The notes under the pieces: model-generated
The model's input: only the letters and a program-made list of their open reading frames with translations
Told to the model about the DNA's origin: nothing
Databases searched by the model: none
Shown here: in pieces, positions 1 through 50,922 of the stretch
How positions within the stretch are numbered: the first letter of the stretch is position 1
Layout of the letters: the number at the start of each line of letters is the position of its first letter
Source of the DNA: Escherichia phage AV106
Sequence record: OR352937.1
Strand: one strand, 5' to 3'
DNA: 50,922 nt
Translations under genes and position numbers: made by a program

Positions 1-10
1 ACAAAAAGTG

Positions 11-427
11 CTATTTCGTTAAATCGTATATTGCCAGCTTGAATTGCTCAAATCCGTATGCGACGGCAGAGAATCCTCCGCGATCCCGAACCTTTTTGAG
101 AAACTCCCTTTGCTTATCGCTGACTGGTGATGCCTTTCCTTTGCCGGACTTATTAACCCGCTTTAGTTCGATAGCTGCAAACGGGTAGCGTGAGTTTATA
201 CCAATCAGAATAACAAAGTCTGACACGCCTTTGAGTAATCCAGCCTGTTCATCCCTTAGCGCCGACGTTATTGTTTTTTCACCTTCATTAACTGTGTGCC
301 AAAATAGAAGCTGAGGAAAATTGTATTTCAACCAGGATACGCAATCTACTTGATGAGCGTCCTCCTTTCTCGTGTCGCTAGGATCTCGCTCGTAAAACTC
401 TAAGTAATCGCCTTTGTCTGTAATCAT
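11..427 (-). CDS. VRR-NUC-type nuclease (PD-(D/E)xK fold)
   Basis: 138 aa; GVSDFVILIG...AAIELKRVN resembles the VRR-NUC D...ExK core; 4-nt overlap with the helicase ORF; stop codon lies inside a dyad motif copy. Confidence 0.55.
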   Translation of the reverse strand: MITDKGDYLEFYERDPSDTRKEDAHQVDCVSWLKYNFPQLLFWHTVNEGEKTITSALRDEQAGLLKGVSDFVILIGINSRYPFAAIELKRVNKSGKGKASPVSDKQREFLKKVRDRGGFSAVAYGFEQFKLAIYDLTK

Positions 428-2442
428 TCCGGGATATCCTCCATACCGAAGTCTTTGCGTGAAATAATATCTTCTTTCTTCTGGTTGCGTCTATGAGTAA
501 CACGTACCGGATGCGCTATATGATGAGAGTATTGCACGATCTTGATAGCGTTCTTCATTCCGATAAAGTAGCGACGCATTTTAGGATCTGACACGTGAGG
601 TAATACTCCTTTCGTTTTCCATAGCGTACCGCAGATCTTAGAGTCTGACTCAGGGAAGAACTTTTCATACGCCTTAAACTCATCACCCTCATCGTTAATA
701 AGCGTGTATTTGTATATCACACCTTTTTGGTTTTTGGTTAACGTAACCTCAAAATTCTTGACCTCGTACCAGTCATTCTTAGTGTACGCCTTACCGGATA
801 ACTTAAGGTTAGGATCGACAAGAGAAACATCGCAACAGCGACAGACTCGGGCCACAACATCATTCTCGGCACCGCACCCTTTAACAAGAATTTTCCCGGT
901 ACGTTCATCAACTTGGTCCTCGCAAATCTGAGAAGTCCAGAAATGATCGCAGCGTTCACCGTCGATAACGTTAACGCAACGGCGAGCATAGAAGCTATTT
1001 ACGCAACCACATTTAGGACACGTTTTCGGGTCTTTTCCGTTCTCGAATCGCTTCTGAAACTGAGCCTGCTCAAGTATAGGGTCAAAATAAAGCTGCCCCA
1101 ACTCGTCCATCGTACCAGCAAAATCCCATACCAGATGATCTTGCTTAACCATTCCTTCAGCAACCTGCCAGGATTTAAGAAGTCGCATACCCCTACCCAA
1201 AAGCTGAATCAGCAAGGTAAGAGATCCTATCTTGCGAAGTATTACACTAAAATCCCAATTTGGAACGTTAACGCCAGTAGTTAGCGCCATGACCTGAAAG
1301 GTATATTTAATTTTCCCAGCCCTCACATCATCAAGAATCTTCTTGCGCGTTTTAGTGTCTGTGTCGCCAGTAATAATTGCATATGTGCTTCCTGGTGGTA
1401 GTGCCGCAGCCGCCTCTTTGCAGTGACGCACCCCGGCGCATGTAATCAGAACTGCGTTACGCTCTTCAGCCTTTTTGGCAACCATTTGCATGATTCGCTG
1501 GGTAAGAGATTTATCATGAAGGATCTCATCTTCCATTGCCTTCATATCTTTCTCTGTGAAGTCCTGCACCCCATCCTCGCTTGATGCCTTAAATTTATCA
1601 AGATCGTAGTGAACTCCGTCCGTCGAGCCGAATATAGTCGGAACGACTGAGCCAAACTCAATAAGGTAGTTGGTGTCTATATCAGTAACGCGCTCACGCC
1701 AGAAGCCTAACGCCTTTGGATTCTCAACAAGAATAGGAACTACACCCCTAAATTCAGATCCAGTCATACCAAATATTCTAAGATCGTGACCGTGAACCTC
1801 TTTACAGCGTCGCATCATTTCCATGATTACGATCGTGTACTGACTGCGCTTAGTTCCAAGAAGAGGCTTTCCATCATTACCAATCAGAGGAGTATCACCG
1901 TCCATGATAATTTTCCCTTTCTCTCCCCGCATCTGTTCCATTGTTTCCTTTCCGTCTATGGCTTGCGCAAGGTCTTCCCAATCCACCTGGTGACATTCAT
2001 CTATCCCGATTACGTGAGGGACAAAATCAGCCAACTCATTATTTAAACCATTTGCAACAGTGCCCTCAGAGCCTACCACGATCGGGAAGTAGCAAGACTT
2101 GATTCCAAGTGACGCTGAGAATATAGAGTTAGTCACTCCGAAATTGTCGATCTCTTCACTATCCTGATCGACAATTTCACCCTGGCGTGCCAGCACAAGC
2201 ATTTTCAAGCCCATTTTTTGACACTGCTTTGCAACCATAGCAAAAATGATGGTCTTACCCGCCGATACTGACGCTTTAACAAAGAATGGATGCTCATAAT
2301 TTGATAGGCGTTTTGCGATCTCAGCATAAGCAACAACCTGGTACGGATACGGAACTACCTCACCAACAGTGAATCGTTCTTGAGTGCGTTTTATATAGTC
2401 CTCGCCAAGTAATGCGATTTGCTTTTTGATGTTAATTGTCAC
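424..2442 (-). CDS. SF2 DNA helicase (DECH box) with C-terminal Cys-rich zinc-ribbon-like region
   Basis: 672 aa; Walker A-like SAGKT, GIDECHQ (DExH box); C-terminal CPKCGC...CxxxxxxxxC cluster; GTG start. Confidence 0.7.
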   Translation of the reverse strand: MTINIKKQIALLGEDYIKRTQERFTVGEVVPYPYQVVAYAEIAKRLSNYEHPFFVKASVSAGKTIIFAMVAKQCQKMGLKMLVLARQGEIVDQDSEEIDNFGVTNSIFSASLGIKSCYFPIVVGSEGTVANGLNNELADFVPHVIGIDECHQVDWEDLAQAIDGKETMEQMRGEKGKIIMDGDTPLIGNDGKPLLGTKRSQYTIVIMEMMRRCKEVHGHDLRIFGMTGSEFRGVVPILVENPKALGFWRERVTDIDTNYLIEFGSVVPTIFGSTDGVHYDLDKFKASSEDGVQDFTEKDMKAMEDEILHDKSLTQRIMQMVAKKAEERNAVLITCAGVRHCKEAAAALPPGSTYAIITGDTDTKTRKKILDDVRAGKIKYTFQVMALTTGVNVPNWDFSVILRKIGSLTLLIQLLGRGMRLLKSWQVAEGMVKQDHLVWDFAGTMDELGQLYFDPILEQAQFQKRFENGKDPKTCPKCGCVNSFYARRCVNVIDGERCDHFWTSQICEDQVDERTGKILVKGCGAENDVVARVCRCCDVSLVDPNLKLSGKAYTKNDWYEVKNFEVTLTKNQKGVIYKYTLINDEGDEFKAYEKFFPESDSKICGTLWKTKGVLPHVSDPKMRRYFIGMKNAIKIVQYSHHIAHPVRVTHRRNQKKEDIISRKDFGMEDIPE

Positions 2443-2480
2443 GGCTATTTAATCCTTTAAATCGTTGTATCGTTTACGAT

Positions 2481-2525
2481 ATAATACACGGCATACAGTA
2501 AACGTTTTTAGCAAAAAGTGCTACA
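2481..2525 (-). promoter_or_regulatory. Dyad-motif promoter upstream of the helicase gene
   Basis: Minus strand: TAGCA-N5-TGCTA, then 22 bp, then TATTAT in the loop of hairpin CGTTTAC...GTAAACG. Confidence 0.5.
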
Positions 2526-2536
2526 GGAGAATTAAT

Positions 2537-2989
2537 ATGAATATGAAACGTATCGCAGAGTCTACTGGTGAAATCGATAAACGTCACATCAATGGTAACA
2601 ACGGAACACGACGCGGTAAAGATAAAAAGCCTCGCCAGCGCTGCGGATTTTATATCCATAAAGAAGAAACGCGCGCAGGACTGAGAGCGCGATTGGATGC
2701 TCTTATTGAATATTATGGTGGTCCGGCGGCTTGCGCAAAGGCTCTGAAAGTTAGCAACCAGACGGTTCAAGGGTGGAAGGATCGAAATATGATTTCCTGG
2801 CAAGGCGCTGAAGCGGCGCATCGCGCTTATCGCCGACAGGGTTGCAAAGGATTTCGGGCCGCATGGCTGCGATTCGATCTGAAGTTTGATGGGAACGGCA
2901 AGTGCCTTGAGAAGCGCTGCAAAAACAAGAAGTTTATGCGGGTCGTGAAGAAGGAAGATATTGGAACGACAAATAGCATTTTTAGTTAA
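2537..2989 (+). CDS. HTH DNA-binding protein (Cro/YdaS-like), candidate regulator
   Basis: Start moved to ATG after RBS AGGAGA; GGPAACAKALKVSNQTVQGWKDRNMIS looks like a helix-turn-helix; basic C-terminus; followed by a strong terminator. Confidence 0.4.
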   Translation: MNMKRIAESTGEIDKRHINGNNGTRRGKDKKPRQRCGFYIHKEETRAGLRARLDALIEYYGGPAACAKALKVSNQTVQGWKDRNMISWQGAEAAHRAYRRQGCKGFRAAWLRFDLKFDGNGKCLEKRCKNKKFMRVVKKEDIGTTNSIFS

Positions 2990-3016
2990 AACAAACGACG
3001 CGTAGCGGGTTAACAT
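2971..3016 (+). promoter_or_regulatory. Dyad-motif promoter for the primase gene, embedded in a terminator hairpin
   Basis: AATAGCATTTTTAGTTAAAAC, then 22 bp, then TAACAT in the loop of the 2997..3040 hairpin. Confidence 0.45.
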
Positions 3017-3040
3017 CCTTCTACGCGTTTTTTATTTTGG
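2997..3040 (+). terminator. Intrinsic terminator after the HTH gene
   Basis: Stem ACGCGTAG...CTACGCGT followed by TTTTTTATTTT. Confidence 0.6.
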
Positions 3041-3050
3041 AGATCTGGAA

Positions 3051-3986
3051 GTGAACGAAGAATTTATGATGTTTCAGAAAGAGGACGTTTTACCGTACAT
3101 GAAGGGGTTATGGCGCGAGGCTTTCCAATCAATCTGCGGATTGCCGAATGATGTTTTTAATAAGAAGCACCAACCCTGCCCAAACTGCGGCGGTAAAGAC
3201 CGCTTTCGCTGGACTGATAACCTGAACACCCCGGGCGACGGCGGCGCGATCTGCAACTCATGCGGTAACGACTCTGGTATTGGCTGGCTGATGAAATTAA
3301 CTGGCATGCCGTACAGCGAATGTATAAACATCCTGGGGAGATTTCTCGGCAAGGTTCCGCAGGAATACATTGTCAAGGCAAACAAGAAAGCGCGCCGAAC
3401 TCCGGTATCAGGTGTCAATGTCATGATGGCAGATCATAAGGCGGTAATGAAAGTTATGGAGCGTACAGAGAAGCGAGTAAACACACCTCTAAGTATTTTT
3501 GAGTCACTACCCACTGAATCATTCGACGTTGGCGTAAAGCGTCGAGAAGATGGCGGGGAGAGCGTATTTCACACTATCCCGTGTCAACTTGTGCATGAGG
3601 ATGGGCTTGATGGCGAGTTTTGCAATATTTTGATTATTGACGAGGAAGGAAGGGAGTCATTTTACGCTAAGAAATACACAAGTTGCTCGGTTGCCGTGAC
3701 TGGTAAAACTGAAAAGGCGATCTACTTATGCCTGAACTGGATTGATGCTCAGCATATTGCATTTCACACAAAGCAAGAGGTATGGGCCTGCTTCACTCCT
3801 GAAAACCTAGAAATGGTTGCGTACAGGTATAAAGGTGATCGAGAAGTAAGGGTGGCATGCGAACCTTCGGACAAGGAGACTTTATACATGGCAGACGACC
3901 GACAATTAAAAATAATCATCCCAAATCCGGGAGGATACCGCTCAGGAATGCAATCCAAATTATTCTCAGCAAGCGATCTACTCTAA
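3051..3986 (+). CDS. DNA primase-like protein (zinc-binding N-terminus)
   Basis: 311 aa; CPNCGGKDRFRW...CNSCG zinc-finger-like motif typical of phage/plasmid primases; GTG at 3051 or ATG at 3066. Confidence 0.55.
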   Translation: MNEEFMMFQKEDVLPYMKGLWREAFQSICGLPNDVFNKKHQPCPNCGGKDRFRWTDNLNTPGDGGAICNSCGNDSGIGWLMKLTGMPYSECINILGRFLGKVPQEYIVKANKKARRTPVSGVNVMMADHKAVMKVMERTEKRVNTPLSIFESLPTESFDVGVKRREDGGESVFHTIPCQLVHEDGLDGEFCNILIIDEEGRESFYAKKYTSCSVAVTGKTEKAIYLCLNWIDAQHIAFHTKQEVWACFTPENLEMVAYRYKGDREVRVACEPSDKETLYMADDRQLKIIIPNPGGYRSGMQSKLFSASDLL

Positions 3987-4008
3987 CCGCCTTCGGGCGG
4001 TTTTTTGT
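3984..4008 (+). terminator. Intrinsic terminator after the primase gene
   Basis: CCGCC-ttcg-GGCGG followed by TTTTTT. Confidence 0.65.
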
Positions 4009-4014
4009 TGCCAG

Positions 4015-4043
4015 TTGCAAGACTCATAACACAATGATAAAAT
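4015..4043 (+). promoter_or_regulatory. Sigma70-like promoter for the tail fibre gene
   Basis: TTGCAA, 17-bp spacer, TAAAAT; a dyad-motif copy (4051..4065) lies in the 5' UTR. Confidence 0.5.
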
Positions 4044-4086
4044 CATTGCTTAGCAATTTATGCTATTTACTTAAGGAGTTTATACT

Positions 4087-6189
4087 ATGGCTTTATATAG
4101 ACGCGGTACAGCATCAATGGATGCAGACGGCACGGTTCGCGGAACCGATACGAAATGGAAAGATCAGCTTGCTTTGATTCGAGTCGGTGCAACTATCGTA
4201 TTCCTAGAGCAACCAATTAAGCTGGCGGTAATCAGCGATATTGTGAGCGACACAGAGTTAAAGGCTATCTCTACGGATGGTCAGACTGCCGCTGACGGTA
4301 AGTATGTAATCTTGCTTAACGATTCATTGACCGTTAACGGGCTTGCTCAAAACGTTGCTGAGACTCTTAGATACTATCAAAGCAAAGAGACTGAGATCGC
4401 TGGGGCAATGGATATCATTGCGAGCCTGGATATGGATAACCTTAACCGTATCGTTGAGGAAATTAAGGCGAACAAATCAGCCGCAGAAGCTGCGCAGAAT
4501 CAAGCGGAGCTTGCTCGCGACGCATCTGCTGCAAACCGTGATGCCGCAAGCCAATTTGCAACATCGGCAGAGCAAAGCAAGGATGCAGCAAAGACCAGTG
4601 AAACGAACGCCAACAGCGCTAAGACCGCCGCCGAAACAGCTAAATCTCAGGCCGTAACCGCTAAAGACCAGGCCAAAGGCTTTCGGGACGAGGCTGAAGG
4701 CTTTGCGAACAGCGCGGACGCCTCGAAAAAAGTGCCGTATGCGGGCGTCACTGTCAGCGCGCCGACTGGCATGGCGGATATGCTTAAGCGGTTACGCGAT
4801 TCTGTTAAAGGCGGTTTTTGGCGCGTTGAGGATATTTCGCAGTTCCCATCTGGCGAAACGACCCCCTTCAAATACGGCTCGGGAGTGTGTGGGGGCGCTG
4901 GGGATACATTCTTTGCCGTCAACGTTGATTGGCGGACTTCTCGCGTTAAAGTTTTCTCAGGAAACAATAACGCGATTAACGGCACGTCAGGCAACGTGAG
5001 CGCTATTGAACTGGCGAAGCTGGGTGCTAACGGTGATGTCGCGATCGGAGACGGCGGGACAGGTGCATCGACAGACTATGGAGCGCGCGCAAACCTTCAG
5101 GTCATGCTAGAAAAACAAGCATCATTGACTACGGAAGATCTTAACAGCCTGAAAGGTGATAAGTCTGGATTTTATTATACTGCCGCGAGCGTCAACGCAA
5201 CGCCGGAGCGTAATTATCCCGTTCAGGACGCAGGTTGTCTACTTGTTCAGCGCACTGGCACTAACGATCCTAGAAGCTGCATACAAACGTACACCTCACA
5301 CAGTACCGGTCGAAAATGGATTCGCTGGCTTAGCAATGGAGCAACCGAAGCATGGTCCAAATGGTACGAGATTTATAACTCGGGGTCGTCGCCGACTTTT
5401 TCCGGAGTGGTCACTGGCTCTGCGGTAACAGCTAAGGGCGACAATGCCGAAGCTAGTGTCCGTGTTATTGCCGATACAGGCGGTAAATATAGTGCTCGTA
5501 TTTCTGTAACGAATAACGCTACAAAGAGAAGTGCTAATTTAGACCTCTCTGATGACGGTACGCTAAGCACCCCCCATATAAATTCCGTCGGGGGTATAGA
5601 CAGCCAGGGCGGGATGCTTTTGCACAAAGTGCCGTACCCGGCAATAGGCTTTCGCCCAAACCGGTATACCTCACCAGACACACAACTTGGTGCATTTACT
5701 AAGTTTGAGGTTTCGGGGCAAGATGGGGAGGTGGCGTATGTATCTCTGTCGCGGCATTACGGTACAGGTGCGGCAGAAGGGGCAATGTATGTTATGTTCC
5801 CCAACACAGGCGGCACGTTGGCTTTGCAGGGGACTTCAGGTATTAATTACAAGAAAAACATTGTTGACGCCAAAGTCAACGAGGCTCTCGATAGAATAAC
5901 GGGACAGCGATTGGTAAACTTTGTATATAAAGACGATGAACAGGAGCGCGTTCGCTTCGGTATTATCGCCGAAGAAGCGGAATTAATAGCGCCGCAGTAC
6001 ATCAAGCACCATCAGACACCTTACGAGGATATTATTGACGAAGATGGAAACAAAATCGGAGAGAAAACACGGGATAGACCATCCGTCGATGTAAACCCAA
6101 TCGTCATGGATTTGATGGGGTGCGTTCAATATCTAAATAAGCAGGTGGAGGAATTGAAAGCTGCCTTAGCGGCACTGAATAAAGCATAA
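4087..6189 (+). CDS. Tail fibre protein with C-terminal intramolecular chaperone (peptidase S74-like) domain
   Basis: 700 aa; RBS AAGGAG; Ala/Gln-rich coiled-coil shaft; C-terminal RVRFGIIAEEAELIAPQYI...LNKQVEELKAALAALNKA resembles the self-cleaving chaperone domain of tail spikes; strong terminator follows. Confidence 0.65.
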   Translation: MALYRRGTASMDADGTVRGTDTKWKDQLALIRVGATIVFLEQPIKLAVISDIVSDTELKAISTDGQTAADGKYVILLNDSLTVNGLAQNVAETLRYYQSKETEIAGAMDIIASLDMDNLNRIVEEIKANKSAAEAAQNQAELARDASAANRDAASQFATSAEQSKDAAKTSETNANSAKTAAETAKSQAVTAKDQAKGFRDEAEGFANSADASKKVPYAGVTVSAPTGMADMLKRLRDSVKGGFWRVEDISQFPSGETTPFKYGSGVCGGAGDTFFAVNVDWRTSRVKVFSGNNNAINGTSGNVSAIELAKLGANGDVAIGDGGTGASTDYGARANLQVMLEKQASLTTEDLNSLKGDKSGFYYTAASVNATPERNYPVQDAGCLLVQRTGTNDPRSCIQTYTSHSTGRKWIRWLSNGATEAWSKWYEIYNSGSSPTFSGVVTGSAVTAKGDNAEASVRVIADTGGKYSARISVTNNATKRSANLDLSDDGTLSTPHINSVGGIDSQGGMLLHKVPYPAIGFRPNRYTSPDTQLGAFTKFEVSGQDGEVAYVSLSRHYGTGAAEGAMYVMFPNTGGTLALQGTSGINYKKNIVDAKVNEALDRITGQRLVNFVYKDDEQERVRFGIIAEEAELIAPQYIKHHQTPYEDIIDEDGNKIGEKTRDRPSVDVNPIVMDLMGCVQYLNKQVEELKAALAALNKA

Positions 6190-6193
6190 CGAG

Positions 6194-6222
6194 AAGGGGC
6201 CGTGCGGCCCCCTTTTTTTTAG
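6194..6222 (+). terminator. Intrinsic terminator after the tail fibre gene
   Basis: GGGGCCG-tgc-GGCCCC followed by TTTTTTTT. Confidence 0.7.
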
Positions 6223-6494
6223 TTTGAGTTTTCCCAGTCCATTTTGCGCCGCGCTAGCGGGCTTTCGTATGACAACAAGCTGTTATCTCATATGAGGATT
6301 ACGCTGAGCTTCAAGGTCCGACACCTGACGGTAAGGAACTTATTGGTAAGCAACGATTCTTCCAGGTTGACTACGCGGCTGTGGCAGCTTACGCAGTGCA
6401 GGTGTGTAAAGAGCAGGAGGAAGAGATTATTTCCTCAAGGAATGACGTTGATGAATTGAAATTGATTGTAAAATCGTTGCTTGATAGCAAGTAA

Positions 6495-6526
6495 AATAAA
6501 TCCCCGCAATGCGGGGATTTTTGTTA
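6495..6526. terminator. Bidirectional terminator (SSB end and convergent fibre unit)
   Basis: AAATCCCCGC-aat-GCGGGGATTT with T-runs on both strands. Confidence 0.6.
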
Positions 6527-6937
6527 GAACGGGATATCATCATCAAAAGTTGATTGAGGATTTGGATGTGGCTGTGATTGCGTTCGTTGTTGTTGCTGAG
6601 GTGTTCGTTGTTGATTGCTTTGTCCTCGTTGGCTGAACACCAATTTCGGGAAATCAGCTGGCTGCAATGAGTTGTAAACCGTTCCGTTGTGCTCACGGGA
6701 TGAGATCTTCAACGTTTCGCAAGATACTGAAATTACTCGACCAACCTGAAACGCCTCACGATACCAGTCATCAAGACCAGGCTTTCCACCATCGCTAAAA
6801 AAGAATGTGTAGTTAGTGTATTCACGATCGCCATCACGCGGTTTGTAGCTTTCTGCCAGCTCAATGATGTAAGTATTGCCTCCGTTACGCTCAAGAATCT
6901 TCGGTTCTTTACGGATCTCGCCAGTGATAATATGCAT
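6524..6937 (-). CDS. ssb: Single-stranded DNA-binding protein
   Basis: 137 aa; C-terminus ends in the acidic tip DDDIPF preceded by a Gln/Pro-rich linker, as in bacterial SSB tails; RBS AGGAGAGAAA. Confidence 0.7.
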   Translation of the reverse strand: MHIITGEIRKEPKILERNGGNTYIIELAESYKPRDGDREYTNYTFFFSDGGKPGLDDWYREAFQVGRVISVSCETLKISSREHNGTVYNSLQPADFPKLVFSQRGQSNQQRTPQQQQRTQSQPHPNPQSTFDDDIPF

Positions 6938-6983
6938 AATTTTCTCTCCTAAAATTTATGGGCGACCTAAGCCGCCCTGATGA

Positions 6984-7631
6984 TTATTCGAAGTTTGTGA
7001 TTGATTGAGATTGTACAGGCTTCGCGCTTGTTGCTTCAACCTGTTTTTTCTGTTCTGGTTGTGCAGGTCGAATGCCGCGAGCTTTACCGATCTCAAACTT
7101 AGCCTTTAATGCGTTGTAGTGATCCTGAATGATTGACTTGCTCGCCGTGTCCGTCTGGCGGTAAGCGTTAGCCCATACCTCTTTCAGTGATTCGATATCT
7201 TCACACGCATCAAGTTCTTTTTTCCAGTCCTTGACAGATTTCACTGCAAGCTGAGCATCGTCATCACTCTGGCTAATCCCCAGCGCTGCGGCTAATGAGT
7301 AACGTCGAGCATACGTCATTGCGGAACCTACGCCTTGCGGATCGCGTTTTGCAATCGGCATCATCATGAAGAATTTGGCCCACTGCCCAGATTTATGAAT
7401 CAACATCGTCTCAAGATGGAAGGTCGTTTCCGTGCTTGTATCAAGCATTGATTGCAGGATCATAATATCGTTGTCGGTTAGCGCCGGACTAACTGCTGCC
7501 ATCATCGCATCAAGAGTTGCGTATGAATTCTTCAGGTGATTGTTTTTTGCGTCCTTCTTTGCTTTAGCAAATTTGTTGCGAGCATTGAACAGTGCGGGAA
7601 GGATTTCGTTTGTTTCTGGTGATAATTGCAT
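6984..7631 (-). CDS. erf: ERF-family single-strand annealing protein
   Basis: Start moved to the ATG behind CCAATCAGGAGA; MTYARRYSLAAALGISQSDDDAQ matches the conserved ERF core (P22 Erf SSYARKYCLNGLFGIDDAKD). Confidence 0.75.
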   Translation of the reverse strand: MQLSPETNEILPALFNARNKFAKAKKDAKNNHLKNSYATLDAMMAAVSPALTDNDIMILQSMLDTSTETTFHLETMLIHKSGQWAKFFMMMPIAKRDPQGVGSAMTYARRYSLAAALGISQSDDDAQLAVKSVKDWKKELDACEDIESLKEVWANAYRQTDTASKSIIQDHYNALKAKFEIGKARGIRPAQPEQKKQVEATSAKPVQSQSITNFE

Positions 7632-7705
7632 CTTAACTTCTCCTGATTGGTGTATGAGGTGCATTATAACACCTCATTAATTATTTGTTTAGCTATTTGT
7701 GCCGT

Positions 7706-8770
7706 TTACTTATTTTGATAGCGCACCCATGACGGAGTTTCAAGTTCAATCTCGCTTGCGTCGCCAGCGTATCCAGGCCAAACATCCATTTCAGAGCAAG
7801 CCTTGTAAGTGTGGACTACGCTAATGTACTGGTTACGACCGATCCTGATTTGCTCCATTGTCATACGGTAAGCCAGTGCGATATAAGGCTCTTTTTTCTC
7901 CTGCGCAAGCAATCGAACTACGATCGGAATATCTTCCGGGAAGTTTCCTTCAAAAGCGCCAGCCTGGATTGCGCGACGTAGCAGGTCATGCTGCAATGCC
8001 ATCTTCAGGTAATAGCCGTGATTGTATGCCAGTCTCGGGAACTCTAACGGGTTGGCGCTCATCGTAGTTTTGAAGTCTGTGATAATTAGTGCTTCCGGTA
8101 AAATTACGTCTTCGAATACCGGATCACCATTTTCATCATAACCAGTCAGCACACGACCTGGCACGTTCTCTTTGTAGTCAAGGTGATCGAGTCGAACCTT
8201 AACCTTGACTCCGGATATTTCACCGAAGATTGAGATTTCACGCTGAGCTGTTTCGCTGTTAATGCACGCTTCATGATCGGGATTCTGCTCAAGGATGGCT
8301 CTCATCTTCATGCAAGCATCGTATTTGTCAGCGTCAACCAATTTCTTTCCTTCAGCGCGCGCCTCTGCTTCTGCGATCAGTTCGATCAGATACTGAACGT
8401 TGAGTTCTTCACCGCAATCAATCATCATTTTGATGAGGTCCGGGTATTGCTTTCCGGATGTACCTTTCAGACCAAACGATTTTAATTTTGCAGCCAGTGC
8501 AGTTTGTGACGTAATCAGATCCTTGAACTCTTCCGGAGCCGGACAACGAGCATACGTTGCAGTAAACAGATCACGACTCTCAAAGTTAGTATGCGACTGA
8601 GTGCCAAACTCAAGCGCTTTCGTTGTCTCGTTCTTCTTGAATCGCCAGTTAGCCGGACAAGTCTGATAGATTTCTGCAAGACTCGATCCGCTTACATACT
8701 CTGCCGCCCAACCTTCGTTGCTGTGATACTCGTCATTGGAAAGCTGGCTTGACGTGAATACTTGGAACAT
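7706..8770 (-). CDS. Recombination-associated exonuclease (PD-(D/E)xK family candidate)
   Basis: 354 aa; first gene of the exo-erf-ssb operon; RLDHLDYKEN...ITDFKTT looks like a D...D/ExK motif; RBS AAGGAGA; driven by a sigma70-like promoter. Confidence 0.5.
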   Translation of the reverse strand: MFQVFTSSQLSNDEYHSNEGWAAEYVSGSSLAEIYQTCPANWRFKKNETTKALEFGTQSHTNFESRDLFTATYARCPAPEEFKDLITSQTALAAKLKSFGLKGTSGKQYPDLIKMMIDCGEELNVQYLIELIAEAEARAEGKKLVDADKYDACMKMRAILEQNPDHEACINSETAQREISIFGEISGVKVKVRLDHLDYKENVPGRVLTGYDENGDPVFEDVILPEALIITDFKTTMSANPLEFPRLAYNHGYYLKMALQHDLLRRAIQAGAFEGNFPEDIPIVVRLLAQEKKEPYIALAYRMTMEQIRIGRNQYISVVHTYKACSEMDVWPGYAGDASEIELETPSWVRYQNK

Positions 8771-8801
8771 TGCGTTTATCTCCTTCGTTTACGATGAATC
8801 C

Positions 8802-8829
8802 ATTATAGCCATTAACAGCGTTTAGTCAA
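8802..8829 (-). promoter_or_regulatory. Sigma70-like promoter for the exo-erf-ssb operon
   Basis: Minus strand TTGACT, 16-bp spacer, TATAAT, about 25 nt upstream of the RBS AAGGAGA. Confidence 0.55.
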
Positions 8830-9106
8830 TCGGATACATGTAATTTGTGTGTAATTGCGTGTCTATATCGCTCAAGTTACAACCAGCATTAATAGAATCA
8901 ATTGCTTAAGTCTATTTTTATGCGCTGTCTATCGCGTAACACTTGTAACAGCTTTTTCTTAGAAATACAGAGATACCTACAAATAGAATCAAGATTGATT
9001 AAATTTTGAACATATGTGATAGAAATTTGACGAATCAATCAAATCACCTGTTACACGGTAGACAACTGTTACACAACAATAATTATATATATAAAGCTAA
9101 AATTAA

Positions 9107-9185
9107 ATATTATCTATCTATATATATTATATAGAGTTTTTATCATATCTCTCTGCGGTCGGATGGGGTGGATTTTGTAACACCC
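9107..9185. repeat. AT-rich control module, copy A
   Basis: ATATTATCTATCT, then 52 bp of TA-rich sequence, then ATTTTGTAACACCC; a second copy with identical spacing lies at 40349..40427. Confidence 0.6.
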
Positions 9186-9238
9186 GTTCCGGTTACAAAA
9201 ATAGACACCTGTTACACGAAAAAATTGTAATCGTGCTA

Positions 9239-9267
9239 TTGCAATAAAAGTAAATGCGACATACAAT
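9239..9267 (+). promoter_or_regulatory. Sigma70-like promoter for the Cor-like lipoprotein gene
   Basis: TTGCAA, 17-bp spacer, TACAAT, then RBS GAGGA and ATG at 9297. Confidence 0.55.
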
Positions 9268-9296
9268 GCAATCACACTAACGACGAGGACATACAA

Positions 9297-9527
9297 ATGA
9301 AAAAGTTAATCACCATTATTGCCGCCGCATTCATCCTGACTGGTTGTGCTCAGAATCTTAAGAATGGAGACTGCGTTGCTTACGCTTACGGATCTTGCAT
9401 GATGCGATTCGTTGATGGCAATAAGATTCCGTCTGGCGAGATTGACATGCGATTCAAAGGTCTTTCATCAGACGACAACCAGGGCAACTTTAGCGGTAAG
9501 GTGTCAGTTAAAACTAAGGAGTGGTAA
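9297..9527 (+). CDS. Small outer-membrane lipoprotein, Cor/Llp-like superinfection exclusion candidate
   Basis: 76 aa; lipobox LTGC after a hydrophobic signal peptide; own consensus-like sigma70 promoter; sits beside the tail-tip genes as cor does in FhuA-dependent phages. Confidence 0.5.
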   Translation: MKKLITIIAAAFILTGCAQNLKNGDCVAYAYGSCMMRFVDGNKIPSGEIDMRFKGLSSDDNQGNFSGKVSVKTKEW

Positions 9528-9529
9528 TT

Positions 9530-10486
9530 ATGGGGCAAGGAATATACATAAATCTAAATGACGGTCGTCCAGCAATGGAGATAACCTCGGGACTTCGCGC
9601 CCCGTCATGGTGCGGACCAATACAAGCTGACGGGGTTGATTCATCTGGATCTGTTTTTGATTTTGGTCTGCAAATGAGTCCAGGATCTACCGCTTTTTGC
9701 CTTCCATCTCAGGCTATCTACATAGACGACATGGATTATATCCCGGAGGTGTATTATTTAACCAGCTTTCAGAAGGTTAATGATTCAACAGGGAGAATAA
9801 CGGTAGGTAATTTTAACGGGCACGGTGGAAGGAGGATGAGATTTTATGGCAACTGTTACGAGATCCTCCCCGCTCAGGCTGGTAATCAGGGCATACTCGT
9901 TAACGATTCAACTAACTTCGCGGCGATACCGAATAACGCAAGGTTAATGAGCGCTGCATTTGTTGGAGGTATTCAGGTTAACGGTCAAGCTCAGTTGCCA
10001 GTTCAGGGTGTTCCTTTCGGTATGTGGGATAACCCAAACGTAACACTGGAATCTGACGGGAATACAATATGGTGCAGAGACGCAAACTATAACGGTATTG
10101 ATGACGTTGGCGCGAGCGTATACGTTCAACTCGTAATATTTAATAACACCCCACCACCTCCCGGCCCGGGAATCACTATGAGCAATCCTGCTGGTCAGAT
10201 TGTTTTCTCAAGCGTTCGACGTCCTTTTGTTCTCGGCGGGACTATGGCGATAAATGACGGGTGGCAGTGGTGCGGTGGATTTTTCCCAATACTAAGAACA
10301 GGTACGATATGCAGAGTTACAGGTGGATATAATAACATTCGATACAAGGGAGTGTGTATGAGCGGCGGTAACGTGAGAAGCGCCCCCGGAACAAGAGTAG
10401 GTAATTATTCCACCCAAAGCGGAGCGCGATTCCCATTCAATATAAACATTTCAATGCCAATTCCTTTCACTCCGAACATGTATTAA
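9530..10486 (+). CDS. Hypothetical protein (possible fibre or receptor-associated)
   Basis: Start moved to ATG after RBS AAGGAG; Gly/Asn-rich with PPPPGPG linker and several Cys; bidirectional terminator follows. Confidence 0.4.
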   Translation: MGQGIYINLNDGRPAMEITSGLRAPSWCGPIQADGVDSSGSVFDFGLQMSPGSTAFCLPSQAIYIDDMDYIPEVYYLTSFQKVNDSTGRITVGNFNGHGGRRMRFYGNCYEILPAQAGNQGILVNDSTNFAAIPNNARLMSAAFVGGIQVNGQAQLPVQGVPFGMWDNPNVTLESDGNTIWCRDANYNGIDDVGASVYVQLVIFNNTPPPPGPGITMSNPAGQIVFSSVRRPFVLGGTMAINDGWQWCGGFFPILRTGTICRVTGGYNNIRYKGVCMSGGNVRSAPGTRVGNYSTQSGARFPFNINISMPIPFTPNMY

Positions 10487-10513
10487 AAAAAAGGGGCCAA
10501 TCGGCCCCTTTCT
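10487..10513. terminator. Bidirectional terminator between convergent genes
   Basis: AAAAAAAA-GGGGCC-aatc-GGCCCC-TTT. Confidence 0.65.
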
Positions 10514-10514
10514 G

Positions 10515-13500
10515 TTACCAGACACCAACAACCACTCGGCCCCCGTTAGGTAGGTTAACCGTGATCCCGTTATTGTTTATCTGAACCGTGTTATTGGTTC
10601 CGTTAAATGCGAAGTTGCCGTTATTTGCGTATAGACTACCCCTTACAATTGTGTTATGAAACTCTGAAGTACCTGACTTATTAACACCCCACCCCTGAGA
10701 TCCAGGTACGAAGTTATTTGACTGAATCCATTCCCCAATCATGGCGTTAGTAATAAATCCATCCTTGATGATCGCGCTACTTAGAATAACCTGGCCATTT
10801 TCAACAACGAAGGGGTACTGAGTCTGACCATTCATTCCATTCATGATGGCAAATCGTGATGCCTCAAACAAAATCTGCGCCTTAACCGCAGCTCCGGAAC
10901 CAATCAGAGACATAGCCATTCCTGCACTGTATTCTTGGCCGTTATACTTCAGACCGAGCTTGACGCCGTACATTGCACCAGTCGAATCCGCATTGCTCCA
11001 CGAATCAAGTTTTTGAGAAAGTGCCGCCTCATTATTCCCAAGTCTCGCGCTTAACGACAAGTCAGCTTGAGTTCTCGCCTCAGTCTCGTTTGCTATAGCC
11101 TCTCTAATATCAGTCAAACTTGCCTGGATATCATCACCAATCTCTGCCTTGAGTTGGTCAATTTCACGCGATAGCGCTCCAGTCTCAGTCGCTATAACTT
11201 CACGCAATTCGCTATTGCTTGCGCTAATCTGATCGTCAAAACTTGCCTTCAACTGCTCGATCGACGTCACTCGCGCCTGCGTCTCATCAGCAATAAGTTT
11301 CAGTGATTTCGTGTACTCAGCTTTTCGTTTTCCGTTCTCCTTCTTCATGTAGATCGCGTCTTTATCATTGGCGAGCGCGTTTTCTATTGCTGCCTCTGCG
11401 TTAGCTGCGTTCTGCGCCGCGTTGTCTGTTGCGTTATCAACAAGCCACTCGTAACCAGGCGAGTTTTCGATATCGACAGAAATCTCTCCGATGATATCGT
11501 CAACGTTTGTTGATGCCATACCTCTGACAAAATCAGTCCACTGAGACACGTTACCGATCCTGTCAACCGTCCTTACCCGATACCACACAATATTCCCTCC
11601 AGGCATCGGTGAGTGATAATACTCATGCTGCGGGTACGGAATCAAAGAAAGCAAACTTGCGTTATCCACTGTTCCATCCGGTGACTGTTGCAACTCTGTA
11701 TAGGCCGTATCTCCAGAACCATCAGAGAACCCCCATTTTGTACGGATGCCAAAAACAACATCATCCGTAGCTGTAAGGTTAATAGGTCGTCCCGGCTCAC
11801 CTTGTTTACCCGTCAGCGTCGCAGCTACGATATTTGACCATCCTGAAGTCGTACCTGAGCCAGCTACAGATCGAACGCGAACCTGATAGTTTCCAGCGTA
11901 AATCCCTTCAACGTAAACCTCTTTGTTTGCCGTCTGCGGAACGTTCTGCCAGTTGCCGTTATCCTTTCGCCACTGGACGTCATAGAAAACTGCGTACGGC
12001 ACTTTATCCCAGCTAACAATCATCGTTTCTACGCTCATACCCTGGACGATTCTCGACTCTGAGGACACCTGCACGTTTTCCGGTTTAGGGATCTGATCTG
12101 GCTCAACGATGCTCGTCGGTCGGTCGTCGATGTTAACTCCGTAATCAATCTCATCGTACTTGTTAGGATCGTACTCAACCGCCGTAATCTTGTAGGTAAA
12201 CTCTTCATCATCATCACCCTTGTCGATTTTGGTCACGACGTACTGCTGCAACGCAATGTCGGTACGGTCGATTGCGAATACCGTGTTAGGCTTCACAGGA
12301 AAGCCAAAGCCGATGTTAACCTCTATAGTCTTACCATCCGCACTAACACTTGAGATTGTGCGCTTCACGGGCTTACCATCGGGCTTATTTACGATAATAA
12401 AGTCACCTGCGCGAGCATCAACGCGGAACGGCAGGAAAATCTGACTACCGGATACTTCGAGCAAACGCCCTGACAGGTTCATCGTCAAGTTACTTGACCA
12501 GAAGTTATCAGCTATTGCTACAACATCTCCGATTGTCGGGATCATGCCCTCAAGTCCGGTAGCGAAGTTTACCGTAGTGCTGCGGAGGTTAGTTTTCAGA
12601 ATCCACCTCCCGCGTCGGTTGGCCTCGCTTCGACGTGTGCAACCGATCGCTGTAATACTCGTTACGTTGTTCCCAAAACGTAGAGTAGCCTCACGATCGA
12701 ATACTGGCTCAACGTCCTGCTGATACATGTTTTGTTCATCATCAAACATCACATTACACGTCGTGTACATGCTCTTTTCGCTTGCGAACGTGTAGGAGAA
12801 GTCACCATTAACCACGTTGTCGTTAGTGAAGATGTACGCAGGCTCACGCGGCCTGTCGATGATTACCGAAATGCTTTCGCCATTCCAAAAGCTCATACCT
12901 CGAAAGATTGAGCAAATATCTCGAATAACCTTGTAAGCGTCAGTCTGAGACTGGATTATCACATCGCAAAGGTAGCGAGGTTCCGTCCCGCCCTTCCCAT
13001 CAGGAACCATCTGATCGCAATATTGCGCAGCCTCGTAGAGCGCCCATTTATCGACAGCGATACCAAGCTCTTTCTGATCCAGGCCGTAACGCTGATTAAT
13101 CATCAGGTCATAAAGAACCCACGCCGGATTATTCGTCCATGCTTTTTTGAAAGTGCCATCCCAATTGCCGTTGTATGTTCGAGATTCTGGATCGTAGTTC
13201 GACGGAACGTTTACAATCTTCCAGCGCTTACGAATTGAAATCGTAGGTAACTGGTTGGGGAACATCTTCGAATCGAACTCTACGAAAAGAAGACCAGTCA
13301 GAGGATAACGGAATTTGGCATCAATCACCTCGGCATAGCTTTTCACCTGAATTGCATCAACGACATTCGAATCACTGGAGTCGGGAGTCTTTCGAACAAC
13401 TCTTAATATTACCTGATTGTTGAAGTTAGGAAGGTTTACGCGACGGCTTCGATCATAACCTGACATTGTTTTGCCTTCGATTACGTCAGTAAGAACAGTC

Positions 13501-13967
13501 TCAAACGAACCGCCATCAACCGCTTGCTGCACCTCGTACTCAACTCGAACGCCGTTTTTATCGCCGTTACTTTCAATTCGTACGCCGCGAGGCATGAACA
13601 TTTTGATGCGTATTGCCGATAGTGTTTTATTGGTTACTGAGATCGTGTATGGGTTATCGGTAGTAACCTCACGATTTACAGTTACCTCACTGGAGCTATC
13701 TTCCATGCCCTTGATGTATTCCTGCGTCTGAGTTCCCGGCCTGAACTCAGCCTTTACCCCTTCGAAGTTGAACGATCCATCCTCGTTTTGCACCGGAACT
13801 GAGTTAAACATCAACTGCTTTAGGCTGAATGTTTCGTCAATTTCACCATCAGATACAGCTAACAGGATTTTGATTTTGTTGATTGAGATTAGATTGTCTT
13901 CCATCTCAACTGGGTTATGAGGCTTCTGTGACCCACCCTTAGATCCACTTATCACTTTTTGAATCAT
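10515..13967 (-). CDS. Tail tip / host-specificity protein (lambda J-like)
   Basis: 1150 aa; last gene of the tail module after I/K/L/M-like genes; fibronectin-III-like central region; size and position match lambda gpJ. Confidence 0.8.
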   Translation of the reverse strand: MIQKVISGSKGGSQKPHNPVEMEDNLISINKIKILLAVSDGEIDETFSLKQLMFNSVPVQNEDGSFNFEGVKAEFRPGTQTQEYIKGMEDSSSEVTVNREVTTDNPYTISVTNKTLSAIRIKMFMPRGVRIESNGDKNGVRVEYEVQQAVDGGSFETVLTDVIEGKTMSGYDRSRRVNLPNFNNQVILRVVRKTPDSSDSNVVDAIQVKSYAEVIDAKFRYPLTGLLFVEFDSKMFPNQLPTISIRKRWKIVNVPSNYDPESRTYNGNWDGTFKKAWTNNPAWVLYDLMINQRYGLDQKELGIAVDKWALYEAAQYCDQMVPDGKGGTEPRYLCDVIIQSQTDAYKVIRDICSIFRGMSFWNGESISVIIDRPREPAYIFTNDNVVNGDFSYTFASEKSMYTTCNVMFDDEQNMYQQDVEPVFDREATLRFGNNVTSITAIGCTRRSEANRRGRWILKTNLRSTTVNFATGLEGMIPTIGDVVAIADNFWSSNLTMNLSGRLLEVSGSQIFLPFRVDARAGDFIIVNKPDGKPVKRTISSVSADGKTIEVNIGFGFPVKPNTVFAIDRTDIALQQYVVTKIDKGDDDEEFTYKITAVEYDPNKYDEIDYGVNIDDRPTSIVEPDQIPKPENVQVSSESRIVQGMSVETMIVSWDKVPYAVFYDVQWRKDNGNWQNVPQTANKEVYVEGIYAGNYQVRVRSVAGSGTTSGWSNIVAATLTGKQGEPGRPINLTATDDVVFGIRTKWGFSDGSGDTAYTELQQSPDGTVDNASLLSLIPYPQHEYYHSPMPGGNIVWYRVRTVDRIGNVSQWTDFVRGMASTNVDDIIGEISVDIENSPGYEWLVDNATDNAAQNAANAEAAIENALANDKDAIYMKKENGKRKAEYTKSLKLIADETQARVTSIEQLKASFDDQISASNSELREVIATETGALSREIDQLKAEIGDDIQASLTDIREAIANETEARTQADLSLSARLGNNEAALSQKLDSWSNADSTGAMYGVKLGLKYNGQEYSAGMAMSLIGSGAAVKAQILFEASRFAIMNGMNGQTQYPFVVENGQVILSSAIIKDGFITNAMIGEWIQSNNFVPGSQGWGVNKSGTSEFHNTIVRGSLYANNGNFAFNGTNNTVQINNNGITVNLPNGGRVVVGVW

Positions 13968-14014
13968 GATGTTTACCTTTTTGTGCTATTTATCGGTGGA
14001 CTCATTATACAGGC

Positions 14015-14047
14015 GAAAAAAAACCCGCGCAAGGCGGGTTAATTTTA
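14015..14047 (-). terminator. Intrinsic terminator between the I-like and J-like genes
   Basis: Minus strand ACCCGCC-ttgc-GCGGGT followed by TTTTTTTT; same stem as the 16164 terminator. Confidence 0.6.
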
Positions 14048-14614
14048 ACTCATATCCTCGGCATAAGAACCTGCTGAGAAAGTTGCTCCACCTCCGGCGC
14101 GATATCCATACGGGATCGGGAGAGGGTATCCCGCCGCCGTCGTATTGACAGCACCGCCGAACGCGTACGAAGGTTTATTCTTGCTTGATTGAACTTCAAA
14201 GTTTGCGCCACCAGGCTGAGGTGAAATCATCTGCATCACACCGCCCAGCACCATAGCGCCGCCCATTAAAGCTAGAGACGCGCCGCCAGTATAGAATGCT
14301 GCAACCATTATTGCCGCGCCCAATACAACCTGGAATAGACCTCCTGTCTTAGAGCCAGTAGGGATCGGTACGATTCTTATCTCTTTCGCGCACTTGAATT
14401 TTTCCTCTTCATGGTGGCCCACGTTAACGCCATCCACAAATATTGCAAACTTGCTACGAGATCCTACCTCGCTTTGCATGTACTCCTTAAATCCATCTAC
14501 CTGACTGGATAGCGCCCGGATGGCTTCCGGGTAAGAATCAACAGCGTAACGGTGAAAGACGCCGAAGCGTCTCCCAAGTGAACCTGATAATTTGATTACT
14601 TTTACATCATTCAT
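14045..14614 (-). CDS. Tail assembly protein (lambda I-like)
   Basis: 189 aa; directly downstream of the K-like gene with ATGA overlap; Gly-rich hydrophobic C-terminus. Confidence 0.5.
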   Translation of the reverse strand: MNDVKVIKLSGSLGRRFGVFHRYAVDSYPEAIRALSSQVDGFKEYMQSEVGSRSKFAIFVDGVNVGHHEEEKFKCAKEIRIVPIPTGSKTGGLFQVVLGAAIMVAAFYTGGASLALMGGAMVLGGVMQMISPQPGGANFEVQSSKNKPSYAFGGAVNTTAAGYPLPIPYGYRAGGGATFSAGSYAEDMS

Positions 14615-15345
14615 AATTTAAGATCCTTATGGCGAACGATTAAAACGGTATGATCCTGATACCATCCAGAATAAATATCCCTGCGAGATAGCTTGCCGAA
14701 GGCATGATGCAAGATCTGATTATCTCCCAGGTAAATCCCTGCGTGGTTCCATACCGGAACGTTTTGCCCTATCTGCATGATTACCATATCACCGAATGAA
14801 GGATTATTCTGATCTGGAATCTCAACGAAGCCGTCCTGCTTGTAATAATCCTGATAGAGATTAATTCCGTACTCAGGTTTCCACCATTCAAAATTCAATC
14901 GGCGATCGCGCAATTCTACTCCGTGCTCTTTGTGCCACGCCATAACAAGACCGTAACAGTCGAATGATCCTAATGACCACGGACGACCAATCAGAGGTAA
15001 TTTCTCTGGCTTCACAAATCGCATATCCCCTTCCGGCACGCTAACAATAATCCAGGTAACTTCCATCTCGTTGCACATGCACGTATCGTGAGCGCTTGGT
15101 AGAGTTGTAGCCCCCTCTCCTGTGTGGCTGTGAACAATTGCTATTGTTGTTGATTCCGCATGGTCCTCAATGCAAGCGTATTGTACGGAATCCATCATGA
15201 AATGATTCTCGGGATCACGATGCACATTATCAATGCGATGGTATTTTTGCACGCGGCCCTTTTGGGTTACTACCCCGCAGCATTCGCGGGGGTATTCTTC
15301 CTGAGCGTGAGTCATAATTTCAAGTTTAATTTTTGCACTAATCAT
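14611..15345 (-). CDS. Tail assembly protein (lambda K-like, MPN/JAMM plus NlpC/P60)
   Basis: Start moved to ATG behind RBS AGAGGA; JAMM-like HSHTGEGATTLPSAHD motif; C-terminal Cys/His peptidase-like region. Confidence 0.7.
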   Translation of the reverse strand: MISAKIKLEIMTHAQEEYPRECCGVVTQKGRVQKYHRIDNVHRDPENHFMMDSVQYACIEDHAESTTIAIVHSHTGEGATTLPSAHDTCMCNEMEVTWIIVSVPEGDMRFVKPEKLPLIGRPWSLGSFDCYGLVMAWHKEHGVELRDRRLNFEWWKPEYGINLYQDYYKQDGFVEIPDQNNPSFGDMVIMQIGQNVPVWNHAGIYLGDNQILHHAFGKLSRRDIYSGWYQDHTVLIVRHKDLKL

Positions 15346-16124
15346 TGATTTTTCCTCTGTAGTGAAGCGACAGCGCAACCGCCAAAATCCAATTCATTGT
15401 TTGCGCCGAATCTCAGGCGGCAGGCCGTTACAGTTCCCGGGCAAAAATCCAGCGACGGATCGTCTACAGGATTATTGTCTTTATCGAAGTAACCATTTTG
15501 CCCGTTGTATCCGCAGCCTTTCCCTGTTTTATACCACCCCCTTTGCGCCCAATAGCATACGCTTTGCGTGAGTCGAGATGGGATCATGATTCCATCCATA
15601 TCATACGGAGACGTAAGATCGAACCGGGCAACACTCTTATCGACATAGCTCGGGCGTTCGATATAGTATACCAGTTTGCGGTAAGCTCCGTCAGCGATTG
15701 AGCCGTTAGGTTGAATCAAGTCCTTTTGAGTGATCCAGATAGTCACCTTAGCTTGCATTAGTCCGTTATATGCACGAATCATCGCAGATACGCGACTATC
15801 GATGTTTGCCACCGTTAATTGTGGCTTTGTGGCCTTGCCGGAACTATCAAATGAGATCCCGGATATGCCGAACGGGCGCGCTCCATATTGCTCCCCACGG
15901 AATGTAATTTCTTTCGGCGGCAGCGTTCCAGTTTGCTGGGCCTGCATGATTTCCTCTGGAGTGTACTGGATGTTCTCTCCGTGGAATCGATACACCTGAG
16001 CGCCGAACTTGCTACCATCAACTTCAATAAGGGTGATTATCTCTCCAGGGTATAGTGATTGAAGGCAGTTGTGAAACAGGCTCTTCCCGCTTTCTTCATC
16101 ATAAAGTTTTTTGTTTTCGCTCAT
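15342..16124 (-). CDS. Minor tail protein (lambda L-like)
   Basis: Start moved to ATG behind RBS AAGAGGAAAAG; C-terminal Cys cluster; position between M-like and K-like genes. Confidence 0.55.
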   Translation of the reverse strand: MSENKKLYDEESGKSLFHNCLQSLYPGEIITLIEVDGSKFGAQVYRFHGENIQYTPEEIMQAQQTGTLPPKEITFRGEQYGARPFGISGISFDSSGKATKPQLTVANIDSRVSAMIRAYNGLMQAKVTIWITQKDLIQPNGSIADGAYRKLVYYIERPSYVDKSVARFDLTSPYDMDGIMIPSRLTQSVCYWAQRGWYKTGKGCGYNGQNGYFDKDNNPVDDPSLDFCPGTVTACRLRFGANNELDFGGCAVASLQRKNQ

Positions 16125-16163
16125 TGTCTTTTCCTCTTGTTTAGTTGCAACCATTCTACAGCT

Positions 16164-16195
16164 ACAAAAAAACCCGCGCAAGGCGGGCTTTTGTC
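16164..16195 (-). terminator. Intrinsic terminator between the M-like and L-like genes
   Basis: Minus strand CCCGCC-ttgc-GCGGG followed by TTTTTTT. Confidence 0.6.
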
Positions 16196-16203
16196 ATGAA
16201 GTG

Positions 16204-16557
16204 CTATTCCATAGATGTAAACTGCTCCATAAACGTTACATTAATTTCCATCACGTCGCGTGATACTGGTTTCGCTCCCAAACTATTTGGCTTAACTACC
16301 CATATCCCGACCTTCCCGTCTGGAGGCGTCCATGCGAACGGCTTGATGCGGTGAGAATCGCAGAAGTCGTAAACAGCCATGAAATCTTCCCCAGCATAGA
16401 CAACTGAATACTCGCGCCGAGTGGTGTTAAATCCAGAAGATGCAAGCTGCATGTATCCGTTACCAAACTGTATGGATCTGTCATTGTTGGTAGTGGTAAG
16501 GGAGCCGCCGCCCCCTTGAACCTGCGTACACCAACTGAAAGTATCAAGTGCCGCCAT
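16204..16557 (-). CDS. Minor tail protein (lambda M-like)
   Basis: 117 aa; immediately downstream of the tape measure gene. Confidence 0.5.
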   Translation of the reverse strand: MAALDTFSWCTQVQGGGGSLTTTNNDRSIQFGNGYMQLASSGFNTTRREYSVVYAGEDFMAVYDFCDSHRIKPFAWTPPDGKVGIWVVKPNSLGAKPVSRDVMEINVTFMEQFTSME

Positions 16558-16559
16558 TA

Positions 16560-19433
16560 TTATCCTCCTGTTTTTTCCTGAATGTAATTGTAAACCTCAC
16601 CGCCCTGTGAACAAGACTCTCGAATCATTTTTTTGAACATCATTTCTACGCCCTGAGAAATCCCTCTCGGATCTGAACCGTTGTCAACTTTAACCTCCAT
16701 ACCCCTAACATCAACGACCGTCCCGCCTGCTGACTGGTTCACTGCCTTCGGTGCGGATTTAGATGCGTTGAATCCAGAGGTTGCAACACTACCCGCAGCG
16801 GCAGCAAGCGAGGTAACAGCAACGCCTGAAGATAAAGACCTAAAACCAGAGACGGCAGGCGTAGGAGTTGCCTGTGATGCCGCAGAGTCGCTAGAGGTCA
16901 ATCCACTTGCAAAACTCCATGTCTTACCTCCCGTCATGCCTGAGATCGTATTGAAGATTACCATCTGAGCAATCATCTTGATAATCATGCTAATGATGTT
17001 TTTCGCAAAGTCCTCAAAATTTGCCTTACCTGTAGTCAGGAATTGGGTTATCATATCACTCATTCCGTTAAGTGAACTTGACGCGATATCATATACGTTA
17101 CCATACATATCCATTGCAGAATCGCCGTAATCTGCAAATGCGCTTTCAGCACCTGCCAACCAGTCAGCACGCTTGGCATCTTCCGCAGTATAGTAATCAT
17201 TTTGTGCCTTGATCATGTTCTGGAGTTTTTCATCTCCTTCGCTGCCACCTGCATTAATATAGTCAGTGGTGATCTTAGCCAGCTCCGCTTGTCGCTCCAT
17301 TTCTCTGGTGCTCATCCCGCGAGATGCGTTTAGCTGCTCTGTAGCTGCCGTCAAATCATTGACAAATTTCAGTGATTTATCGGTAAGGGCGTTCAACTGC
17401 TGCTGCTTAACAATCTGATCGCCAATCTCAGCCTTTTGTTTCGCAAGCTCTAAAACCTTCTCTTGGTTTGCAAGTAGTGCTTTTTCTTCCGCAGATAACT
17501 GACGCTTAGAACTAGCTTCTCGAAGAACAGCAATTGTAGCCTCAGTCGTAAACAGCGCCTTTCTCTGTGCTGATAGTTTTTGCCCGATCTCCTTGTGCTC
17601 CTGCAAAACCTTAAGCTGCGCTTTGAGTGAAATTAACTCCTTATCGAATTGCTCTGTAGGTGAGCGTAAAATTTTCGACTGCTTATTTCGTTCGCGGTTT
17701 CGCTTTTCGATCTCTTTAGCTTCTTCCTTGATAGCGTCCTTAGTTTCCTGGCTATACTGCTTTTCAAGAGTACGGCGCTGCTTCATTGCTTCAATGTATC
17801 CCATCTCACCTTTTTCAACACGGGCGTTGATGGCATCAAGCTCTGAAGCTAACTGATCGTAGTTGTCACGAGAACTTTTTACAATATTCTCCTGTTCCTT
17901 TAGTACATCAGCGCCGAAATCACTCATTCCAGGCAGAGACTGCGTAGCCTTAATTGCAGAGGCTATAAAGTTTGAGATGTACTCATCACCCTTCGCCAGA
18001 ATCATTTTTACCTGAATTACCGTACCCTGAACTACGTCAATAATCAGGTTTAATGCTCCTAGAGTATGATCCCCAACCCACCCCCACGCATCAGAGGCCC
18101 ACTGCTTAATATCGTTCCACATTTTTTCAAGAGGCGTGGCATTATCTGCGATCGACTTCATTCGCTTCTCCATAACTTCGGCGAATAATTTCGTTGCTTC
18201 AGACACTGCCTCAGTTTCACCCTTAGTACGGCTTAGCGTATCGATATATGTCAGTTGCCCTTTTTCTAAAAAGTTGTATTGCTCGTTAAGTTTAGCCAGA
18301 CCCTTTACAGGATCGCTTGCGATTTTATCGAACTCAGCGATGATTTTACTTGCTGATTTTCCGGTTGCTGTCGACCACTCAGCGGTAGCCTTTGTGATGT
18401 TCTGGATCTGCTCGCGGGTGTACTTACCAGAACTCGCCAACTCCGTTACAATCTCGCGAATACTCCCAATGGTTGAGTTGCTTGTCTGCGCGATCTTTTT
18501 AGACACTGAATCAAGATCTTCAGCCGTAACACCTGCATAACCGCCAGTCTCAATAAGTGCATTCTGCATATCAGTTATTGACTTGTAAGAGTCATAACCG
18601 GCTTTCGCAAGAAGACCTAAAGAGCCGACAAGAACACCAACACCAACTGTGACCGGATTAATATAGCTGAGCAATACCTTAAATGTATTCCCGATCCCGC
18701 CGAACGAGTCCTTGATTTGACCGCCTTGCTGGATGGCAACCATCCAAACTGGCATACCGGACGCAAGAGATGTAACGACGTCGGTAATCTGCGCGGGAAG
18801 CATTCGCATTGCCTGCCTATATTGCCCCGCGCTAATACCTGCGGCATTCATGGCTCGACCCTGCTCTTTCAGTTTTGCGATCAGTGGCGCTGCTTCATTT
18901 GATAGTCCAAGCTGAGCCGCTTTCAGTTCCATTAACTCTGCGTGAGTTTTGCCAATAGCGTTAACCTGACTGTTCAGGGAATCCATGAACGCTTTGTTTT
19001 TCGCTGCTGCCTGCTCTTTTGCTTTCGCTTCCTGCAATGCTGCCTGCCCCTCTTCAGTAAGCATGGCTCGGCTGCGAGCAAGTTTTGCATTTTGCATGTC
19101 CAGCATTTCACCCAAACGGAAAAATGTTTCATCTGGAACAACGCCCTTTTGCCAGAGTTTATCAAGCTGCTGAGATGCAATCTTCAGCCTTTCCATTTTT
19201 GATACTGTAGGATCGATTGCCTTTTCTACAGCCTCGTACTCTTTGCGCTGGCGCTTAAGTTGCTCTGCGTGTTCTTTAGCCTTCTGCTTTGCAACCTCGG
19301 CCTCATTGATTAAAGACCCCATAGAGTCAGCGGCTTGGTCGTTAGCTTTTGAAAACTCTTTCAATGACTTGACGGCGCGCTGCACTGTCGACACATCAAC
19401 GTCAAGCGATAGACCTGCTACCTTATCAACCAT
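16560..19433 (-). CDS. Tail tape measure protein
   Basis: 957 aa; long Ala/Gln/Lys-rich coiled-coil regions; Gly-rich hydrophobic segment; located after the G/GT chaperone pair. Confidence 0.85.
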
Positions 19434-19448
19434 ATAACCCCCTTATAT

Positions 19449-19473
19449 ACAAAAAAACCGCCAGACGGCGGCT
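19449..19473 (-). terminator. Terminator/attenuator directly upstream of the tape measure RBS
   Basis: Minus strand CCGCC-gtct-GGCGG followed by TTTTTT, then AAGGGGG RBS and ATG. Confidence 0.55.
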
Positions 19474-20107
19474 TAGTTATTCTGCTTAGCAATCATTTCA
19501 AGCGCTTTCGCTTCCATGATCCTAACGTCCTGCAATGCCAGTTCTTCATCTTCTATTTTATAGATTTTAAACAACATAGGCAAAACATTATAGTCAAGAC
19601 CATAAGCGCCAGCGCCTGAACTTCTCCACTGAGTGAGCATTGATGTAAAAACATTCCAAGCCTTCACCATTTCAGCGTCGCCAATTATCGTTTCAGGTTC
19701 CTCGTCTTCATAGTCTGAAAGACTTAAACCAACCGATCGCAATTGTTCCTCTGTTGGCGGCTTCTGATATAACAGATAGACCGCCCTTTTTAGTTTTTTG
19801 CGCGGTGTCCGGCGAGAGCCTTGATGTAAGTTGCTGTCAGGTTGTACGCTGCTGAAGGATAATACTGAACCAGTTTTCGCGCATTTTCTTCGTTAAATTC
19901 TTCTTCAAGGTTCCATCCTGACGCGATCTTGGTAATGAACTCGCTGTCGTTCATTTCTCCCTGGTTGGCATACATATCCTGAACTTCTTTACTGGAAAGG
20001 TGGCGTACAGTGAAAATGATCGTTGCATCTTCACCGTTAGGCATGGTGAAGGTGACTGGAAGTTTGAAGTCTGGAAGTTGACCAAGAACGAAATTAAATT
20101 TAGCCAT
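19473..20107 (-). CDS. Tail assembly chaperone G-T fusion made by programmed -1 frameshift
   Basis: Slippery A_AAA_AAC on the minus strand at about 19799..19793, ending just before the G stop codon; the -1 frame then reads K-L-K-R-A-V-Y-L-L-Y-Q-K-P-P-T-E-E-Q-L-R-S-V-G-L-S-L-S-D-Y and continues through ORF 19473..19742. Confidence 0.6.
19790..20107 (-). CDS. Tail assembly chaperone (lambda G-like)
   Basis: 105 aa; RBS CCAATCAGGAGA; ends in a slippery heptamer directly before its stop codon. Confidence 0.6.
   Translation of the reverse strand: MAKFNFVLGQLPDFKLPVTFTMPNGEDATIIFTVRHLSSKEVQDMYANQGEMNDSEFITKIASGWNLEEEFNEENARKLVQYYPSAAYNLTATYIKALAGHRAKN
19793..19799 (-). other. Programmed -1 ribosomal frameshift slippery site (A_AAA_AAC)
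   Basis: Canonical X_XXY_YYZ heptamer at the 3' end of the G-like ORF, in the position where tailed-phage G/GT frameshifts occur. Confidence 0.6.
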
Positions 20108-20189
20108 GATATTTCTCCTGATTGGTTAATGGCACTTTTTGTTAAAAGAGAATAGTGCAAACTTGATACGATGATTTTACAGAAATGAA

Positions 20190-20212
20190 TAAGGGGGCGC
20201 AAGCCCCCTTGT
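20190..20212 (-). terminator. Terminator-like hairpin after the major tail gene
   Basis: GGGGGC-gcaa-GCCCCC, with a U-rich tract on the minus strand. Confidence 0.5.
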
Positions 20213-20221
20213 GGATATGAT

Positions 20222-20890
20222 TTAGGCACCAGGTGATGCCAGAGCGGATGAAACGAAAGTGAAATCACCCTTCAGGGATACGGCGAGTTGTACCGTTTCC
20301 ATTTCGTTCACTTGCGTAGATGGAATGTCGTTAAAAGACAAGATGCCAGCCCACATGCGCATCTCGTTCGCTTTTGGAACATACATCCGAACCGCAGTTA
20401 CCTGACCAGAAGAATCCAGCTTACGCAGAATAGGGTAGATCGGGTTATCAAATTCGTGCGCGAATGTGTAAGTTAGCGAGATCGCAGATTTAAACGTTGG
20501 GATCTGCTGTTCTTTATCGTCGGACAAGCACTGATAAGTATAATACTGCTGCTCGCCGCCGTCCTGACCAATCTCCTGTACGCAAGGAATCTCAGTCCAG
20601 CCAGTAATTTTTGCAAAGCTCATCGTACCGCCAGCCGGGAAAACAAGAGTATCAGAAGTGTCAATCCCAGCGAGAGTGATGCTTGTTTCCTGAGCGTTAG
20701 TAACAATTAGCACTCGACTGACCATCTTTGCCCAGGTTGACTGAGTTACAATAACGTAATCGCCTTTTACTAAGTCGCCCTTAGATGCAACTGTAGCAAC
20801 AGGATTTTCTGCGTTAGTAATAGCGGTTGCCTCAATCTCTTCTCCGCGAGAGGTTTCCACGAAAATTTGCGCGCCATTTGGTAAGTGCAT
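20222..20890 (-). CDS. Major tail protein
   Basis: Start moved to internal ATG (MHLPNGAQ); position upstream of the chaperone pair; terminator downstream. Confidence 0.5.
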   Translation of the reverse strand: MHLPNGAQIFVETSRGEEIEATAITNAENPVATVASKGDLVKGDYVIVTQSTWAKMVSRVLIVTNAQETSITLAGIDTSDTLVFPAGGTMSFAKITGWTEIPCVQEIGQDGGEQQYYTYQCLSDDKEQQIPTFKSAISLTYTFAHEFDNPIYPILRKLDSSGQVTAVRMYVPKANEMRMWAGILSFNDIPSTQVNEMETVQLAVSLKGDFTFVSSALASPGA

Positions 20891-20892
20891 AA

Positions 20893-21291
20893 TTAAGTCT
20901 CCTTTGTGTCTACTCGTACTGTAAAGCGAACCGGAATCATCCACCCGCTTTCATGTTTAACAATTTGATGCACGATTGCACCCTCGAAAATATAACCAAC
21001 GTTAAGCATTTTACCATCTTTGAAAAAATCAGCAATCTCTTTTGCTTTCAATCTTGCTTCGTCAACTCCGGATCCTGGAGGGAACACTACTCCGATCTGA
21101 ACGATTGCGATGTAAGATTTACACTTTCTGTCAATGGATAGATAAAGCGTATCACCTTCAATGTAGTTGAACCTAAGCCACATCCCGCCATCCTTCGGCG
21201 GTATGAAATTTCTGTTTTCCATGTAGTGAGGAAAGTCTCTGTACTTTGATAGAAAAGCGGCTCGCGCCGCCGCTGATAACTCATAGTGCAT
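20893..21291 (-). CDS. Tail completion / tail terminator-like protein
   Basis: 132 aa; position between the head-tail joining genes and the major tail gene. Confidence 0.35.
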   Translation of the reverse strand: MHYELSAAARAAFLSKYRDFPHYMENRNFIPPKDGGMWLRFNYIEGDTLYLSIDRKCKSYIAIVQIGVVFPPGSGVDEARLKAKEIADFFKDGKMLNVGYIFEGAIVHQIVKHESGWMIPVRFTVRVDTKET

Positions 21292-21724
21292 TTTGCTGTC
21301 TCCTTGCCTGCTTGATTGCGTCAGCCATATATGATCTCAGCCTTAATGCCACAAGGCCGACAACGCCGCTCGGTGCTTGCTGTGAATGACCGTACTCAAG
21401 AGCGTTTGCATAAATCAACATGTTTGAAAAGTGAACGGATGTTATCGCGCCGCCACGGCTGAACATGCCATAAGTTTTTGCCTGTTCCTCACCCCTGACG
21501 ACACCGCCAGTTTTATCGTATCGGTTTAATGCGTGGTTAGGGATTTCGTTAAAAGTTATCTGCCAGTTACCCTTGAATCGACCTGTATCAACAGGGGATC
21601 GGCTAACAAGAGCGTCGTGAACATCCCTTACGAATATTTCAATGGCATGTTCTAACGTGCTTTCAGCGACCTTAATCCACGCATCAATCTCGCCTTGAAA
21701 TCTACGAATCTGATAATTAGCCAC
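21281..21724 (-). CDS. Head-tail joining / neck protein
   Basis: Start moved to a GTG that overlaps the upstream stop codon (GTGGCTAA), RBS GGAGGG; the longer track ORF would overlap the upstream gene by about 100 nt. Confidence 0.35.
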   Translation of the reverse strand: MANYQIRRFQGEIDAWIKVAESTLEHAIEIFVRDVHDALVSRSPVDTGRFKGNWQITFNEIPNHALNRYDKTGGVVRGEEQAKTYGMFSRGGAITSVHFSNMLIYANALEYGHSQQAPSGVVGLVALRLRSYMADAIKQARRQQNAL

Positions 21725-22097
21725 CGACTGATACCCTCCGTAATACTGGACGATAGGCGACTGGTTCCAGTGACGCCTGAACCGGGCGAGCATCAACGAC
21801 AACATGACGAATGCCATCAATCTCTATATAGTCACCTTCGTTTATTTCATGATCATTATTGAAGATCCCCAAAATATCTGAGGCGCGGATAGTTTCCCCG
21901 TCAATCTCACGCGCGTTCGGTCTTCTCGTCGCGCCGGATATTGGAATAACCTGTTCCATCTGTTGGATCTCGAATCCGTTTTCATCATATCCGTATTCAC
22001 CTTGCTTTATCAGGTTCATAGGTCTTGACGGATCTGTGAAGAAAGCCACGCCTTTGCGAGCCATTCTTTCAATCTGTGAGTAGTTCATTAGTGGCAT
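21717..22097 (-). CDS. Head closure / head-tail adaptor-like protein
   Basis: 126 aa; position in the connector module. Confidence 0.35.
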   Translation of the reverse strand: MPLMNYSQIERMARKGVAFFTDPSRPMNLIKQGEYGYDENGFEIQQMEQVIPISGATRRPNAREIDGETIRASDILGIFNNDHEINEGDYIEIDGIRHVVVDARPVQASLEPVAYRPVLRRVSVGG

Positions 22098-22498
22098 CCT
22101 CCACGGAGTCCTGTCATTAATGCGAATCTACCACGGCGTCGCGCTTTAAGCTGTTCGAACATCTTACCCCACGGCGTCGAAAGCATCATGTTTCCTGACT
22201 GGTTCTTCGTAACCTCTCCGAAAGTCTGGCTAAATTCACCGCTCAGTGAGAATGACGTAACTCGTCGTGAGTACGATTCCAGATCCTCATCTTCACCTTT
22301 TAGCGCCCCGTCAAGGAAAGCAAGGTGCAATGCATAAAGAGCGAGCGCTTTGACGTATGCGTCTTTAAAGGTCTTCTGGCATACAAAAAGCTCAGCCATT
22401 TCTACCCACGCATAAAGCGTTTCGTCTGGAACCTTACGAAGTGCCGGAACCAGCTTTCGCATTTGCTCAACAACTGCAATTAAAGTTTCTTGATTCAT
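22088..22498 (-). CDS. Head-tail connector-like protein
   Basis: 136 aa; preceded by a terminator-like hairpin and RBS. Confidence 0.35.
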   Translation of the reverse strand: MNQETLIAVVEQMRKLVPALRKVPDETLYAWVEMAELFVCQKTFKDAYVKALALYALHLAFLDGALKGEDEDLESYSRRVTSFSLSGEFSQTFGEVTKNQSGNMMLSTPWGKMFEQLKARRRGRFALMTGLRGGCH

Positions 22499-22510
22499 AA
22501 TTTACCACCA

Positions 22511-22540
22511 TAAAAAAAGGCGCTACATGAGCGCCTTGAT
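22511..22540 (-). terminator. Attenuator hairpin
   Basis: Minus strand AAGGCGCTC-atg-TAGCGCCTT followed by TTTTTTTATGG. Confidence 0.5.
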
Positions 22541-22542
22541 GA

Positions 22543-22830
22543 TTAATATTCGCCGCCGTCTTCAAGCTCTTTTACGCTCATTTTATCCCACGGATCTGGC
22601 TTCGTGATCTTTGCCATTTCAGCGCGGATTTTGCGGTTGGTTGCACTGTCGTCTTTAACTTCGATTTCTTCGCGAGCAATTAAGCAACGCAGGCCAGGTA
22701 AATCAAGAACGGAAGCCGGAAGCGTGACCTCTTCATCTGGAAGAACTTTAGCAAAGGAACCATCTTCAAGACGGAACATCTGAAGAGCTACACCAACGTT
22801 TACGATAACAACAGTTTTTTCTTTAGCCAT
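22543..22830 (-). CDS. Hypothetical small structural protein
   Basis: 95 aa; RBS GGAGAAATC; between the major capsid gene and the connector genes. Confidence 0.35.
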   Translation of the reverse strand: MAKEKTVVIVNVGVALQMFRLEDGSFAKVLPDEEVTLPASVLDLPGLRCLIAREEIEVKDDSATNRKIRAEMAKITKPDPWDKMSVKELEDGGEY

Positions 22831-22841
22831 TTTGATTTCTC

Positions 22842-22873
22842 CAATAAAAAAGGGACTAACTAAGTTAGCCCCT
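22842..22873 (-). terminator. Terminator after the major capsid gene
   Basis: Minus strand GGGGCTAACT-tag-TTAGTCCC followed by TTTTTTATT. Confidence 0.6.
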
Positions 22874-22879
22874 ATAATA

Positions 22880-23839
22880 TTACACGCCAGTGATTAAGAC
22901 AATAGTCATCGGGCGATAAATTGTAAGACCAGTACACTTAGAGGTGCAAGGCACTTTAAAGTGCAAGTCTTTCGGTTGTGCTGGCAGCATGTTAAATGCT
23001 TCCGGGATCTCGATGGACATGTTCATCGGATTCTTTTCGTACACCAGTACGCCTTTGGTGCCTGCGCCGTCAATATCCTCAAGCTCTGCGATAGAGTCGA
23101 TTTCGATACCTGAGTTCTGAGACTTGAAATAGTCCAGATAAGACATGGTAGTCTCAGGCATACGAATCGCCAGCACCTTACGCATGGACGGCGGGATCAG
23201 AATGTTGGTAGCTCGGTGCTGGCCTCGAGTAATCGTCTCGATGGTTTCGATCGCCTGAGTCAATTCCGCTTCAGCCGTTTCCGGTTTCTGAGTTGCGCCA
23301 TCCATCCACTTACCGGAGGTAATTTTGGTGATGTTCGGATGATTGAACACGGACACAATCTTGTGCGGCGCGGAACCTTTGAACACCAGGCGGTTAACAA
23401 GCTGATCATGAGCCAACTGGCACGCACTTGCCTTACGGGTTGACAGTGGGCGACCAGTTGCCTGACCTGCTTTGATTTCGTCGATTGAGATCAGATACGC
23501 GTTACCCAGACGGAACACCTTGCCAAACTCAGAAGTACCCAGGGCGTCAACCAGCGGAAGATCGTCGGTGTAGTCTGCGATAATCTGAGCCGTACCAACC
23601 TTGTCAAAGGTCATGTATTCAAACGTCTTATCAGTCGGAGAAAGATCGGTTGTAACCGGGAATACGCGTAGAGCGGAGCCGACCGGGTAGTCTTCTTCAT
23701 AGGACTGGCTTTTAATGCGGTGTAGTTCCTGAGCGGTCCAGATACCCATCGTTGCGGCTGCATCCTGTTTTACGCCAGCCTGGATCAGATACATTTCAAC
23801 ATTGCTCTTATCTGCTTCGTCAAATTTTTTAGTAGTCAT
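22880..23839 (-). CDS. Major capsid protein
   Basis: 319 aa; RBS AAGGAGAAG; position after scaffold and decoration genes; flanked by attenuator hairpins as expected for the most highly expressed structural gene. Confidence 0.75.
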   Translation of the reverse strand: MTTKKFDEADKSNVEMYLIQAGVKQDAAATMGIWTAQELHRIKSQSYEEDYPVGSALRVFPVTTDLSPTDKTFEYMTFDKVGTAQIIADYTDDLPLVDALGTSEFGKVFRLGNAYLISIDEIKAGQATGRPLSTRKASACQLAHDQLVNRLVFKGSAPHKIVSVFNHPNITKITSGKWMDGATQKPETAEAELTQAIETIETITRGQHRATNILIPPSMRKVLAIRMPETTMSYLDYFKSQNSGIEIDSIAELEDIDGAGTKGVLVYEKNPMNMSIEIPEAFNMLPAQPKDLHFKVPCTSKCTGLTIYRPMTIVLITGV

Positions 23840-23930
23840 GATTACTTCTCCTTAGTTAATAAAAAAGCCGTGATTATGTTCACAGCTTCAATAATAGCAC
23901 TTTTTGTTAAAGCGTCAAAGTGTTTTTGTG

Positions 23931-24947
23931 TTATGGGGCAGGTTCAGCAGCGATGGTTAACTCAGCCTGACCACTAACACCAGAGCCATCCGCAGCAGTC
24001 CAGATAACATTAACTGTACCAGCAGCAATCGTGGTTACGAGTCCGGTAGCAGCGTCTACAGTCGCCAAAGCGGTATCAGACACAGACCAGGAGCCAGATT
24101 TGTTTGTAGCATTCTCTGGAGTCACAGCCACACTAGCTTGTACGGTTTCGCCAGCAGTTGCAGAATCTGCAGCAAGGCTTACAGCAGCGCCAGTAACATT
24201 AACGACAGCTTTTTCGAATCGATATGCGATTGTCTCACTAGTCTCACTTGCATCATTTGCAGTCCACGTCACATTAACGTTTCCAAACACATCACCACCG
24301 ACAGGGGTTAGCTTTCCAGTCTGATCAATAGTTGCAATGTTCGTAGCATCAACAGACCATGCGCCAGTTTTATCAGTTGCGTCATCTGGTTTTACGGTAA
24401 CGCTGCATTGTACGGGTGCATTGTTTGGCTGTGGGCTTGTCTTGTTAGTAGTGATTGTTGCAGAATCAACAAGAACAACCGGAGGCGGTGGGGGTGGAGT
24501 AATGAAAGCATTTTGTTTCACCTGAACCTCAATAATGTGCCCGTCTTCGTGCTTAACAAAGCCACCCGCGAAGGTCCAGCCTACAGATCCAGCGCCACCA
24601 GTGACAACCCCACCAGCTCCAAACTCTAACTTTGAGAACAAATCAGGAGCTTCATCAAGAGAAGTAAGCGCCCAGGCGCGACCGTGAGAAACGACGTTAC
24701 ACACTTCACCATCAAGGATTTTACCGCTCAGGTGTTCGTATTGGGAACGAAAAGCGATACCGTAAGGTGTTCCACCATCAGCAAGCGCCGTTACAACTTT
24801 CATTCCGTCAACGATCCCGATAACTTGGACTGCCGCGCCGAACTCAATATCACCTTGAGCCACACAAGCGCCATCAATGTTATAGGTTGAAGTATCAGAA
24901 AGATTACCCGGACACGCGGGGCGCAAGAACAAATTTTCGTAAGCCAT
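23931..24947 (-). CDS. Capsid decoration-like protein with two C-terminal Ig-like (BIG2-type) domains
   Basis: 338 aa; N-terminal 150 aa paralogous to ORF 25009..25488; PPPPPP linker; two tandem repeats of about 60 aa (SVTVKPDDATDKTGAWSV... and SVAVTPENATNKSGSWSV...) that look like bacterial Ig-like domains. Confidence 0.55.
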   Translation of the reverse strand: MAYENLFLRPACPGNLSDTSTYNIDGACVAQGDIEFGAAVQVIGIVDGMKVVTALADGGTPYGIAFRSQYEHLSGKILDGEVCNVVSHGRAWALTSLDEAPDLFSKLEFGAGGVVTGGAGSVGWTFAGGFVKHEDGHIIEVQVKQNAFITPPPPPPVVLVDSATITTNKTSPQPNNAPVQCSVTVKPDDATDKTGAWSVDATNIATIDQTGKLTPVGGDVFGNVNVTWTANDASETSETIAYRFEKAVVNVTGAAVSLAADSATAGETVQASVAVTPENATNKSGSWSVSDTALATVDAATGLVTTIAAGTVNVIWTAADGSGVSGQAELTIAAEPAP

Positions 24948-24957
24948 AATAATTTCT

Positions 24958-24996
24958 CCATAAAAAAAAGGGACTATCCAAAAGGATAGCCCCTAT
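24958..24996 (-). terminator. Terminator after decoration gene 25009..25488
   Basis: Minus strand GGGGCTATCC-tttt-GGATAGTCCC followed by TTTTTTTT. Confidence 0.6.
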
Positions 24997-25008
24997 ATTA
25001 AATGCTAA

Positions 25009-25488
25009 TTACAGTTGATGCAACTGAACTTCTACAAGCTGAATATCTTTATATTTGGCAAAGCCGCCAGCGTAAGTCCAGTTAGTAGTGATTGTGCCAT
25101 CAGATTTTTCCTGACCATCAACATCAAGTTTAACGGCAGTGCCGAAAATTGGTGTGTCGGTGGATTTTGAAAGCATCCAAACTCGACCGGAGGTCATTAC
25201 GTTGATTGCGCCGCCTTCTTCATAAACCATCTGGCCTTGAGAATTAACAGTCTGCCAGTGAGAGCGAATCGCTACACCGTAGGGGTATTTTTCTGCTTCC
25301 ATACCCTTAATGAGTTTATGACCATCAGCCGCTTGCGCTGCGACAACCTGCACGGCAGATCCAACAAAAACAGAACCCCCCTCACTAACAACGCAAGCGC
25401 CGTCAACGTTGTATTTAGAGGTATCCGAAATCATGCCCGGGAGGGCGATCGCCATGTCGCGCTGATAAGATGCGTTAATCTGTGCCAT
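25009..25488 (-). CDS. Capsid decoration-like protein (short paralog)
   Basis: 159 aa; shares SDTSxYNxDGACV and downstream blocks with the N-terminus of ORF 23931..24947. Confidence 0.5.
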   Translation of the reverse strand: MAQINASYQRDMAIALPGMISDTSKYNVDGACVVSEGGSVFVGSAVQVVAAQAADGHKLIKGMEAEKYPYGVAIRSHWQTVNSQGQMVYEEGGAINVMTSGRVWMLSKSTDTPIFGTAVKLDVDGQEKSDGTITTNWTYAGGFAKYKDIQLVEVQLHQL

Positions 25489-25499
25489 GATATTTCTCC

Positions 25500-26612
25500 T
25501 TACATTACTTTGCTTAAACGTGAATTTGGCGTAACAGGAGCGGCGTCGTTTTTCTCTTCCGGCTTACCGCCTTCGATAGAGTCGCCTTTTACTGCTTTAC
25601 GCTGAATAGCCATGATATCAGAATCTTTAGCAACATCAAACATAGCGTCGATATATGCGTCTGATTTTTCACTAACATCTTTATCAAGCATGGCTTTAAC
25701 TACGGCAATCTTGACGTCTTTGATATCAAGACCATCATGTTTGACGCCTGCGGTTTCTGCTACTGCGGTAACTTCTGCGCGTGCGGCGGCATCGGCTTTT
25801 TGCTTCTCTACCTCTGCCTTCACAAGTTCCGGCAGAGAGTCAACCTTAACCTTCAGCGCATCGCGCTCAGCTTCGAAGCCATCAGCTTTCCCCTGAATGG
25901 TGGCAATCTGCGCGGTTAATTTTTCGATATGGTTCGCAACGTCTTCGGTTACTTCCACATCAACTGAGTCGATCTTAATTTTTTTCATTTGCTTGTCCTC
26001 GTTAGTTAATTGAACGTTATTATCATACGGGAACTCCTGTTCGGCATCAAGATTTAATTTAGCAATTCCCGCACGACCTTTAAAAACTAGGGCAATATGG
26101 TTGACCTTGATATTAGTTTGTACCGCGTCGAATTTCACCCAACCTTCAGGTGGCGCTTCGTCCTGTTTCATATCCTCTTCGAAGATATATTCTCCAGTCT
26201 CATTTGAACCCCAGCCGGGCTTATCAATATCTACCGACGTATACCCTACAGATAATTCCCCGGCCTCCTTCGCTTTAGCTTTGCTGATCGCGTAGTCGCT
26301 GTAAATACTCAAAGGAACTTCAACGCCAACCCCTGAAGCAATACCAGCGCCAGCACACGATCCGACAACAACGTCCTTAGCATTTTGGGGTGTCACCGTT
26401 ACGTGACCGACTGTTATCGGCTTGCCTGCAAAACTTTGCAAGGAATCTTGCTTGAAAACTTCGGACGCCGGACGGAACTCAACTCGATCGCCGTGAGGCG
26501 TTTTGTAAACCTGAGCGCCGATTCGCGCCACGATTGGGCGGTCAACTAAAAAACCGTTATCATCAAAGTGAGCCTTGATTTTTACTGAATCGAATCTTTG
26601 CTTTGCCTTCAT
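25500..26612 (-). CDS. Prohead scaffolding protein (possible scaffold/protease fusion)
   Basis: Start moved to ATG behind RBS AGGAGA; C-terminal half is Lys/Glu/Ala-rich coiled coil; position between the head morphogenesis and capsid genes. Confidence 0.45.
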   Translation of the reverse strand: MKAKQRFDSVKIKAHFDDNGFLVDRPIVARIGAQVYKTPHGDRVEFRPASEVFKQDSLQSFAGKPITVGHVTVTPQNAKDVVVGSCAGAGIASGVGVEVPLSIYSDYAISKAKAKEAGELSVGYTSVDIDKPGWGSNETGEYIFEEDMKQDEAPPEGWVKFDAVQTNIKVNHIALVFKGRAGIAKLNLDAEQEFPYDNNVQLTNEDKQMKKIKIDSVDVEVTEDVANHIEKLTAQIATIQGKADGFEAERDALKVKVDSLPELVKAEVEKQKADAAARAEVTAVAETAGVKHDGLDIKDVKIAVVKAMLDKDVSEKSDAYIDAMFDVAKDSDIMAIQRKAVKGDSIEGGKPEEKNDAAPVTPNSRLSKVM

Positions 26613-26614
26613 TT

Positions 26615-27376
26615 TTAATCTCCTGTAGAAAAGTCTGGAACAGCCCAACAGCGGCAGTTGTATTCTTCACCCGGGAATACGTGATCGGAATCTACCGCTA
26701 TGCGCTTACCTTCCCATCTTACATGTTTTTCACGTTCGCGTAAATCCATCACCCCGCGCCAGAAATAGTAAGATACACCAGCGTCTTTTATGCGCTGCCG
26801 CATCAGTCTACTGTTCCAGGTTCCGACAATTCCCGACGCTCTATTTTTGGCCCAGCTACGGTAAATACCAAATCGCTCCTTAGCAAGTTCAACAACAAAA
26901 TCCTTGCTTTTACCCTGACCGGATGCCGCACGAAGTTTATCAGTGAAATCAGTAACCATGTTGGCGGCAAATTTCCTGATAGAAGTAGTCACCTGCGATC
27001 GCCACAGATTATATTGTCCTGAGTACCAGCTTTCGGCAGCGGTAGGACCAATCAGGGCAAGTAGCATTACGGCTTGATTCTTCTTACCTCCAGCATTTCT
27101 AGCTATTCGCAACCACTGCTTAGAGTTGAATTTATAGATAGTTAGCGCGACGGATGATAGAGATCCGATAATCGGCGCGATTAGAGATTCGACGTAATCA
27201 AGCAATGACCTTTCTGTCTGATCTATCTCTTCGTCAGTAGCGTCAAATTTCATCGGCTTTAATTCGTCACGCATTTTTTCAGTTAGTTTGGCTGCAACAT
27301 CCTGTAGGGAGCGCGACATTGCGCGCTCGCTCATTTCAGGATAGCGCCACTGTGTTGCAACGCCATTAATTTTCAT
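26615..27376 (-). CDS. Head morphogenesis protein (SPP1 gp7 / Mu F-like)
   Basis: 253 aa; C-terminal PGEEYNCRCWAVPDFS matches the conserved motif of this family; directly follows the portal gene. Confidence 0.7.
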   Translation of the reverse strand: MKINGVATQWRYPEMSERAMSRSLQDVAAKLTEKMRDELKPMKFDATDEEIDQTERSLLDYVESLIAPIIGSLSSVALTIYKFNSKQWLRIARNAGGKKNQAVMLLALIGPTAAESWYSGQYNLWRSQVTTSIRKFAANMVTDFTDKLRAASGQGKSKDFVVELAKERFGIYRSWAKNRASGIVGTWNSRLMRQRIKDAGVSYYFWRGVMDLREREKHVRWEGKRIAVDSDHVFPGEEYNCRCWAVPDFSTGD

Positions 27377-28649
27377 CTTCTAACTTCTCCCCTAATCCCG
27401 GCTCCGGTTCGGTTGTTTCTTCCGGTTCGCGAATGTTGATGTTATTACCATCCTTGAGTTTGAACTCAGGGGCAATGGATCGCAACGTGTCGCGAGCTTC
27501 TTCCAGATCGATGATTTGCTCAGTGATAGCTTTCGTAACCGACTCAACGTTATTCTTCGTGATCTCTGATTCCTCTTTCTTACTCGGAACAGACAAAGGC
27601 TCAAACTCGATCGACCACTCTTCCTCATCAACAATGAACGGCAACAAGAACTCAAGAAGCGGCCTGTAATCTTCCTCTCGTTTGCGATCGACTAGCTTAT
27701 AGAAAGTCTCAAGCGCTGTGTTTTGGCTCGCTGATACGCCGCCTACGTTCTTATTCTTGATGATAATCTCATGAATCCCGGATAGGGAGACGATGCGGTC
27801 CATCTTGCTTGATAAGAACTCAGGAACTCCGCTGATATCAGAGTTGAGAACGTCATACTCCTCAGTCTCAGCATCGATACCGATCGCACGGCCCACGCCG
27901 GAGTTATCATCAACCTGAGCAAGTCGCAGGCGCGCGGCATACTGAGCGTCATCATCATCACACATTTCGGCAAGACCTTTGACCTTCCATACAGCCTGTT
28001 GCTTACGTCTCAAGATCTGAGTAGCCAGAGATTCACAGTAATCATAGTCACAGATTGCATCAATCAGTGACTTATTCAATACCGAAGCTCCCCATCCTTG
28101 ATTCTGCTTTCTTGCCTGTTGCGTTACTCGTTCACCATCAGCAATAAAGACTCTTGAGTGATGAATCAGGTACGGCTGCATATTGTCGCCAGGGGATACC
28201 TTGTAAATTTCAGGCTCACCATAGCGAGGAGATCTTGCATTGGTGACTCGCTTTTCAACAGTGATAGCAAATCGATCATAAACTCTGACGCCTTCAAGTT
28301 TAGCTCCAGACTTTGCCTGACTGGTTAACATCCGGTTGTCTTTGATGATTGCCACCATCGCCGCGCCACCGTAAAGACGTGCCCAACAAAGAAGATCCAC
28401 CAGACTTGAATCAAGTTTGTAGCTATCCCATAAAGACTTGAACTCTTTTTCATCCTTAACGCCTGACATTTTAAAACCAGCCGTCACCATCTCTTCCGGG
28501 ATAACATCCACAATTCGCTTCGCGGTTGCGTTGTCGTTGTAGAAAGAACCGACGTGATATGATGCATCAGACATAAAGAATGGCTTAGGCGATCCGTCCG
28601 CGCCGCCGTTAAAGATATCGTTATATCCATCATGCTTAACAATTTTCAT
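27366..28649 (-). CDS. Portal protein
   Basis: Start moved to ATG behind RBS GGAGGAAAC; about 427 aa; immediately downstream of the large terminase gene. Confidence 0.7.
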   Translation of the reverse strand: MKIVKHDGYNDIFNGGADGSPKPFFMSDASYHVGSFYNDNATAKRIVDVIPEEMVTAGFKMSGVKDEKEFKSLWDSYKLDSSLVDLLCWARLYGGAAMVAIIKDNRMLTSQAKSGAKLEGVRVYDRFAITVEKRVTNARSPRYGEPEIYKVSPGDNMQPYLIHHSRVFIADGERVTQQARKQNQGWGASVLNKSLIDAICDYDYCESLATQILRRKQQAVWKVKGLAEMCDDDDAQYAARLRLAQVDDNSGVGRAIGIDAETEEYDVLNSDISGVPEFLSSKMDRIVSLSGIHEIIIKNKNVGGVSASQNTALETFYKLVDRKREEDYRPLLEFLLPFIVDEEEWSIEFEPLSVPSKKEESEITKNNVESVTKAITEQIIDLEEARDTLRSIAPEFKLKDGNNINIREPEETTEPEPGLGEKLEDEN

Positions 28650-28661
28650 GTTTCCTCCAAT

Positions 28662-28687
28662 AAAAAGGGCCGTCAATTGACAGCCCT
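28662..28687 (-). terminator. Attenuator between the large terminase and portal genes
   Basis: Palindrome GGGCTGTCAATTGACGGCCC followed by TTTTTATT, then RBS. Confidence 0.5.
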
Positions 28688-28703
28688 GATTATATCTCAT
28701 TTA

Positions 28704-30272
28704 TTACCGCTTAACCATCCCGGCTAGTCGCTTCATTCGCTCGATAGGATCGTCAATTGTCAGTAGTTCAATGTTAGCCGCATCCATGAAGTTATCGACA
28801 ATATCATCATGCGGGTGAGTGTCATCGTAAGTGAAGGCGCTATGTTCTGCGATGATTTCCGCAAGCATAGGGTGCTCTTCTGGAAGAACCACGCGACCAG
28901 CCTTAATGACTGGCTGAGCATCCATCGCTCGGGTAACTTTATCCTTGTTACGCTGCAATGGAGTGATAGAGATCGGAGTCTTCTTCCTGAGATTCTGGAT
29001 TAAGCCCGTACCGCTTGCTTTGTCTTCCACGTAGATTTTACGAAGTACCCCCATTGATTTATTGTGCCTCCATGCCTGATTGACGAAAGCTGTAAATTGC
29101 CTCTCCATATCCGGCGCTTCCCACTTTCCGCGAATGCCGTCGATAAAGTAAACCTTATCATTCTTCTTGCCCCACAAACAAAATACCGTGTAGTCGTTTA
29201 GCTCACCTGTCTTCTGAGCGGTATCGGCAGTGATGAATCGGTAATCATATTTACCCGGATCTGGCTCGTCAGCGTCAAGACTGCTGCCGTAATAAGTCCA
29301 CCACTCTGAGTTAAACACGGAGCCACCCAGCGCGATCGGTTTCTGCTGATACTGAGAATCAAAGGTATACTGATCTGCTTCTCGTAACGCTAACAGGTCG
29401 TGAACGCTTTCCTTGCTGGGCCAAAAAGAGTAATGCTTAACGCCATCCAATTCTACATACTCAGACGATAAAACATCACGCTCAAAGTAAGGCTGCAACC
29501 AATCAGGAAGTGTCTTTCCGTATTCTTCCGTCACCAGCGCCGGTATTGAGATTTGGTCAAACTCAATACCCATCCCGCCATTCATCATGAACCATGTTGA
29601 ATCCTGAGCATGTAGTCGTTGCTGAATTGCAATAATAGGCGTCTCGTTATGCATGCGACGGGATCGAATGGTGTTTTTCAATAGCATGTGTGTACGCTCA
29701 CGCTTAACCTTTGAGAACATATCATCAGGCTTGTCGATATCGTCGAGCATTACCATACCTGAGAATCCCGGCGTCATGTAGCCACCACGCGAACCAGTAA
29801 TACGACCGCCAGCCGCTGCGGATATCAACTCAAACCAAACCTTTCCATCTTCGTTAAGAACCTGCATCTCCTCGTCTTTCGATGTGCCGAACTTGCAAGG
29901 CCATAGCTCTTGAAATTCGTTGCTACTGATAATCTCACGGACGCGCTTACTGTTACGCTTAACCAAGCTGTCAGCAAACGACACGTTAAGGTTTCGCACC
30001 TTCTTACACTTGAGCATTGCGTAAACAGGAAGGTGAATTGAGAACACTTCAGTTTTACCGGAACCTGGCGTGACGTTAAAGATTGTATTCCCTCGTCGGC
30101 CTGCAATAATTTCCTCCACTTCGTGACATAGGTAAAGGTGATGCCAGTTAGGCTGGAACTGCTGAGCCTGCATAAGCTGGAACCAGATCCGAATCATTTT
30201 TTCGAAATTGGCCTCGCTCATTTTCTTGATCGCTAACTTCTGCGTTGCGTTAAGGTCTTCCCATTGAATCAT
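28704..30272 (-). CDS. Terminase large subunit
   Basis: Start moved to second ATG behind RBS GGGAGA; Walker A-like TPGSGKT; conserved nuclease-domain acidic residues in the C-terminal half. Confidence 0.85.
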   Translation of the reverse strand: MIQWEDLNATQKLAIKKMSEANFEKMIRIWFQLMQAQQFQPNWHHLYLCHEVEEIIAGRRGNTIFNVTPGSGKTEVFSIHLPVYAMLKCKKVRNLNVSFADSLVKRNSKRVREIISSNEFQELWPCKFGTSKDEEMQVLNEDGKVWFELISAAAGGRITGSRGGYMTPGFSGMVMLDDIDKPDDMFSKVKRERTHMLLKNTIRSRRMHNETPIIAIQQRLHAQDSTWFMMNGGMGIEFDQISIPALVTEEYGKTLPDWLQPYFERDVLSSEYVELDGVKHYSFWPSKESVHDLLALREADQYTFDSQYQQKPIALGGSVFNSEWWTYYGSSLDADEPDPGKYDYRFITADTAQKTGELNDYTVFCLWGKKNDKVYFIDGIRGKWEAPDMERQFTAFVNQAWRHNKSMGVLRKIYVEDKASGTGLIQNLRKKTPISITPLQRNKDKVTRAMDAQPVIKAGRVVLPEEHPMLAEIIAEHSAFTYDDTHPHDDIVDNFMDAANIELLTIDDPIERMKRLAGMVKR

Positions 30273-30311
30273 GATTAAGTCTCCCATGCGGGCGCTCGCG
30301 CGCCCCTAACG

Positions 30312-30836
30312 TTAAAGCATATCAAGAATGCTGTTTACCGCCTCTTTCATCGCATCCTCAGTAGTGGCGACTACTGTCGATGCGGAAGCTGACGAGTTTT
30401 CGATATTGATTGAGGTTGGCTTATCGATTCCGAGATCCTTACCGATAAAGGAGGCATTAATAACACCGTTGGCGGCAAGCTGGAATTTTTGCTCATTGAT
30501 TACCGATTCCACAAACTCCATAACCTCGCTGTATTCTTCCTCTCGCTTCCACTTAATGATCGCGGCCTCGCTTGCACCGATGAATAGTCGGTATCCGGTC
30601 CAGGTGAAGACGCGCGGCTTATGAACTAGCGATTCATAAACGCCACCCTGAAAGCTGGCTGATTCTGACGCCTTGATTGCGTTGTCCTCAGCCCATTCGA
30701 AATACTTAACTGACAGATCGAATAGTTGCTCAGGCGTCATTGCCCGGTTTTTAGCAAGAACAGTGCCGAACTTTTTCTTGTATAGCTCTTTGAAATTGCC
30801 TCCCTGGACTACGGGGGCGTTCTTAGGTTCACTCAT
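30312..30836 (-). CDS. Terminase small subunit
   Basis: Start moved to ATG behind RBS AAAGAGGATGG; directly upstream of the large terminase gene; preceded by a dyad motif and a terminator. Confidence 0.5.
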   Translation of the reverse strand: MSEPKNAPVVQGGNFKELYKKKFGTVLAKNRAMTPEQLFDLSVKYFEWAEDNAIKASESASFQGGVYESLVHKPRVFTWTGYRLFIGASEAAIIKWKREEEYSEVMEFVESVINEQKFQLAANGVINASFIGKDLGIDKPTSINIENSSASASTVVATTEDAMKEAVNSILDML

Positions 30837-30888
30837 AAATCCATCCTCTTTGTTTAACATTTAGTGCTATTTTACCATATTGCAGGCA

Positions 30889-30915
30889 TAAAAAAACCCG
30901 CCGAAGCGGGTTAGT
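30889..30915 (-). terminator. Terminator at the end of the early minus-strand array
   Basis: Minus strand CCCGC-ttcg-GCGGG followed by TTTTTTT. Confidence 0.6.
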
Positions 30916-30920
30916 ATTTA

Positions 30921-31148
30921 TCACGATAATCGTCGTTTAATGCCTTTAGGGTGGGTCTGAGCTTTAGAGTAGCAGTGAGCAAGGTCGCCAGTCATTTCCC
31001 ATTGATCCTTCTTAGGCGAGTAGGTCAGCCATACACCAGTTTTATCCTTCGCGTCCATCGCAATTGCTGCCGCCACAAGTGCGAAGCCAGCAAACAAACC
31101 AGCACCAAAAATAATGACACCAGCGATAATCAATAAAAAAATTGTCAT
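30921..31148 (-). CDS. Small membrane protein
   Basis: 75 aa; N-terminal transmembrane helix MTIFLLIIAGVIIFGAGLFAGFALVAAAIA; RBS AGGAGA; last gene of the early minus-strand array. Confidence 0.45.
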   Translation of the reverse strand: MTIFLLIIAGVIIFGAGLFAGFALVAAAIAMDAKDKTGVWLTYSPKKDQWEMTGDLAHCYSKAQTHPKGIKRRLS

Positions 31149-31149
31149 G

Positions 31150-31335
31150 TTAAATCTCCTTTATTAATTCAATATTTATTTTGTGAGTGTCAAGGTTAGC
31201 GCCGGAAAGTTTTTTTGCTTTCGCGATGGCTTCTGCCTGACTGGTTGCTGATAATTCAGTTTCGAAAGATTGCTTGCACGACTGGCAAAACATTCCCATC
31301 TTTCGAATAATTAATTTAACTTTGAATCGCTTCAT
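31150..31335 (-). CDS. Hypothetical small protein
   Basis: 61 aa; CxxC pair; start overlaps the 3' end of the small ORF upstream. Confidence 0.35.
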   Translation of the reverse strand: MKRFKVKLIIRKMGMFCQSCKQSFETELSATSQAEAIAKAKKLSGANLDTHKINIELIKEI

Positions 31336-31477
31336 CTTCCTGCGCCTTAATCATAACGCCAGCAATGCGACCAATAACAGCCTCGCCAGGATTTAATCGT
31401 TTTTTATAACGAGTGGTTTCACCGTTGCGAGTTACTTTAATTTCGATTTTGACTGATTCGTTTTTGATATTTTGCAT
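31316..31477 (-). CDS. Hypothetical small protein (53 aa, absent from the ORF track)
   Basis: ATG behind RBS AAGAGGA; translates MQNIKNESVKIEIKVTRNGETTRYKKRLNPGEAVIGRIAGVMIKAQEDEAIQS; below the track length cutoff. Confidence 0.35.
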   Translation of the reverse strand: MQNIKNESVKIEIKVTRNGETTRYKKRLNPGEAVIGRIAGVMIKAQEDEAIQS

Positions 31478-31641
31478 TACGCAATCCTCTTGAATTGTTG
31501 CCGCTTACGGGTCTGCGGCGTTGCTTAACCACTATGCAACCGAGCTTGTTAGCTGGAAGTGTGAGAATCGTCTCACGCGTTGCGCTTATTTGCGCCTCGT
31601 CTGTCTACGGGATTAATACTATCACCGCTCAGAGATTCAGG

Positions 31642-31845
31642 TCAATCATTAATTTCAAATTGGCCCTTAGTAATATCCTGCGGGTAGTCAATCTCATGAA
31701 TATTTCCATCGTCTCCGTATACAAATACGAGTCTCTTTGCTTTACTTACTTTTTCAACGTCATACAAGCATCCAGCTGAGAAAGCATCACCATTGCGTGA
31801 TGTAACACATCGAACCTGATCGCCTTTCTTCGGTAAGTTAGCCAT
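31642..31845 (-). CDS. Hypothetical protein
   Basis: 67 aa; RBS GAGGGG; coupled to the upstream gene. Confidence 0.4.
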   Translation of the reverse strand: MANLPKKGDQVRCVTSRNGDAFSAGCLYDVEKVSKAKRLVFVYGDDGNIHEIDYPQDITKGQFEIND

Positions 31846-32075
31846 TATTCGTAATCCCCCTCTTTGTTACCTACGCGCCCTGCAATATATCCGGCAGTCC
31901 AGACAAATTTGTAGCGGTCGATGAGTAGCTCGACCTTTTTGTGGTGAGCCGAGATTACATCAATCATGATCTTGTCATTTTTACGATCTTCTTTCTTCAT
32001 GCCGCTGACGAATTTATTCAGTTCCTTCGCTGCGCGCTTTACTACGTTCCATTCTGCTTCACTTAAACCGAACAT
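31845..32075 (-). CDS. Hypothetical protein
   Basis: 76 aa; TAATG stop/start overlap with the upstream gene. Confidence 0.4.
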   Translation of the reverse strand: MFGLSEAEWNVVKRAAKELNKFVSGMKKEDRKNDKIMIDVISAHHKKVELLIDRYKFVWTAGYIAGRVGNKEGDYE

Positions 32076-32419
32076 TATTTATCACCTTTGAATGAAAAAC
32101 CTACACCTAAAACCTGATTGCAAACTGATTCCATGTATCGCAACTGGTATTGAGCAACATTTGAAGGACTTAATTCATCGGCAAATAAACTCTCAACATT
32201 GATTTCTTTTTTATGCTTGCGCTTCCATGCCTTGATGATATTTGGCAGGATGCGCTCGCTCTTCCAGGCTGCAAACTCAGCTTGATTCGTTGAAACAGGA
32301 GTAAGTTGCTTTTCGATCTGGTTGAGCAACTCGGCAGTTGCTCCTTTTACGTGCAATTGGTCGCCGATCGCATCAAGGATTTCACGAGCTTGCTTCTCTG
32401 ATAGGTTAATCGTAATCAT
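32075..32419 (-). CDS. Hypothetical protein
   Basis: 114 aa; RBS AAGAGGA. Confidence 0.4.
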   Translation of the reverse strand: MITINLSEKQAREILDAIGDQLHVKGATAELLNQIEKQLTPVSTNQAEFAAWKSERILPNIIKAWKRKHKKEINVESLFADELSPSNVAQYQLRYMESVCNQVLGVGFSFKGDK

Positions 32420-32424
32420 TCCTC

Positions 32425-32625
32425 TTATCCTTCATTTTCGATCGGTGTAAAAAACTGAGTGTTCACTGCCGGGTTATAATAAACTCCGTCGTCATAGTCG
32501 CTTTTTTTCACCTCGATAAAAACGTCGCAACCGTCATGCATGAAGTCACCATCATCAGTTTCAATAAGTTCGAATACTTCAGAAGTTTTATTGCATTTAA
32601 ACAACTTTCCAGCATATAACATCAT
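32425..32625 (-). CDS. Hypothetical acidic small protein
   Basis: 66 aa; preceded by the dyad motif, a hairpin and a -10 element. Confidence 0.4.
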   Translation of the reverse strand: MMLYAGKLFKCNKTSEVFELIETDDGDFMHDGCDVFIEVKKSDYDDGVYYNPAVNTQFFTPIENEG

Positions 32626-32657
32626 TTCGATTTTCTCTCTTTGTTGTCGATGAGGTA

Positions 32658-32703
32658 ACTATATCAAATCACCCCACCGACGTTTTAGCAATTCGCGCTA
32701 TTT
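32658..32703 (-). promoter_or_regulatory. Dyad-motif promoter
   Basis: AATAGCGCGAATTGCTAAAAC, 22 bp, TATAGT in a hairpin loop; upstream of ORF 32425..32625. Confidence 0.55.
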
Positions 32704-33270
32704 GTTGATGACCGTAGCGGCTATGTGCTGAGCGGTAATTTCTGGATGACCTTCGACAGAGAAGAAATCACACTCCTGATAACCATTAACCCCGATCATA
32801 TCTTCCAGGTAAATATAATCACGACTGTCGTTGTCAAAGTTGCAGCCTTTGCGGTGGATTCGGCATAGCTTGACCTGGATATCACCTTCAATCATCTGCA
32901 ATACCTCATCTTTGAATCCACCATCAGTAAATACTGACAGAGAATATGACTCTTTGACCTTGCTTTCCGCTCGCATACCGAAGAATCGATTTCCGAACTG
33001 TGGCTTGATGACTTCCTCGCTAATCCAGATCATAAACTGGCGAGGGCTTTTACCGTTCAGGATTGACGCTGGCTCTTCTTTGTAACGACGATCCTCATAC
33101 AAGAACATGAAATACTCGTAGTTAGTCTCACCCAGGATTGCCCGAGCAATCTCAAACATTGGTTCTTTGAAGCTGCGCAAAGCTACATGATCGTAAGTGT
33201 CAGCCAGGATGCATCCGATAGTGTCCTTGCCTGCTCCAGGGGCGCCGTTTAAAATGATAGCTGTTTTCAT
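32698..33270 (-). CDS. Deoxynucleoside monophosphate kinase (T4 gp1-like)
   Basis: 190 aa; P-loop NGAPGAGKDT; ILNGKSPRQFMIWISEE resembles T4 dNMP kinase YLNGKSPIKGVFVFDDE. Confidence 0.65.
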   Translation of the reverse strand: MKTAIILNGAPGAGKDTIGCILADTYDHVALRSFKEPMFEIARAILGETNYEYFMFLYEDRRYKEEPASILNGKSPRQFMIWISEEVIKPQFGNRFFGMRAESKVKESYSLSVFTDGGFKDEVLQMIEGDIQVKLCRIHRKGCNFDNDSRDYIYLEDMIGVNGYQECDFFSVEGHPEITAQHIAATVINK

Positions 33271-33271
33271 A

Positions 33272-33382
33272 TCAGTATCTCCCTAAAAATAATTTTGCCA
33301 TATTGATAATAGTGTGATTGATGATTAGCAGGATGATAACCGTCAATGCCGGATGTGCTGCAATAAATTCGTATAGGTTCAT
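33272..33382 (-). CDS. Hypothetical small hydrophobic peptide (36 aa, absent from the ORF track)
   Basis: ATGA overlap with the HAD gene stop; translates MNLYEFIAAHPALTVIILLIINHTIINMAKLFLGRY; its stop abuts the kinase start. Confidence 0.3.
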   Translation of the reverse strand: MNLYEFIAAHPALTVIILLIINHTIINMAKLFLGRY

Positions 33383-33912
33383 TTCTCTACCCCGTGCGAT
33401 TTTAAATGATCGTGAACGTTGTCGCCATAGTCAACTACAGCATATGTGGTTATTCCAAGCGACCGGAATAATGGAATAATTTGCGGTGAATCATCCCAAG
33501 CCGCGAGGATGTTTTCAATACCGATCGCTCGCACAGCTTCCTCTTTCATCACTGTGTCTTTCCGGTTGTCTGTGTGCGGTCGCATGACTAAGTAATCATA
33601 TCGCGCACCGTGATGCTTAAGCCACAACTCAGATGCGTAACGAACCTCATCACTTCGCCCGGTTAAAACTATTACGTGATACCCAGCGGCAAACATAGAG
33701 TTCATCACCTCAATCGTGCTCTGGATGGGGTTATCAAATATTGCGGCTCGATTAAACTCAGACCAGCTTTCAGTCAAGTGCAAATCCTTTGTTGGCAACA
33801 GGTGAAGGCGCTTTGATCCATCACTCAGTGTTCCGTCAAAGTCAAAGATTGCGACGCGGCGCGGACCGAGAAACAGGTTGATAGTTTGACCCCAAATTGT
33901 AATTTTATCCAT
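33379..33912 (-). CDS. HAD-superfamily phosphatase (nucleotidase-like)
   Basis: 177 aa; motif I FDFDGT near the N-terminus and downstream acidic motifs typical of HAD hydrolases. Confidence 0.6.
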   Translation of the reverse strand: MDKITIWGQTINLFLGPRRVAIFDFDGTLSDGSKRLHLLPTKDLHLTESWSEFNRAAIFDNPIQSTIEVMNSMFAAGYHVIVLTGRSDEVRYASELWLKHHGARYDYLVMRPHTDNRKDTVMKEEAVRAIGIENILAAWDDSPQIIPLFRSLGITTYAVVDYGDNVHDHLKSHGVEK

Positions 33913-33952
33913 TATTTATTCCTATGATTGGTTGCTTAACTCAACGAAGGGC

Positions 33953-33998
33953 ATTCTATCAAATGCCCTTGAGCAAGTTTTAGCAATTAGTGCTATTA
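33953..33998 (-). promoter_or_regulatory. Dyad-motif promoter
   Basis: AATAGCACTAATTGCTAAAAC, 22 bp, TAGAAT (preceded by TGa) in the loop of AAGGGCAT...ATGCCCTT; upstream of the HAD gene. Confidence 0.55.
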
Positions 33999-34442
33999 CC
34001 AGTAATCTACCTCGTAGTCAGCCCAGGCGTCAAAATCACTTTGGCAGAATGTGCCGCTATAATTTTCCATCATTTCATCGATCAGGAAGTAGCAGGACTC
34101 ACCGTTACGATAGAAGTATGAATCAGCAACGTTACGCGCCCAGCGCCCAGCATCCTTCTTGCTCATCTTCCAGTGCTTCATGGCGATTTTCTTAAATGCG
34201 CGAACAATACGCTTGCGGATCTTGACATTCTTGTACACAGCGTTGCATCCGTAAGCCATATATTCATTGTTGCCAAGATTCTGCATGATGTACGGATTAA
34301 CGTCTTTTGACGTAATCATCAGATCGCCATCGCCGCGACGCGCATCATAAATGCTTGCTGTCATGTAGTGGCCTTTGAACATTCCAATGCCGTGCAGAGT
34401 GTGTTCATCGTTAGGCGTTTCAATGCAGATTAAGTGTTTCAT
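33996..34442 (-). CDS. Hypothetical protein
   Basis: Start moved to ATG (MKHLICIE) behind RBS GAGGAAG; the track's N-terminal extension reads through the promoter hairpin. Confidence 0.45.
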   Translation of the reverse strand: MKHLICIETPNDEHTLHGIGMFKGHYMTASIYDARRGDGDLMITSKDVNPYIMQNLGNNEYMAYGCNAVYKNVKIRKRIVRAFKKIAMKHWKMSKKDAGRWARNVADSYFYRNGESCYFLIDEMMENYSGTFCQSDFDAWADYEVDYW

Positions 34443-34472
34443 GATCGCTTCCTCGTTTGTTGGTGTAGGGGA

Positions 34473-34518
34473 ATCATAGCGCATCCCCCTTGATAGGTTT
34501 TAGCAATTCGTGCTATTC
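34473..34518 (-). promoter_or_regulatory. Dyad-motif promoter
   Basis: AATAGCACGAATTGCTAAAAC, 22 bp, TATGAT in the loop of GGGGGA...TCCCC. Confidence 0.55.
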
Positions 34519-34718
34519 GTTTTAATAGTGATGCAAAAATAATTTTTTAAGCACGTTACCACGCGCGCTGAATCGACTTGTGGGAGCCTCAAAATTTCGT
34601 GGACCAATTGCACTGCCGACACCTCAGATTTGTAGTAGTGTGCGATTCTGGAGGTGTTTGGGCGCATTCCTTCCACCGCGTCACGCGCTGCATCTTCTGC
34701 TGTCATGATAGTAGCCAT
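34500..34718 (-). CDS. Hypothetical protein
   Basis: 72 aa. Confidence 0.35.
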   Translation of the reverse strand: MATIMTAEDAARDAVEGMRPNTSRIAHYYKSEVSAVQLVHEILRLPQVDSARVVTCLKNYFCITIKTNSTNC

Positions 34719-34821
34719 AAAACACCCTTAAGAGATAATGTCAGGACTAGGAGGCAGAATAGCAACTCCTGAAATGATGGCGGCTCGTTATTCCAGTTAT
34801 AAAAGTCTGGCATAGTGTTTT

Positions 34822-34860
34822 CTCCAAAAGAAAGGGGAACAGCTCAGAGTCGATTCCCCG
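34822..34860 (-). terminator. Terminator after ORF 34867..35505
   Basis: Minus strand GGGGAA...TTCCCC followed by TTTCTTTT. Confidence 0.45.
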
Positions 34861-34866
34861 TTAAAA

Positions 34867-35505
34867 TTACATGATGAACATCAGCGAAATCGAAGCTACC
34901 AGGAGAACAAGAGCAATAGCTAGGCCAGACAAGTCTGCTTTCTCTTCAAACTTCATTGCTGGCTTGCGGTCAACATTAATAGGCTTGACGTTGCTAATCT
35001 TGCTGGTGTTGATCTTGCCGTTGACGCGGAAAGTGCGATTGCGCTTCTTACCGAAAGTTGCGAACTTAGTGCCGCCACTGTTCCAACGAAGGCCTTCGCC
35101 ATTGTGAGTTACGGTTGCAATGCGGTGTCGGCCCGTGTCGTCGGTCAGCGCTACAGTGTGCTTTGCGTGCTCAGTAGGCACGTCGTAGATTTTGCCAACG
35201 GTAAATTTTTTGGTGTTATCACTGATACATTCGAATTTCATAAATCTTACCTCTTTATTATGCAGTTGGTTGATTGCTTCGATTACGTCGTTAAATTTAA
35301 CACCATCCACGATTCGATGGAAGATATATTTTGAGCTACCGCCATAAGGCAGGAAAATTTCCTGATATTCGTGACGCCGTACAACGTTCACGTTGCAACC
35401 GTTCTCATCAGTAATGATGAAGCTGTCATCATTTACGCGAACACCTTTGTAAGTTTTTCCCCACTTAAAACCAGATCCGCTACTTGATACGCACTCAAAT
35501 TTCAT
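34867..35505 (-). CDS. Membrane-anchored protein with internally duplicated domain
   Basis: 212 aa; two tandem domains starting MKFECVSSSGSGFKWGKTY and MKFECISDNTKKFTVGKIY; C-terminal transmembrane helix LSGLAIALVLLVASISLMFIM; terminator downstream. Confidence 0.45.
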   Translation of the reverse strand: MKFECVSSSGSGFKWGKTYKGVRVNDDSFIITDENGCNVNVVRRHEYQEIFLPYGGSSKYIFHRIVDGVKFNDVIEAINQLHNKEVRFMKFECISDNTKKFTVGKIYDVPTEHAKHTVALTDDTGRHRIATVTHNGEGLRWNSGGTKFATFGKKRNRTFRVNGKINTSKISNVKPINVDRKPAMKFEEKADLSGLAIALVLLVASISLMFIM

Positions 35506-35789
35506 GGTCTAACCTTCCTGTAAGGCTTGATTGATAACATCACGTATTGCGTGAAGTCGCATTCTTGCTCGTCATAACCGCGATTGATGTATGGCGTCAC
35601 GTCTGTAACATCGGACACCATGGCGTGAACTTCCCACCCGGTAAACTCGTCACGATCGAACTCGCGTAGCTCAAGGATATCACCAACCTGGAAGTTGCGG
35701 TCATTGACGCGGAACTCTGCCGTTTTGGTTCCGTTCATTACACCAATGAAATGTACCGGGGAGATTTTTAACTTATGAGTTTTGCTCAT
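35502..35789 (-). CDS. ASCH/DUF3850-like small protein
   Basis: 95 aa; N-terminal HKLKISPVHFIGVMNGTKTAEFRVNDRNFQVGDILELRE matches the ASCH-like pattern. Confidence 0.45.
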   Translation of the reverse strand: MSKTHKLKISPVHFIGVMNGTKTAEFRVNDRNFQVGDILELREFDRDEFTGWEVHAMVSDVTDVTPYINRGYDEQECDFTQYVMLSIKPYRKVRP

Positions 35790-36057
35790 CTTTCTTTACC
35801 TCGAATGTCACGTTCCAGAATTTATTGCCGCATGAGTGATAGATTACGTCCTGAGACGTGAGTTCGTGCAATGCGTGCCCGATAATCTCCATTCGGTCAT
35901 TCGGCGTCAGTCCGCGAAGCGATTCACGAAGGCGTGAGGCCTTGTCGTAAATCTGCCACTGCGTGAGTCGTGCAGCCATAGCTAATTCCTTATTTGCAAA
36001 ACGGGCAGGTTGATTTATTTCCGCTGCCGCCATGATTAGGGCAGCACACTTTCTCAA
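35773..36057 (-). CDS. Hypothetical protein (start uncertain)
   Basis: 94 aa in the track with a TTG start; first ATG is 8 codons in; overlaps a 25-aa Cys-rich ORF that carries the canonical leader. Confidence 0.3.
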   Translation of the reverse strand: MRKCAALIMAAAEINQPARFANKELAMAARLTQWQIYDKASRLRESLRGLTPNDRMEIIGHALHELTSQDVIYHSCGNKFWNVTFEVKKDEQNS

Positions 36058-36107
36058 TTGGTGTCATAACTGATTCCTCTGATTGGTTGCCATGCTTCAA
36101 TAAGGCC

Positions 36108-36153
36108 ACTATATCAAATGGCCTTGCGGAAGGTTTAGCAATTCGTGCTATCG
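36108..36153 (-). promoter_or_regulatory. Dyad-motif promoter
   Basis: GATAGCACGAATTGCTAAACC, 22 bp, TATAGT (preceded by TGa) in a hairpin, then leader AACCAATCAGAGGAATCAGTT-ATG. Confidence 0.55.
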
Positions 36154-36297
36154 TTTAACGCACATAGTTTTTACTTCATATCCGAACGGCTTGTTTTCTG
36201 CAATCACCTCCCGAGCTTTTTCGCATGATTGCTGACTTTCCATGTATACGTGATCCGGCCCGGTGCTCATCAAGATAATCAAGACCCATGCAGCCAT
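36148..36297 (-). CDS. Hypothetical small protein with hydrophobic N-terminus (49 aa, absent from the ORF track)
   Basis: TAATG overlap with the upstream gene; translates MAAWVLIILMSTGPDHVYMESQQSCEKAREVIAENKPFGYEVKTMCVKR; stop codon lies inside a dyad motif. Confidence 0.3.
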   Translation of the reverse strand: MAAWVLIILMSTGPDHVYMESQQSCEKAREVIAENKPFGYEVKTMCVKR

Positions 36298-36803
36298 TAT
36301 TTCACCTCATAGCGGACGAGCGTTCCGCGCTTAATGCTGATTTCACCTGACACAGTCTTGTTCTTGAAGCCGCCGTGATGCAATAGAATCGTGATGATAT
36401 CGTCGTGCACCTCAATAGTTTTTGGTGTCGCGGTAATCTCAATCCAAGAATCGCTGCTAATCTGGACACCTTTTATCGTTGCGCTAAGTGGCATGTTCTC
36501 GATCTGAGAGCACTGTAACGATGGTTTGATTTCTGGCGTTGCAGCCTTGAATATCGAGCCTCCAATCTTCCAGCTATCATACAAGCTGTAAGCATTATTA
36601 CCTTCACTCATAATGTAGTGGTAGTCCTTATTTGGTGAGTTTTCTTTATTCACTTCGTTATGTCTGGCAATAAACCACTCCAGCTTAAGTTGAGACACCT
36701 CATCAGTGGCCCACGTTCCCTTATCTTCACTGGTGAACGTAATTTCACCACATCCCATGCTGATAAATTTGATCGGGAATTTGACATCTTCTAATTTCAA
36801 CAT
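36297..36803 (-). CDS. Hypothetical protein
   Basis: 168 aa; RBS AAGAGGAAA; preceded by dyad motif and TGgTACAAT. Confidence 0.45.
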   Translation of the reverse strand: MLKLEDVKFPIKFISMGCGEITFTSEDKGTWATDEVSQLKLEWFIARHNEVNKENSPNKDYHYIMSEGNNAYSLYDSWKIGGSIFKAATPEIKPSLQCSQIENMPLSATIKGVQISSDSWIEITATPKTIEVHDDIITILLHHGGFKNKTVSGEISIKRGTLVRYEVK

Positions 36804-36831
36804 AATGATTTCCTCTTAGTGGTTGATATGG

Positions 36832-36879
36832 GGATTGTACCAGTCAGGACGAATCCCCTTTTAACAATTCGTGCTTAGT
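36832..36879 (-). promoter_or_regulatory. Dyad-motif promoter (24-bp spacing variant)
   Basis: CTAAGCACGAATTGTTAAAAG, 24 bp, TACAAT (preceded by TGg) in the loop of GGGGATT...AATCCCC. Confidence 0.5.
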
Positions 36880-37363
36880 AGACTAGCTCGCACTCAATAG
36901 AGAACGGTTCGGAGTCGCGATGGAAGAAGCAAAACGCTTCTTTATACATGCCACCAACAAATCCAACAGCCTTAAGTTGCTCATGGCTAACGTAGACAAG
37001 GTTGTTGGTAATTTCCTCAAAGTCAACAATAACCGGGAACGTGCGATTCTCATAACCAGGGCGCATAGGATACCCGCCATTGTTGAGAAGTCGAACCTTT
37101 CGCGGCTTGATGTTTGCCTGGACTTCCCATTCAAAAAAGAACATCGTTCCATCATTTTCGTTGAAGTCAGCCGGGCCAAATACTGGACTAACCGATAGGC
37201 CGTAATCCAGATCGTACACGCCAGCTTTTACAAGGTCGTCAACCTTGACGCGGTAGCCGCCAGTGCTATCATCGCACTTCACGGCGTCAACGATAATCGG
37301 GTCAGCTTCCAGGTCGCGAGTAAAGCCTTTGTAACCGCCAGTGCACAGTAATTTAATTTTCAT
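36875..37363 (-). CDS. Hypothetical protein
   Basis: 162 aa; RBS GAGGACGAG; preceded by dyad motif and TATAGT in a hairpin loop. Confidence 0.45.
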   Translation of the reverse strand: MKIKLLCTGGYKGFTRDLEADPIIVDAVKCDDSTGGYRVKVDDLVKAGVYDLDYGLSVSPVFGPADFNENDGTMFFFEWEVQANIKPRKVRLLNNGGYPMRPGYENRTFPVIVDFEEITNNLVYVSHEQLKAVGFVGGMYKEAFCFFHRDSEPFSIECELVY

Positions 37364-37394
37364 GTTCTCGTCCTCATTCGTTGTCGATGTGGTT

Positions 37395-37440
37395 ACTATA
37401 TCGCAACCACATGATCGCGTTTTAACAAAAAGTGCTATTC
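37395..37440 (-). promoter_or_regulatory. Dyad-motif promoter
   Basis: AATAGCACTTTTTGTTAAAAC, 22 bp, TATAGT in the loop of ATGTGGTT...AACCACAT. Confidence 0.55.
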
Positions 37441-37626
37441 TTTAATTTCGAAGCAATCCGTATCTTCATAGAATACCCAGGTATCGCCATTATCATCAAG
37501 CAATGAGATGTTACCGAAGCTGGTTAGCGAAGCGTTATAAGGCTTGTTGACAGTAAAGCACTCCTTTACTTCCTCATCTTCGCTACCTTTGAATAATGCA
37601 ATCATTTGGTGCATAAAATCAGCCAT
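37435..37626 (-). CDS. Hypothetical protein
   Basis: 63 aa. Confidence 0.4.
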   Translation of the reverse strand: MADFMHQMIALFKGSEDEEVKECFTVNKPYNASLTSFGNISLLDDNGDTWVFYEDTDCFEIKE

Positions 37627-37635
37627 TTTTAAATC

Positions 37636-37809
37636 CTATTTGCAAGTGATCTCATTTGATGTGATTGGTAGCAAAACGTTGCCAACCATCACAAACGTAG
37701 TAACCTGGTTCCCGGTCTTATGACAGCTATCTCTGACCTCTCCGCATCCTGACACTACCAGGATAGCCAGGGCGACCGCCGCCATCATGCAAATCAATAT
37801 TCGCATCAT
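37636..37809 (-). CDS. Small lipoprotein (57 aa)
   Basis: Start moved to ATG-ATG; signal peptide MMRILICMMAAVALAILVVSGC with lipobox LVVSGC; mature part has further Cys; ATGA overlap with the upstream peptide. Confidence 0.4.
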   Translation of the reverse strand: MMRILICMMAAVALAILVVSGCGEVRDSCHKTGNQVTTFVMVGNVLLPITSNEITCK

Positions 37810-37916
37810 TCGAACGCCCCAGCACACAGGAGAAGCATTACCACGATGCCGACCATAACGTGACCCATGCAGAAGAACCAGACGGCAGACCATAGAGCTA
37901 TTGTATTGAAGTTCAT
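37806..37916 (-). CDS. Small hydrophobic membrane peptide (36 aa, absent from the ORF track)
   Basis: ATGA overlap with stop of ORF 37913..38140, RBS GAGGTG; translates MNFNTIALWSAVWFFCMGHVMVGIVVMLLLCAGAFE; stop overlaps the lipoprotein start. Confidence 0.3.
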   Translation of the reverse strand: MNFNTIALWSAVWFFCMGHVMVGIVVMLLLCAGAFE

Positions 37917-38140
37917 TTTAGCACCTCGATCTTGTTGTCGCCGATTGAGTTTTCTACTACCGATTGCGGATCATCACCAGGAACGCGCATGTAAAAATTA
38001 CTCACCGCCGTGAAGTTCCATTGACCGCGCCACTTGAAATATAATCCGTTCTTTGCGCCTTTCGCGAAGTGAGTAGATTTAGCCGGGATCATGTGCCCGT
38101 TGACGCGGATTAGTTTGGTTAGGTTGCTGTAACGTGGCAT
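37913..38140 (-). CDS. Hypothetical protein
   Basis: 75 aa; RBS GAGGAA. Confidence 0.4.
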   Translation of the reverse strand: MPRYSNLTKLIRVNGHMIPAKSTHFAKGAKNGLYFKWRGQWNFTAVSNFYMRVPGDDPQSVVENSIGDNKIEVLK

Positions 38141-38146
38141 AATTAT

Positions 38147-38410
38147 TTATTCCTCAATTAAAGTGCTTATATCATCATAGCCCTGAAATTCACCATTCCA
38201 GATCAAGAAGCTAGTTACGCCCTCAATCTCAATCCACTTGCCATTCTCCTCTCGATACTCCTTGTAAATGTATGGGGAAAGCTCAATCACTGCATAGCGG
38301 CGATACTGCAAGCCACCATTGATGCTTGAGCAGTAGCGAGAAATGAAAATCGCGTGTTGCTTGTTGTGGCGAGTAGCTTCAATTGCGTTTCTATTCTTGA
38401 CGATTGACAT
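38147..38410 (-). CDS. Hypothetical protein
   Basis: 87 aa; leader CCAATCAGAGGA; preceded by dyad motif and TATAGT. Confidence 0.45.
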   Translation of the reverse strand: MSIVKNRNAIEATRHNKQHAIFISRYCSSINGGLQYRRYAVIELSPYIYKEYREENGKWIEIEGVTSFLIWNGEFQGYDDISTLIEE

Positions 38411-38449
38411 GGTGAATCCTCTGATTGGTATCTCGTTTTGATGGGGTAA

Positions 38450-38495
38450 CTATAGCAAGATACCCCGATCCGTTTTTAACAATTCGTGCTATTTG
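38450..38495 (-). promoter_or_regulatory. Dyad-motif promoter
   Basis: AATAGCACGAATTGTTAAAAAC, 22 bp, TATAGT (preceded by TGc) in the loop of GGGGTA...TACCCC. Confidence 0.55.
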
Positions 38496-38956
38496 GTAAG
38501 ATACTTCACGTTACTACCAGCAACCTCATTCCAGCCGTCATCAAAGAACACGCTGTAGCATGTTTCTGAGCGCTGTCGAATCTTCGATACGGTCCTCCAC
38601 ACTTTACGACCTGAGTAACCAGTCAGCACACGCATCCCTGGCAACAACTCACCAGACTTTCTCGCCTTAATGGTCACATCAGAATCAAGATCGAAAGACT
38701 CAAGATAGACCGGGTTAATCATATCGCACATGCGGCGCTCTTGCTCATCTTCACAATCGCAGCCATTGTTCGCCTTGATAGCTCCAATGAAGCAACCCAG
38801 CTTTTCAGTAAGTGAGCCTGCGCGGTATGAGTTGATATCAATAACCGTGTAGTGGCTGTACATGTGCCAGTGCGATCCGGTTTTGTGCTCAAACGCGAAG
38901 AATGACATTTCGCCATCAATCTCATCTTTAGCCAGGAATACGGTAATGGTTGTCAT
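38489..38956 (-). CDS. Hypothetical protein
   Basis: 155 aa; several Cys (CDCED...C). Confidence 0.4.
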   Translation of the reverse strand: MTTITVFLAKDEIDGEMSFFAFEHKTGSHWHMYSHYTVIDINSYRAGSLTEKLGCFIGAIKANNGCDCEDEQERRMCDMINPVYLESFDLDSDVTIKARKSGELLPGMRVLTGYSGRKVWRTVSKIRQRSETCYSVFFDDGWNEVAGSNVKYLTK

Positions 38957-38958
38957 GA

Positions 38959-39153
38959 TTATGCCTCAGCAAAGTAAGTGTTAAATCCTTTGAGTTTGTA
39001 GTCGCTACCTACGCGCACCACGTTCCAGGCAAGTCCCGAGTGATATGCAACCATATCCTCAAGGTCGATCGTGATTTCGGTTCCTTTCTTGAACAGACCC
39101 TTTTCATGAGTTGAGTCGCGCTGAACAACCACTACGTCAATTTGCGTTTCCAT
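38959..39153 (-). CDS. Hypothetical small protein
   Basis: Start moved to ATG (METQIDVV) behind RBS GAGGAAAAGAAG; the track's N-terminal extension covers the promoter. Confidence 0.4.
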   Translation of the reverse strand: METQIDVVVVQRDSTHEKGLFKKGTEITIDLEDMVAYHSGLAWNVVRVGSDYKLKGFNTYFAEA

Positions 39154-39185
39154 CTTCTTTTCCTCTGTATCGTGTCGATGAGAAG

Positions 39186-39231
39186 ATAATACCCGATCCG
39201 CTCGACCGGGCTTTAACAAAAAGTGCTATTC
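39186..39231 (-). promoter_or_regulatory. Dyad-motif promoter
   Basis: AATAGCACTTTTTGTTAAAGC, 22 bp, TATTAT; upstream of ORF 38959..39153. Confidence 0.55.
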
Positions 39232-39486
39232 CATCAAAGTGAAGCAGCGAATTTTATTTGGCTTGAATAGGAATAGCTGGATGCCTTGCACCTTACCAAG
39301 ACTGATCATCTCTACGCCAAACTGTTTACGCACATACCGGACCAGCTCATCGGCTGGCGAACTCATCTGTAGTCCGAGGTGATGGAAACCGACAAACCCG
39401 TATGTTTCGGGGTTAAGCTGGAATGCCTCACCTGGATTGAGTTGCATCAATACACCTTTCAGGGAGTCATGCTTAATTTTGCTCAT
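39226..39486 (-). CDS. Hypothetical protein
   Basis: 86 aa; RBS GAGGAGAAG. Confidence 0.4.
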   Translation of the reverse strand: MSKIKHDSLKGVLMQLNPGEAFQLNPETYGFVGFHHLGLQMSSPADELVRYVRKQFGVEMISLGKVQGIQLFLFKPNKIRCFTLME

Positions 39487-39488
39487 GA

Positions 39489-40064
39489 TTACTTCTCCTC
39501 ATCCAGTAAATGTGAGCGGAATTGCTCGACCAGCTTATTGAGATCGGACACCGAGATATTGCTACCTTCAAAATCCCTCAAATCGATTTTGAACGCCTCA
39601 ACCTTCGCATTGAACACGTCGGCTATGCTCTTTCGCTTCCTACCTCTCTTGCCCTGTTTAGCTTCGCCTATGGCCTTCTCTGCTTCCTCGCCTTCGAGTT
39701 CGGTTATGAATATCGTCACCCCGTCAACCTGATCGCGGTTGATTCGCACAGATACGGCCTTATTGTGCGCCTTGAGCATGTGGCGCTTGATGATATTGGA
39801 CACGTACGACGCGGTGAGTCTCTCGAGCAACCAGGCTGATCGAGATGTGTACTCGTTAACGACTGCCTCATCGATCTGGTCATCGTTAAGTTCCACGCCC
39901 TGAGTAGCCTTTACAATCTCGGCCTGCTCATTGACGTACACTTCAACCATTTGCTTTCCAGTGACTGAGAAGTCATTCCCTGATTGGTGGATTTCAATCG
40001 CCTTTCGAATATAGTCCGGCAGGTTGAGTTCAAATTCTGTCACTTCTTTAAGCTGAGTTTTCAC
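39489..40064 (-). CDS. Hypothetical protein, first gene of the minus-strand early array
   Basis: 191 aa; GTG start with RBS GAGGT; C-terminal basic patch KQGKRGRKRK; adjacent to the repeat-rich control region. Confidence 0.4.
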   Translation of the reverse strand: MKTQLKEVTEFELNLPDYIRKAIEIHQSGNDFSVTGKQMVEVYVNEQAEIVKATQGVELNDDQIDEAVVNEYTSRSAWLLERLTASYVSNIIKRHMLKAHNKAVSVRINRDQVDGVTIFITELEGEEAEKAIGEAKQGKRGRKRKSIADVFNAKVEAFKIDLRDFEGSNISVSDLNKLVEQFRSHLLDEEK

Positions 40065-40111
40065 TTGTCTATACCTCGTTGTCTATGGGTGTAACTTTCA
40101 ACTTCGAAAAA

Positions 40112-40141
40112 CATGTTACAGCTACAACGTCAGGCGCGTCA
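40112..40141 (-). promoter_or_regulatory. Candidate sigma70-like promoter for the first minus-strand early gene
   Basis: Minus strand TTGACG, 18-bp spacer, TAACAT, about 40 nt upstream of the GTG start at 40064. Confidence 0.35.
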
Positions 40142-40348
40142 ATGTCTATAGCTGCATTTTTTATTTTTGTAACCAGTGCAACCGATGCAACCGACTTTTT
40201 CTATAAAAGTAAGCACATCTATTTATGCGCGCGGAATAGTATGTTTTTTATACTATGCATCACGAAATATATGCCACCATCAAAAAATGCGGTTGCACCT
40301 ATTACGCCGATTACATACCAATATATAATATAATAAATAAATAAATAT

Positions 40349-40427
40349 ATATTATCTATCTTATTATTATATATAGATATTTTATTATATATAGGCCCAT
40401 CGACTCGCTGGCCATTTTGTAACACCC
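40349..40427. repeat. AT-rich control module, copy B
   Basis: Same two anchor sequences (13 bp and 14 bp identical) with the same 52-bp spacing as copy A. Confidence 0.6.
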
Positions 40428-40677
40428 CTGATGGTATACAACTATTACGACAATTACAACTACCGCATAGACGAATAGCACGTTTTGCTAAAAATGGAGA
40501 TGACTACAAGGCGAACCGGGTAACACTAGATCCTCCCTCTCACAATCATTGCATTCCAAGCAACAATCACATCAACAGTTGCACATCATGCAACAATCAC
40601 ATTTCATCATTCGGGATCAATCAGGATCGCAATTATTCCAGATATTCCATTGCTGGTGGAATAATGAGCAACTATTG

Positions 40678-40724
40678 GAATAGCATTTTTTGCTAACGAC
40701 TTGGTCAGGCTGGCAGTGTATGAT
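40678..40724 (+). promoter_or_regulatory. Dyad-motif promoter for the C5-methyltransferase gene
   Basis: AATAGCATTTTTTGCTAACG, 23 bp, TATGAT, then leader CATCAACCAATCAGTAGGAGA. Confidence 0.5.
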
Positions 40725-40757
40725 TCATCACATCAACCAATCAGTAGGAGATTTGCA

Positions 40758-41462
40758 ATGAAATTAATCTGGTCGCTATTCGACGGTTCCGGTCTTGCTG
40801 GTCATGAACTGGCTAAGCAAGGTCACAAGGTGATGTGCTTCAACTTTGACGGAGCCGATCACGGGGATTATGCAAAGTACAATGCCCGGGTGGAGCATCC
40901 GAACATTGAGTATGTGAACGTGTTCATTGACGCAGCGTTTGAGCGTGATGCTATCGCTGGCGTGTATGGCAAGCCGGATTTCATTATGGCCTTCCCGCCG
41001 TGCACTGACCTGGCTGTTAGTGGTGCCGCTCACTTCGCAAGAAAGCGTGAACGCGATCCGTTATTCCAGGAGAAGGCTGTTGCCACCGCCCGGATTACTG
41101 CAAATATTGGCGACGCCCTGGGCGTGACTTACATCATTGAGAATCCGGTTAGCGTCCTGTCATCTGCCTGGAGAAAACCAAATCACTCCTTCAATCCCTG
41201 GGAGTATGGCGGCTATCTTCCTGAGAATGACTCACACCCCTGGTTCCCTATGTATATTGCGCCGCGCGATGCTTACCCGAAGAAAACTTGTCTGTGGACC
41301 TCTGACGATTTTGTCATGCCTGAAAGAAAACCTGTAAGCCTACCTGACGGGTACTCTGCACAGCACAGTAAGCTAGGCGGCAAATCTGCCAAAACTAAGT
41401 TGATACGATCCCTGTCGCCGCGTGGATTTTTCAAAGCGATCGCAAATAGCACTTTTTGTTAA
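40758..41462 (+). CDS. DNA (cytosine-5) methyltransferase, short Dcm-like
   Basis: Start moved to ATG behind a dyad-motif promoter and leader; motif I LFDGSGLAG (FxGxG), motif IV FPPC (catalytic Pro-Cys), motif VI IENPV (ENV-like). Confidence 0.55.
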   Translation: MKLIWSLFDGSGLAGHELAKQGHKVMCFNFDGADHGDYAKYNARVEHPNIEYVNVFIDAAFERDAIAGVYGKPDFIMAFPPCTDLAVSGAAHFARKRERDPLFQEKAVATARITANIGDALGVTYIIENPVSVLSSAWRKPNHSFNPWEYGGYLPENDSHPWFPMYIAPRDAYPKKTCLWTSDDFVMPERKPVSLPDGYSAQHSKLGGKSAKTKLIRSLSPRGFFKAIANSTFC

Positions 41463-41489
41463 AACTCGATCGGTGTGATTTGGCATAAT
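41445..41489 (+). promoter_or_regulatory. Dyad-motif promoter
   Basis: AATAGCACTTTTTGTTAAAAC, 22 bp, CATAAT; overlaps the 3' end of the methyltransferase ORF. Confidence 0.55.
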
Positions 41490-41522
41490 TACCTCATCGA
41501 AACGAGATTGAGGAAAAACAAA

Positions 41523-41708
41523 ATGGCACGTCGCATCACTAAAGACCTTAAAGTTCTGAACAAAGAAAACGTAGTTAAAATTCTGGTTATTTGGGGGTAC
41601 AACGAAGAATCAGCAAAGCAGAAGGTAGAAGCGGGTTACGATCTGGCTGTCAAAGCGATGCCTAACGACGACGCAAAAGGCATTGCAAACTATGTATCAT
41701 TCTTTTAA
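41523..41708 (+). CDS. Hypothetical small protein
   Basis: Start moved to ATG (MARRITKDL) after dyad motif, CATAAT and RBS GAGGAAAAA. Confidence 0.4.
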   Translation: MARRITKDLKVLNKENVVKILVIWGYNEESAKQKVEAGYDLAVKAMPNDDAKGIANYVSFF

Positions 41709-41723
41709 TTAACGGGCTAACAA

Positions 41724-41909
41724 ATGAAAACGAAATTAGTGCATAAATCAGAAATCAAGATAGGCGACACTGTGATTCACAACGGAGAGCTTAGAACTGT
41801 TGGTAAGGAGTCAATAACCAAAGATGAATTTATGGGGTTATTGTTGTTCGGCGACTCTTATCGCTTGGGTTACAAAATGGTTGAGCTTGTTGAGGAAGTA
41901 AAATTCTAA
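41724..41909 (+). CDS. Hypothetical small protein
   Basis: 61 aa. Confidence 0.35.
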   Translation: MKTKLVHKSEIKIGDTVIHNGELRTVGKESITKDEFMGLLLFGDSYRLGYKMVELVEEVKF

Positions 41910-41953
41910 ATAGCACGAATTGCTAAACGCCCCGAGGGGAATCGGGGTATAGT
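41908..41953 (+). promoter_or_regulatory. Dyad-motif promoter
   Basis: AATAGCACGAATTGCTAAACG, 22 bp, TATAGT in the loop of CCCCGA...TCGGGG, then leader CATCAACCAATCAGGAGA. Confidence 0.55.
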
Positions 41954-41984
41954 GAACACATCAACCAATCAGGAGAATCGCCAG

Positions 41985-42215
41985 ATGGCAATCAAACATC
42001 CCGGATTAAAGAAAGCAATCCAGCGAGCAAATGACGAGGGATTTATTGTATATCGCACACATTACGGTCACATGGGTGGACTTAAAGAGCATCATACAAA
42101 GGTTGAGCTTGTGGACTTGTGGGAGGATTACGATACATTCCAGTACATCGCCACGTCTGACGTAGAGGCGCAAGTGAAATACATCAATGACACTATTGAT
42201 AGCTTCAGAGGGTAA
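41985..42215 (+). CDS. Hypothetical protein
   Basis: Start moved to ATG (MAIKHPGL) behind leader AACCAATCAGGAGAATCGCCAG; dyad motif and TATAGT upstream. Confidence 0.45.
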   Translation: MAIKHPGLKKAIQRANDEGFIVYRTHYGHMGGLKEHHTKVELVDLWEDYDTFQYIATSDVEAQVKYINDTIDSFRG

Positions 42216-42219
42216 TTAT

Positions 42220-42591
42220 ATGTTTAAGCATTTCACAGATCTGGACTTCTCAGCCAGCACAGCAATCCAGACTGACGAGAAAGAAAGCGTAGCGATCGAG
42301 AACATCGCGCGCAAGATTTACAATAAGCAAGAGAAGGCCGTGAGAGCAGCTCTAACCGCCTATTATGGTGTAAGTGATGCAATGGAGTGCGTGAACCGAG
42401 TAACGCGCGTGGTGGACCATTCTGGCGTTTCTCGCTTCGTCGATAAAGATACTGGCGAGACAATCATTCAGCTAAACAATCCATCAATGCGTACTGAGTT
42501 AGGAAATATTGCACTGTGGGGAGTTGCTAACTATTCAATCACCGTTAACTCATGTGTAGCGGATCGCGTTAAGGAGGCATTGTATGAGTGA
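42220..42591 (+). CDS. Hypothetical protein
   Basis: Start moved to ATG (MFKHFTDL) behind RBS AGAGGG. Confidence 0.4.
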   Translation: MFKHFTDLDFSASTAIQTDEKESVAIENIARKIYNKQEKAVRAALTAYYGVSDAMECVNRVTRVVDHSGVSRFVDKDTGETIIQLNNPSMRTELGNIALWGVANYSITVNSCVADRVKEALYE

Positions 42592-42798
42592 TAATATTTA
42601 CCGCGTAGTGGCGATCTCACGTAAGACTCAGAAAAAAGTAATTGCCTACATGGGGAATAGCGCCATTGAAGCTACAGACGCTTTCGAATTGCTAAAGAAT
42701 AACGAATGATTTATGAACACGTTCCGAGTTCGACTTGAGCGCCTTGAACCTGTTATTATTGACGAATCGAGAAAGCTATCCTGACTGGTTAGGGGGGG

Positions 42799-43122
42799 AT
42801 GATGAACCACACTTACAAAATCACAACGAAATCACCGAAGATTAACGGAAGTACGGTAGTCGCACTGAATAACGCGGCAGCAATCCACGAAAAAAACATC
42901 ATGGAGCGCGTTAAGGCGGCGGTGGGCCGATTCTACGGAATAAACGCTGATATTGCCGACAGCAAACGACTGTTCAAATACGTGCCAGGCCATCCGTACA
43001 GTCGGATGATCGACATTAAGCATGATAAAGAACTGGTTAGAATCGGATCGCTTAGCATTGACGAGTTCGACCATAACATTAACCTTGTAACGGCGTATCA
43101 AACTTGGGACGGTAAAAAATGA
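42799..43122 (+). CDS. Hypothetical protein
   Basis: 107 aa; RBS GGGGGGATG. Confidence 0.4.
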   Translation: MMNHTYKITTKSPKINGSTVVALNNAAAIHEKNIMERVKAAVGRFYGINADIADSKRLFKYVPGHPYSRMIDIKHDKELVRIGSLSIDEFDHNINLVTAYQTWDGKK

Positions 43123-43260
43123 TTTATATTCACACTTTCTATACTGGCAAATTTAACAGAGTAAAAAATGTTCGCGTTTACGATAGCCACCAAAAAGCAA
43201 TGATGCAGAAAGTAGTTCTAGGTGGAACAATCAAAGAGTGCAAAGTAATTTCTGAGTACT

Positions 43261-43306
43261 GATAGCACGAATAGCTAAAGACAATAAATAGGGAGTAAGG
43301 TATATT
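43261..43306 (+). promoter_or_regulatory. Dyad-motif promoter
   Basis: GATAGCACGAATAGCTAAAG, 23 bp, TATATT. Confidence 0.5.
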
Positions 43307-43338
43307 ACTCACACACCAAACAAACAAAGGAATTAAAA

Positions 43339-43563
43339 ATGAGCATTAAAGTTGAGAATATCATCAAGCACCTGAACGCGAAAGGCCGTGTAGTTATAAA
43401 AATGGATAAGTCTTCCGGCTTTATTTCAATGACGGTAACTAAGACTCGTAACGGTAATAACGTTATCGGCAGCACGCCAGGCTCGCGCTTAGTAAATGCA
43501 ACAGATGCCGATGTTCGTGCTACGCTTGAAGCAAACTCAATTTATATTAATTCGTGGAGTTAA
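43339..43563 (+). CDS. Hypothetical protein
   Basis: 74 aa; dyad motif and TATATT upstream. Confidence 0.4.
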   Translation: MSIKVENIIKHLNAKGRVVIKMDKSSGFISMTVTKTRNGNNVIGSTPGSRLVNATDADVRATLEANSIYINSWS

Positions 43564-43566
43564 TTA

Positions 43567-43776
43567 ATGGAGCAGGATAATTTTTGGACCCGTTATTTTG
43601 CAGCGCTTGATGCTGGACTTAGTGCCGAATGGTGCATCAAGGTTGCATATAAAGAAATAACACTTGATGAGGCTCTTGGCGATATGGATATGAATGCTGA
43701 AAGCGAATACGATCCTAACTTTGAATTACCTAGTGATGATATTAATGAAGACGACGACGATTATACTCCCTGGTAA
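43567..43776 (+). CDS. Hypothetical acidic protein
   Basis: 69 aa; very acidic C-terminus (EDDDDYTPW). Confidence 0.4.
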   Translation: MEQDNFWTRYFAALDAGLSAEWCIKVAYKEITLDEALGDMDMNAESEYDPNFELPSDDINEDDDDYTPW

Positions 43777-43820
43777 ATAGCACGATTTGTTAATATTGCC
43801 GTAAGGTCATTTGATAAAGT
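43776..43820 (+). promoter_or_regulatory. Dyad-motif promoter
   Basis: AATAGCACGATTTGTTAAT, 22 bp, TAAAGT (preceded by TGa) in the loop of AAGGTCA...TGACCTT, then leader AACCAATCAGGAATT. Confidence 0.55.
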
Positions 43821-43856
43821 GACCTTATTCAAGATAACCAATCAGGAATTAACGAA

Positions 43857-44273
43857 ATGAAATCCATCAAACTGAAATGTACTCACGCAGATAAAATCAC
43901 AGGATTTGAAGTAAACAACATATACAAAGGTCGTGAGCGCTATGATGGCACTCGCGAAGTAAAATTAAAATGCGGGAAGTATTTAAAACTTGAAAAGCAT
44001 GATGAATTACAGATTCACGGATCTGATGAAATTTTCTTCGCGAAGTTCACTGAGTTGAAAACAAAGACGCTCAAGTGCACCGGGCTTGACCATCGCAACC
44101 CAATGAAAAAATCATTCAAAGTTGGCAAGCGTTACCAGGTTGAAAGCGGTCGCGCTCTCGGTGGCGTAGCTGGTTACATCTTTGATGAAGATGGTTGTCG
44201 CTGGACCTTATTTCGCGAAGAGGTTGGTTTTAGTATCGCAGACGGCACAACCTTTGAGGCCAAATACTTATAA
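43857..44273 (+). CDS. Hypothetical protein
   Basis: 138 aa; leader AACCAATCAGGAATTAACGAA; dyad motif and TAAAGT upstream. Confidence 0.45.
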   Translation: MKSIKLKCTHADKITGFEVNNIYKGRERYDGTREVKLKCGKYLKLEKHDELQIHGSDEIFFAKFTELKTKTLKCTGLDHRNPMKKSFKVGKRYQVESGRALGGVAGYIFDEDGCRWTLFREEVGFSIADGTTFEAKYL

Positions 44274-44275
44274 CC

Positions 44276-44320
44276 AATAGCACTTTTTGCAAAACGCGTG
44301 TACCATTGGCGGTGTATCAT
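44276..44320 (+). promoter_or_regulatory. Dyad-motif promoter
   Basis: AATAGCACTTTTTGCAAAACG, 22 bp, TATCAT in the loop of CGGTGTA...TACACCG. Confidence 0.55.
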
Positions 44321-44349
44321 TTACACCGTCAACTAAGGAGTTTATTGTG

Positions 44350-45918
44350 ATGTTTAATATTAAGCCAAAACTGAATTACCAACAGATTATTGAGATCGCC
44401 AATAGCACTGGAGTTAATCCGGTGGCGATCGCAATTCGTGAAAACAGCTATGGTGACTCAGTTTCATTTTGGCAAGATCCGATCGATATCAATAGCGGCA
44501 ACGATAAGTTCCCTCTGATTTCGTTAGGTGGCGATAACCTGGTATTCGAATATGCAAAAGCAAAGGCCGAGTCTGTACAGTTCCCTGTTTCGTCTGCGTA
44601 CGCTCATTTCATTGGGTGCATATCAGCCGCGATGCTCGGGAAGTTTTGGGTGCAATATCACGGAGAAGAACAACCAACCGCTCTTTACATGGTAATCAGC
44701 CAGCCACCGTCAACAGGTAAATCTGCGATTAACTCCGCAGCGATTACGCCTATGCGCGCAGAGATTCAGCGACTGAATGAAGAGCGAAAAAAGGAACGTA
44801 TCCGTTTAACCAGTCAGCTACGTCAGGTCGAGAAGGAAATTAAAAACGACCCGAAGGGTAACACGACGGCAGCGCTATACGAGGACAAGGAAAAACTGGA
44901 AGAAAAGATCAAGAAGATGGCTGATATTGTTTTCGCTGTATCAGATCCTACACCTGAAGGTCTTGCGAAGGTGGCGGCTGTTCAAGGTCACTTCTCAGTA
45001 ATCTCTGATGAGGCGACAGCAATCAACACATTGCTCGGCCTGACTTATGGCGGCTCTGATAAGAAATCAAACAGCGAACTTATCCTTAAGGCGTGGGATA
45101 AAAACCATATGGAGGTCGCGCGTTCAAACCAAGACAACAACTTATCTCTTTGCCCGGTCGGTTCGATCTGCGTCATTGCGCAGGATGAAACAATCAAGGG
45201 TATCATGGACGCAGGCCAGCGAGGCATCGGCGTATCTGAGCGTTTCCTTTTAGTTCGTGAGGAGCCGCTTTTAGGTACTCGTATTCTTTGTGATGAAAAT
45301 GGTGATGCGCTGTATAAGGAAGTCGATCGAGGATTGGTGAGTAAATATTATCGACTCGTGCACAACATCATGAAAGAGGATAACGTTGTTCTCTCTGTAA
45401 GCCGTAATGCTATGCGTGAATTAAACCTTGCGCGTCAGGCTATGGAACCGGATTTCGCCGCAGGTGGGAAATACTCTCACTCAATGCTACGCGGTCATCT
45501 CGGCAAGTTCGATAAGCACGCCTTGCGTATTGCTTCAGTTCTCCACACGATCAAAAATTGGGATGGTGAATCACCGAACCGTTCCAACCGTGAGATTGAC
45601 CTTGAAACGATGCAGGAAGCAATCATGATCTTCAATGAGCTTTCCAGGACTTATCTGTCGTCTGCCAGCGCTGCCGGGTATGCAGGTGATGAGGCTGAAT
45701 CTCGTAAGCTGATTGATGTTATCACTGAGATCGCGAAGAAGAACAAAGGCCGCGCACCTATTCATAGCATCGTTGCAAAGTGCCGGAACGTTACTCCGTT
45801 CAACGGTCAACAGAAAGTATCTGAGAGAATAGATAGCCTGCTGATCACGCTCGAAGAGATGAACTACACTTGCCGCATTGATGATATTGTTTTCATCAAT
45901 CCTAGACTGATGGGTTAA
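44350..45918 (+). CDS. P-loop NTPase, candidate replication or helicase-loader ATPase
   Basis: Start moved to ATG behind RBS AAGGAG; Walker A-like QPPSTGKSA; long Lys/Glu-rich helical segment. Confidence 0.4.
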   Translation: MFNIKPKLNYQQIIEIANSTGVNPVAIAIRENSYGDSVSFWQDPIDINSGNDKFPLISLGGDNLVFEYAKAKAESVQFPVSSAYAHFIGCISAAMLGKFWVQYHGEEQPTALYMVISQPPSTGKSAINSAAITPMRAEIQRLNEERKKERIRLTSQLRQVEKEIKNDPKGNTTAALYEDKEKLEEKIKKMADIVFAVSDPTPEGLAKVAAVQGHFSVISDEATAINTLLGLTYGGSDKKSNSELILKAWDKNHMEVARSNQDNNLSLCPVGSICVIAQDETIKGIMDAGQRGIGVSERFLLVREEPLLGTRILCDENGDALYKEVDRGLVSKYYRLVHNIMKEDNVVLSVSRNAMRELNLARQAMEPDFAAGGKYSHSMLRGHLGKFDKHALRIASVLHTIKNWDGESPNRSNREIDLETMQEAIMIFNELSRTYLSSASAAGYAGDEAESRKLIDVITEIAKKNKGRAPIHSIVAKCRNVTPFNGQQKVSERIDSLLITLEEMNYTCRIDDIVFINPRLMG

Positions 45919-45922
45919 TAAT

Positions 45923-46330
45923 ATGCTTCTTCTTTTAGATCTGTTCAGGTTCTGCGAAGGTTACGACAAATACACTCGACAGCACATAGCGAAATTTATA
46001 TACGCCCACAAGGAAAGTGAGCGTTTTGCTAAGGCTGCTGGAATGACTCGCCGTGAATTTACAAGCGCGCTATCTAAGGAGTTTTGCGCTCGTTGCGTGA
46101 CTGAGGGTTACTTAGATCGCAATGATGGAGTTTACTGGTGCAAGGGAAAGATTAAGCGCCCGGTAATGATGAAGCTGATGTGTATTGATGGCTACAACAA
46201 TCGGTATACGTGGGAAATGATGCACATTGGAGAGATGAGTGATGAAGATTTGTTTGGCGAACGTAGAAACATTGATAGATCGGAACGTCGAATTGTGCGC
46301 AAGGCTCCAGCTTACGAAAGAAGAATTTGA
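45923..46330 (+). CDS. Hypothetical protein
   Basis: 135 aa; several Cys (CxxC-like). Confidence 0.35.
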   Translation: MLLLLDLFRFCEGYDKYTRQHIAKFIYAHKESERFAKAAGMTRREFTSALSKEFCARCVTEGYLDRNDGVYWCKGKIKRPVMMKLMCIDGYNNRYTWEMMHIGEMSDEDLFGERRNIDRSERRIVRKAPAYERRI

Positions 46331-46442
46331 GCAAGGGTTGTTGAGTCTGTTACTCACTTCAATGAGGGCCAGTAACGAAAGCGAGCATAATCTTTGCGAT
46401 AAGGAGGGGGAGTTACTCCTTCATGTGAAAAGGTACAAATAA

Positions 46443-46470
46443 GAAAGGAGGCTTAGCCTCCTTTTTTTCC
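46443..46470. terminator. Bidirectional terminator between the convergent plus early array and lysis cassette
   Basis: AGGAGGC-tta-GCCTCCT followed by TTTTTTT. Confidence 0.6.
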
Positions 46471-46857
46471 GTTCTTACGAAGTGAAAAATAAATCATCAA
46501 CAGGCCAATAAAAACGAGAGTCCACCCTACAATTGCATCGTACCAGTTCCCCGGTTTTGTTACCGTGATGCTTTCAGCGTTAACCGTGTTAGCCTGAATG
46601 GTTGACACTTCTACAGACTTCTTGACGGATGAGTCAATCTTGCCAATATTTGAATCACTCACCTTCACTTCTCGCTTATCGTCGGCCTTTGCAGTAACTC
46701 CCGCCAGTTGCTTCGTGTTCTCAGCGCCAACCTGCGCAGTAACATCCGGGGAGTCAGAAAGTAAACCGCTCAGAGCAGATGCCGTCGAGCAACCGGATAG
46801 AGAAATAACACCAACAGCCACTGCAATCGCAATGCACGTTTTCTTCAGTTTCATCAT
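46453..46857 (-). CDS. Unimolecular spanin (lipoprotein with C-terminal transmembrane anchor)
   Basis: 134 aa; N-terminal signal peptide with lipobox LSGC and C-terminal helix [19 protein letters not shown], the topology described for T1 gp11; directly downstream of the endolysin. Confidence 0.6.
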
Positions 46858-47342
46858 AATTCCTTAACGCAATACGCGTATTCTTCAGCGCGTCGGTTCT
46901 TTAGTCCTCTAGACACTTCGCGCTTTTTGGTTTTTGGGTTGTAGTAGTATACCCATCGCCATAACTGATTGCACGCTTCCTTGTGCTTACTCTGATTTAT
47001 TAGCTTAAGCATTGTAGAAGATCCGAACGCGCCAGTACCGACGTTGAAAGTGAAGCTGTACAGTGACGCGCGCATCGTTACCGGAATATCAACATTCACC
47101 TTTTTGTCAACGTATCGCTGAGCGACTCCGATATGTTTTATCAGCAATGCATCGCATTCTCGCTTAGTGTATTTCTTGCCAGGTATGACGTCCGGCCCGG
47201 TTATTCCGCTGCATACTGTAGGGACTCCGGCTATATCGTAATACACCTCGTATTCTATCCCTTCGATTCGTTCCAGTAGTGTAGGTGTCAACGTCAAAGC
47301 GGCCCCGATCGATGCGCCTATAACGTTATTTTTTAAGCTCAT
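46854..47342 (-). CDS. SAR endolysin (phage lysozyme with signal-anchor-release N-terminus)
   Basis: 162 aa; Gly/Ala-rich weakly hydrophobic N-terminus [17 protein letters not shown] followed by the conserved lysozyme core (EGxxY...VPTVCSG...YSFTFNVG); resembles P21-type R lysozymes; RBS GGAGATA. Confidence 0.75.
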
Positions 47343-47557
47343 TATCTCCCCCTGATCTTAAGCGCCTTATTTAGATCGCCATCGTTTAACGCTTCCTGAA
47401 TCGCCTTGCTATCACGATACTTCCAGTATGCTCCCCAAGCACCAAAAAGCAGAAAGCAAATGAATGTAGCGCCAGCAATGTAAAGTTGCCCGGTAGCGGC
47501 CCCGACTAATGAAGCGCCGCCCGTGCTGGACGTCGCAGCGGTTAAAAATTCTTTCAT
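47342..47557 (-). CDS. Holin, pinholin-like with two transmembrane segments
   Basis: Start moved to ATG (MKEFLTAA) behind RBS GGTGAG; TMD1 Gly/Ala-rich (SAR-like), TMD2 [14 protein letters not shown], charged C-terminus; directly upstream of the SAR endolysin. Confidence 0.55.
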
Positions 47558-47675
47558 AATCTCACCATATATTTTTTGAACAAGTGAGTCGATTTTAACC
47601 TTCAAATTTATTTTATACAACGCAAAAAGGCCAGCATGTAAATCATGCCAGCCCGTAAGGTTATGAATGATATTG

Positions 47676-47852
47676 TTAATCTAGCTCAATAAATTCCAGG
47701 TAATGACCATTCAGAGGAGCTTGGATTGTTGAACCTCTACCATCGTAAATCTCAAACAATCCACCTCCGAAATCATAACCAACACTATAGATCTGATTTA
47801 CGCGGAATGGAAGCGTTTTGGAATCATTTCGGATGCACTTAACTCGTTTCAT
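47676..47852 (-). CDS. Hypothetical small protein (58 aa, absent from the ORF track)
   Basis: ATG behind RBS AAAGAGGG, with a degenerate dyad motif and TATATT 22 bp apart upstream; translates MKRVKCIRNDSKTLPFRVNQIYSVGYDFGGGLFEIYDGRGSTIQAPLNGHYLEFIELD. Confidence 0.35.
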   Translation of the reverse strand: MKRVKCIRNDSKTLPFRVNQIYSVGYDFGGGLFEIYDGRGSTIQAPLNGHYLEFIELD

Positions 47853-47881
47853 GAAATACCCTCTTTGTTTTCTATGTGGTC

Positions 47882-47924
47882 AATATACCCGAATCCCTTC
47901 GGGAATTTTTGGCGATTAGTGCGA
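47882..47924 (-). promoter_or_regulatory. Degenerate dyad-motif promoter upstream of small ORF 47676..47852
   Basis: GATCGCACTAATCGCCAAAAA, 22 bp, TATATT; hairpin CCCGAA...TTCGGG. Confidence 0.4.
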
Positions 47925-49067
47925 TCCTGTCATTTCTGGACGATAGATGAATCGACCGATTTCACCAAACTGTTTATCGTAAACGATTACCGCCGCCTGG
48001 CGATATGAGCGCCACCCGCCTCGCGCTGCGTATGCATCTTTCGCGCCTAACTGCCCGTGAACCTCATCAATACCTAACGAGTGCTCAGTGATTGTCTGAT
48101 GATGCCAGTGTCCGCTATGCGTGTACACGTATTTGCTTTCACCAAAATCTGCGCGGAAATCTGCTGCCATAGCTGCGAGTCGAGTCTCTGCTTTTTTCAT
48201 CGTGTGACCGTGAGTATATCCCAGCAAAGTATTTCCCCAGCGAGTCTTATGTAGAACCATAGGGCTTACGTCAACGAATACTCTTGGCTCGTCTTCATAG
48301 TATGCAGCCATTGCGGCGCGCAACCAAATCATCCCGGCCTGGTCGTGGTTTCCTTCGACAACCTGAACTTCGACCTCTTTGTGTTTAGTCAGCATTTTGT
48401 CGATAGCTCGTCGCACCGATCGAATAGCCACATGCACCAATTTCGCATATCGTGAATCCTGATCCAGAACGTGACCACTTGCCGGGGTAACAGCATCAAG
48501 ACCGTCTGAGTGAAGGAAGTCGCCGCCGATTAACAGAACAGCCTTCTCTGCGTTCGGGGCAATATCGATCGCGTAGTTAAAGAAGTCATTCAGCACTTTT
48601 TCCGCTACGTCTGTAGAGTAGTTCTCTCCGCATTCATGCTTGTGAGCAAGCGCGCCAATGTGAAGATCGAACACCGGGTAGAGTGCTAGCTTGCCAATAG
48701 CGGTTGTAAGCCCTTGCGAGGTGAGTAGCTCAGTTGGTTTTGCTCGCGGCAAGTCTTCACAGAATGCAATACGCGCTGCTTCCATCATTGCAGCAATCTT
48801 CTCTCGGTCCTGATCGGTCTTAACCCATCGCACTACCTCGGTCCCATCGCCGCGAATCATCGTTGATGTGCCTTTTACCATGAATCCTTCCGGTACGTTC
48901 TTAGCAACATGCTCGTTACCGTGGAAGTGACCTTCTTTTGCAAGTTTGGCGTGACGCGCTTCAACTGTGCGGATGTGCATACCGTACTTTTCCGCGATCT
49001 CGCGAAGTGTAAGGCCGCTCATGCGCTCTTCGATAAGTTGCTCGGTAGTGATTTTAGCTTGTGACAT
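47916..49067 (-). CDS. Calcineurin-like metallophosphoesterase with N-terminal HTH domain
   Basis: 383 aa; N-terminal LTLREIAEKYGMHIRTVEARHAKL (HTH-like); phosphoesterase motifs GDFLHSD, GNHD, GHWHH. Confidence 0.6.
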   Translation of the reverse strand: MSQAKITTEQLIEERMSGLTLREIAEKYGMHIRTVEARHAKLAKEGHFHGNEHVAKNVPEGFMVKGTSTMIRGDGTEVVRWVKTDQDREKIAAMMEAARIAFCEDLPRAKPTELLTSQGLTTAIGKLALYPVFDLHIGALAHKHECGENYSTDVAEKVLNDFFNYAIDIAPNAEKAVLLIGGDFLHSDGLDAVTPASGHVLDQDSRYAKLVHVAIRSVRRAIDKMLTKHKEVEVQVVEGNHDQAGMIWLRAAMAAYYEDEPRVFVDVSPMVLHKTRWGNTLLGYTHGHTMKKAETRLAAMAADFRADFGESKYVYTHSGHWHHQTITEHSLGIDEVHGQLGAKDAYAARGGWRSYRQAAVIVYDKQFGEIGRFIYRPEMTGSH

Positions 49068-49145
49068 ATTTTAATCCTTACATGATAATGAAATACATTA
49101 CTGAAAATGAAATTAGCGGTGTTAATACTACAGCAAAATAAAGAT

Positions 49146-49547
49146 TCATGCCACAGCCTTTAACCAGAATCCTAGATCTGACGATTTAAACTCAACCAGC
49201 TTTCCGTCAACCTCAAGCATCATACTGTTTCTACCAGGTGAGTAATAACCTATATGCAACTCCTGATCGATCCCTATGGTACACAGCACGTTTGCGAAGT
49301 CAGGAGGCAACCAATCAGAGAAAGGTATTTTCTTAACCTGCTTCTTTCCGATCCATATGGTCTGGTAATCGTCTTCGTTAATGTTTAAGCCTGGAAGGCT
49401 TGTTGTTCTTTGCTGCTTTTCGTTCTCTCTCAATTCTCTTTCCCTCTTCACGATAAAACTCAAGTGACGGAGTTGCTGGCACTCTATGCATTTTTCTCGG
49501 CATATCTTCCATAAATGAAATCTTGCCATTTGAGATAATGCTAACAT
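49146..49547 (-). CDS. Hypothetical protein (start uncertain)
   Basis: 133 aa in the track; overlaps ORF 49378..49650 in another frame and a dyad-like sequence lies inside the overlap. Confidence 0.3.
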   Translation of the reverse strand: MLALSQMARFHLWKICREKCIECQQLRHLSFIVKRERELRENEKQQRTTSLPGLNINEDDYQTIWIGKKQVKKIPFSDWLPPDFANVLCTIGIDQELHIGYYSPGRNSMMLEVDGKLVEFKSSDLGFWLKAVA

Positions 49548-49627
49548 CCTTTATATAGAAATATTTCGCTATTAGTGCTATATCGTCTGAGATTCCGCAT
49601 TCCTTCGCGTGCTCCCAAACCTCTCGT

Positions 49628-49837
49628 TTACCTTGTTTTTTTATCAGCATTGGTTAGTTTCTCCACGCTTTCAATAAAACACTCAACATCTTTGACTGAG
49701 CAGAGGTAATAAGCCATTTTAAGGAAGTTCATAGCAATATCCCAATCAAAGTTACCGCCTTTCTTGTCAGTGATATGAACAGCCATTTTTGCGGACTGTT
49801 GAGCGATATTGAAAAAGTTTGCGTTAATGCGTGCCAT
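49628..49837 (-). CDS. Hypothetical protein
   Basis: 69 aa; RBS GAGGAATAAGAAG; dyad motif and TATAGT upstream. Confidence 0.4.
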   Translation of the reverse strand: MARINANFFNIAQQSAKMAVHITDKKGGNFDWDIAMNFLKMAYYLCSVKDVECFIESVEKLTNADKKTR

Positions 49838-49869
49838 CTTCTTATTCCTCGTTTCGTTTTGATGAAATA

Positions 49870-49915
49870 ACTATACCCGACTTTCGCCGGGTAGTTTTAG
49901 CAATTAGTGCTGTAA
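49870..49915 (-). promoter_or_regulatory. Dyad-motif promoter
   Basis: TACAGCACTAATTGCTAAAAC, 22 bp, TATAGT in the loop of ACCCGG...CGGGT. Confidence 0.55.
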
Positions 49916-50155
49916 GATCGTGTCGGATTTAAGTTCTTCTACGTCTTTCTGAATGATTGAAGGCCAATGCTCGATGTGTTTATTCTTTATCTCATCGAAC
50001 GACATATCAAGAGAACTTGTAAACTCCCATAAATCGCAACCAATAACATCTTTAGTTAATCCGTTTCGCTCCATAATTTCGCAGCACGTAGCGCGATAAA
50101 GAAGCCATAACCCTTGATCAGTTAATTTAACAGGAACCATTTTTTCGCTCATCAT
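49904..50155 (-). CDS. Hypothetical protein
   Basis: 83 aa; ATGA overlap with the methyltransferase gene. Confidence 0.4.
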   Translation of the reverse strand: MMSEKMVPVKLTDQGLWLLYRATCCEIMERNGLTKDVIGCDLWEFTSSLDMSFDEIKNKHIEHWPSIIQKDVEELKSDTILQH

Positions 50156-50865
50156 ACTTTTCTCACCTTTGCTCGTTTGTTTTTAACGGAAGGACAAATA
50201 CTTGTGATTGGGATGTAGTGAGTCTGTTGCGTCTCACCTTCTTTAAGTTCGCGCATAATAAAAATAACCGAACCTTTGTTGTTGCCGTCTACGGCTTTTC
50301 CAGTTTCACCGGATATGAAAGCTAGACGACCGGATCGTGCGTATTCATTGCCGTCAATATCCTCAGTCAAATCAGCTTCAATCCAGATGATTTCAGCCGC
50401 GTGCTGTCGAGCCTCAGTAAACCACGCCGTCGAGTTATCGGCAGGTAAAAGAATATCGATCTGGTTGTTGTGCTCCATTTCCTCAATCGCTTTCTTGACG
50501 AATATATCAGGTCGACTGTAAGGAGGATTTAACCATACGTGCTTATTTTTACCCCACCAACGTTTTAAGCAGTTTGTTTCCTGGGAATAAAACTTCTCGC
50601 AAACTTTATTTTCTTCGCTTGCCGCAGCGTCGAGGTCATATTTTCCGTAGCGACCCTCAAGGTATGCGATAACCTCGCGTGGGGTTGACCATAAATCACG
50701 AACTGCGTCAGGTGTATTGGTTCCCTTGTATCGACGTCCTGAAATCTCTTTGCAGGTTGGCGTTTTCAATGCTTGATAATAAACTCCTGATGCTATTGCT
50801 TCGCGAGTGAATGAGCACCCAGTTTCTGCAAAGTCGATTGTTTCGATATCATTAAAGTCTTTCAT
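50152..50865 (-). CDS. DNA N6-adenine methyltransferase (Dam-like, NPPY motif)
   Basis: 237 aa; catalytic WLNPPYSR and upstream DLDAAAS AdoMet-binding-like motif; RBS GAGAGGA. Confidence 0.7.
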   Translation of the reverse strand: MKDFNDIETIDFAETGCSFTREAIASGVYYQALKTPTCKEISGRRYKGTNTPDAVRDLWSTPREVIAYLEGRYGKYDLDAAASEENKVCEKFYSQETNCLKRWWGKNKHVWLNPPYSRPDIFVKKAIEEMEHNNQIDILLPADNSTAWFTEARQHAAEIIWIEADLTEDIDGNEYARSGRLAFISGETGKAVDGNNKGSVIFIMRELKEGETQQTHYIPITSICPSVKNKRAKVRKV

Positions 50866-50922
50866 TTTTAATCCTCTCGTTTCGGTGAGATAATAATGCC
50901 AGATTCCATTCCGGCAGTTTTA

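Follow-up and report, generated by a model that had tools for sequence, protein, structure and literature searches.

The window analysed here, the whole 50,922-nt stretch of record OR352937.1 from Escherichia phage AV106, is the complete genome of a T1-like phage (Drexlerviridae) with ≈90% nucleotide identity to Tunavirus phages. The genome has some 20 cassettes between its cistrons, of which 15 lie within positions 32625–44350, and a single fixed layout is common to all (Table 1). The early region had been described in the first-pass annotation as a series of repeated promoter–hairpin–leader–ORF units, and the 15 repeat-bearing cassettes bear this out. Each cassette is ≈75 nt long and rigid in the order and spacing of its elements: the end of the upstream ORF, a conserved box, 20 unconstrained bases, (T)GnTATAAT, a discriminator of ≈5 nt, a CA start, an A/C-rich leader (median 25 nt), an SD and an ATG. 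The box is a 17–18 bp pseudo-palindrome, ATAGCAC-N3-TTGYTAA(A), occurring as a direct repeat, and the stop codon of the upstream ORF lies within or next to it, coinciding with the TAG of the box in 68 of 126 cassettes and with its TAA in 26 more.

Table 1. Cassettes and related elements in the window (DR, direct-repeat box; descending coordinates denote the minus strand).
Feature	Span	Strand	DR	Hairpin arms	−10	Leader word	Start codon	Remarks
Helicase cassette	2443..2524	-	2524-2508		TATTAT 2486-2481			−10 overlaps divergent TATAAT 2480-2485
Cassette upstream of recombinase gene, outside 32625-44350	7632..7705	-	variant 7705-7689	7677-7669 / 7662-7654, around −10	TATAAT	ACCAATCAG 7651-7643	ATG 7631	
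Leader copy, late region	20118..20126	-	inverted, 20129-20145 (+), before leader word			ACCAATCAG 20126-20118	20107	Word adjoins SD
Cassette	32626..32701	-	32701-32685	Class B, 32681-32667 / 32660-32646	TATAGT 32663-32658		ATG 32625	Inferred start A 32651; dG −22.4, z −6.4
Cassette upstream of polynucleotide kinase	33913..33996	-	33996-33980	Class B, 33970-33961 / 33956-33947; AAGGGCAT..ATGCCCTT	TAGAAT 33958-33953	variant ACCAATCAT 33932-33924	ATG 33912	
Cassette	34443..34516	-	34516-34500	Class B, 34490-34483 / 34474-34467	TATGAT 34478-34473		ATG 34442	DR TAA is upstream ORF's stop
Cassette	36065..36151	-	36151-36135	Class B, 36125-36117 / 36110-36102	TATAGT 36113-36108	ACCAATCAG 36087-36079, adjoins SD	ATG 36067	ATG begins 25-codon Cys-rich ORF
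Cassette	36804..36877	-	variant TAAGCAC.. 36877-36861	GGGGAT 36858-36853 / ATCCCC 36835-36830	TACAAT 36839-36834		ATG 36803	Long loop contains CTGACTGGT 36847-36839
Cassette	37364..37438	-	37438-37422	Class B, 37412-37403 / 37396-37387; ATGTGGTT..AACCACAT	TATAGT 37400-37395		ATG 37363	
Cassette	38411..38492	-	38492-38476	Class B, 38466-38461 / 38448-38443; GGGGTA[tcttgctatagt]TACCCC	TATAGT 38454-38449	ACCAATCAG 38429-38421	ATG 38410	DR TAG is upstream ORF's stop
Cassette	39154..39229	-	39229-39213	Class A, 39211-39204 / 39198-39191, then −10	TATTAT 39191-39186		ATG 39153	
DR copy, long non-coding region heading rightward arm	40475..40491	+	40475-40491	None				No convincing −10 at standard distance
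First rightward cassette	40680..40757	+	40680-40696	None (dG −4.3)	TATGAT 40719-40724	ACCAATCAG 40736-40744	ATG 40758	
Cassette	41446..41522	+	41446-41462	Weak, 41475-41480 / 41487-41492	CATAAT 41484-41489		ATG 41523	DR TAA terminates upstream methylase ORF
Cassette	41910..41984	+	41910-41926	Class A, 41929-41935 / 41942-41948; GCCCCGA[ggggaa]TCGGGGT	TATAGT 41948-41953	ACCAATCAG 41964-41972	ATG 41985	
Cassette	43262..43338	+	43262-43278	GAGTAA 43293-43298 / TTACTC 43305-43310, around −10	TATATT 43301-43306		ATG 43339	
Cassette	43777..43856	+	43777-43793	Class B, 43801-43812 / 43817-43828	TAAAGT 43815-43820	ACCAATCAG 43837-43845	ATG 43857	z −5.5
Cassette upstream of DUF3987 ATPase gene	44277..44346	+	44277-44293	Class B, 44306-44316 / 44322-44332	TATCAT 44315-44320		44347	
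Cassette	47853..47925	-	variant 47925-47909	Class A, 47903-47888, then −10; CCCGAA[ggga]TTCGGG	TATATT		ATG 47852	
Cassette	49838..49913	-	49913-49897	Class A, 49893-49874, then −10; TACCCGGC[gaaa]GTCGGGTA	TATAGT		ATG 49837	

The layout was characterized in 175 distinct cassettes from T1-like phages. The box and the −10 are separated by a 20-nt spacer of variable sequence, and the distance between them is invariant to the base in ≈85% of cassettes. The conserved promoter positions are a G at cassette position 36 (145 of 175), TATaaT at positions 38–43 (A39 in 155, T43 in 149) and the CA at positions 49 and 50 (C49 in 129, A50 in 144). A T at −15 is present in just 49%, so the term “extended −10” only partly describes the promoter. 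No conservation was seen at −35 to −30 across the 175 cassettes, and there is no −35 hexamer; canonical −35/−10 promoters in 32000–45000 numbered 25, with 25.1 expected, i.e., no enrichment. From conservation alone, transcription is inferred to start at the CA, which would place the box at −50 to −33, centred at ≈−41.5. The −10 would be read by the host sigma-70 RNA polymerase, while the box would take the place of the −35, either as an activator site in a class II-like position or through direct contact with the polymerase.

The box is identical to the 21-nt direct repeat aaATAGCACnnnTTGnTAAAA of phages TLS, T1, Rtp and Rogue1 (PMC11447400), a link that the first-pass annotation had not made. 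That repeat was described ≈76 nt upstream of start codons; its function was left open, with a stoperator, an enhancer site or an UP element as candidate roles (PMC11447400). The two agree in consensus, in orientation with transcription, in copy number (≈20) and in distance to the start codons (≈75 nt in the cassettes). What is added here to the published description (PMC11447400) is that the repeat is tied to a −10 at fixed distance, to hairpins and to the stop codons of upstream ORFs. The gene for a Cro-like regulator (2537–2989, plus strand) has its SD adjoining the box of the divergent helicase cassette, and more than 60 distinct loci, with helicase identity as low as 57%, show the same juxtaposition. 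Since the box lies against the SD of this gene in every lineage examined, the phage's own Cro-like helix-turn-helix (HTH) protein is the best candidate for a box activator; its match to P22_Cro is weak (E = 5.5e-5, under the curated cutoff). Should the promoters depend on a phage activator, early expression would need another promoter, and none was clearly identified.

The four hairpins quoted in the first-pass annotation are all present, and in three of them the −10 lies in or across the loop; the fourth hairpin (41929–41948) precedes the −10. The more general observation that the −10 mostly lies in the loop also stands: in 10 of the 15 cassettes in 32625–44350 the −10 falls within the loop or straddles it (class B). 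In two of the 15 the entire hairpin is immediately upstream of the −10 (class A), and in three (40475, 40680 and 41446) it is scant or absent, the two cassettes heading the rightward arm having none. Ten stems were folded, with z from −1.4 to −6.4, and for eight of them at most one of 200 dinucleotide shuffles was equally stable. The mean dG of the 175 cassettes, −11.7, was lower than that of shuffles (−5.4) and of the antisense strand (−10.1; Wilcoxon 6e-8), and 77% of the cassettes had a dG of −8 or below. The hairpins occupy unconstrained positions only, and selection acts on their sense-strand structure. A few compensatory changes are seen: in the orthologous hairpins upstream of the kinase, 98.4% of cells are paired and two of eight pairs have compensatory double changes via G-U intermediates. 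Comparisons of close orthologues carried little information, with 15 one-sided pair-keeping changes, 16 pair-breaking changes and no compensatory ones.

The leader word ACCAATCAG, noted previously as a shared leader element, is indeed found in leaders. It is not confined to them, however, but is part of a DNA motif found genome-wide on both strands. The window contains 15 exact copies (≈0.6 expected), eight of which are inside genes, seven of these antisense to the gene. Its copies form a subset of those of ACCNNTCAG, a motif more over-represented than any other in this genome. ACCNNTCAG is conserved and occurs throughout the genome, evenly spaced and in back-to-back pairs.

Alignment breaks between related phages coincide with the cassettes: 8–9 of 16 break ends relative to T1 (among them 36064, 37440, 38493, 40475, 40737, 44271/6 and 47889) are in or at cassettes, which cover ≈8% of the region. 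A break end relative to SA12KD is at 41909, and that at 36064/5 is shared by the comparisons with T1 and SA12KD. Some lineages have the kinase cassette and others lack it. The recombination role proposed previously is thus plausible; since each carries the same ≈45 conserved bases, the cassettes may double as crossover points at which ORFs are shuffled.

We consider it fairly probable that the units are composite intercistronic promoter/attenuator cassettes of T1-like phages, with the same function as the PeSL cassettes in T4-like phages. Of the first-pass interpretation, the units, the missing U-tracts and the recombination role are retained, while the cruciform and a transcript start that would put the hairpin in the leader are not. 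The conserved −10 and CA put +1 at or just past the 3′ arm, so the hairpin should be absent from the cassette's own transcript. Being upstream of that start, the hairpins most likely exert their effect in read-through RNA, by attenuating transcription or forming 3′ ends. The hairpin would be made of free positions only, in class A just those of the spacer and in class B those of the spacer and discriminator, with the −10 in the loop, and would fold in RNA reading through from the upstream cassette. There it could attenuate transcription or, for the message upstream, fix and protect the 3′ end. It is doubtful that the hairpins are efficient intrinsic terminators, because the U-tract is absent in class B (on average 1.2 T among the 8 nt that follow the stem) or partial in class A (3.5 T of 8 nt), and only one cassette hairpin (39154..39229) passed a standard terminator scan. 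Annotators of one sister phage labelled these hairpins rho-independent terminators.

The hairpins may just stabilize 3′ ends. In that case they would not stop transcription at all, but serve as 3′-end protectors or processing landmarks, like intercistronic stabilizer stem-loops, blocking 3′–5′ exonucleases and giving the message of each cistron its own half-life. This possibility, to which we give appreciably less weight, differs from the promoter/attenuator reading solely in the event at the hairpin. It is consistent with the lack of a U-tract in class B, with the stable GNRA and UNCG loops, and with Klebsiella-type relatives that have a bare GGCCCC-GCGA-GGGGCC hairpin, without promoter or U-tract, between the same genes. 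A finding that suits both readings is that hairpins lying close behind the end of a co-directional ORF are stronger (dG −13.3, n = 118) than those with no such ORF (−9.5, n = 14; p = 0.011), although this latter group is just 14 cassettes, some perhaps behind small genes. Against it stand the U/A-rich −10 directly after class A stems and the attenuation of transcription by similarly designed PeSL stem-loops in reporter assays (PMC2839356). A more distant alternative is that the inverted repeats act in the DNA, tuning promoter opening through a cruciform or through altered melting of the −10 and discriminator. The arms closely flank the −10, and in class B the discriminator itself makes up the 3′ arm, which ends at −1 in 40 of 87 cases. 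However, the structure is strand-specific: the sense fold was better in 114 of the 173 cassettes with a difference (114 vs. 59), of the 23 class A tetraloops, 17 belong to the GNRA or UNCG type in sense and none in antisense, and 11% of hairpin pairs are G-U, leaving A-C mismatches in the opposite strand. Class A hairpins exclude the −10, the promoters heading the rightward arm have no inverted repeat, and stems of 6–10 bp with loops of 6–14 nt are poor cruciform formers. Action at the DNA level, including the cruciform suggested previously, is therefore very unlikely.

Alternatively, the box might serve in repression, as the stoperator or shut-off operator that has been suggested for TLS (PMC11447400), rather than as a positive promoter element. 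A 17-bp pseudo-palindrome is typical of Cro/CI operators, and inverted copies are found between promoter and SD at 2508–2524 and 20129–20145. However, a roadblock does not need the base-exact distance to the −10, and there is no −35 to drive the promoters without the box; we therefore regard repression as the sole role as improbable. The two roles are compatible: activation from −42 and repression from a 5′UTR position could be the work of a single protein. It is likewise unlikely, if somewhat less so, that ACCAATCAG in leaders just enhances translation or extends the ribosome-binding site and has nothing to do with the copies in genes. The word occurs in 25 of the 175 cassettes, always adjoining the SD (ACCAATCAGGAG or ACCAATCAGAGGA) and always as the AA variant; its distance from the start site varies (4–14 nt), the leaders are otherwise unrelated, and UCAGGAG is one base off the ideal UAAGGAG complementary to the 16S 3′ end. 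Yet selection also acts on this word, flank preference included, inside genes on both strands, with 22 sense and 25 antisense copies in coding regions against 3.9 each in synonymous shuffles. Conservation between T1 and the window is limited to the seven specified bases, and leader copies join the same back-to-back pairing as those in genes.

Several known systems resemble parts of this arrangement. T7 gp4 primase makes the primers pppACCA, pppACCC and pppACAC, and the phage primase has a T7 gp4-type zinc ribbon (PF08273). The ACCNNTCAG motif begins with ACC (ACCA in 64% of copies), and its spacing of ≈2 kb per strand is near the length of Okazaki fragments. However, it has seven specified bases over nine positions, compared to 4–5 for T7 gp4 sites, and its arrangement in back-to-back pairs is not something that lagging-strand priming needs. 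Activator-dependent promoters with a site near −42 include lambda PRM with CI at OR2, CRP class II promoters and those of Mu Mor/C. These share with the cassettes a dyad-like site centred at ≈−41.5/−42, a weak or missing −35, a good −10 and divergent control of the regulator's own gene from the same site. The cassettes differ in having ≈20 target promoters per genome, an imperfect dyad and a binding protein that is only a candidate.

As whole units, the cassettes resemble the PeSL (promoter-early stem-loop) cassettes of the T4-like phages RB49/phi1, PST and nt-1 (PMC2839356, PMC4122927), although the T1-like phages are siphoviruses of a different family and the sequences are unrelated. A normal −35 hexamer and AT-rich upstream sequence are present in PeSLs, whereas the T1-like cassettes have no −35 but a G/C-containing 17–18 bp pseudo-palindrome at a fixed distance, −50 to −33. 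Terminator activity and mini-circle formation have been shown for PeSLs, while the T1-like cassettes are known here from their sequence. PeSL stem-loops sit between the −35 and −10 or overlap the −10, contain G-T pairs, and had terminator/attenuator activity in lacZ fusions (PMC2839356). In both systems, the parts come in the same order, a host-type early promoter has its stem-loop in the spacer or over the −10, the stems include G-T pairs, many copies are distributed among small variable ORFs, and the indel junctions of related phages fall at the units.

A search with the direct repeat described in T1 and TLS, ATAGCAC-N3-TTGYTAA(A), hereafter the box, returned about 20 units of the same layout in the window, 15 of them within 32625–44350. 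The first-pass annotation had described this region as repeated promoter-hairpin-leader-ORF modules, a description that is borne out, and a sequence check found all the hairpins and leader copies it quoted in their places. Each unit, or cassette, occupies about 75 nt between cistrons and consists of box, 20-nt spacer, −10 element, CA start, leader (≈25 nt), Shine–Dalgarno (SD) sequence and ATG. In TLS, the 21-nt repeat aaATAGCACnnnTTGnTAAAA is present in 21 copies about 76 nt ahead of start codons; it also occurs in T1, Rtp and Rogue1, and its role was left undecided among a stoperator, an enhancer site and an UP element (PMC11447400). The boxes of the window agree with this repeat in consensus, in co-orientation with the genes, in their distance of ≈76 nt to the start codon and in their number (≈20).

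The genomic setting is that of a T1-like phage. The 12.5 kb surrounding the finding matched 371 phage records, with Tunavirus/T1-like siphoviruses such as DELF2, IME18, pSf-2 and SA12KD at the top (≈90% identity), and gene order over the entire window is that of T1. The small genes lie in two arms that diverge from a non-coding region, the counterpart of the physical T1 genome ends. A run of about 75 bp of nearly pure A/T is found there, as is a Chi site (GCTGGTGG, + strand), one of only two genome-wide. Scans of the entire window detected neither an Rfam family (gathering thresholds) nor a tRNA.

We collected 175 distinct cassettes from T1, SA12KD and IMG/VR contigs with at least three boxes. 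When positions are numbered from 0 at the initial A of ATAGCAC, conservation was seen for ATAGCAC (0–6), TTG (10–12), TAAA (14–17), TATaaT (38–43) and CA (49–50), and G occupied position 36 in 145 of the 175. In promoter numbering, the frequencies were 83% for G-14, 49% for T-15, 89% for A-11 and 85% for T-7. By its sequence, this signature is a partially TG-extended sigma-70 −10 element whose start lies 7 nt further downstream, and promoter activity is predicted. The resulting rule, a box at −50 to −33 relative to the conserved CA, (T)GnTATAAT and a CA start, covers about 20 promoters per genome in phages that are common coliphages and therapy candidates, and for which annotators report finding almost no promoters. 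There was no conservation at −35 to −30 among the 175 cassettes, and the upstream element contains invariant G and C bases. TTGYTA was ruled out as a −35 hexamer by its 22 bp spacer to the −10, the bases 17 bp downstream not being −10-like; a sigma-54 reading of TAGCAC-N3-TTGC was ruled out by a spacing of 3 nt instead of 5 and by the strong sigma-70-type −10. The box also has what we take to be a resemblance to the Lrp consensus. Canonical sigma-70 promoters were not enriched in a consensus scan of the region (25 found, 25.1 expected), in agreement with the TLS authors, who listed just three sigma-70-like promoters (PMC11447400).

The stop codon of the upstream gene lies inside or adjoining the box, which supplies it as TAG in 68 of 126 cases and as a TAA triplet in 26 more; ORF ends in the window follow the same pattern. 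Thus, ORFs terminate within the promoter element of the next gene. The first ORF downstream of the cassette at 36151 has 25 codons, is Cys-rich (MTPIEKVCCPNHGGSGNKSTCPFCK) and looks like a mini zinc ribbon.

Ten stems folded with an RNA tool gave z-scores of −1.4 to −6.4. In the 175 cassettes, the mean ΔG of the segment reaching from the box to slightly beyond the start was −11.7, compared to −5.4 for shuffles, and 77% were at −8 or lower. Two arrangements were distinguished. In class A (49 of 175), the whole hairpin sits in the 20-nt spacer, upstream of the −10, and ends at its first base. In class B (87 of 175), the discriminator pairs with the spacer's 3′ half, which leaves the −10 unpaired in the loop; the last base of the 3′ arm is −1 in 40 cases. 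The hairpins occupy precisely those bases that are free of promoter information, which accounts for the location of the −10 in the loop. Folding is more stable for the sense than for the antisense strand (114 vs. 59 cases, p = 6e-8), the class A tetraloops are GNRA or UNCG when read in the sense direction in 17 of 23 cases and in none when read antisense, and G-U makes up 11% of pairs. These features indicate a structure in RNA, or at least in the sense strand, rather than in duplex DNA, and the DNA cruciforms offered as one explanation by the first-pass annotation fail on the same grounds.

Pairing is kept while stem sequence varies among cassettes, with 15 different stems in the window alone. 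The kinase gene is preceded by a cassette in some lineages and by none in T1; among the orthologous copies of this cassette, 98.4% of cells are paired, and two of eight pairs show compensatory double changes with G-U intermediates. Covariation among close orthologues from IMG/VR fragments was uninformative (pair kept 15, broken 16, compensatory 0), and RNAalifold recovered just four stem pairs from mixed-register orthologues, plus the box's own dyad. In Klebsiella-type relatives (loci L140–L166), a GGCCCC-GCGA-GGGGCC hairpin with a GNRA loop stands alone between stop codon and SD upstream of the kinase gene, without box, −10 or U-tract. Hairpins therefore exist without a promoter, too.

Since the inferred start lies at or past the 3′ arm, the hairpin would be present only in RNA coming from upstream and absent from the cassette's own transcript; it would thus not be part of the leader. 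Where a co-directional ORF terminates immediately upstream, hairpins are stronger (−13.3, n = 118, vs. −9.5, n = 14; p = 0.011), and are weak or missing in the two units that head the rightward arm and in the helicase unit, both of which fit a hairpin in upstream RNA. The stem-loops are G+C-rich, as in intrinsic terminators. The absence of a U-tract, already remarked on, was confirmed: the eight nucleotides after the stem contain on average 1.2 T in class B and 3.5 T in class A, whose stems run straight into the U/A-rich −10, short of a threshold of at least five, and one cassette hairpin passed a terminator scan. With a U-tract this short or absent, at most leaky termination is expected. The strand-specific RNA features and the dependence on an upstream ORF suggest that the hairpins may attenuate or, at most leakily, terminate upstream transcription; protection of the 3′ end of the upstream RNA is an equally good explanation. 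The SA12KD annotators labelled hairpins of the orthologous region rho-independent terminators, and the cassette model explains such recurring predictions of terminators inside promoters.

The dominant leader types were CATCGAAACGAA.. (43 of 175 cassettes) and ..ACCAATCAG (25 of 175). The latter is the shared leader word of the first-pass annotation, present in 15 exact copies in the window where about 0.6 would be expected. It invariably abuts the SD, as ACCAATCAGGAG or ACCAATCAGAGGA, while it lies at distances of 4–14 nt from the start in leaders that are otherwise unrelated; this combination indicates that ACCAATCAG was itself selected, and not merely copied with the cassettes. It is not confined to leaders: it is a subset of a 9-bp motif, ACCNNTCAG, that is also found within genes on both strands.

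ACCNNTCAG is by far the strongest gapped motif of the window (z = 17), with 52 copies on both strands against 6–7 expected. Genes hold 22 sense and 25 antisense copies, compared to 3.9 each under synonymous-codon shuffling. Neither codon usage nor protein sequence is the source of the excess, as shown by shuffling synonymous codons, by shuffling codon order and by comparison with E. coli DNA, where the motif is not in excess. There are 47 copies in T1 and 36 in TLS, and the density is 0.80 per kb in T1-like contigs, compared to 0.096 per kb in viral contigs that are unrelated. Of the 44 orthologous sites in the comparison of the window with T1, 40 are retained, with identities of 97.7% at the seven specified bases, 92.3% in the flanks and 93.2% at the two N positions. 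Literature searches on the motif and on transcript maps of Drexlerviridae gave no useful result. Spacing of the sites is even (the gaps have a coefficient of variation of 0.64 overall and ≈0.45 within a strand, P < 0.001), with a site about every 2 kb on each strand, and the strand alternates at 40 of 52 neighbours, where 26.5 would be expected. From a minus site to the next plus site the gap averages 0.37–0.57 kb, and the opposite gap 1.3–2.0 kb, an asymmetry seen in the window, T1 and TLS (P ≈ 0.002 in each). The sites thus form back-to-back (divergent) pairs, 0.1–0.6 kb apart, of which the leader copies are the gene-ward members. In one cassette type (loci L165, L174 and L193), the loop of the hairpin contains the reverse motif CTGAYTGGT, whose final T is at the same time the first −10 base (CTGACTGGTACAAT).

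This paired genome-wide motif is the most novel result. The primase protein carries a T7 gp4-type zinc ribbon (PF08273, E = 5.6e-16), and T7 primers start with ACC(A/C); on this basis, our leading guess is that ACCNNTCAG may be a priming or replisome-loading signal. Lagging-strand priming alone would not require the sites to be paired. That the sites mark outward bidirectional DNA synthesis or replisome loading throughout the family, read by the T7-type primase or by a DUF3987 ATPase/HTH pair, is rather unlikely. Under a replication reading, leaders would be cheap locations for the motif, because its CAG-purine tail doubles as SD, and ACCNNTCAG would represent a novel type of genome-wide signal in a classical phage about whose replication little is understood.

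Viewed as a 17-bp pseudo-palindrome, ATAGCAC-N3-TTGCTAA, the box is centred at about −42. Lambda CI activates PRM from about −42, and class II activators act from that position; the box matches a class II site (centre near −41.5, −35 replaced) in geometry only. The constant distance from box to −10 argues for a stereospecific contact with the polymerase, which such spacing would favour over a simple roadblock. The minus-strand helicase cassette shares its box with a divergent regulator gene, whose SD adjoins it. The encoded Cro-like HTH protein (150 aa) matched P22_Cro weakly (E = 5.5e-5, which misses the curated cutoff), and a PDB sequence search with it produced no meaningful match. With the helicase as query, the divergent arrangement was found at no fewer than 60 distinct loci, down to 57% helicase identity. 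From this conserved sharing of a box we tentatively propose, as a minority reading, that the Cro-like protein could activate through the box and repress its own gene; the box may instead be read directly by the host polymerase or a host factor, which is possible. The analysis nominates a testable activator/operator pair.

Two further box-like sequences were noted. The last codons and stop of the regulator gene are formed by ATAGCATTTTTAGTTAA; a canonical, T-tract-bearing terminator comes next, shortly ahead of the primase gene. An inverted box, ATGGCACTTTTTGTTAA, is flanked by a terminator on one side and by a late gene's ACCAATCAG leader on the other, and TGaTACGAT follows at the usual spacing; the box could serve as an operator within the late 5′UTR or drive antisense transcription into the major-tail gene.

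Coordinates of the features in the window
Feature	Coordinates	Strand	Remark
T1-end counterpart	40065–40700		non-coding; T1 coordinate 1 at 40594/5
A/T run and Chi site	40320–40395 and 40652–40659		T1-end-equivalent region
Stop codons from box	38491–38489, 34502–34500, 41460–41462		examples; box positions 1–3, 7–9, 14–16
Cys-rich ORF	36067–35990	−	next gene begins at 35979
Example ACCNNTCAG sites	128, 20126, 22203, 38429	−	
Example ACCNNTCAG sites	200, 20267, 22238, 38618	+	
Reverse motif in hairpin loop	36847–36839	−	
Helicase cassette	2524–2443	−	
Shared box	2508–2524		adjoins SD of regulator gene
Divergent promoters	2465–2540		overlapping −10s
TATAAT	2480–2485	+	−10
TATTAT	2486–2481	−	−10
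Regulator gene	2537–2989	+	Cro-like protein
Box-like ATAGCATTTTTAGTTAA and terminator	2973–3040	+	
Primase gene	3051–3986		
Inverted box with TGaTACGAT	20129–20185	+	
Break ends in or at cassettes, vs. T1	36064, 37440, 38493, 40475, 40737, 44271/6, 47889, 47931		
Break ends, vs. SA12KD	36065, 41909		

A part in recombination, also raised by the first-pass annotation, gained support from the alignment of the window at 30–51 kb with T1, in which 8–9 of the 16 break ends lie in or at a cassette while cassettes make up ≈8% of the sequence (rough binomial probability ≈1e-5).

The closest known design is the PeSL (promoter-early stem-loop) cassette of T4-like phages. In RB49 and phi1, PeSLs are ordered as upstream stop codon, AT-rich region, −35, −10, SD and start codon, with a stem-loop, containing G-T pairs, mostly between −35 and −10 or over the −10, and lacZ fusions demonstrated promoter as well as terminator/attenuator activity (PMC2839356). 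Recombination between PeSLs reshuffles ORFs (PMC2839356; PMC4122927). The T1-like cassettes are likewise compact intergenic units with upstream stop codon, promoter, stem-loop, SD and start codon; their stem-loop is in the spacer or over the −10 and tolerates G-U, and they lie at indel or replacement junctions of related phages. Unlike PeSLs, they have no −35 hexamer and no AT-rich upstream region, although the −10 is present. As the ordinary −35 promoter is a defining feature, we do not count them as PeSL members; the cassette is a variant of the PeSL kind, built on an already published repeat. By analogy, the T1-like units would work as PeSLs do, attenuation included. The cassette design of T4-like myoviruses thus has a second, independent origin in a siphovirus family whose promoters are of another type, and this supports cassette-mediated shuffling of ORFs as a general phage strategy.

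Follow-up and report, generated by a model that had tools for sequence, protein, structure and literature searches.

A 25-codon micro-gene shared by enterobacterial lytic phages probably encodes a tiny metal-binding protein

Introduction

Is a 25-codon Cys-rich ORF that lies ahead of a longer reading frame in a T1-like phage a gene in its own right? The window (the whole 50,922-nt stretch of Escherichia phage AV106, OR352937.1, that was analysed) represents a T1-like phage (Tunavirus) that is ~93-95% identical to the Sfin/JMPW1 phages. A sequence-only reading of this DNA had noted a canonical leader followed by an ATG that opens the Cys-rich ORF, had taken the neighbouring gene to be a 94-aa ORF initiated at TTG, and had left two possibilities, namely a micro-ORF that is itself the real first cistron, or two genes that overlap. 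Our comparative analyses indicate that the micro-ORF is very probably a real and independent gene, the first cistron, that does not overlap the 68-aa gene that follows it, and that its product is probably a tiny metal-binding protein.

Results

The micro-gene and the gene that follows it

The micro-gene, as delimited by reading of the sequence, tblastn and codon-position variation, occupies positions 35990..36067 on the minus strand and comprises 25 codons plus TAA (MTPIEKVCCPNHGGSGNKSTCPFCK), with its start ATG at 36067..36065 and its stop at 35992..35990. As the sequence-only reading had it, the leader, AACCAATCAGAGGAATCAGTT (36068..36088, minus strand), runs directly into this ATG. The leader contains a core, ACCAATCAG, and a Shine-Dalgarno (SD) sequence that are common to other genes of the phage, and the SD, GAGGA (36075..36079, minus strand), lies 7 nt ahead of the ATG. 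Putative metal ligands of the encoded peptide are C9, H12, C21 and C24; C8 is also invariant. Tryptic peptides of the product would be VCCPNHGGSGNK and STCPFCK. ORFs of at least 20 aa occur by the dozen per 3 kb in the window, so that a length of 25 codons is not significant by itself, and the significance of this ORF derives entirely from the comparative evidence.

The downstream gene (35773..35979, minus strand; 68 aa, beginning MAARLTQWQIYDK) starts at an ATG 10 nt downstream of the micro-gene stop, and its own SD, AAGGA (35991..35987), lies 7 nt before that ATG and overlaps the last two bases of the stop. In the form that starts at ATG 35979 the protein matches PHROG 18601 over positions 1-68 of 68 (E 1.6e-51), and Sfin-5, JMPW1 and SA12KD each have a homologue that is annotated as a CDS of 207 bp. 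The local annotation of the start of the 68-aa gene is thereby corrected.

The same 25-codon ORF occurs in several phage families

A search for homologues of the Cys-rich peptide, a check that the sequence-only reading had proposed, returned tblastn matches in 138-145 phage records. The same 25-codon ORF, missed by gene callers, is present in ~140 records of lytic enterobacterial phages from several families, where it occupies at least five genomic contexts that are unrelated to one another (Tunavirinae, Tempevirinae including Tls, Skatevirus, and the T4-like phages RB43, Lw1 and CfP1), and the contexts listed are unannotated gaps, each of fitting size. Specifically, the micro-gene is found between gp75 and dcm in Tls, behind an orthologous hairpin and leader in Sertoctavirus, after a DNA methyltransferase gene in BubbaBully and RCIP0096, and 3' of an NMNAT/Nudix gene and 5' of a terminator in CfP1 and Lw1, and in Skate its start overlaps the stop of a ParB-like gene as TGATG. 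An SD stands 6-8 nt before the ATG in the Tls, Sertoctavirus, Skate, Henuseptimavirus and HCF1 contexts, and indeed in every context but CfP1/Lw1 and L027/L043. In CfP1 and Lw1, where no SD precedes this ATG, translation may start instead at another ATG of the same frame, 5 codons upstream.

Searches of 185,579 representative bacterial genomes, 5,426 E. coli genomes and 72,556 plasmids returned no relative; as far as these searches reach, the micro-gene is restricted to virulent phages, and a prophage, plasmid or chromosomal origin was dropped on this ground. Of 5.8 billion database proteins, only a single, over-extended one contains the peptide, and a HMMER search of 1.84 billion representative proteins gave only two further over-extended copies together with low-complexity junk. 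These large searches therefore suggest that the peptide has no distant homologues and does not occur as a domain within larger proteins. Our literature searches found the peptide string in no paper, and nothing on small proteins in Drexlerviridae. The micro-gene is a well-supported example of a functional gene that is too short for gene callers and is unannotated even in textbook phages such as Tls and RB43.

The micro-gene varies as a coding sequence

Across 22 distinct DNA versions of the micro-gene, the variable columns at codon positions 1, 2 and 3 numbered 6, 7 and 24 of 25, respectively, the third positions being saturated, with pS at 0.76, pN at 0.085 and a pN/pS ratio of 0.11. Substitutions concentrate at synonymous and third-codon positions across lineages, and start, stop, length and ribosome-binding site are conserved (the CfP1/Lw1 and L027/L043 contexts being exceptions for the SD). 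Judged by this pattern of variation, the micro-gene is under strong purifying selection. The copies in the window and in Tls, for example, share 76% of their DNA sequence and 84% of their peptide sequence. Each of the 27 DNA versions from natural phages has exactly 25 codons; a 28th, an engineered truncation in seszw, stands outside this set. The 15 natural peptide variants, each exactly 25 aa, fit MTPIEK[IV]CC[PQ]xHGGSG[ADNT]K[FST][ST]CP[FY]C[KR]; 17 of the 25 residues are invariant and P10 and K25 are nearly so. Taken together, the purifying selection evident in the 27 DNA versions, the unrelated contexts and the place behind a leader module strongly support one of the two possibilities left by the sequence-only reading, the one in which the micro-ORF itself is the first cistron.

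Other readings of the micro-ORF

We considered whether the micro-ORF might be only a regulatory uORF or leader peptide, the translation of which would control the downstream gene through coupling or Cys-sensitive attenuation while the peptide itself has no function. The 10-nt distance to the next ATG, the overlap of the downstream SD with the stop, the presence of a hairpin terminator directly 3' in several other contexts, and the Cys content (4 of 25 codons) would all suit such an element. However, conservation extends well beyond the Cys codons, with synonymous sites saturated, and the downstream partner varies (the 68-aa gene, a 97-aa gene, dcm, gp42, or none before a terminator), so that in place of constant linkage to one downstream gene and a drifting peptide we find at least five downstream contexts. 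Furthermore, in most Tunavirus phages the micro-ORF is absent and the 68-aa gene is expressed directly from the same leader. We consider this reading improbable, and a Cys-sensing attenuator was rejected on the same grounds. A programmed frameshift that joins the micro-ORF to the 68-aa gene was rejected separately; the two frames are offset by 1, but in other contexts there is no partner gene downstream.

It is still less probable that the real product is a 39-aa protein initiated at GTG 36109, as annotated for BrunoManser bas12_0065, the sole protein match when the 41-aa in-frame translation of the window served as query. An in-frame GTG is present, and the database proteins that hold the peptide are extended calls only (with 38-, 44- and 46-aa versions elsewhere). 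This GTG, however, is part of the 3' arm of a conserved hairpin and lacks an SD, the extensions found in different contexts are unrelated to one another, and in Tls, Motto and Skate in-frame stops or other genes immediately 5' of the micro-gene bar any extension, whereas the MTPIEK start is common to all contexts and has an SD upstream (again except in CfP1/Lw1 and L027/L043). Extended calls are also what is expected of a gene caller that rejects such short ORFs; a length threshold of ~90 nt presumably explains the missing annotations. The micro-gene also corrects over-extended calls of neighbouring genes, namely those in seszw, Lw1, BrunoManser and BubbaBully.

Comparably remote is the prospect that the peptide, rather than being a metal-binding binder, is the precursor of a modified or secreted (RiPP-like) product or a redox-active CP[FY]C mini-thiol peptide. 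In favour of this notion the peptide is Cys-rich, very short and strongly conserved, and glutaredoxins have the same motif, CP[FY]C, at their active site. Against it, the contexts share no modifying enzyme, transporter or leader/core organisation, the peptide has no signal sequence, and paired CPx[C/H] knuckles around a Gly-rich turn are the classic arrangement of a metal knuckle.

We attach a very low probability to the possibility that the ORF arose by chance within a conserved non-coding element (an RNA structure or a protein-binding DNA site): although the intergenic region is regulatory and rich in repeats and hairpins, and a GCUGCC...GGCAGC stem can form within the ORF, variation is strictly 3-nt periodic with the amino acids kept, the internal stem is not kept in the Tls and Skate versions, the count of 25 codons holds throughout the natural versions, and the fold of the region is no better than that of shuffled sequence (z -1.23).

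An 88-bp block carries the micro-gene

Alignment with other Tunavirus genomes, most of which lack it, delimits an 88-bp presence/absence block (35980..36067, minus strand) that consists of the micro-gene and its 10-nt spacer; in annotated records the intergenic gap is accordingly 168 or 80 nt. The block is bounded by 14-nt direct repeats that lie 88 nt apart and match at 12 of 14 positions in the window and at 14 of 14 in Sfin-5. Copy 1, AGGAATCAGTTATG (36065..36078, minus strand), contains the SD, spacer and ATG of the micro-gene, and copy 2, AGGAATTAGCTATG (35977..35990, minus strand), those of the 68-aa gene, its first base being the last A of the micro-gene TAA.

The block bears directly on the 94-aa ORF, which, as the sequence-only reading described, begins at TTG in another frame (36057..35773) and lacks an obvious ribosome-binding site, the nearest SD, GAGGA, lying ~18 nt upstream. 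Were this ORF the real gene, with the micro-ORF overlapping it or spurious, it would specify a protein of ~10.7 kDa containing MRKCAALIMAAAEINQPARFANKELA. Although it is the longest mechanical ORF of the region, its first 26 codons fall within the 88-bp block, which most homologous loci lack, so that the TTG extension cannot be real; in addition, the PHROG 18601 profile is only 68 positions long and is matched throughout by the ATG 35979 form, that ATG has a good SD whereas the TTG has none, and substitutions in the region track the frame of the micro-ORF. We therefore regard this reading as extremely improbable. The supposed 94-aa neighbour gives way to a 68-aa gene with its own SD, and the proposal of two overlapping genes falls with it, since homologues without the block cannot hold a 26-aa extension.

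SNP phasing places the micro-gene within a Sfin-like recombination patch (35962..36492, minus strand) in a JMPW1-like background. The patch spans the 3' end of a 168-aa gene, a 49-aa gene, the intergenic module and the micro-gene, and reaches ~18 nt into the 68-aa gene. It begins with 33 consecutive Sfin-type sites (36492..36271), followed by a mixed stretch with 4 Sfin-type (36215..36193) and 3 JMPW1-type sites (36228; 36178..36160). Within the 88-bp block JMPW1 has no counterpart sequence to be phased. The last 2 Sfin-type sites are at 35965..35962, and JMPW1-type sites account for 63 of the 66 from 35938 downward. In our reading the micro-gene spreads as a mini-cassette through recombination in conserved flanks.

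The micro-gene follows a repeated intergenic module

The term canonical, which the sequence-only reading had applied to the leader, holds for its core and for the module but not for the full 21-mer, which is unique in the window even at 3 mismatches. The core, CAATCAG followed by an SD, recurs in the window: when up to 2 mismatches are allowed, CAATCAGAGGAA is found 22 times where 5.2 occurrences would be expected, and aCCAATCAG-SD-ATG stands ahead of at least 8 real ORFs. Upstream of the leader is a conserved 9-bp hairpin of predicted fold, AAGGCCAUU/AGUGGCCUU (36102..36125, minus strand), the loop and 3' arm of which hold an extended -10-like sequence, TGATATAGT (36108..36116). This hairpin carries a compensatory G:C to C:G change in Sertoctavirus, and other modules have analogous hairpins of different sequence. 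The SA12KD record labels the hairpin a terminator; our scan for promoter and terminator consensus sequences found nothing on the gene strand, and no U-tract terminator.

Farther upstream a repeat box, ATAGCACGAATTGCTAAA (36134..36151, minus strand; zero mismatches), includes the TAG stop of the 49-aa gene. There are 14 copies of the box in the window against 0.08 expected. A 21-nt intergenic repeat, aaATAGCACnnnTTGnTAAAA, has been described in phage TLS ~76 nt upstream of the start codon (PMC11447400), and the box in the window is the same element, which makes the region upstream of the micro-gene a member of this set of modules. From the start of the box to the ATG the distance is 84 nt for the micro-gene and 74-84 nt in 9 modules. 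Within Tunavirus the module is 98.7% identical; comparison with Sertoctavirus gives 94% for the module and ~60% for the flanks.

The module runs from an ATAGCAC...TTGCTAAA box through a hairpin with an extended -10-like TGnTATAGT and a ACCAATCAG leader to the SD, and the micro-gene is very probably the first cistron behind one of these repeated modules. Ribosomes would initiate at ATG 36067 by way of the SD GAGGA and terminate at TAA 35990, and the 68-aa gene would then be translated from its own duplicated SD and ATG 10 nt on, whether by re-initiation or independently. T1-like phages gain and lose small genes, and the micro-gene connects this turnover with the unexplained modules of 21-nt repeat, hairpin and leader.

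The peptide resembles a metal knuckle

The CPxH...CPxC arrangement makes it likely that the peptide binds metal through its knuckles, and the possible 'mini zinc ribbon' of the sequence-only reading is plausible given the invariant Cys and His residues of the knuckles C9-P-x-H12 and C21-P-x-C24. The peptide would fold around one Zn2+ between two knuckles of the rubredoxin type, C9-P-x-H12-G and C21-P-x-C24, which the invariant Gly-rich turn GGSGxK would join, leaving the invariant MTPIEK and C8 exposed. AlphaFold2 gave a low-confidence model of the 39-aa GTG form (pLDDT 65.7) with one short helix; according to the literature, AlphaFold2 cannot settle metal binding of such zinc-finger microproteins. 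Searches of Pfam (E<=10), PHROG and PDB gave no usable match to the peptide, the PDB profile search returning only a chance 12-residue match to ZFAT. A reading of GGSGxK[ST] as a Walker A motif was rejected, as the spacing is wrong and the peptide too small. The 25-mer can be synthesised chemically, which makes metal binding, structure and target fishing cheap to test.

The sole NCBIfam match was a sub-threshold one, of the 30-aa CfP1-type variant to NF006126 (class III NrdD) at E 0.2 and 9.8 bits against a cut-off of 548 bits, aligned to model positions 622-647 of 684. It was not reproduced with the fifteen 25-aa variants, and the PDB search gave no NrdD match. The region of NrdD before the glycyl-radical loop holds a Cys/His-type metal site. 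The zinc-binding C-terminal region of NrdD is a lead for the ligand set only and not evidence of homology.

Discussion

What might such a peptide do? In the CiPGr deletion mutants of phage seszw, MTPIEKICCPRHGGSGTKST-KQHMIKVK replaces ...CPYCK, so that the engineered 'gene 17' deletions unknowingly truncated a second gene; these mutants were isolated as viable phages (PMC9825161). Because the peptide is near-frozen in sequence, hops between unrelated lytic phages of Enterobacteriaceae and is dispensable for plaques in the laboratory, we infer that it is accessory, and a host-directed function is a serious possibility if not quite an even prospect. It might be an accessory binder of a conserved enterobacterial target that serves host takeover or counter-defence. 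Guilt by association gives little help for counter-defence, as the neighbouring genes differ between contexts.

More tentatively, the peptide could be one of the smallest autonomous metal-knuckle proteins (25 aa, Cys3His), a horizontally mobile 'micro-moron' traded by at least three lineages of lytic Enterobacteriaceae phages (Drexlerviridae, Skatevirus and Straboviridae) that neutralises one conserved host protein or defence component. If so, its near-frozen sequence would reflect a precise interface with the target, and classical phages such as Tls and RB43 would carry a previously invisible counter-defence or host-takeover factor. That lytic phages with no relation to one another conserve the peptide so strictly suggests one conserved host target, which would offer a handle for a new phage-host interaction.

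The T4 Stp protein is 26 aa long and is not Cys-rich. Like Stp, the micro-gene product is a peptide of ~25 residues from a lytic coliphage that is dispensable in the laboratory, and Stp-like peptides can act by binding a host protein. Short phage genes of this kind are under-annotated; the peptide shares no sequence or motif with Stp. Small proteins of phages in general have been reviewed (PMC11323111).

With respect to its Cys-rich core, the peptide can be compared with DnaJ (CxxCxGxG, PF00684), in that C9-P-N-H12-G-G-S-G fits the DnaJ motif with His for the second Cys and T-C-P-F-C resembles the TCPxC of DnaJ. The phage peptide, however, would have a single centre, its second motif lacks GxG, and it carries one degenerate motif only, with no Pfam match at E<=10. 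Alignment by hhalign to the Cys-rich region of E. coli DnaJ covered 6 columns at a probability of 21%, a similarity at the level of the knuckle only. The anti-TRAP protein of B. subtilis is a small DnaJ-like zinc protein.

The C(P)XCG microproteins of Haloferax volcanii (such as HVO_2753 and HVO_0758; PMC11241148, PMC10716476, PMC6562870) are likewise tiny, stand-alone proteins with two C-P-x-C-type knuckles and one predicted metal, and like the phage peptide they are typically missed or uncharacterised and would function through binding partners. The phage peptide is shorter (25 aa versus roughly 40-70 aa), comes from lytic phages rather than an archaeon and has no sequence homology to them. 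Unlike theirs, its first knuckle is C-P-x-H-G, with His for the second Cys, and its second, C-P-[FY]-C-[KR], ends the protein without a Gly, so that it matches the C(P)XCG motif in relaxed form only. The same studies of H. volcanii show that the motif alone does not guarantee zinc binding.

Finally, the genomic setting of the micro-gene recalls the PeSLs (promoter-early/stem-loop elements), mobile regulatory cassettes of T4-type phages (PMC2839356, PMC4122927) and the repeats of TLS, in which a repeated module likewise sits beside small ORFs that are swapped or subject to indels. As with PeSLs, the module of the micro-gene is a composite, of box, hairpin, -10-like sequence and leader, that is far better conserved than the flanking genes. 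PeSLs are defined in myoviruses and their sequences are unlike that of the T1-type module, the promoter and terminator activity of which is only putative. In contrast to module-bound exchange, the breakpoints in the window fall in flanking coding sequence (~36492 and ~35950) and not strictly in the module.

A cysteine-rich micro-ORF ahead of a conserved 68-codon gene

The relatives of this region are T1-like phages (Drexlerviridae, Tunavirus); Shigella phages Sfin-1 to Sfin-6 are ~93% identical to it and Escherichia phage JMPW1 is ~95% identical over the shared parts. The genes of the region lie on the minus strand, on which a leader, AACCAATCAGAGGAATCAGTT (36088..36068), precedes a 25-codon Cys-rich micro-ORF, MTPIEKVCCPNHGGSGNKSTCPFCK, that opens with the ATG at 36067 and closes with the TAA at 35992..35990. 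Every string named in the sequence-only reading is present where it was placed, and the 94-aa ORF it described, which starts at TTG 36057 in a different frame, does occur in the mechanical ORF list. Because that list holds dozens of ORFs of ~25 codons per 3 kb, the size of the micro-ORF carries no significance, and the case for a gene therefore rests wholly on comparison with other genomes.

Alignment of the window with Sfin-5, JMPW1 and SA12KD indicated that exactly 88 bp of the window (36067..35980), corresponding to the micro-ORF plus spacer, are missing from JMPW1 and SA12KD, and that in both the same leader joins the ATG-GCT-ACA-CGA of a 68-aa gene directly. In the window this downstream gene begins at ATG 35979, 10 nt past the micro-ORF stop, with AAGGA ahead of it at 7-nt spacing. 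Its product matches PHROG 18601 over the full length (1-68/68, E 1.6e-51), and in Sfin-5, JMPW1 and SA12KD the homologous gene is annotated at 207 bp. The 94-aa TTG reading is an over-extension of this gene: its codons 1-26 fall within the 88-bp block and are therefore not part of the conserved 68-aa protein. An overlap of the two ORFs, which had been raised as an alternative, thus gives way to two consecutive cistrons. The next gene (35502-35789, minus strand) encodes a 95-aa ASCH/DUF3850 protein (PF12961, E 1.2e-15; PHROG 986, 'RNA-binding protein'); its first 17 nt are shared with the 3′ end of the 68-aa gene, and a shorter form of it is annotated in Sfin-4 and Sfin-5.

The micro-ORF is conserved in unrelated contexts

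Searching for homologues of the Cys-rich peptide by tblastn gave matches in 138-145 phage records, nearly all with no annotated feature beneath the match; at 78 nt the micro-gene is presumably shorter than common gene-caller minimum lengths, and was hence missed. Reading the DNA at over 40 loci, taken from GenBank phages, IMG/VR and metagenomes, showed an ORF of exactly 25 codons that begins MTPIEK at every one. It fills unannotated gaps of fitting size in unrelated places: between a small Cys-rich gene and a dcm methylase in Tls, LL5, Stevie, Sazh, Motto and HCF1; 3′ of a DNA methyltransferase and ahead of a terminator in BubbaBully and RCIP0096; overlapping, as TGATG, the stop codon that ends a ParB-like gene in Skate and seszw; 3′ of an NMN-adenylyltransferase/Nudix gene, ahead of a terminator, in the T4-like phages CfP1, Lw1 and RB43; and, in Sertoctavirus, after a hairpin and leader shared with the window. 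A Shine-Dalgarno sequence (SD) lies 6-8 nt ahead of it in almost every context.

Among 22 distinct DNA versions, variation affects 6 first, 7 second and 24/25 third codon positions (pS 0.76, which is saturated, versus pN 0.085), and the 15 natural peptide variants have 17 invariant residues in common, following the pattern MTPIEK[IV]CC[PQ]xHGGSG[ADNT]K[FST][ST]CP[FY]C[KR]. That the real product starts further upstream, as annotated in a few carriers, is unlikely, since these extensions are mutually unrelated (39 aa in BrunoManser, 44 aa in Lw1, 38 and 46 aa in two metagenomic clusters) and, in the Tls, Motto and Skate contexts, are impossible because stops or the preceding gene intervene. Readings of the region as an RNA element, or of the ORF as a pure leader peptide or a RiPP precursor, are also unlikely. 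Taken together, the range of contexts, the codon-position bias, the SD and the unrelated or excluded extensions make the comparative evidence, in our view, conclusive for the coding status of the micro-ORF and for its ATG start.

Several carrier loci have features of their own. Directly upstream of the micro-ORF in Tls, gp75 (locus L004, 964-1188) has a Cys-rich tail (...NDCGC-FDPSC-RCFPF), and the upstream gene in Motto (locus L009, 955-1188) is labelled 'putative cytosine DNA methylase' though merely 77 aa long. A DNA methyltransferase gene adjoins the micro-ORF, before or after it, in Tempevirinae. In CfP1 and Lw1 the conserved ATG has no SD (loci L006 and L033, positions 1186-1200 and 1486-1500, respectively), and an in-frame ATG five codons upstream (MKILT-MTPIEK...) lies 7 nt past GGGA/GGAC; T4-like carriers may make a 30-aa form from this upstream ATG.

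The micro-ORF is the first cistron of a repeated module

The leader had been called canonical, which holds in part: it forms the last stretch of a repeated ~85-nt module, but its full 21-mer is unique in the window. The module opens with a box, ATAGCACGAATTGCTAAA, present in 14 copies in the window versus 0.08 expected and always oriented with the genes: on the minus strand at 4049-4066, 30853-30870, 32684-32701, 33979-33996, 34499-34516, 36134-36151 (upstream of the micro-ORF), 36860-36877, 38475-38492, 49564-49581 and 49896-49913, and on the plus strand at 40475-40492, 41910-41927, 43262-43279 and 43777-43794. Often the preceding gene ends within the box, on its TAG stop. After it comes a stable hairpin whose sequence varies between copies while pairing is kept, with a TGnTATAGT-like extended -10 in its loop or 3′ arm, followed by ...ATCAACCAATCAG (also given as ...CAACCAATCAG), an SD and an ATG 74-84 nt from the box. 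The micro-ORF ATG lies 84 nt from its box, and the micro-ORF therefore occupies the exact first-cistron place of the module, the option that the sequence-only reading had rightly put forward.

The Sertoctavirus hairpin carries a compensatory G:C to C:G change. In one genome record the hairpin is labelled a terminator; a consensus scan found no U-tract terminator there. TTGCTA and the -10-like hexamer are 21-23 nt apart, mostly 22, which is too far for a sigma-70 -35/-10 pair. In phage TLS the box is a 21-nt intergenic repeat, aaATAGCACnnnTTGnTAAAA, ~76 nt upstream of start codons, with similar repeats in T1, Rtp and Rogue1 and a function stated to be unknown (PMC11447400); the linked covarying hairpin and CAATCAG leader seem to be absent from that account.

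Distribution of the micro-gene

The micro-gene appears confined to virulent phages of Enterobacteriaceae, with a few records labelled with other hosts, because searches of 185,579 representative genomes of bacteria and archaea, 5,426 complete E. coli genomes and 72,556 plasmids found no relative of the peptide, and no larger protein in a set of 1.84 billion representatives contains it as a domain. Carriers with non-enterobacterial labels are Pseudomonas phage Motto (ON843697), Streptococcus phage MBBL140 (OR786094) and Vibrio phage Vc1 (MT360682), whose genomes of ~49-50 kb are of T1-like size; Motto is classified in Drexlerviridae/Tempevirinae. These labels look doubtful, unless the phages are unusually widely distributed.

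Pfam, PHROG, NCBIfam and PDB contain no entry for the peptide family, a literature search for the sequence string did not find it, and its sole carrier among 5.8 billion database proteins is one over-extended "hypothetical protein". Its kind, an unannotated small phage gene for a putative metal-knuckle microprotein, is known; the 25-aa family itself is undescribed, and offers a new, testable microprotein family with clear cassette structure in classical phages.

A predicted metal site and a dispensable second knuckle

The invariant residues make up two knuckles of rubredoxin type, C9-P-x-H12-G and C21-P-x-C24, linked by an invariant Gly-rich turn, GGSGxK; C8 and the N-terminal MTPIEK are also invariant. 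Such an arrangement would be expected of one zinc centre, either Zn(Cys3His) or Zn(Cys4). The CxxCxGxG pattern of DnaJ also fits the first knuckle, with His replacing the second Cys, and hhalign to the DnaJ Cys-rich region aligned six columns only. The peptide has no Pfam match; the sole sub-threshold family match, of the 30-aa CfP1-type variant to the class III ribonucleotide reductase C-terminal region (E 0.2), was not reproduced with 25-aa variants, and AlphaFold2 gave no usable model. Since in haloarchaeal C(P)XCG microproteins the motif is no guarantee of zinc binding (PMC11241148), we infer rather than report that the peptide binds metal, and consider this fairly probable.

CRISPR-based iterative deletion was used to shrink the genome of Salmonella phage seszw (PMC9825161), and many of the deposited mutants lack the annotated "gene 17". 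The called start of that gene is a GTG inside the micro-ORF (its Skate homologue is annotated from the ATG after the micro-ORF), so the published gene 17 deletions also truncate the micro-protein. In MZ375302 and MZ375320 (locus positions 1501-1578) the micro-ORF is cut after residue 20, ...KST-CPYCK becoming ...KST-KQHMIKVK, a change common to many deposited mutants. The truncated mutants are viable (PMC9825161), and the second knuckle is therefore dispensable for growth on the laboratory host. This dispensability bears on function together with the near-frozen sequence, transfer between families, restriction to lytic phages of one host family and location among accessory genes (DNA methylases, NAD-salvage, ParB-like); on these grounds we tentatively suggest that the peptide could be an accessory host-directed binder, acting in takeover or counter-defence.

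A mobile cassette within conserved flanks

The 88-bp block is flanked by a 14-nt direct repeat consisting of SD, spacer and ATG (AGGAATCAGTTATG, 36078..36065, and AGGAATTAGCTATG, 35990..35977, both minus strand). The copies match at 14/14 positions in Sfin-5 and JMPW1-type phages have one copy only, a pattern typical either of deletion running exactly from one repeat to the other or of an insertion with duplication of the ribosome-binding site. Across Tunavirus the hairpin and leader share 98.7% identity; against Sertoctavirus they share 94%, with the flanking genes there at only ~60%.

SNP phasing placed a patch dominated by Sfin-type SNPs (~36492..~35962, minus strand) in surroundings that are JMPW1-like on either side. 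The patch starts with 33 consecutive Sfin-type sites (36492..36271) and is then mixed, with 3 JMPW1-type sites in its middle and the last Sfin-type sites at 35965..35962; below 35938, 63/66 sites are JMPW1-type. Within it lie the 49-aa gene, the module and the micro-gene, as well as ~18 nt from the start of the 68-aa gene. Judged from this phasing, the patch is evidently a recombination tract carrying the micro-gene, which argues that ordinary homologous recombination, acting in the conserved flanking sequence, spreads the micro-gene within Tunavirus. Among described systems the nearest analogue is the PeSL cassette of T4-type phages, in which composite conserved regulatory motifs lie beside swapped small ORFs (PMC2839356, PMC4122927).

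Follow-up and report, generated by a model that had tools for sequence, protein, structure and literature searches.

A translationally coupled membrane-peptide and lipoprotein gene pair in the T1-like Escherichia phage AV106, and a predicted hairpin mini-domain found on two types of membrane anchor

Results

Gene layout at the locus

The window analysed here is the whole 50,922-nt stretch of DNA from Escherichia phage AV106 (OR352937.1), a Tunavirus (T1-like phage) of the Drexlerviridae. The 1-kb stretch around the gene pair described below is matched by 57 phage records, all of them T1-like, with vB_EcoS_SA12KD at the top (97.7% identity). An earlier note on this DNA had proposed that a hydrophobic peptide and a small lipoprotein are encoded here beneath a longer open reading frame, and the strings and coordinates that it gave are all present in the AV106 sequence, on the minus strand. 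The features of the locus are the following.

38449..38493, minus strand: promoter-like element AATAGCAC-N4-TTGTTAAAA with a stem-loop GGGGTA/TACCCC around TGcTATAGT, preceding a five-gene unit
38147..38410, minus strand: 87-aa gene, first of the unit (phrog_11449)
37913..38140, minus strand: 75-aa gene (Pfam DUF7274 / phrog_6080; dN/dS 0.155)
37806..37916, minus strand: 36-aa hydrophobic single-pass membrane peptide, ortholog of T1 ORF73 (phrog_25570; dN/dS 0.07)
37636..37809, minus strand: 57-aa prolipoprotein, ortholog of T1 ORF72 (phrog_8628; dN/dS 0.12)
37744..37746, minus strand: codon of Cys22, the predicted lipid-modified mature residue 1 (conserved in 18 of 20 sequences of alignment A1)
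37639..37725, minus strand: predicted mini-domain Cys29..Cys56 with the terminal Lys57 (AlphaFold2 model, invariant columns, hhalign 95%)
37435..37626, minus strand: 63-aa gene, last of the unit (phrog_11551; absent from T1)
37395..37435, minus strand: promoter-like element and stem-loop ATGTGGTT/AACCACAT around GCGATATAGT, closing the five-gene unit

The sequence of the 36-aa peptide is MNFNTIALWSAVWFFCMGHVMVGIVVMLLLCAGAFE, and that of the 57-aa prolipoprotein is MMRILICMMAAVALAILVVSGC followed by GEVRDSC... at the start of the mature part. The peptide gene is joined to its neighbours on both sides by ATGA overlaps: at 37913..37916 the TGA of the 75-aa gene overlaps the ATG of the peptide gene (the junction reads AAATGAAC), and at 37806..37809 the TGA of the peptide gene overlaps the first ATG of the lipoprotein gene (the junction reads GAATGATGCG). 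A Shine-Dalgarno sequence GAGGT lies about 6 nt upstream of the peptide gene, and the 57-aa gene has a weaker, G-rich one, which is GGGG in AV106 and GGAG in most relatives. The 36-aa and 57-aa genes are translationally coupled to each other, and no second copy of the pair is present within the AV106 window. A programmed frameshift that would fuse both genes was also considered, the lipoprotein gene being in the -1 frame, but was rejected, as inspection by eye found no slippery heptamer near the junction.

The elements that flank the unit belong to a repeated intergenic type with 16 copies in the window, each made up of AATAGCAC-N4-TTGYTAAA, a stem-loop around a TGnTATAGT-like -10 sequence, a Shine-Dalgarno sequence and an ATG. 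Homologous stem-loops are annotated as terminators in SA12KD; a simple sigma-70 scan missed the elements because 22 nt separate their TTGYTA box from the -10 sequence. The simplest reading is that the five genes flanked by the two elements would form one early transcription unit.

Two overlapping genes instead of one 85-aa protein

The frame of the lipoprotein can be extended upstream across the peptide gene to give an 85-aa ORF (37636..37893), the longest of that frame. The coding status of the alternative frames was assessed in an alignment of the region from 21 T1-like genomes, with the statistics taken from 18 good ones, the AV106 window included, and three error-ridden records, EF3-1 (homopolymer frameshift), ISF001 and SsoS_008, left out. 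The exact length of both small ORFs is kept in every aligned record except these three. Among the 18 genomes, variable columns at codon positions 1, 2 and 3 number 11/5/23 in the peptide frame (chi-square p=0.0016) and 11/9/37 in the lipoprotein frame (p=2.6e-6), and the mean pairwise dN/dS is 0.07 and 0.12, respectively; both small frames are under purifying selection. The 28-codon extension peculiar to the 85-aa frame has the reverse pattern, with 19/9/4 variable columns and a dN/dS of 4.2, it contains in-frame stops in pSf-2 and Shfl1, and in T1 it has CTG in place of the ATG.

The possibility that the phage makes the 85-aa protein and that the 36-aa frame is spurious can therefore be practically dismissed. 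The 85-aa ORF is the longest of the region and begins with ATG in most relatives, but the variation in its extension is concentrated at its own codon positions 1 and 2, the overlapping 36-aa frame has a dN/dS of 0.07, and the 28-residue basic N-terminal extension would bury the signal peptide. Because of the selection pattern, the stops and the ATG missing in T1, the two-gene reading holds, and the 85-aa ORF is an artefact of mechanical ORF listing that lies over two real overlapping genes, as the earlier note had suspected. As for the ATGATG at the start of the lipoprotein gene, the first ATG is the conserved start, since two relatives have ATGATT.

Existing annotation of the pair

The gene pair is already known and has stood in the annotation of T1 since 2004. 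The T1 GenBank record, which cites the 2004 genome paper, has both genes as ORF73 (CPTT1_005; 36 aa, 1992..2102, "single transmembrane domain predicted N-in and C-out") and ORF72 (CPTT1_006; 57 aa, 2099..2272), with the same overlaps as in AV106. Both lie inside the 2.8-kb terminal repeat of T1 among small early genes, which bears out the earlier assignment of the pair to a block of this kind. Both genes are likewise annotated in the LeonhardEuler record, the UniRef name of the Shfl1 ortholog is "Lipoprotein", and in PHROGs the peptide matches phrog_25570 (E=3e-27) and the lipoprotein phrog_8628 (E=9e-29) over their full length. The earlier description of the pair as hidden thus holds for a mechanical ORF track but not for the databases, where T1, LeonhardEuler, PHROGs and UniRef all have the pair or the lipoprotein. 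The peptide gene is omitted in the SA12KD, SH2, ISF001 and Chapo records and the lipoprotein gene in those of ADB-2 and EF3-1.

Scans of the pair against Pfam, NCBIfam and PHROGs returned only the two PHROGs, both of them families of unknown function; the 57-aa lipoprotein has no Pfam match at E<=1, and a literature search found no study of these two genes. An NCBIfam LptM match of the lipoprotein was set aside, as it lies below threshold (E=0.14) and covers the signal peptide only.

Lipoprotein signal and predicted sorting

Residues 1-21 of the 57-aa precursor have the features of a lipoprotein signal peptide, with Arg3, a hydrophobic core ILICMMAAVALAILVV and a lipobox V-S-G-C ending in Cys22, and the best 19-residue hydropathy window (2.75) spans residues 4-22. 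The sequence agrees with PROSITE PS00013 (Lys/Arg within the first 7 residues; [LIVMFWSTAG](2)-[LIVMFYSTAGCQ]-[AGS]-C; Cys at position 15-35) together with its positional rules, having Arg3, which is nearly invariant in alignment A1, and the uncharged h-region ILICMMAAVALAILVV-S-G-C22. Since the PS00013 pattern alone is matched by 18 of the 1647 start/ORF combinations in the AV106 window, the lipoprotein call rests on conservation of the lipobox in the homologues. A convincing signal peptide accompanies the pattern in only three of the 18, namely Cor (9297..9527), a u-spanin-like protein (46453..46857, minus strand) and the 57-aa gene product. Of the 20 sequences of A1, 18 have the lipobox Cys, the exceptions being a variant without a lipobox (P0020) and one with a Cys-Cys doublet (P0014); in the DELF2 record Phe takes its place, probably through a sequencing error. 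The 57-aa protein is accordingly a predicted signal peptidase II substrate with a conserved lipobox, in line with the lipoprotein signal first noticed in the sequence, and processing would leave a 36-residue acylated product.

By default, lipoproteins of E. coli are sorted to the outer membrane, and Asp at position +2 after the lipid-modified Cys is the classical inner-membrane retention signal. In the present proteins, Gly predominates at +2 and some have Val or Ser, whereas the IME18 protein has Asp; sorting to the outer membrane is therefore predicted for most members and retention in the inner membrane for that of IME18.

The 36-aa peptide and its possible pairing with the lipoprotein

The peptide is almost wholly hydrophobic (GRAVY 1.61; best 19-residue Kyte-Doolittle window 2.46), as expected of the single-pass membrane peptide that it had been taken for, and has a conserved Gly-His in the middle of the helix and a conserved AGAF[E/D] end. 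By tblastn and in IMG/VR it was found in Tunavirus and as one copy in the Badaguanvirus IME347, which is 42% identical and unannotated and has no hairpin gene after it. The T1-like contig L043 lacks the peptide gene, and its gene for a hairpin protein without a lipobox begins 4 nt after the DUF7274 gene; in L041 a distant lipoprotein member is preceded by a 41-aa transmembrane peptide with a GTGA overlap. An upstream transmembrane peptide is thus present in both of two lipoprotein lineages versus one of six transmembrane-anchored ones (L044), which hints that lipid-anchored versions go with a separate transmembrane peptide, but the difference is not significant (Fisher p=0.11). Profile comparison by hhalign found no similarity between the 36-aa peptide and the transmembrane helix of the transmembrane-anchored family (probability 2.5%), and an origin of the pair by fission or fusion is therefore unsupported by sequence.

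A predicted hairpin mini-domain

The mature chain of the lipoprotein is CGEVRDSCHKTGNQVTTFVMVGNVLLPITSNEITCK. An AlphaFold2 model of this chain (35-36 residues), built from a 14-sequence alignment, is one long β-hairpin with strands 8-21 and 24-35 at a pLDDT of 84, a value to be read with the caution that a single hairpin is a generic fold and that AlphaFold2 confidence on a 36-residue chain is no proof. The two conserved cysteines, Cys29 and Cys56 of the precursor or Cys8 and Cys35 of the mature protein, are opposed at the open end of the modelled hairpin, and a disulfide between them is predicted to staple it. Only six residues separate the hairpin from the lipid anchor, and by hydropathy the lipid-proximal half is polar and the distal half with the tip hydrophobic (TTFVMVGNVLLPI). 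Neither Foldseek, run against the PDB and BFVD, nor an HMM search of PDB sequences brought up anything beyond generic hairpins and the family itself; the non-significant fold matches included arenicin and other hairpin peptides stapled by disulfides.

A weak tblastn match leads from the lipoprotein to 70-aa Henuseptimavirus proteins, bas11_0066 of JohannLBurckhardt and bas10_0070 of IsaakIselin, a phage whose receptor is YncD (PMC8594841). In these proteins, CEKTGRQVLVMIPAGKVMVPIMQDETICK follows an N-terminal transmembrane helix. The profiles of the lipid-anchored and transmembrane-anchored proteins align over the 32-residue hairpin with an hhalign probability of 95% (E=3e-8), and a transmembrane-anchored protein modelled independently has a helix at residues 3-32 and a hairpin at 36-51/54-67 (pLDDT 79). 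Across all members (alignment A4), C, T, the turn G, P, I, E and C are invariant and the Gly after Thr is nearly so, and the family signature Cys...TG...G.V..PI...E..C is found with the two cysteines about 27 residues apart and the Glu three residues before the last Cys. BabyEgg CDS0004 is a further transmembrane-anchored variant. Two sequences bridge the two anchor types: P0020, whose synteny is T1-like but which lacks a lipobox, and P0095, a lipoprotein of a second form, from a soil contig of 69% GC.

The family is a narrow one. An HMM search of 1.84 billion cluster representatives gave only 13 matches, mostly transmembrane-anchored small proteins, a metagenome scan gave only three loci and IMG/VR only 12, nearly all of them in Tunavirus genomes that were already represented, and bacterial and archaeal genomes, one for each of 185,579 species, contained no relative of the hairpin family. 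All members with a taxonomic placement come from virulent Drexlerviridae phages, the others being on short metagenomic contigs. Judged by this distribution, the hairpin proteins are a small accessory family of lytic phages.

Discussion

On present evidence the AV106 locus holds a well-conserved gene pair, which is not in itself a surprise, while the definition of a hairpin mini-domain that is swapped between lipid and transmembrane anchors is new. As one module occurs on both anchor types, the functional unit is likely the periplasm-facing hairpin held at a membrane surface. The transmembrane-anchored relatives would act at the surface of the inner membrane, as the three-residue link between helix and hairpin in the model cannot reach the outer membrane.

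We tentatively consider it quite possible, by analogy with known exclusion proteins, that the lipoprotein works as an effector on the periplasmic side, blocking or resealing a step of phage DNA entry that comes after adsorption. The hairpin would be made early and tethered at the membrane facing the periplasm, where its hydrophobic tip or strand addition could allow it to bind a component of DNA entry beyond the outer-membrane receptor, either the conduit formed by the incoming tail tip or tape measure or a host factor of the inner membrane or periplasm that this conduit needs. The infected cell would then be closed to further DNA entry, or resealed, in an exclusion layer additional to the receptor-level Cor, and the 36-aa peptide might serve as an inner-membrane accessory that coupling keeps in a fixed ratio to the lipoprotein. 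A post-adsorption role is favoured because the transmembrane-anchored relatives, with their very short linkers, would sit at the inner membrane, because the module is common to phages with different receptors (FhuA for T1 and YncD for IsaakIselin), and because these phages appear to have receptor-level exclusion genes already. In the weighing of this entry-block model, the early-region position, the conserved lipobox and the hairpin predicted for both anchors (pLDDT 84 and 79) were counted in its favour; counted against it were that the protein has no homology to any family of known function and that Gly, Val or Ser at +2, as in most Tunavirus members, would direct it to the outer membrane, another surface than that of the transmembrane-anchored relatives.

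The same features may be accommodated by other explanations. The hairpin might act on the host and not on incoming phages, by binding a periplasmic, inner-membrane or outer-membrane-biogenesis protein such as an edge-strand acceptor in the TonB-ExbBD, Lpt, Bam or Lol systems, or a protease, and so alter envelope physiology in favour of the phage or blunt an envelope-based defence. Such a takeover effector is conceivable but doubtful: the gene is an early-region accessory among many small ORFs of host-takeover type, its product is a predicted disulfide-stapled hairpin with a hydrophobic tip, with arenicin-like peptides among its fold matches, and in its sequences the family does not follow receptor type, but no homolog has a known host-directed activity and the fold matches are not significant. 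FhuA and YncD, the receptors known for carriers of the family, are both TonB-dependent transporters, which leaves a TonB-linked target open. A second receptor-masking lipoprotein of the outer membrane, akin to Cor or Llp, is unlikely. The +2 residues of most members predict the appropriate membrane, and the protein would be Llp-like in being small, made early and tied at its termini by a disulfide; on the other hand, the protein neither matches PF24052 nor aligns with the Cor of the phage itself, its gene is away from the receptor-binding genes, the usual site of exclusion genes in Drexlerviridae (PMC8594841), and IME18 has Asp at +2. That homologous hairpins are carried on transmembrane helices with very short linkers in other Drexlerviridae, including the YncD-using IsaakIselin, and that the family is common to phages of different receptors likewise disfavours the receptor masking that had been suggested for the pair. 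Of the other roles put forward in the earlier note, superinfection exclusion or envelope remodelling may apply.

A lysis-related pair, spanin-like or holin/antiholin-like, in which the peptide forms or regulates a lesion and the lipoprotein is its outer-membrane partner, has very little in its favour beyond a superficial resemblance of the gene order, a small transmembrane protein gene with an overlapping lipoprotein gene, to Rz/Rz1. The peptide lacks a domain that could span the periplasm, the mature lipoprotein has 36 residues and is not proline-rich, and the neighbours of the pair are small early genes of unknown function with no lysis cassette nearby. A u-spanin-like lipoprotein gene of the T1 type is located elsewhere, roughly 8.6 kb from the pair (46453..46857, minus strand), and the lysis of T1 is already accounted for by a pinholin, a SAR endolysin and a u-spanin (PMC13164509). 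The spanin role raised earlier thus finds neither a suitable location nor an i-spanin partner. Returning to entry block, a wider and rather more doubtful formulation would be that the hairpin proteins form an undescribed class, in which a stapled hairpin of about 28 residues on a lipid or transmembrane anchor plugs or disables a periplasmic or inner-membrane step of DNA entry or a host envelope machine, and in which, in the lipid-anchored lineages, a coupled peptide of 36-41 aa supplies in trans the transmembrane partner that the transmembrane-anchored versions have in cis.

T1-like phages are classic models, notorious also for contaminating laboratories, and yet we know of no function for most of their early genes. 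As many public T1-like records omit one gene of the pair, annotation should follow the T1 record. With its interchangeable anchors, the hairpin family is a concrete subject for inexpensive assays of exclusion, DNA entry or the envelope; should it prove to provide a further layer of exclusion that acts after adsorption, in addition to Cor, this would help to explain how T1-like phages protect infected cells.

Comparison with known systems

T1 ORF73 and ORF72 are direct orthologs of the AV106 pair, with 86% and 91% identity and with synteny, ATGA overlaps and neighbours in common. The differences, neither of them substantial, are that the terminal residue of the lipoprotein is Lys in AV106 and Glu in T1 and that the AV106 unit has the extra 63-aa gene. 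The transmembrane-anchored relatives in IsaakIselin, JohannLBurckhardt and BabyEgg have in common with the AV106 protein the mini-domain, the predicted hairpin and the position in an early block, but use an N-terminal transmembrane helix as the anchor in place of the lipid, and the Henuseptimavirus hairpin gene directly follows a polynucleotide kinase gene, without an upstream 36-aa peptide.

Among the systems to which the pair had been likened, Llp, Cor and the spanins, there is no homology behind any of the analogies. The likeness to the two-component spanins Rz/Rz1 is confined to the order of a membrane-protein gene and an overlapping lipoprotein gene, whereas the i-spanin has a long periplasmic coiled-coil domain and the 36-aa peptide has none. 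The earlier note had also held the lipoprotein to be distinct from the Cor-like gene at 9297, and this is the case: the AV106 Cor (9297..9527) matches PF24052 (Phage_lipoprotein; 1.4e-24) and is encoded beside tail genes, while the 57-aa protein resembles it neither in sequence nor in profile, a BLASTP comparison of the two gave no alignment, and the 57-aa gene belongs to the early block, about 28 kb away from Cor and not near receptor-binding genes. In Drexlerviridae, cognate exclusion genes are kept beside the receptor-binding locus (PMC8594841).

Like the 57-aa protein, T5 Llp and the Cor of T1/phi80 are small, early, periplasm-facing phage lipoproteins. In T5 Llp, one disulfide (Cys11-Cys58) ties the termini together (PMC9586334), and the 57-aa product would resemble it in being small, early and, as predicted, joined at its termini by a single disulfide. 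The resemblance does not extend to the sequence, the mature AV106 protein, with 36 residues versus 61, is about half the size, and its hairpin differs in having transmembrane-anchored relatives that are expected at the inner membrane. Ltp, T4 Imm, P22 SieA and HK97 gp15 function in post-adsorption exclusion at the cytoplasmic membrane and are larger and mostly helical. Their likeness to the AV106 lipoprotein is in the proposed working only, that of a membrane-tethered protein which would act at the outer face of the membrane and stop DNA entry, and is thus a functional analogy; Ltp of S. thermophilus TP-J34 is, like the AV106 protein is predicted to be, a lipoprotein (PMC3952083).

Intergenic elements with promoter-like features

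An intergenic element of the form AATAGCAC-N4-TTGYTAAA is present in 16 copies in the window, at the following approximate positions:

near 2521, 30766, 32698, 33993, 34513, 36148, 36874, 37435, 38489, 39226 and 49910, (-), minus-strand copies of the intergenic element
near 20132, 23897, 40478, 41449 and 41913, (+), plus-strand copies of the intergenic element

About 12 of the 16 copies carry a stem-loop on the 3′ side with a folding energy of -7 to -19 kcal/mol, and its arms vary from copy to copy with pairing retained. A TGnTATAGT-like -10 box lies within the loop or the 3′ arm and is followed, in this order, by CATCGACAAC, a Shine-Dalgarno sequence and an ATG. The TTGYTA box is separated from the -10 box by 22 nt, a spacing unusual for sigma-70. 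The record of the related phage SA12KD labels the stem-loops rho-independent terminators, yet they lack a T-run on the 3′ side. The elements look like combined hairpin/early-promoter units.

Variation within and around the gene unit

In the five-gene early-region unit that holds the membrane peptide-prolipoprotein gene pair, the first gene (38147..38410, (-)) encodes 87 aa in the window, SA12KD and EF3-1, and 76 aa in most relatives. The last gene of the unit in the window (37435..37626, (-); 63 aa) is missing in T1, where the promoter-like element directly follows the lipoprotein gene.

In phage IME347 (L025, MH051918) an unannotated homolog of the 36-aa membrane peptide, MNPLAFGTAIFFLATGHFWLFIVTMILIGAGAFDDD, lies at approximately 1750..1860 between two annotated genes, with no hairpin or lipoprotein gene after it. 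The peptide homolog is followed by a gene of the MKC[IV]RSTYALF... type (1853..2053), and a related gene in the metagenomic phage contig L046 (996..1184), likewise within the 62-66-aa range, comes after a TM-anchored hairpin gene, which suggests that different genes can occupy the slot 5′ of this gene. The hairpin family also has a distant member of lipoprotein type, P0095, on a contig of just 1.2 kb (L041; JGI soil metagenome 3300028792, 69% GC), arranged as follows:

L041 462..1154, three small transmembrane ORFs (52, 81 and 41 aa), then P0095 as the last gene

The 41-aa ORF overlaps the GTG start of P0095.

Several public records deviate in the region homologous to 37636..37916 of the window. 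The predicted lipid-modified Cys22 is replaced by Phe in DELF2 (L016) and the preceding lipobox residue Gly21 by Val in SH6 (L015), EF3-1 (L021) has a frameshift at a G-homopolymer, and odd substitutions occur in clusters in ISF001 (L018) and SsoS_008 (L019). The deviations in all five records are probably sequencing errors.

A further lipoprotein-type gene

The window also holds another ORF of lipoprotein type:

46453..46857, (-), 134-aa ORF with a clean lipoprotein signal

The ORF is without a Pfam match and is probably the unimolecular spanin of the T1 gp11 type.

Follow-up and report, generated by a model that had tools for sequence, protein, structure and literature searches.

Phage T1 encodes a solitary DNA adenine methylase, T1 Dam (M.EcoT1Dam; PF05869, TIGR01712), a protein of 237 amino acids with an NPPY motif, whose biochemistry was described by Scherzer 1987 and Schneider-Scherzer 1990, as cited in PMC10470545. 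The enzyme shares no sequence relationship with E. coli Dam or T4 Dam, and digestion with DpnI and MboI has shown that it methylates N6 of adenine in GATC (PMC10470545). T1 DNA from a dam- host is sensitive to DpnI, the GATC sites of T1 are fully methylated by T1 Dam and only partly by host Dam, and T1 deleted for dam, when raised in a dam- host, gives viable virions in which GATC is unmethylated (PMC10470545). The same deletion lowers the burst size from ~52 to ~32 with no restriction system present (PMC10470545).

Dcm-like cytosine methylases have been described in the Drexlerviridae phages KarlJaspers and K42, and the minimal family to which they belong is very widespread, with 1517 phage records. 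The K42 product raises the 5-methylcytosine content of msDNA and is the trigger of retron Ec86/Eco1, while a quadruple mutant (C82, E128, K175, K176) is inactive. That the phage family targets CCWGG has been assumed from E. coli Dcm, and mutagenesis of the msDNA site is the one line of support. Host Dcm in MG1655 gives no visible msDNA methylation and no retron activation, and the phage and host enzymes may therefore differ in site or substrate.

Solitary Dam and Dcm pairs that represent the same strategy occur in Dhillonvirus, Vequintavirinae and the Klebsiella Slopekvirus phages KP15 and KP27, and KP15 DNA has been reported to be DpnI-sensitive and EcoRII-resistant. In JLBYU60 a Dcm-like gene and a PF05869-type Dam lie within 1 kb of each other, and phage nomo carries an adenine methyltransferase together with a “Dcm”. 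These other enterobacterial pairs sit in different genomic modules from those of Escherichia phage AV106, where the two genes are on opposite strands and ~9 kb apart.

The two methyltransferase genes of AV106

The window, which is the whole stretch of 50,922 nucleotides analysed here, is a complete and circularly permuted T1-like genome (Tunavirus, Drexlerviridae), and in a blastn comparison its positions 1 and 50922 meet at T1 38966/38967. The two methyltransferase ORFs located by the first-pass annotation are both present and intact, ORF1 on the plus strand and ORF2, or dam, on the minus strand (Table 1). Both are of types already known, and the finding is real but ordinary.

Table 1. Methyltransferase genes of AV106, their motifs and adjoining features (window coordinates)
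Feature	Position	Strand	Basis or remark
VRR-NUC (PD-(D/E)xK) nuclease, 138 aa	11..427	-	PF08774 2.8e-13, above cutoff; GVSDF...AIELK motif
Helicase gene, upstream of VRR-NUC gene	424..2442	-	PHROG 16
Non-coding gap, 694 bp	40065..40757		ORF map; separates divergent minus- and plus-strand gene arrays
ORF1 ribosome-binding site AGGAG, 7 nt before ATG	40746..40750	+	direct sequence reading
ORF1, solitary Dcm-like C5-cytosine DNA methyltransferase, 234 aa	40758..41462	+	stop codon included
ORF1 motif I FDGSG, residues 8-12, AdoMet binding	40779..40793	+	sequence; homologue conservation
ORF1 motif IV PPC, residues 80-82, catalytic Cys82	40995..41003	+	conservation; aligns with K42/Bas06 C82
ORF1 motif VI ENP, residues 128-130, Glu128	41139..41147	+	conservation; aligns with K42 E128
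ORF1 Lys175-Lys176, equivalent to K42 K175/K176 (assigned to substrate binding)	41280..41285	+	BLASTP alignment
83-aa ORF, PHROG 2676 (unknown function), ATG overlapping dam stop (ATGA)	49904..50155	-	ORF map
ORF2 dam, T1-type GATC N6-adenine DNA methyltransferase, 237 aa	50152..50865	-	profiles, T1 identity; stop codon included
dam motif IV NPPY, residues 113-116	50518..50529	-	sequence; conserved in KarlJaspers Dam
dam DLDAAAS, residues 77-83, candidate degenerate AdoMet-binding motif I	50617..50637	-	sequence, inferred; DIDAAAS in KarlJaspers Dam
dam ribosome-binding site GAGAGGA, upstream of ATG	50872..50878	-	direct sequence reading

The general statement that T1-type phages encode a Dam methylase applies directly to AV106, as ORF2 is the orthologue of T1 Dam, with 97.9% protein identity and 5 amino-acid differences, none of apparent functional consequence. 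ORF2 matches PF05869 (1.9e-68, 229.8 bits; cutoff 28.1), the TIGR01712 equivalog (1.1e-70, 236.4 bits; cutoff 97.05) and the PADLOC “orphan methyltransferase” profile PDLC03721 (1.4e-169), and it has the same neighbours as the T1 gene, with VRR-NUC upstream and the overlapping 83-aa ORF downstream. From its identity to T1 Dam, ORF2 would be expected to methylate N6 of adenine in GATC. The NPPY motif read in the first pass is confirmed, and the AdoMet-binding-like motif mentioned alongside it is probably DLDAAAS. A sequence search of PDB chains with the ORF2 protein found no relative, and the single-sequence AlphaFold (AF2) model has a pLDDT of 37.9, too low for use. A non-specific Dam was also considered and dropped, since the paper on Hia5 places that enzyme with E. 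coli and T4 Dam rather than in the T1-Dam family.

ORF1 belongs to PHROG 757 (1.2e-83), the family of the KarlJaspers/K42 enzyme (236 aa, against 234 aa for ORF1), and BLASTP aligns it with KarlJaspers bas06_0055, the product of a 711-bp gene, at 55% identity over 229 residues (E 3e-87). C82, E128, K175 and K176 of K42 Dcm are all identical in ORF1 and carry the same numbers. The FxGxG, PPC and ENP motifs claimed for ORF1 are present, in the C5-methyltransferase order I (FxGxG), IV (Pro-Cys) and VI (ENV-type Glu). Across 36 homologues G10, S11, G12, P80, C82, E128, N129, P130 and K175 are invariant, while F8, D9, P81 and K176 are at least 90% conserved; with NPPY intact in ORF2, neither protein lacks its catalytic residues. 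A start at the upstream TTG 40701 was rejected, as the N-termini of homologues align instead with the ATG at 40758.

Searches against methyltransferase family profiles, which the first-pass annotation had proposed, assigned ORF2 to PF05869 and TIGR01712 and ORF1 to PHROG 757, but ORF1 itself has no NCBIfam match and no PF00145 match at E<=1 in Pfam. PF00145 is matched by 20 of the 36 homologues, only across motifs I-IV (profile positions 4-94), and the three homologues checked score 28.5, 25.4 and 24.7 bits, all above the 22-bit cutoff. C5-methyltransferases also have motifs VIII (QxRxR), IX and X, and their target-recognition domain falls between VIII and IX. Neither QxRxR nor GNxV is recognisable in the ORF1 sequence; the conserved family segments RDAYPKKTCLW and IRSL(S/T)PRGF may be counterparts of these later motifs. 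With a length of 234 aa, the target-recognition region of ORF1 must be very small. ORF1 has the three-dimensional fold of C5-methyltransferases, and a sequence search of PDB chains with the protein and its family profile gave no match. Its likeness to the catalytic domain of eukaryotic DNMT3A/DNMT3B, at 13-16% identity and without the regulatory domains, is one of fold only and no evidence of shared CpG specificity or descent. The assignment of ORF1 as a solitary C5-cytosine methyltransferase is supported.

With E. coli Dcm / M.EcoRII (canonical PF00145, CCWGG), ORF1 has the logic of motifs I, IV and VI in common and presumably also the product, 5-methylcytosine, and the site; however, E. coli Dcm has 472 aa, and ORF1 has no vsr partner. 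When the family profile of ORF1 was compared with the profile of E. coli Dcm, motif IV was the only part to align (E 0.074), and on this ground the possibility that ORF1 is a captured host dcm was rejected. ORF1 is an accessory gene that T1 itself does not have (blastn comparison). Its orthologues in DELF2 and ADB-2 are broken by a nonsense mutation and a frameshift, respectively, indicating that ORF1 is dispensable.

Gene neighbourhoods and methylation sites

ORF1 had been described as the first gene of the plus-strand array. It is the first sizeable gene to the right of the 694-bp non-coding gap, although tiny upstream ORFs are possible, and a promoter and terminator scan around ORF1 performed no better than shuffled sequences. 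Around it lie genes for small proteins whose function is unknown. The KarlJaspers gene is likewise solitary among small genes of this kind, but is internal to its array where ORF1 heads its own.

As the genome is circularly permuted, dam has the VRR-NUC gene as its immediate upstream neighbour, 67 bp away on the same strand across the junction. The earlier claim that no endonuclease-like gene lies adjacent therefore holds for a cognate restriction enzyme, but not for nucleases in general. Searches with PHROG, Pfam and PADLOC found no restriction-enzyme signature in the genes flanking ORF1 and dam, the 83-aa ORF after dam has no Pfam or PADLOC match and no nuclease signature, and the absence of a cognate restriction enzyme is supported for both methyltransferases. 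A stop/start overlap at 424..427 couples translation of the VRR-NUC gene to that of the helicase gene. The VRR-NUC gene also stands upstream of dam in T1 and KarlJaspers. Phage VRR-NUC proteins are Holliday-junction or structure-specific nucleases. The gene dam itself is part of a helicase, VRR-NUC and exonuclease module beside recombination genes of the RecE/Erf type.

The genome contains 260 GATC sites, a mild under-representation (observed/expected 0.82, z -4.4), and 89 CCWGG sites, close to the expected frequency. Many 6-bp palindromes are almost purged, with AAGCTT absent against 19.6 expected and GGATCC found once against 10.2 expected. GATC shows no clustering across the genome (2-9 sites per kb), and in the gap in front of ORF1 GATC occurs 3 times, close to the average for the genome, and CCWGG not at all. 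The proposal that methylation might control the dyads or the origin is consequently unsupported. Within the Tunavirus copies of ORF1 there are 6 CCWGG against 0.83 expected, a ~7-fold excess; tested for conservation across the family, it proved limited to the Tunavirus copies, and for this reason it is kept out of the main explanation below.

Methylation, restriction and competing explanations

We consider it likely that AV106 represents a T1-like genome in which a T1 Dam orthologue and a Dcm-like cytosine methylase, both solitary, fully mark the progeny DNA and protect it against restriction. With AdoMet as methyl donor, Dam would methylate GATC at N6 of adenine. ORF1, through Cys82 of PPC and Glu128 of ENP, would form 5-methylcytosine, most probably at CCWGG by analogy with the enzymes described above; given the 45% divergence from the KarlJaspers enzyme, this specificity is one that we infer. 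Both phage enzymes would outpace the host enzymes on replicating phage DNA and mark it more completely, and through this faster and fuller methylation progeny genomes would leave the cell with both of the E. coli “self” patterns. In the next host the marked progeny would presumably be protected against type II enzymes that cut GATC and CCWGG. Dam would additionally increase the burst size, and the cost of carrying the cytosine methylase would be its detection by retron Ec86/Eco1.

An anti-restriction benefit is the conventional textbook reading of dual methylation and the one offered in the first pass, and here it is supported only in part. The retention of GATC and CCWGG against the purging of hexamers and the full marking of GATC by T1 Dam are consistent with it, whereas the BASEL, burst-size and retron evidence weaken it as a complete account. 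BASEL saw no connection between methyltransferase content and resistance to restriction, and the majority of Drexlerviridae are highly sensitive to it. Also counting against the favoured explanation are the mild under-representation of GATC, the dispensability of ORF1 and its failure to match PF00145. The BASEL result lends some weight to the alternative that the methyltransferases serve the metabolism of phage DNA, through avoidance of MutH nicking or in replication or packaging, with protection from restriction as an incidental effect. The burst of dam-deleted T1 is ~40% lower without restriction, even with host Dam (PMC10470545), and the module in which dam resides is one of DNA processing and recombination genes. 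The alternative nevertheless offers no explanation for the cytosine methylase, a gene missing from T1 and disrupted in DELF2 and ADB-2, and GATC, which clusters at no locus, gives no hint of an origin- or pac-type switch. We regard it as possible, but not probable.

A second alternative concerns ORF1 alone, whose target or chemistry might be unlike those of host Dcm: another or shorter site, hairpin or single-stranded DNA, tRNA (cf. Dnmt2) or the use of carboxy-SAM. The minimal recognition region of a protein closer to DNMT3 than to bacterial enzymes would suit such a difference, as would a profile comparison with E. coli Dcm that falls short of significance and the behaviour of MG1655, in which msDNA 5mC is low in the presence of host Dcm and the retron stays silent until the phage enzyme is expressed. 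However, when the K42 enzyme was expressed, LC-MS of the msDNA detected 5mC and no other adduct, mutation of either C of the msDNA CCTGG ended defence, and CCWGG is about as frequent in the AV106 genome as expected, which together make a different target or chemistry rather unlikely. Distinctly doubtful, too, is a narrower proposal that ORF1 has a substrate preference of its own, for hairpin or replicating DNA or for a site only overlapping CCWGG, with the intragenic CCWGG excess reflecting self-targeting or autoregulation; such a preference would account for an Ec86 msDNA that is left unmethylated by host Dcm and for a retron that nevertheless responds to the phage enzyme.

That dam and the adjoining VRR-NUC gene form a phage-borne restriction-modification pair, the nuclease attacking unmethylated DNA of the host or a competitor and Dam protecting the phage, is suggested by their close, conserved arrangement but is highly improbable. 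Dam-deleted T1 virions are viable with GATC unmethylated (PMC10470545), which largely refutes such a pair, since phage DNA without the mark is evidently not killed by a GATC-directed nuclease of the phage itself; moreover, E. coli DNA is itself Dam-methylated, so that the mark could not tell host from phage, and the nuclease is tied to the helicase gene and has no PADLOC match.

The favoured explanation, full marking of progeny DNA by two solitary enzymes, predicts that DpnI would cut AV106 DNA and that MboI and EcoRII would not, whatever the growth host. It further predicts that AV106 would be restricted by retron Ec86/Eco1, with escape mutants in ORF1, as in phage K42. This retron is native to E. 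coli B/BL21, and the broken ORF1 copies of DELF2 and ADB-2 fit counter-selection by it.

Gene identity and genome setting

Dozens of Tunavirus and Drexlerviridae genomes, among them ADB-2, CLB_P3, SH6, Sfin-3 and T1, match both ends of the region bounded by the two methyltransferase genes at 90-99% identity by megablast. The window is collinear with phage T1 (MK213796) by whole-window blastn, and its bases 1 and 50922 abut at T1 positions 38966/38967. The window thus represents an entire T1-like genome in circularly permuted form, in which genes at opposite ends are neighbours. The presence of one C5-cytosine and one N6-adenine methyltransferase gene, as reported in the first-pass annotation, was confirmed with three small corrections. 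Since relatives carry annotated copies of both genes and experiments on homologues have been published, the finding is already known.

Coordinates and supporting evidence for the methyltransferase genes and the nuclease gene beside dam
Feature	Coordinates	Strand	Evidence
ORF1	40758..41462	+	PHROG 757; motifs I, IV and VI; AlphaFold/Foldseek
ORF2 (dam)	50152..50865	-	237-aa product; profile matches and identity to T1 Dam
VRR-NUC nuclease gene	11-427	-	138 aa; PF08774, 2.8e-13; PD-(D/E)xK, GVSDF...AIELK

ORF2 is T1 Dam. Its product is recognised by Pfam PF05869 ‘Dam’ (1.9e-68), by the equivalog TIGR01712 ‘phage N-6-adenine-methyltransferase’ of NCBIfam (1.1e-70), by PHROG 111 and, from end to end, by PADLOC PDLC03721 ‘orphan methyltransferase’ (1.4e-169). 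It shares 97.9% identity with T1 Dam and 66% with the ‘Dam-like’ protein of the BASEL phage KarlJaspers. NPPY occupies residues 113-116, the ATG is preceded by a GAGAGGA ribosome-binding site, and the AdoMet-binding-like motif mentioned earlier is most plausibly DLDAAAS at residues 77-83. A structure model run without an alignment gave a pLDDT of 37.9; the family is present in 1896 phage records. The biochemistry of T1 Dam dates from 1987 and 1990, as cited in PMC10470545. The same source reports that T1 DNA from a dam- host is DpnI-sensitive, that GATC is unmethylated in a CRISPR-made T1 dam deletion from such a host, that host Dam modifies T1 DNA only partly, and that the deletion lowers the burst size from ~52 to ~32 with no restriction system present.

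ORF1 encodes a ‘Dcm-like’ C5-methyltransferase of minimal size. Its product has no Pfam or NCBIfam match at E<=1, and the original call, made from motifs, therefore needed testing. It matches PHROG 757 ‘DNA methyltransferase’ at 1.2e-83, with homologues in 1517 phage records and 4863 protein clusters. Across 36 aligned homologues, the invariant positions are G10, S11 and G12 in motif I (FDGSG), P80 and C82 in motif IV (PPC), and E128, N129 and P130 in motif VI (ENP); conservation of F8, D9 and P81 reaches at least 90%. PF00145 is touched by 20 of the 36 relatives, and its gathering cutoff is exceeded in all three that were checked, only over profile positions 4-94, which span motifs I-IV. The AlphaFold model built on this alignment is confident (pLDDT 89.5), and its top 47 Foldseek matches are DNMT3A/3B catalytic domains. 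That ORF1 itself falls below the Pfam threshold is the first of the corrections. Capture of a host gene was rejected, as profiles of the ORF1 family and E. coli Dcm align over motif IV alone (E 0.074).

The cytosine methylase, retron Ec86 and possible gene loss

Work on K42, a KarlJaspers-like Drexlerviridae phage, provides a functional comparison. All four of its mutants escaping retron Ec86 map to a 711-bp dcm gene, whose expression alone activates the retron and raises 5mC in the msDNA as measured by LC-MS, and a C82A/E128A/K175A/K176A mutant is inert (bioRxiv 10.1101/2023.08.16.553469). KarlJaspers (MZ501090) likewise has a gene of 711 bp, and its annotation reads ‘Dcm-like C5 cytosine methyltransferase’. 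The product of that gene shares 55% identity with ORF1 (E 3e-87), and all four of the residues mutated in the K42 enzyme align in ORF1 with the same numbering. By analogy with K42, an ORF1-type cytosine methylase would be a liability against retron Ec86. The CCWGG specificity given to the phage enzyme was carried over from E. coli Dcm, its sole support being mutation of CCTGG in the msDNA stem. MG1655 has its own Dcm, yet its msDNA shows little methylation until the phage enzyme is added; the two enzymes may therefore act on different sites or substrates.

ORF1 is an accessory gene. T1 has no trace of it by tblastn, which is another of the corrections. The orthologue in CLB_P3 is intact and 99% identical, that of DELF2 (L006 560-1264) has an in-frame stop at codon 62, and that of ADB-2 (L007 485-1188) has a 1-nt deletion at nt 359. 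Both breaks may reflect either natural loss, through counter-selection of the retron type, or sequencing errors in those records. Window positions 38493-42219 have no nucleotide counterpart in T1 (L001); this block, located at the point where the two termini of the linear T1 map join, comprises the first minus-strand genes, the 694-bp gap, and ORF1 with three small genes downstream.

Inside ORF1, itself the putative CCWGG methylase gene, a 231-bp stretch (41009-41239) holds six CCWGG sites. When synonymous codons were resampled with the phage's own codon usage, 0.83 sites were expected, and six or more arose in 0 of 20,000 resamples and 1 of 3,000 in a second run (P 0.0003). Five sites each are present in the CLB_P3 and ISF001 copies (Tunavirus), and the more distant homologues in Sasha, JLBYU60, Bas01, Bas06, tonnikala and nomo carry 0-2, in line with expectation; the excess is thus real, though restricted to one clade.

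Neighbouring genes and candidate nucleases

Both methyltransferase genes are solitary. The non-coding gap on the left of ORF1 separates it from a divergent gene for a 191-aa protein, and small DUF/PHROG proteins lie to its right, all of unknown function. An 83-aa ORF follows dam, overlapping its stop codon. The methyltransferases had been described as having no endonuclease-like partner adjacent. Taken literally this is incorrect, as joining the two ends of the window places the VRR-NUC gene 67 bp upstream of dam, an adjacency invisible in a linear reading of the window. That gene overlaps the stop of the upstream helicase gene, to which it is translationally linked, and viral VRR-NUC proteins are junction-resolving enzymes. 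A GATC-directed phage nuclease is excluded, since T1 particles with fully unmethylated GATC are viable. The host's own DNA also carries Dam methylation, so such a mark could not tell it apart from phage DNA.

Unrelated groups of E. coli phages (Dhillonvirus, Vequintavirinae) also combine a Dcm-like gene of PHROG 757 with one for an adenine methyltransferase, as in JLBYU60 (L011 2980-5046) and nomo (L014 376-3729), where both genes lie within 1-2 kb and often beside HNH homing endonucleases. Three T1 HNH endonuclease genes (T1 5465-5959, 42028-42510 and 46085-46624) are absent from the window. A 383-aa protein at 47916-49067(-) matches PHROG 704 ‘DNA repair exonuclease’ (7e-157), with weak helix-turn-helix matches at its N-terminus and weak calcineurin-like phosphoesterase matches, all below Pfam thresholds.

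Roles proposed for methylation

Protection against host restriction, the conventional interpretation, finds only partial support in published experiments. The genome keeps 260 GATC and 89 CCWGG sites, while many hexamer palindromes are nearly purged (observed/expected: AAGCTT 0/19.6, CAGCTG 2/13.5, GGCGCC 1/11, GGATCC 1/10.2, CTGCAG 1/8.5, GAATTC 1/7.3; CCGCGG, TACGTA and CGGCCG all 0), a pattern that fits this interpretation. DNA of related Klebsiella phages is DpnI-sensitive and EcoRII-resistant, which by analogy would fit as well. Against anti-restriction as the whole story, the BASEL study found most Drexlerviridae very restriction-sensitive and ‘no simple pattern’ between methyltransferase genes and restriction resistance; the reduced burst size of T1 without dam, which is independent of restriction, the retron liability and the accessory nature of ORF1 argue in the same direction. 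The alternative that methylation regulates the dyads or the origin finds no support, the 694-bp gap having three GATC and no CCWGG sites and GATC density being flat at 2-9 per kb. Elsewhere, eight CCWGG sites fall within ~0.9 kb among small minus-strand early genes (37056-37977), a cluster of marginal significance given the genome-wide average of 1.75 per kb.

What the first reader, a model, noticed from the sequence alone, without database searches (positions are those of the whole stretch)
44350..45918. Large early P-loop ATPase of unassigned function
Seen directly: a 522-aa protein with Walker A-like PPSTGKSA and long Lys/Glu-rich helices, at the end of the plus-strand early array and driven by a dyad promoter. 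The helicase and primase are encoded elsewhere. Inference: an origin-binding initiator or helicase loader, or an anti-defence ATPase.
Basis: inference. Interest (0 to 1): 0.4.

Follow-up and report, generated by a model that had tools for sequence, protein, structure and literature searches.

The report
MCM-like replicative helicase of T1-like phage
The "unassigned" ATPase is the well-conserved DUF3987 (MCM-like AAA+) DNA helicase of T1-type coliphages, almost certainly the phage's replication-fork helicase, so it is a real gene of an already recognised kind and not a new one.

The parts
44350..45918 (+). CDS of the DUF3987 / MCM-like AAA+ helicase (522 aa plus stop). It is the orthologue of T1 ST9. 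An alternative GTG start lies at 44347.
44278..44293 (+). Copy of the genome-wide intergenic repeat TAGCACnnnTTGyTAA, an imperfect dyad TAGCA..TGCTA.
   Evidence: 21 copies against 0.22 expected. The element is described for TLS and T1 in PMC11447400.
44306..44332 (+). 11-bp stem / 5-nt loop inverted repeat TTGGCGGTGTA-tcatt-TACACCGTCAA. It holds a -10-like TATCAT at 44315-44320, 21 nt after the repeat, which is the same register as in most other copies.
   Evidence: DNA fold -9.4 kcal/mol, z=-4.0
44335..44340 (+). Shine-Dalgarno AAGGAG, 9 nt before the ATG at 44350
44350..44634 (+). N-terminal helical domain (aa 1-95), acidic (pI 4.8). It is not an MCM-type OB/Zn domain.
44635..45264 (+). AAA+ ATPase core (aa 96-305)
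44701..44724 (+). Walker A / P-loop QPPSTGKS (aa 118-125). K124 is invariant.
44719..44916 (+). Long Lys/Glu-rich helical hairpin directly after the P-loop (aa 124-189, net charge +5)
44989..45012 (+). Walker B strand HFSVISDE (aa 214-221). E221 is invariant. D220 is Ala in one sub-clade of homologues.
45109..45150 (+). Beta-hairpin immediately before strand beta4 (aa 254-267, with invariant R258). Its position matches the pre-sensor-1 hairpin of MCM-type motors.
   Evidence: (DSSP E254-256 and E265-267). The assignment is inferred.
45157..45189 (+). Strand beta4 plus the invariant IAQDE (aa 270-280), at the sensor-1 position
45235..45246 (+). S-E-R-F (aa 296-299). S, E and R are invariant and F is nearly so. 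This is the candidate arginine finger, resembling the MCM 'SRF' motif.
   Evidence: The likeness to the MCM motif rests on established knowledge of MCM.
45265..45675 (+). Helical lid and linker (aa 306-442), with the invariant R381-G382..G385-K386-x-D388 (sensor-2 region, nt 45484-45513)
45676..45915 (+). C-terminal winged-helix domain (aa 443-522). It also matches phrog_7327.
45923..46330 (+). Downstream gene (135 aa, T1 ST10 orthologue). It starts 4 nt after the helicase stop. It is a basic protein with an N-terminal winged-helix fold and a disordered basic tail, and is a possible DNA-binding partner.
46444..46464 (.). GC-rich hairpin (terminator-like) that closes the plus-strand array against the convergent lysis cassette
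3051..3986 (+). Stand-alone zinc-ribbon primase of T7 gp4 / P4 alpha type. It matches only the N-terminal half of the primase-helicase profile phrog_510. It is the likely partner of the helicase, about 8 kb away on the circular map.
424..2442 (-). The 'other helicase': an SF2 ATPase (ResIII + Helicase_C) homologous to E. coli RadD
   Evidence: E=3.8e-40 to RadD 6jde

Best explanation
The gene encodes the replicative DNA helicase of this T1-like phage. The protein belongs to the DUF3987 family, whose ATPase core is an MCM-like (superfamily 6) AAA+ fold. Following the family precedent, subunits assemble into a ring. ATP is bound by the P-loop (K124) and hydrolysed with the Walker B Glu (E221). 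An arginine from the neighbouring subunit (R298 in S-E-R-F) is presumed to complete each active site. Hairpins lining the pore pull one DNA strand through and open the duplex ahead of the host DNA polymerase III, because the phage has no polymerase of its own. The separately encoded zinc-ribbon primase (3051-3986) would prime on the unwound strand. The C-terminal winged helix, and possibly the co-translated small winged-helix protein (45923-46330), would position or load the ring on phage DNA. What is shown here: family membership, the fold, the conserved catalytic residues, the fusions of relatives to primase and DnaB-N domains, and purifying selection. What is inferred: the ring assembly, the polarity, the partnership with the primase, and self-loading.
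For: (1) Family. Pfam DUF3987 E=3.1e-42, 145.5 bits against a cut-off of 27. PHROG 2373 'DNA helicase' E=2e-233.

(3) Catalytic residues. K124, E221, S296-E297-R298 and R381 are invariant in 23 homologues down to 35% identity.

(4) Domain fusions. The profile finds 5748 representative clusters. Of 38 longer relatives, the ones with an assignable N-terminal extension carry the DnaB N-terminal domain (3), the DnaG CHC2 zinc ribbon (2), BT4734-type AEP (2), Prim-Pol (1), PriCT_2 (1) or the NrS-1 polymerase HBD (1). Every one of these is a replication domain.

(5) Genome logic. The only primase matches just the primase half of a primase-helicase profile. The only other helicase is RadD-like SF2. 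Pfam and PHROG scans of ten selected ORFs, together with the annotations of relatives T1 and LeonhardEuler, show no DnaB-type helicase and no polymerase (the TLS paper says the same).

(6) Synteny in distant phages. In Klebsiella phage VLCpiS13e the gene order is DUF3987 gene, one small gene, primase, SF2 helicase, two small genes, then exonuclease VIII. In Vibrio phage BUCT006 the DUF3987 gene and the primase lie on the same strand, about 2 kb apart.

(7) Constraint. There are 925 phage records with a match. Against T1 there are 100 nucleotide differences but only 3 amino-acid changes.

(8) Literature. DUF3987 was predicted to be an SF6 replicative helicase with a C-terminal wHTH (PMC4889955). 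[quoted passage not shown]
Against: No T1-like member has been tested biochemically or genetically in anything I could find. In this genome the gene is not next to the primase. It is about 8 kb away, on the other side of the lysis cassette. The protein lacks the MCM N-terminal OB/Zn domain and has no Pfam MCM hit, so MCM-like mechanics are an extrapolation from the ATPase core alone. Polarity is uncertain: MCM moves 3'->5', whereas the one DUF3987 protein tested moves 5'->3'. Ring assembly was not modelled. Authors working on T1/TLS have assumed that the SF2 protein is 'the helicase'. Whether T1 also needs host DnaB could not be checked (one search found nothing).
Confidence: 0.75

Rival explanations
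1. Initiator or helicase loader only. The protein would bind the phage origin and recruit or load host DnaB, in the manner of lambda O/P or DnaC, without itself unwinding DNA at the fork.
For: It has a C-terminal winged helix whose structural neighbours include ORC and Cdc6 winged-helix domains. The phage replication origin is unknown. A basic winged-helix protein is encoded 4 nt downstream.
Confidence: 0.08
2. Recombination or branch-migration motor. The protein would be a ComM/RuvB-like ring ATPase that works with the phage Erf and exonuclease VIII proteins to drive recombination-dependent replication and concatemer formation, and would not be the primary fork helicase.
Confidence: 0.1
3. 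Anti-defence or host-takeover ATPase that is unrelated to replication.
For: It lies in an arm of small, mostly uncharacterised genes that also carries a DNA methyltransferase.
Against: It is matched in 925 phage records, most of them T1-like (Drexlerviridae) phages, and in more distant siphoviruses. Its sequence is almost frozen, with 3 amino-acid changes per 100 nucleotide changes. Accessory anti-defence genes are typically variable and patchy. All domain fusions found are to replication domains. There is no significant PADLOC match.
Confidence: 0.03
4. Packaging or structural ATPase. This is the outcome the first reader said would refute its own idea.
For: None found.
Against: The terminase genes lie elsewhere: T1 annotates them as ST53 and ST54, and the collinear window ORFs are 28704-30287 and 30312-30860. 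No Pfam, PHROG or fold match points to terminase or portal families.
Confidence: 0.01

Closest known systems
T1 ST9 (YP_003936) and its orthologues in T1-like (Drexlerviridae) phages, for example LeonhardEuler bas13_0045
   Same: Orthologous gene. It differs from T1 ST9 by 3 amino acids and from the LeonhardEuler protein by 1. It has the same neighbours and the same upstream repeat.
   Different: T1 and JMPW2 carry an HNH homing-endonuclease gene directly upstream, which is absent here. None of these proteins has been characterised experimentally.
AgaPH, the PriCT-DUF3987 helicase of a Seonamhaeicola mobile element (PMC11724360)
   Same: [quoted passage not shown] AgaPH is an oligomeric, ATP/dATP-dependent helicase that binds its cognate primase.
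   Different: AgaPH has an N-terminal PriCT domain and partners an AEP primase-polymerase. The phage protein has a different 95-aa N-domain, and the phage primase is of the DnaG/T7-gp4 zinc-ribbon type.
MCM helicases (archaeal MCM, eukaryotic Mcm2-7, MCM8/9), superfamily 6
   Different: About 11% identity and no Pfam MCM hit. There is no N-terminal OB/zinc domain. A long charged helical hairpin follows the P-loop. Polarity may be the opposite.
Phage N4 dns and Mycobacterium phage Corndog SF6 proteins (Kazlauskas et al. 2016)
   Same: Phage DUF3987 / SF6 proteins proposed to be replicative helicases with a C-terminal wHTH. N4 dns is reported to be essential for replication.
   Different: N4 dns carries a C-terminal AEP primase domain, whereas the protein here is a helicase only.
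P4 alpha protein and T7 gp4 (primase-helicase fusions)
   Same: The same division of labour: a zinc-ribbon primase plus a ring helicase. P4 alpha also has a C-terminal origin-binding winged helix. The T1 primase is annotated as similar to the P4-type alpha protein.
   Different: Their motors are SF3 (P4) or RecA-type SF4 (T7). In the phage here the primase and helicase are separate genes about 8 kb apart. The statements about P4 and T7 domain structure come from established knowledge and were not tested here.
SCCmec Cch (DUF927) and SaPI Rep self-loading helicases
   Different: They belong to different Pfam families. Reps show 3'->5' polarity (section title). Origin binding by the phage protein is unproven.

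Membership tests
DUF3987 (PF13148) | Score above the Pfam gathering threshold over the whole domain | tested here: met
   145.5 bits against 27. Residues 78-432 align to profile positions 2-355 of 364.
DUF3987 (PF13148) | [quoted passage not shown] | tested here: met
   QPPSxGK[ST] and hhISD/A-E, with invariant K124 and E221 in 23 homologues. The motifs are named for the family in PMC11724360.
DUF3987 (PF13148) | [quoted passage not shown] | tested here: met
   [not shown]
DUF3987 (PF13148) | Fusion to, or adjacency with, an AEP or DnaG primase (typical but not obligatory) | tested here: inconclusive
   It is not adjacent in this genome, where the primase is about 8 kb away. It is one small gene away, or on the same strand nearby, in distant phages. 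Relatives are fused to primase domains.
DUF3987 (PF13148) | ATP-dependent DNA unwinding | not testable with these tools
   Shown only for AgaPH.
MCM / superfamily 6 helicases | AAA+ core with an MCM-type fold | tested here: met
   [not shown]
MCM / superfamily 6 helicases | Sequence membership in Pfam MCM (PF00493) | tested here: not met
   DUF3987 is the only family reported at E<=1.
MCM / superfamily 6 helicases | N-terminal OB-fold / zinc DNA-binding domain | tested here: not met
   The N-terminal 95 aa are helical. MCM alignments cover only about 250 residues.
MCM / superfamily 6 helicases | Pre-sensor-1 beta-hairpin and a trans arginine finger (SRF motif) | tested here: inconclusive
   The hairpin at aa 254-267 directly before beta4, and the invariant S-E-R-F before beta5, fit these features. 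They were read from a predicted monomer, not from an assembled ring. No helix-2 insert hairpin was seen.
MCM / superfamily 6 helicases | Hexameric ring and 3'->5' translocation | not testable with these tools
   No multimer prediction or assay was available. The one DUF3987 protein tested is 5'->3'.
AAA+ initiator/loader clade (DnaA, DnaC, Orc/Cdc6) | ATPase core closest to the initiator clade | tested here: not met
   [not shown]
DnaB / SF4 (RecA-fold) replicative helicases | DnaB_C / RecA-type motor domain | tested here: not met
   There is no such Pfam hit, and the fold neighbours are AAA+ proteins. Some relatives carry a DnaB N-terminal domain in front of DUF3987.
SF3 primase-helicases (P4 alpha, poxvirus D5) | D5_N / Pox_D5-type helicase domain | tested here: not met
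   No such Pfam or PHROG hit.
Terminase or other packaging ATPases | Terminase large-subunit ATPase or nuclease domains | tested here: not met
   No such hit. The terminase genes are annotated elsewhere in the collinear T1 genome.

The most novel reading that the evidence does not exclude
T1-type phages would run a hybrid replisome. An MCM-fold AAA+ ring would take the place and the polarity (5'->3', lagging strand) of bacterial DnaB. It would work with a DnaG/T7-type zinc-ribbon primase and host Pol III, and it would load itself on phage DNA through its own winged helix together with the co-translated small winged-helix protein ST10. That would make the protein both initiator and fork helicase, and the phage independent of DnaA, DnaB and DnaC. 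The fusions of relatives to the DnaB N-domain and the DnaG zinc ribbon and the 5'->3' result for AgaPH allow this reading but do not show it.
Probability: 0.3. Interest if true: 0.5.

Novelty: already known. Interest (0 to 1): 0.2.

Why it matters
T1-like phages are common laboratory and fermentation contaminants and are candidates for phage therapy. Their replication origin and fork machinery are still undefined, and recent genome papers still name only the SF2 protein as 'the helicase'. Assigning the fork-helicase role to the DUF3987 protein and the repair role to the RadD-like protein corrects that picture. It also gives a clear experimental target. More broadly, DUF3987 is a very large family (5748 representative clusters) of MCM-fold motors in bacterial mobile elements. 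Its polarity and loading mechanism are known from a single study, and a genetically tractable T1-like phage would be a convenient model for it. As a genome-scan finding, however, it is ordinary.

Tried and rejected
Searches that returned nothing useful:
- Sequence searches of the PDB with the protein and with a 23-sequence profile gave only noise. The link to MCM is visible only through structure.
- NCBIfam gave no hit.
- PADLOC gave only an insignificant LmuB match, E=0.002 with no stretch that passes the threshold on its own.
- Rfam and tRNA scans of the whole window were empty, so nothing non-coding of a known family is hidden in or near the gene.
- The minus-strand ORFs inside the gene (60 and 79 aa) were not pursued. 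The third-position pattern of substitutions fits the plus-strand frame.

Literature searches that led nowhere:
- Escape mutants in the Drexlerviridae helicase: the Avs and Druantia papers concern other proteins.
- T1 amber mutants and host dna requirements returned nothing usable.
- The supplement of Kazlauskas 2016 is not held.

Ideas considered and rejected or downgraded:
- The TTG at 44287 as the start codon. It would place the intergenic repeat and the hairpin inside the coding sequence, and no homologue starts there.
- The canonical sigma-70 scan did not single out a promoter. It found 15 sites against 13.7 expected.
That remains possible, but the ends of the T1 record map inside it, at 40594/40595, so the repeats there may serve packaging instead.

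Full report
WHAT THE WINDOW IS

The 1.6-kb query matches 60 phage records at 90-97% DNA identity. All are Escherichia or Shigella T1-like phages of the genus Tunavirus, family Drexlerviridae. A BLAST of the whole window against the T1 reference shows end-to-end collinearity in reverse orientation. Window position 1 joins position 50922 at T1 38966/38967. The window is therefore a complete, circularly permuted genome of a T1-like phage.

CHECK OF THE OBSERVATION

The mechanical ORF runs 44287..45918. It is preceded by AAGGAG at 44335-44340, and all 23 aligned homologues start there. A GTG at 44347 is used in one GenBank annotation and cannot be excluded.

QPPSTGKS lies at aa 118-125. The Lys/Glu-rich stretch (aa 124-189; 11 K, 10 E and 6 R in 67 residues) is modelled as two long helices.

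Against T1, 100 codons differ, and 97 of those differences are synonymous. The ORF is therefore a gene under very strong constraint.

Three details need correction.
- The gene is the penultimate one of the plus-strand array, not the last. A 135-aa gene follows at 45923-46330, and a terminator-like hairpin closes the array at 46444-46464.
- The 'dyad promoter' is one copy of a genome-wide repeat whose function is unknown (see 'Seen in passing').
- The helicase 'encoded elsewhere' is not a fork-type helicase (see 'Genome logic').

WHAT IT IS

Family:
- The protein is an unambiguous DUF3987 member: Pfam E=3.1e-42, 145.5 bits against a cut-off of 27.
- It is the core of PHROG 2373, 'DNA helicase', at E=2e-233. 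A second PHROG (7327) covers its last 85 residues.
- Orthologues include T1 ST9 and LeonhardEuler bas13_0045. They are annotated either 'DNA helicase', 'putative helicase' or 'hypothetical protein'.
- tblastn finds the gene in 925 phage records, mostly T1-like phages of Klebsiella, Escherichia, Salmonella and Shigella.
- A profile search finds 5748 representative clusters in public data.

Sequence searches of the PDB are empty.

Structure:
- The AlphaFold model built on a 23-sequence alignment is confident: pLDDT 88, pTM 0.86.
- All 50 best Foldseek matches are MCM chains.
- The last 80 residues form a winged helix that matches ORC2, Cdc6 and the MCM C-terminal winged helix.
- The first 95 residues form a small acidic helical domain. 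It is not the OB/zinc domain of MCM.

Invariant residues in the alignment map onto the expected AAA+ elements of the model:
- Walker A: Q118-P-P-S-x-G-K124.
- Walker B: strand 214-219 followed by D220-E221. E221 is invariant. D220 is Ala in one sub-clade.
- A beta-hairpin at aa 254-267 with invariant R258, immediately before strand beta4.
- I-A-Q-D-E at aa 276-280, at the sensor-1 position.
- S296-E-R298-F immediately before strand beta5. This resembles the MCM 'SRF' arginine finger. The resemblance rests on established knowledge of MCM and was not tested here.
- R381-G..G-K-x-D in the lid.

WHY A REPLICATIVE HELICASE

Literature:
- Kazlauskas et al. (2016) placed phage DUF3987 proteins in superfamily 6, distantly related to MCM. 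They noted the C-terminal wHTH and the frequent fusion or adjacency to AEP or DnaG primases, and they proposed a replicative role (PMC4889955).
- The 2018 AEP survey made the same prediction (PMC5862659).
- In 2025 a PriCT-DUF3987 protein, AgaPH, was purified. It behaves as an oligomer, binds its primase-polymerase, and unwinds 5'-tailed and forked DNA using ATP or dATP. [quoted passage not shown]

Evidence produced here points the same way. Of 38 longer relatives taken from the best 150 representatives, every N-terminal extension that could be assigned is a replication domain: the DnaB N-terminal domain (3), the DnaG CHC2 zinc ribbon (2), BT4734-type AEP (2), Prim-Pol (1), PriCT_2 (1) and the NrS-1 polymerase HBD (1). 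In the DnaB-N fusions, DUF3987 sits where the DnaB motor domain normally is.

GENOME LOGIC

- The primase (3051-3986) has the T7-gp4 / P4-alpha type zinc ribbon. It matches only the first half of the 667-position primase profile phrog_510, so it is a primase without a helicase half.
- The 'other' helicase (424-2442, minus strand) is an SF2 protein with ResIII and Helicase_C domains. It is homologous to E. coli RadD at E=3.8e-40, which makes it a repair and recombination accessory enzyme.
- Erf and exonuclease VIII homologues are present.
- No polymerase and no DnaB-type helicase appear in the ORFs I scanned or in the annotations of relatives. The TLS paper reports the same.

The DUF3987 protein is thus the only candidate for a ring-shaped fork helicase.

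In this genome it lies about 8 kb from the primase on the circular map. In the distantly related Klebsiella phage VLCpiS13e the gene order is DUF3987, one small gene, primase, SF2 helicase, two small genes, then exonuclease VIII. In Vibrio phage BUCT006 the DUF3987 gene and the primase lie on the same strand about 2 kb apart.

HOW IT PROBABLY WORKS (INFERENCE)

A ring of subunits would hydrolyse ATP at inter-subunit sites formed by K124 and E221 in cis and R298 in trans. Pore hairpins would pull one strand through. The primase would be recruited to the unwound strand, and host Pol III would do the synthesis.

Polarity is open. MCM moves 3'->5'. AgaPH moves 5'->3', and the DnaB-N and DnaG fusions would fit a DnaB-like, lagging-strand role.

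RIVALS

- Loader or initiator only. This is disfavoured because the ATPase core matches translocases. ORC and Cdc6 match only through the winged helix.
- Anti-defence. Nothing supports it: near-frozen sequence, presence throughout the T1-like phages, replication-domain fusions, and no PADLOC hit.
- Packaging or structural. Excluded.

NOVELTY

The exact protein is already in GenBank and RefSeq as a helicase. The family-level function was predicted in 2016 and demonstrated for one member in 2025. The finding is therefore already known.

What remains open is whether the T1-type protein is the fork helicase, which way it moves, and how it is loaded. No T1-like member appears to have been tested, and the recent TLS re-annotation still discusses only the SF2 protein as 'the helicase'.

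SEEN IN PASSING

(a) The intergenic repeat. The 'dyad promoter' is the repeat aaATAGCACnnnTTGnTAAAA, which the TLS paper describes as an element of unknown role, possibly a stoperator, an enhancer site or an UP element.
- It has 21 copies here against 0.22 expected. They lie in the direction of local transcription wherever the neighbouring genes were identified.
- What I did not find mentioned in the parts of that paper I read: in about 16 copies a -10-like hexamer (TATAGT, TATTAT or TAGAAT) sits at a fixed 20-22 nt after the repeat.
- Most of these copies also have an inverted repeat of 5-11 bp that spans that hexamer. Its arms differ from copy to copy but stay complementary. The mean DNA-fold z-score is -1.8, against -0.3 for random 44-mers.
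- The TTGCTA-to--10 spacing of about 22 nt is too long for a standard sigma-70 promoter.

(b) The repeat-rich region 40065-40757. It holds a tract of about 80 bp at 16% GC (40318-40395) and several GCAAC-type repeats. The ends of the T1 record map to 40594/40595, between two 24-nt direct repeats. This region may therefore be the packaging start as much as an origin.

(c) T1 has an HNH endonuclease gene inserted at 44272-44275, which is absent here.

(d) Window 40738-42218, which includes a DNA methyltransferase, has no counterpart in T1.

Noticed in passing
window, 21 copies. Plus strand: 40476, 40681, 41447, 41911, 43263, 43778, 44278. Minus strand: 49912, 39228, 38491, 37437, 36876, 36150, 34515, 33995, 32700, 4065, 2523.: The genome-wide intergenic repeat TAGCACnnnTTGyTAA has 21 copies against 0.22 expected and follows the direction of local transcription wherever the neighbouring genes were identified. 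It is known from TLS and T1 as an element of unknown role (PMC11447400). About 16 copies have a -10-like hexamer (TATAGT, TATTAT or TAGAAT) at a fixed 20-22 nt downstream. In most of them that hexamer lies inside a 5-11 bp inverted repeat whose arms vary between copies but remain complementary (mean DNA-fold z -1.8, against -0.3 for controls). The roughly 22-nt distance from TTGCTA to the -10 is too long for a standard sigma-70 promoter. This suggests an activator or operator site, or a structure-dependent promoter.
   Followed up: partly
window 40065-40757: The divergent non-coding region has a tract of about 80 bp at 16% GC (40318-40395), GCAACCG repeats (40176-40195, with an inverted copy at 40289-40298) and two 24-nt direct repeats, TTGCAnnnCAnGCAACAATCACAT (40549-40572 and 40579-40602). 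The ends of the T1 reference record map to 40594/40595, between those two repeats. The region may be the pac / genome-end site rather than, or as well as, the replication origin.
   Followed up: partly
[not shown]
   Followed up: partly
window 424-2442 (-): The SF2 protein usually called 'the helicase' of T1-like phages is a homologue of E. coli RadD (E=3.8e-40 to PDB 6jde). That points to a repair or recombination accessory role, not fork unwinding.
   Followed up: partly
window 44272-44275, compared with L002 (T1) 46160-46622: T1 (and JMPW2) carry an HNH homing-endonuclease gene (ST8) inserted between the upstream gene and the intergenic repeat in front of the helicase. The insertion is absent from this window.
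   Followed up: partly
window 40738-42218: This 1.5-kb segment includes a DNA methyltransferase (ORF 40701-41462, phrog_757; annotated Dcm-like in LeonhardEuler). It has no counterpart in T1 apart from one copy of the intergenic repeat.
   Followed up: no
window 40729-40747, 41957-41975, about 43834-43850, and several minus-strand leaders (for example after 36150, 33995 and 38491): A conserved leader sequence, (C)AACCAATCAG(G)AG, recurs just upstream of start codons and overlaps the Shine-Dalgarno site. It may be a shared 5'-UTR or translation element.
   Followed up: no
alignment A1, column of D220 (nt 45007-45009): In a sub-clade of homologues (P0101, P0103, P0111, P0112, P0116, P0118-P0120) the Walker B Asp is replaced by Ala (ISAEA), while the following Glu stays invariant. 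A second invariant acidic pair (Q-D-E, aa 278-280) follows strand beta4, so the roles of the two acidic pairs in catalysis are not settled.
   Followed up: no
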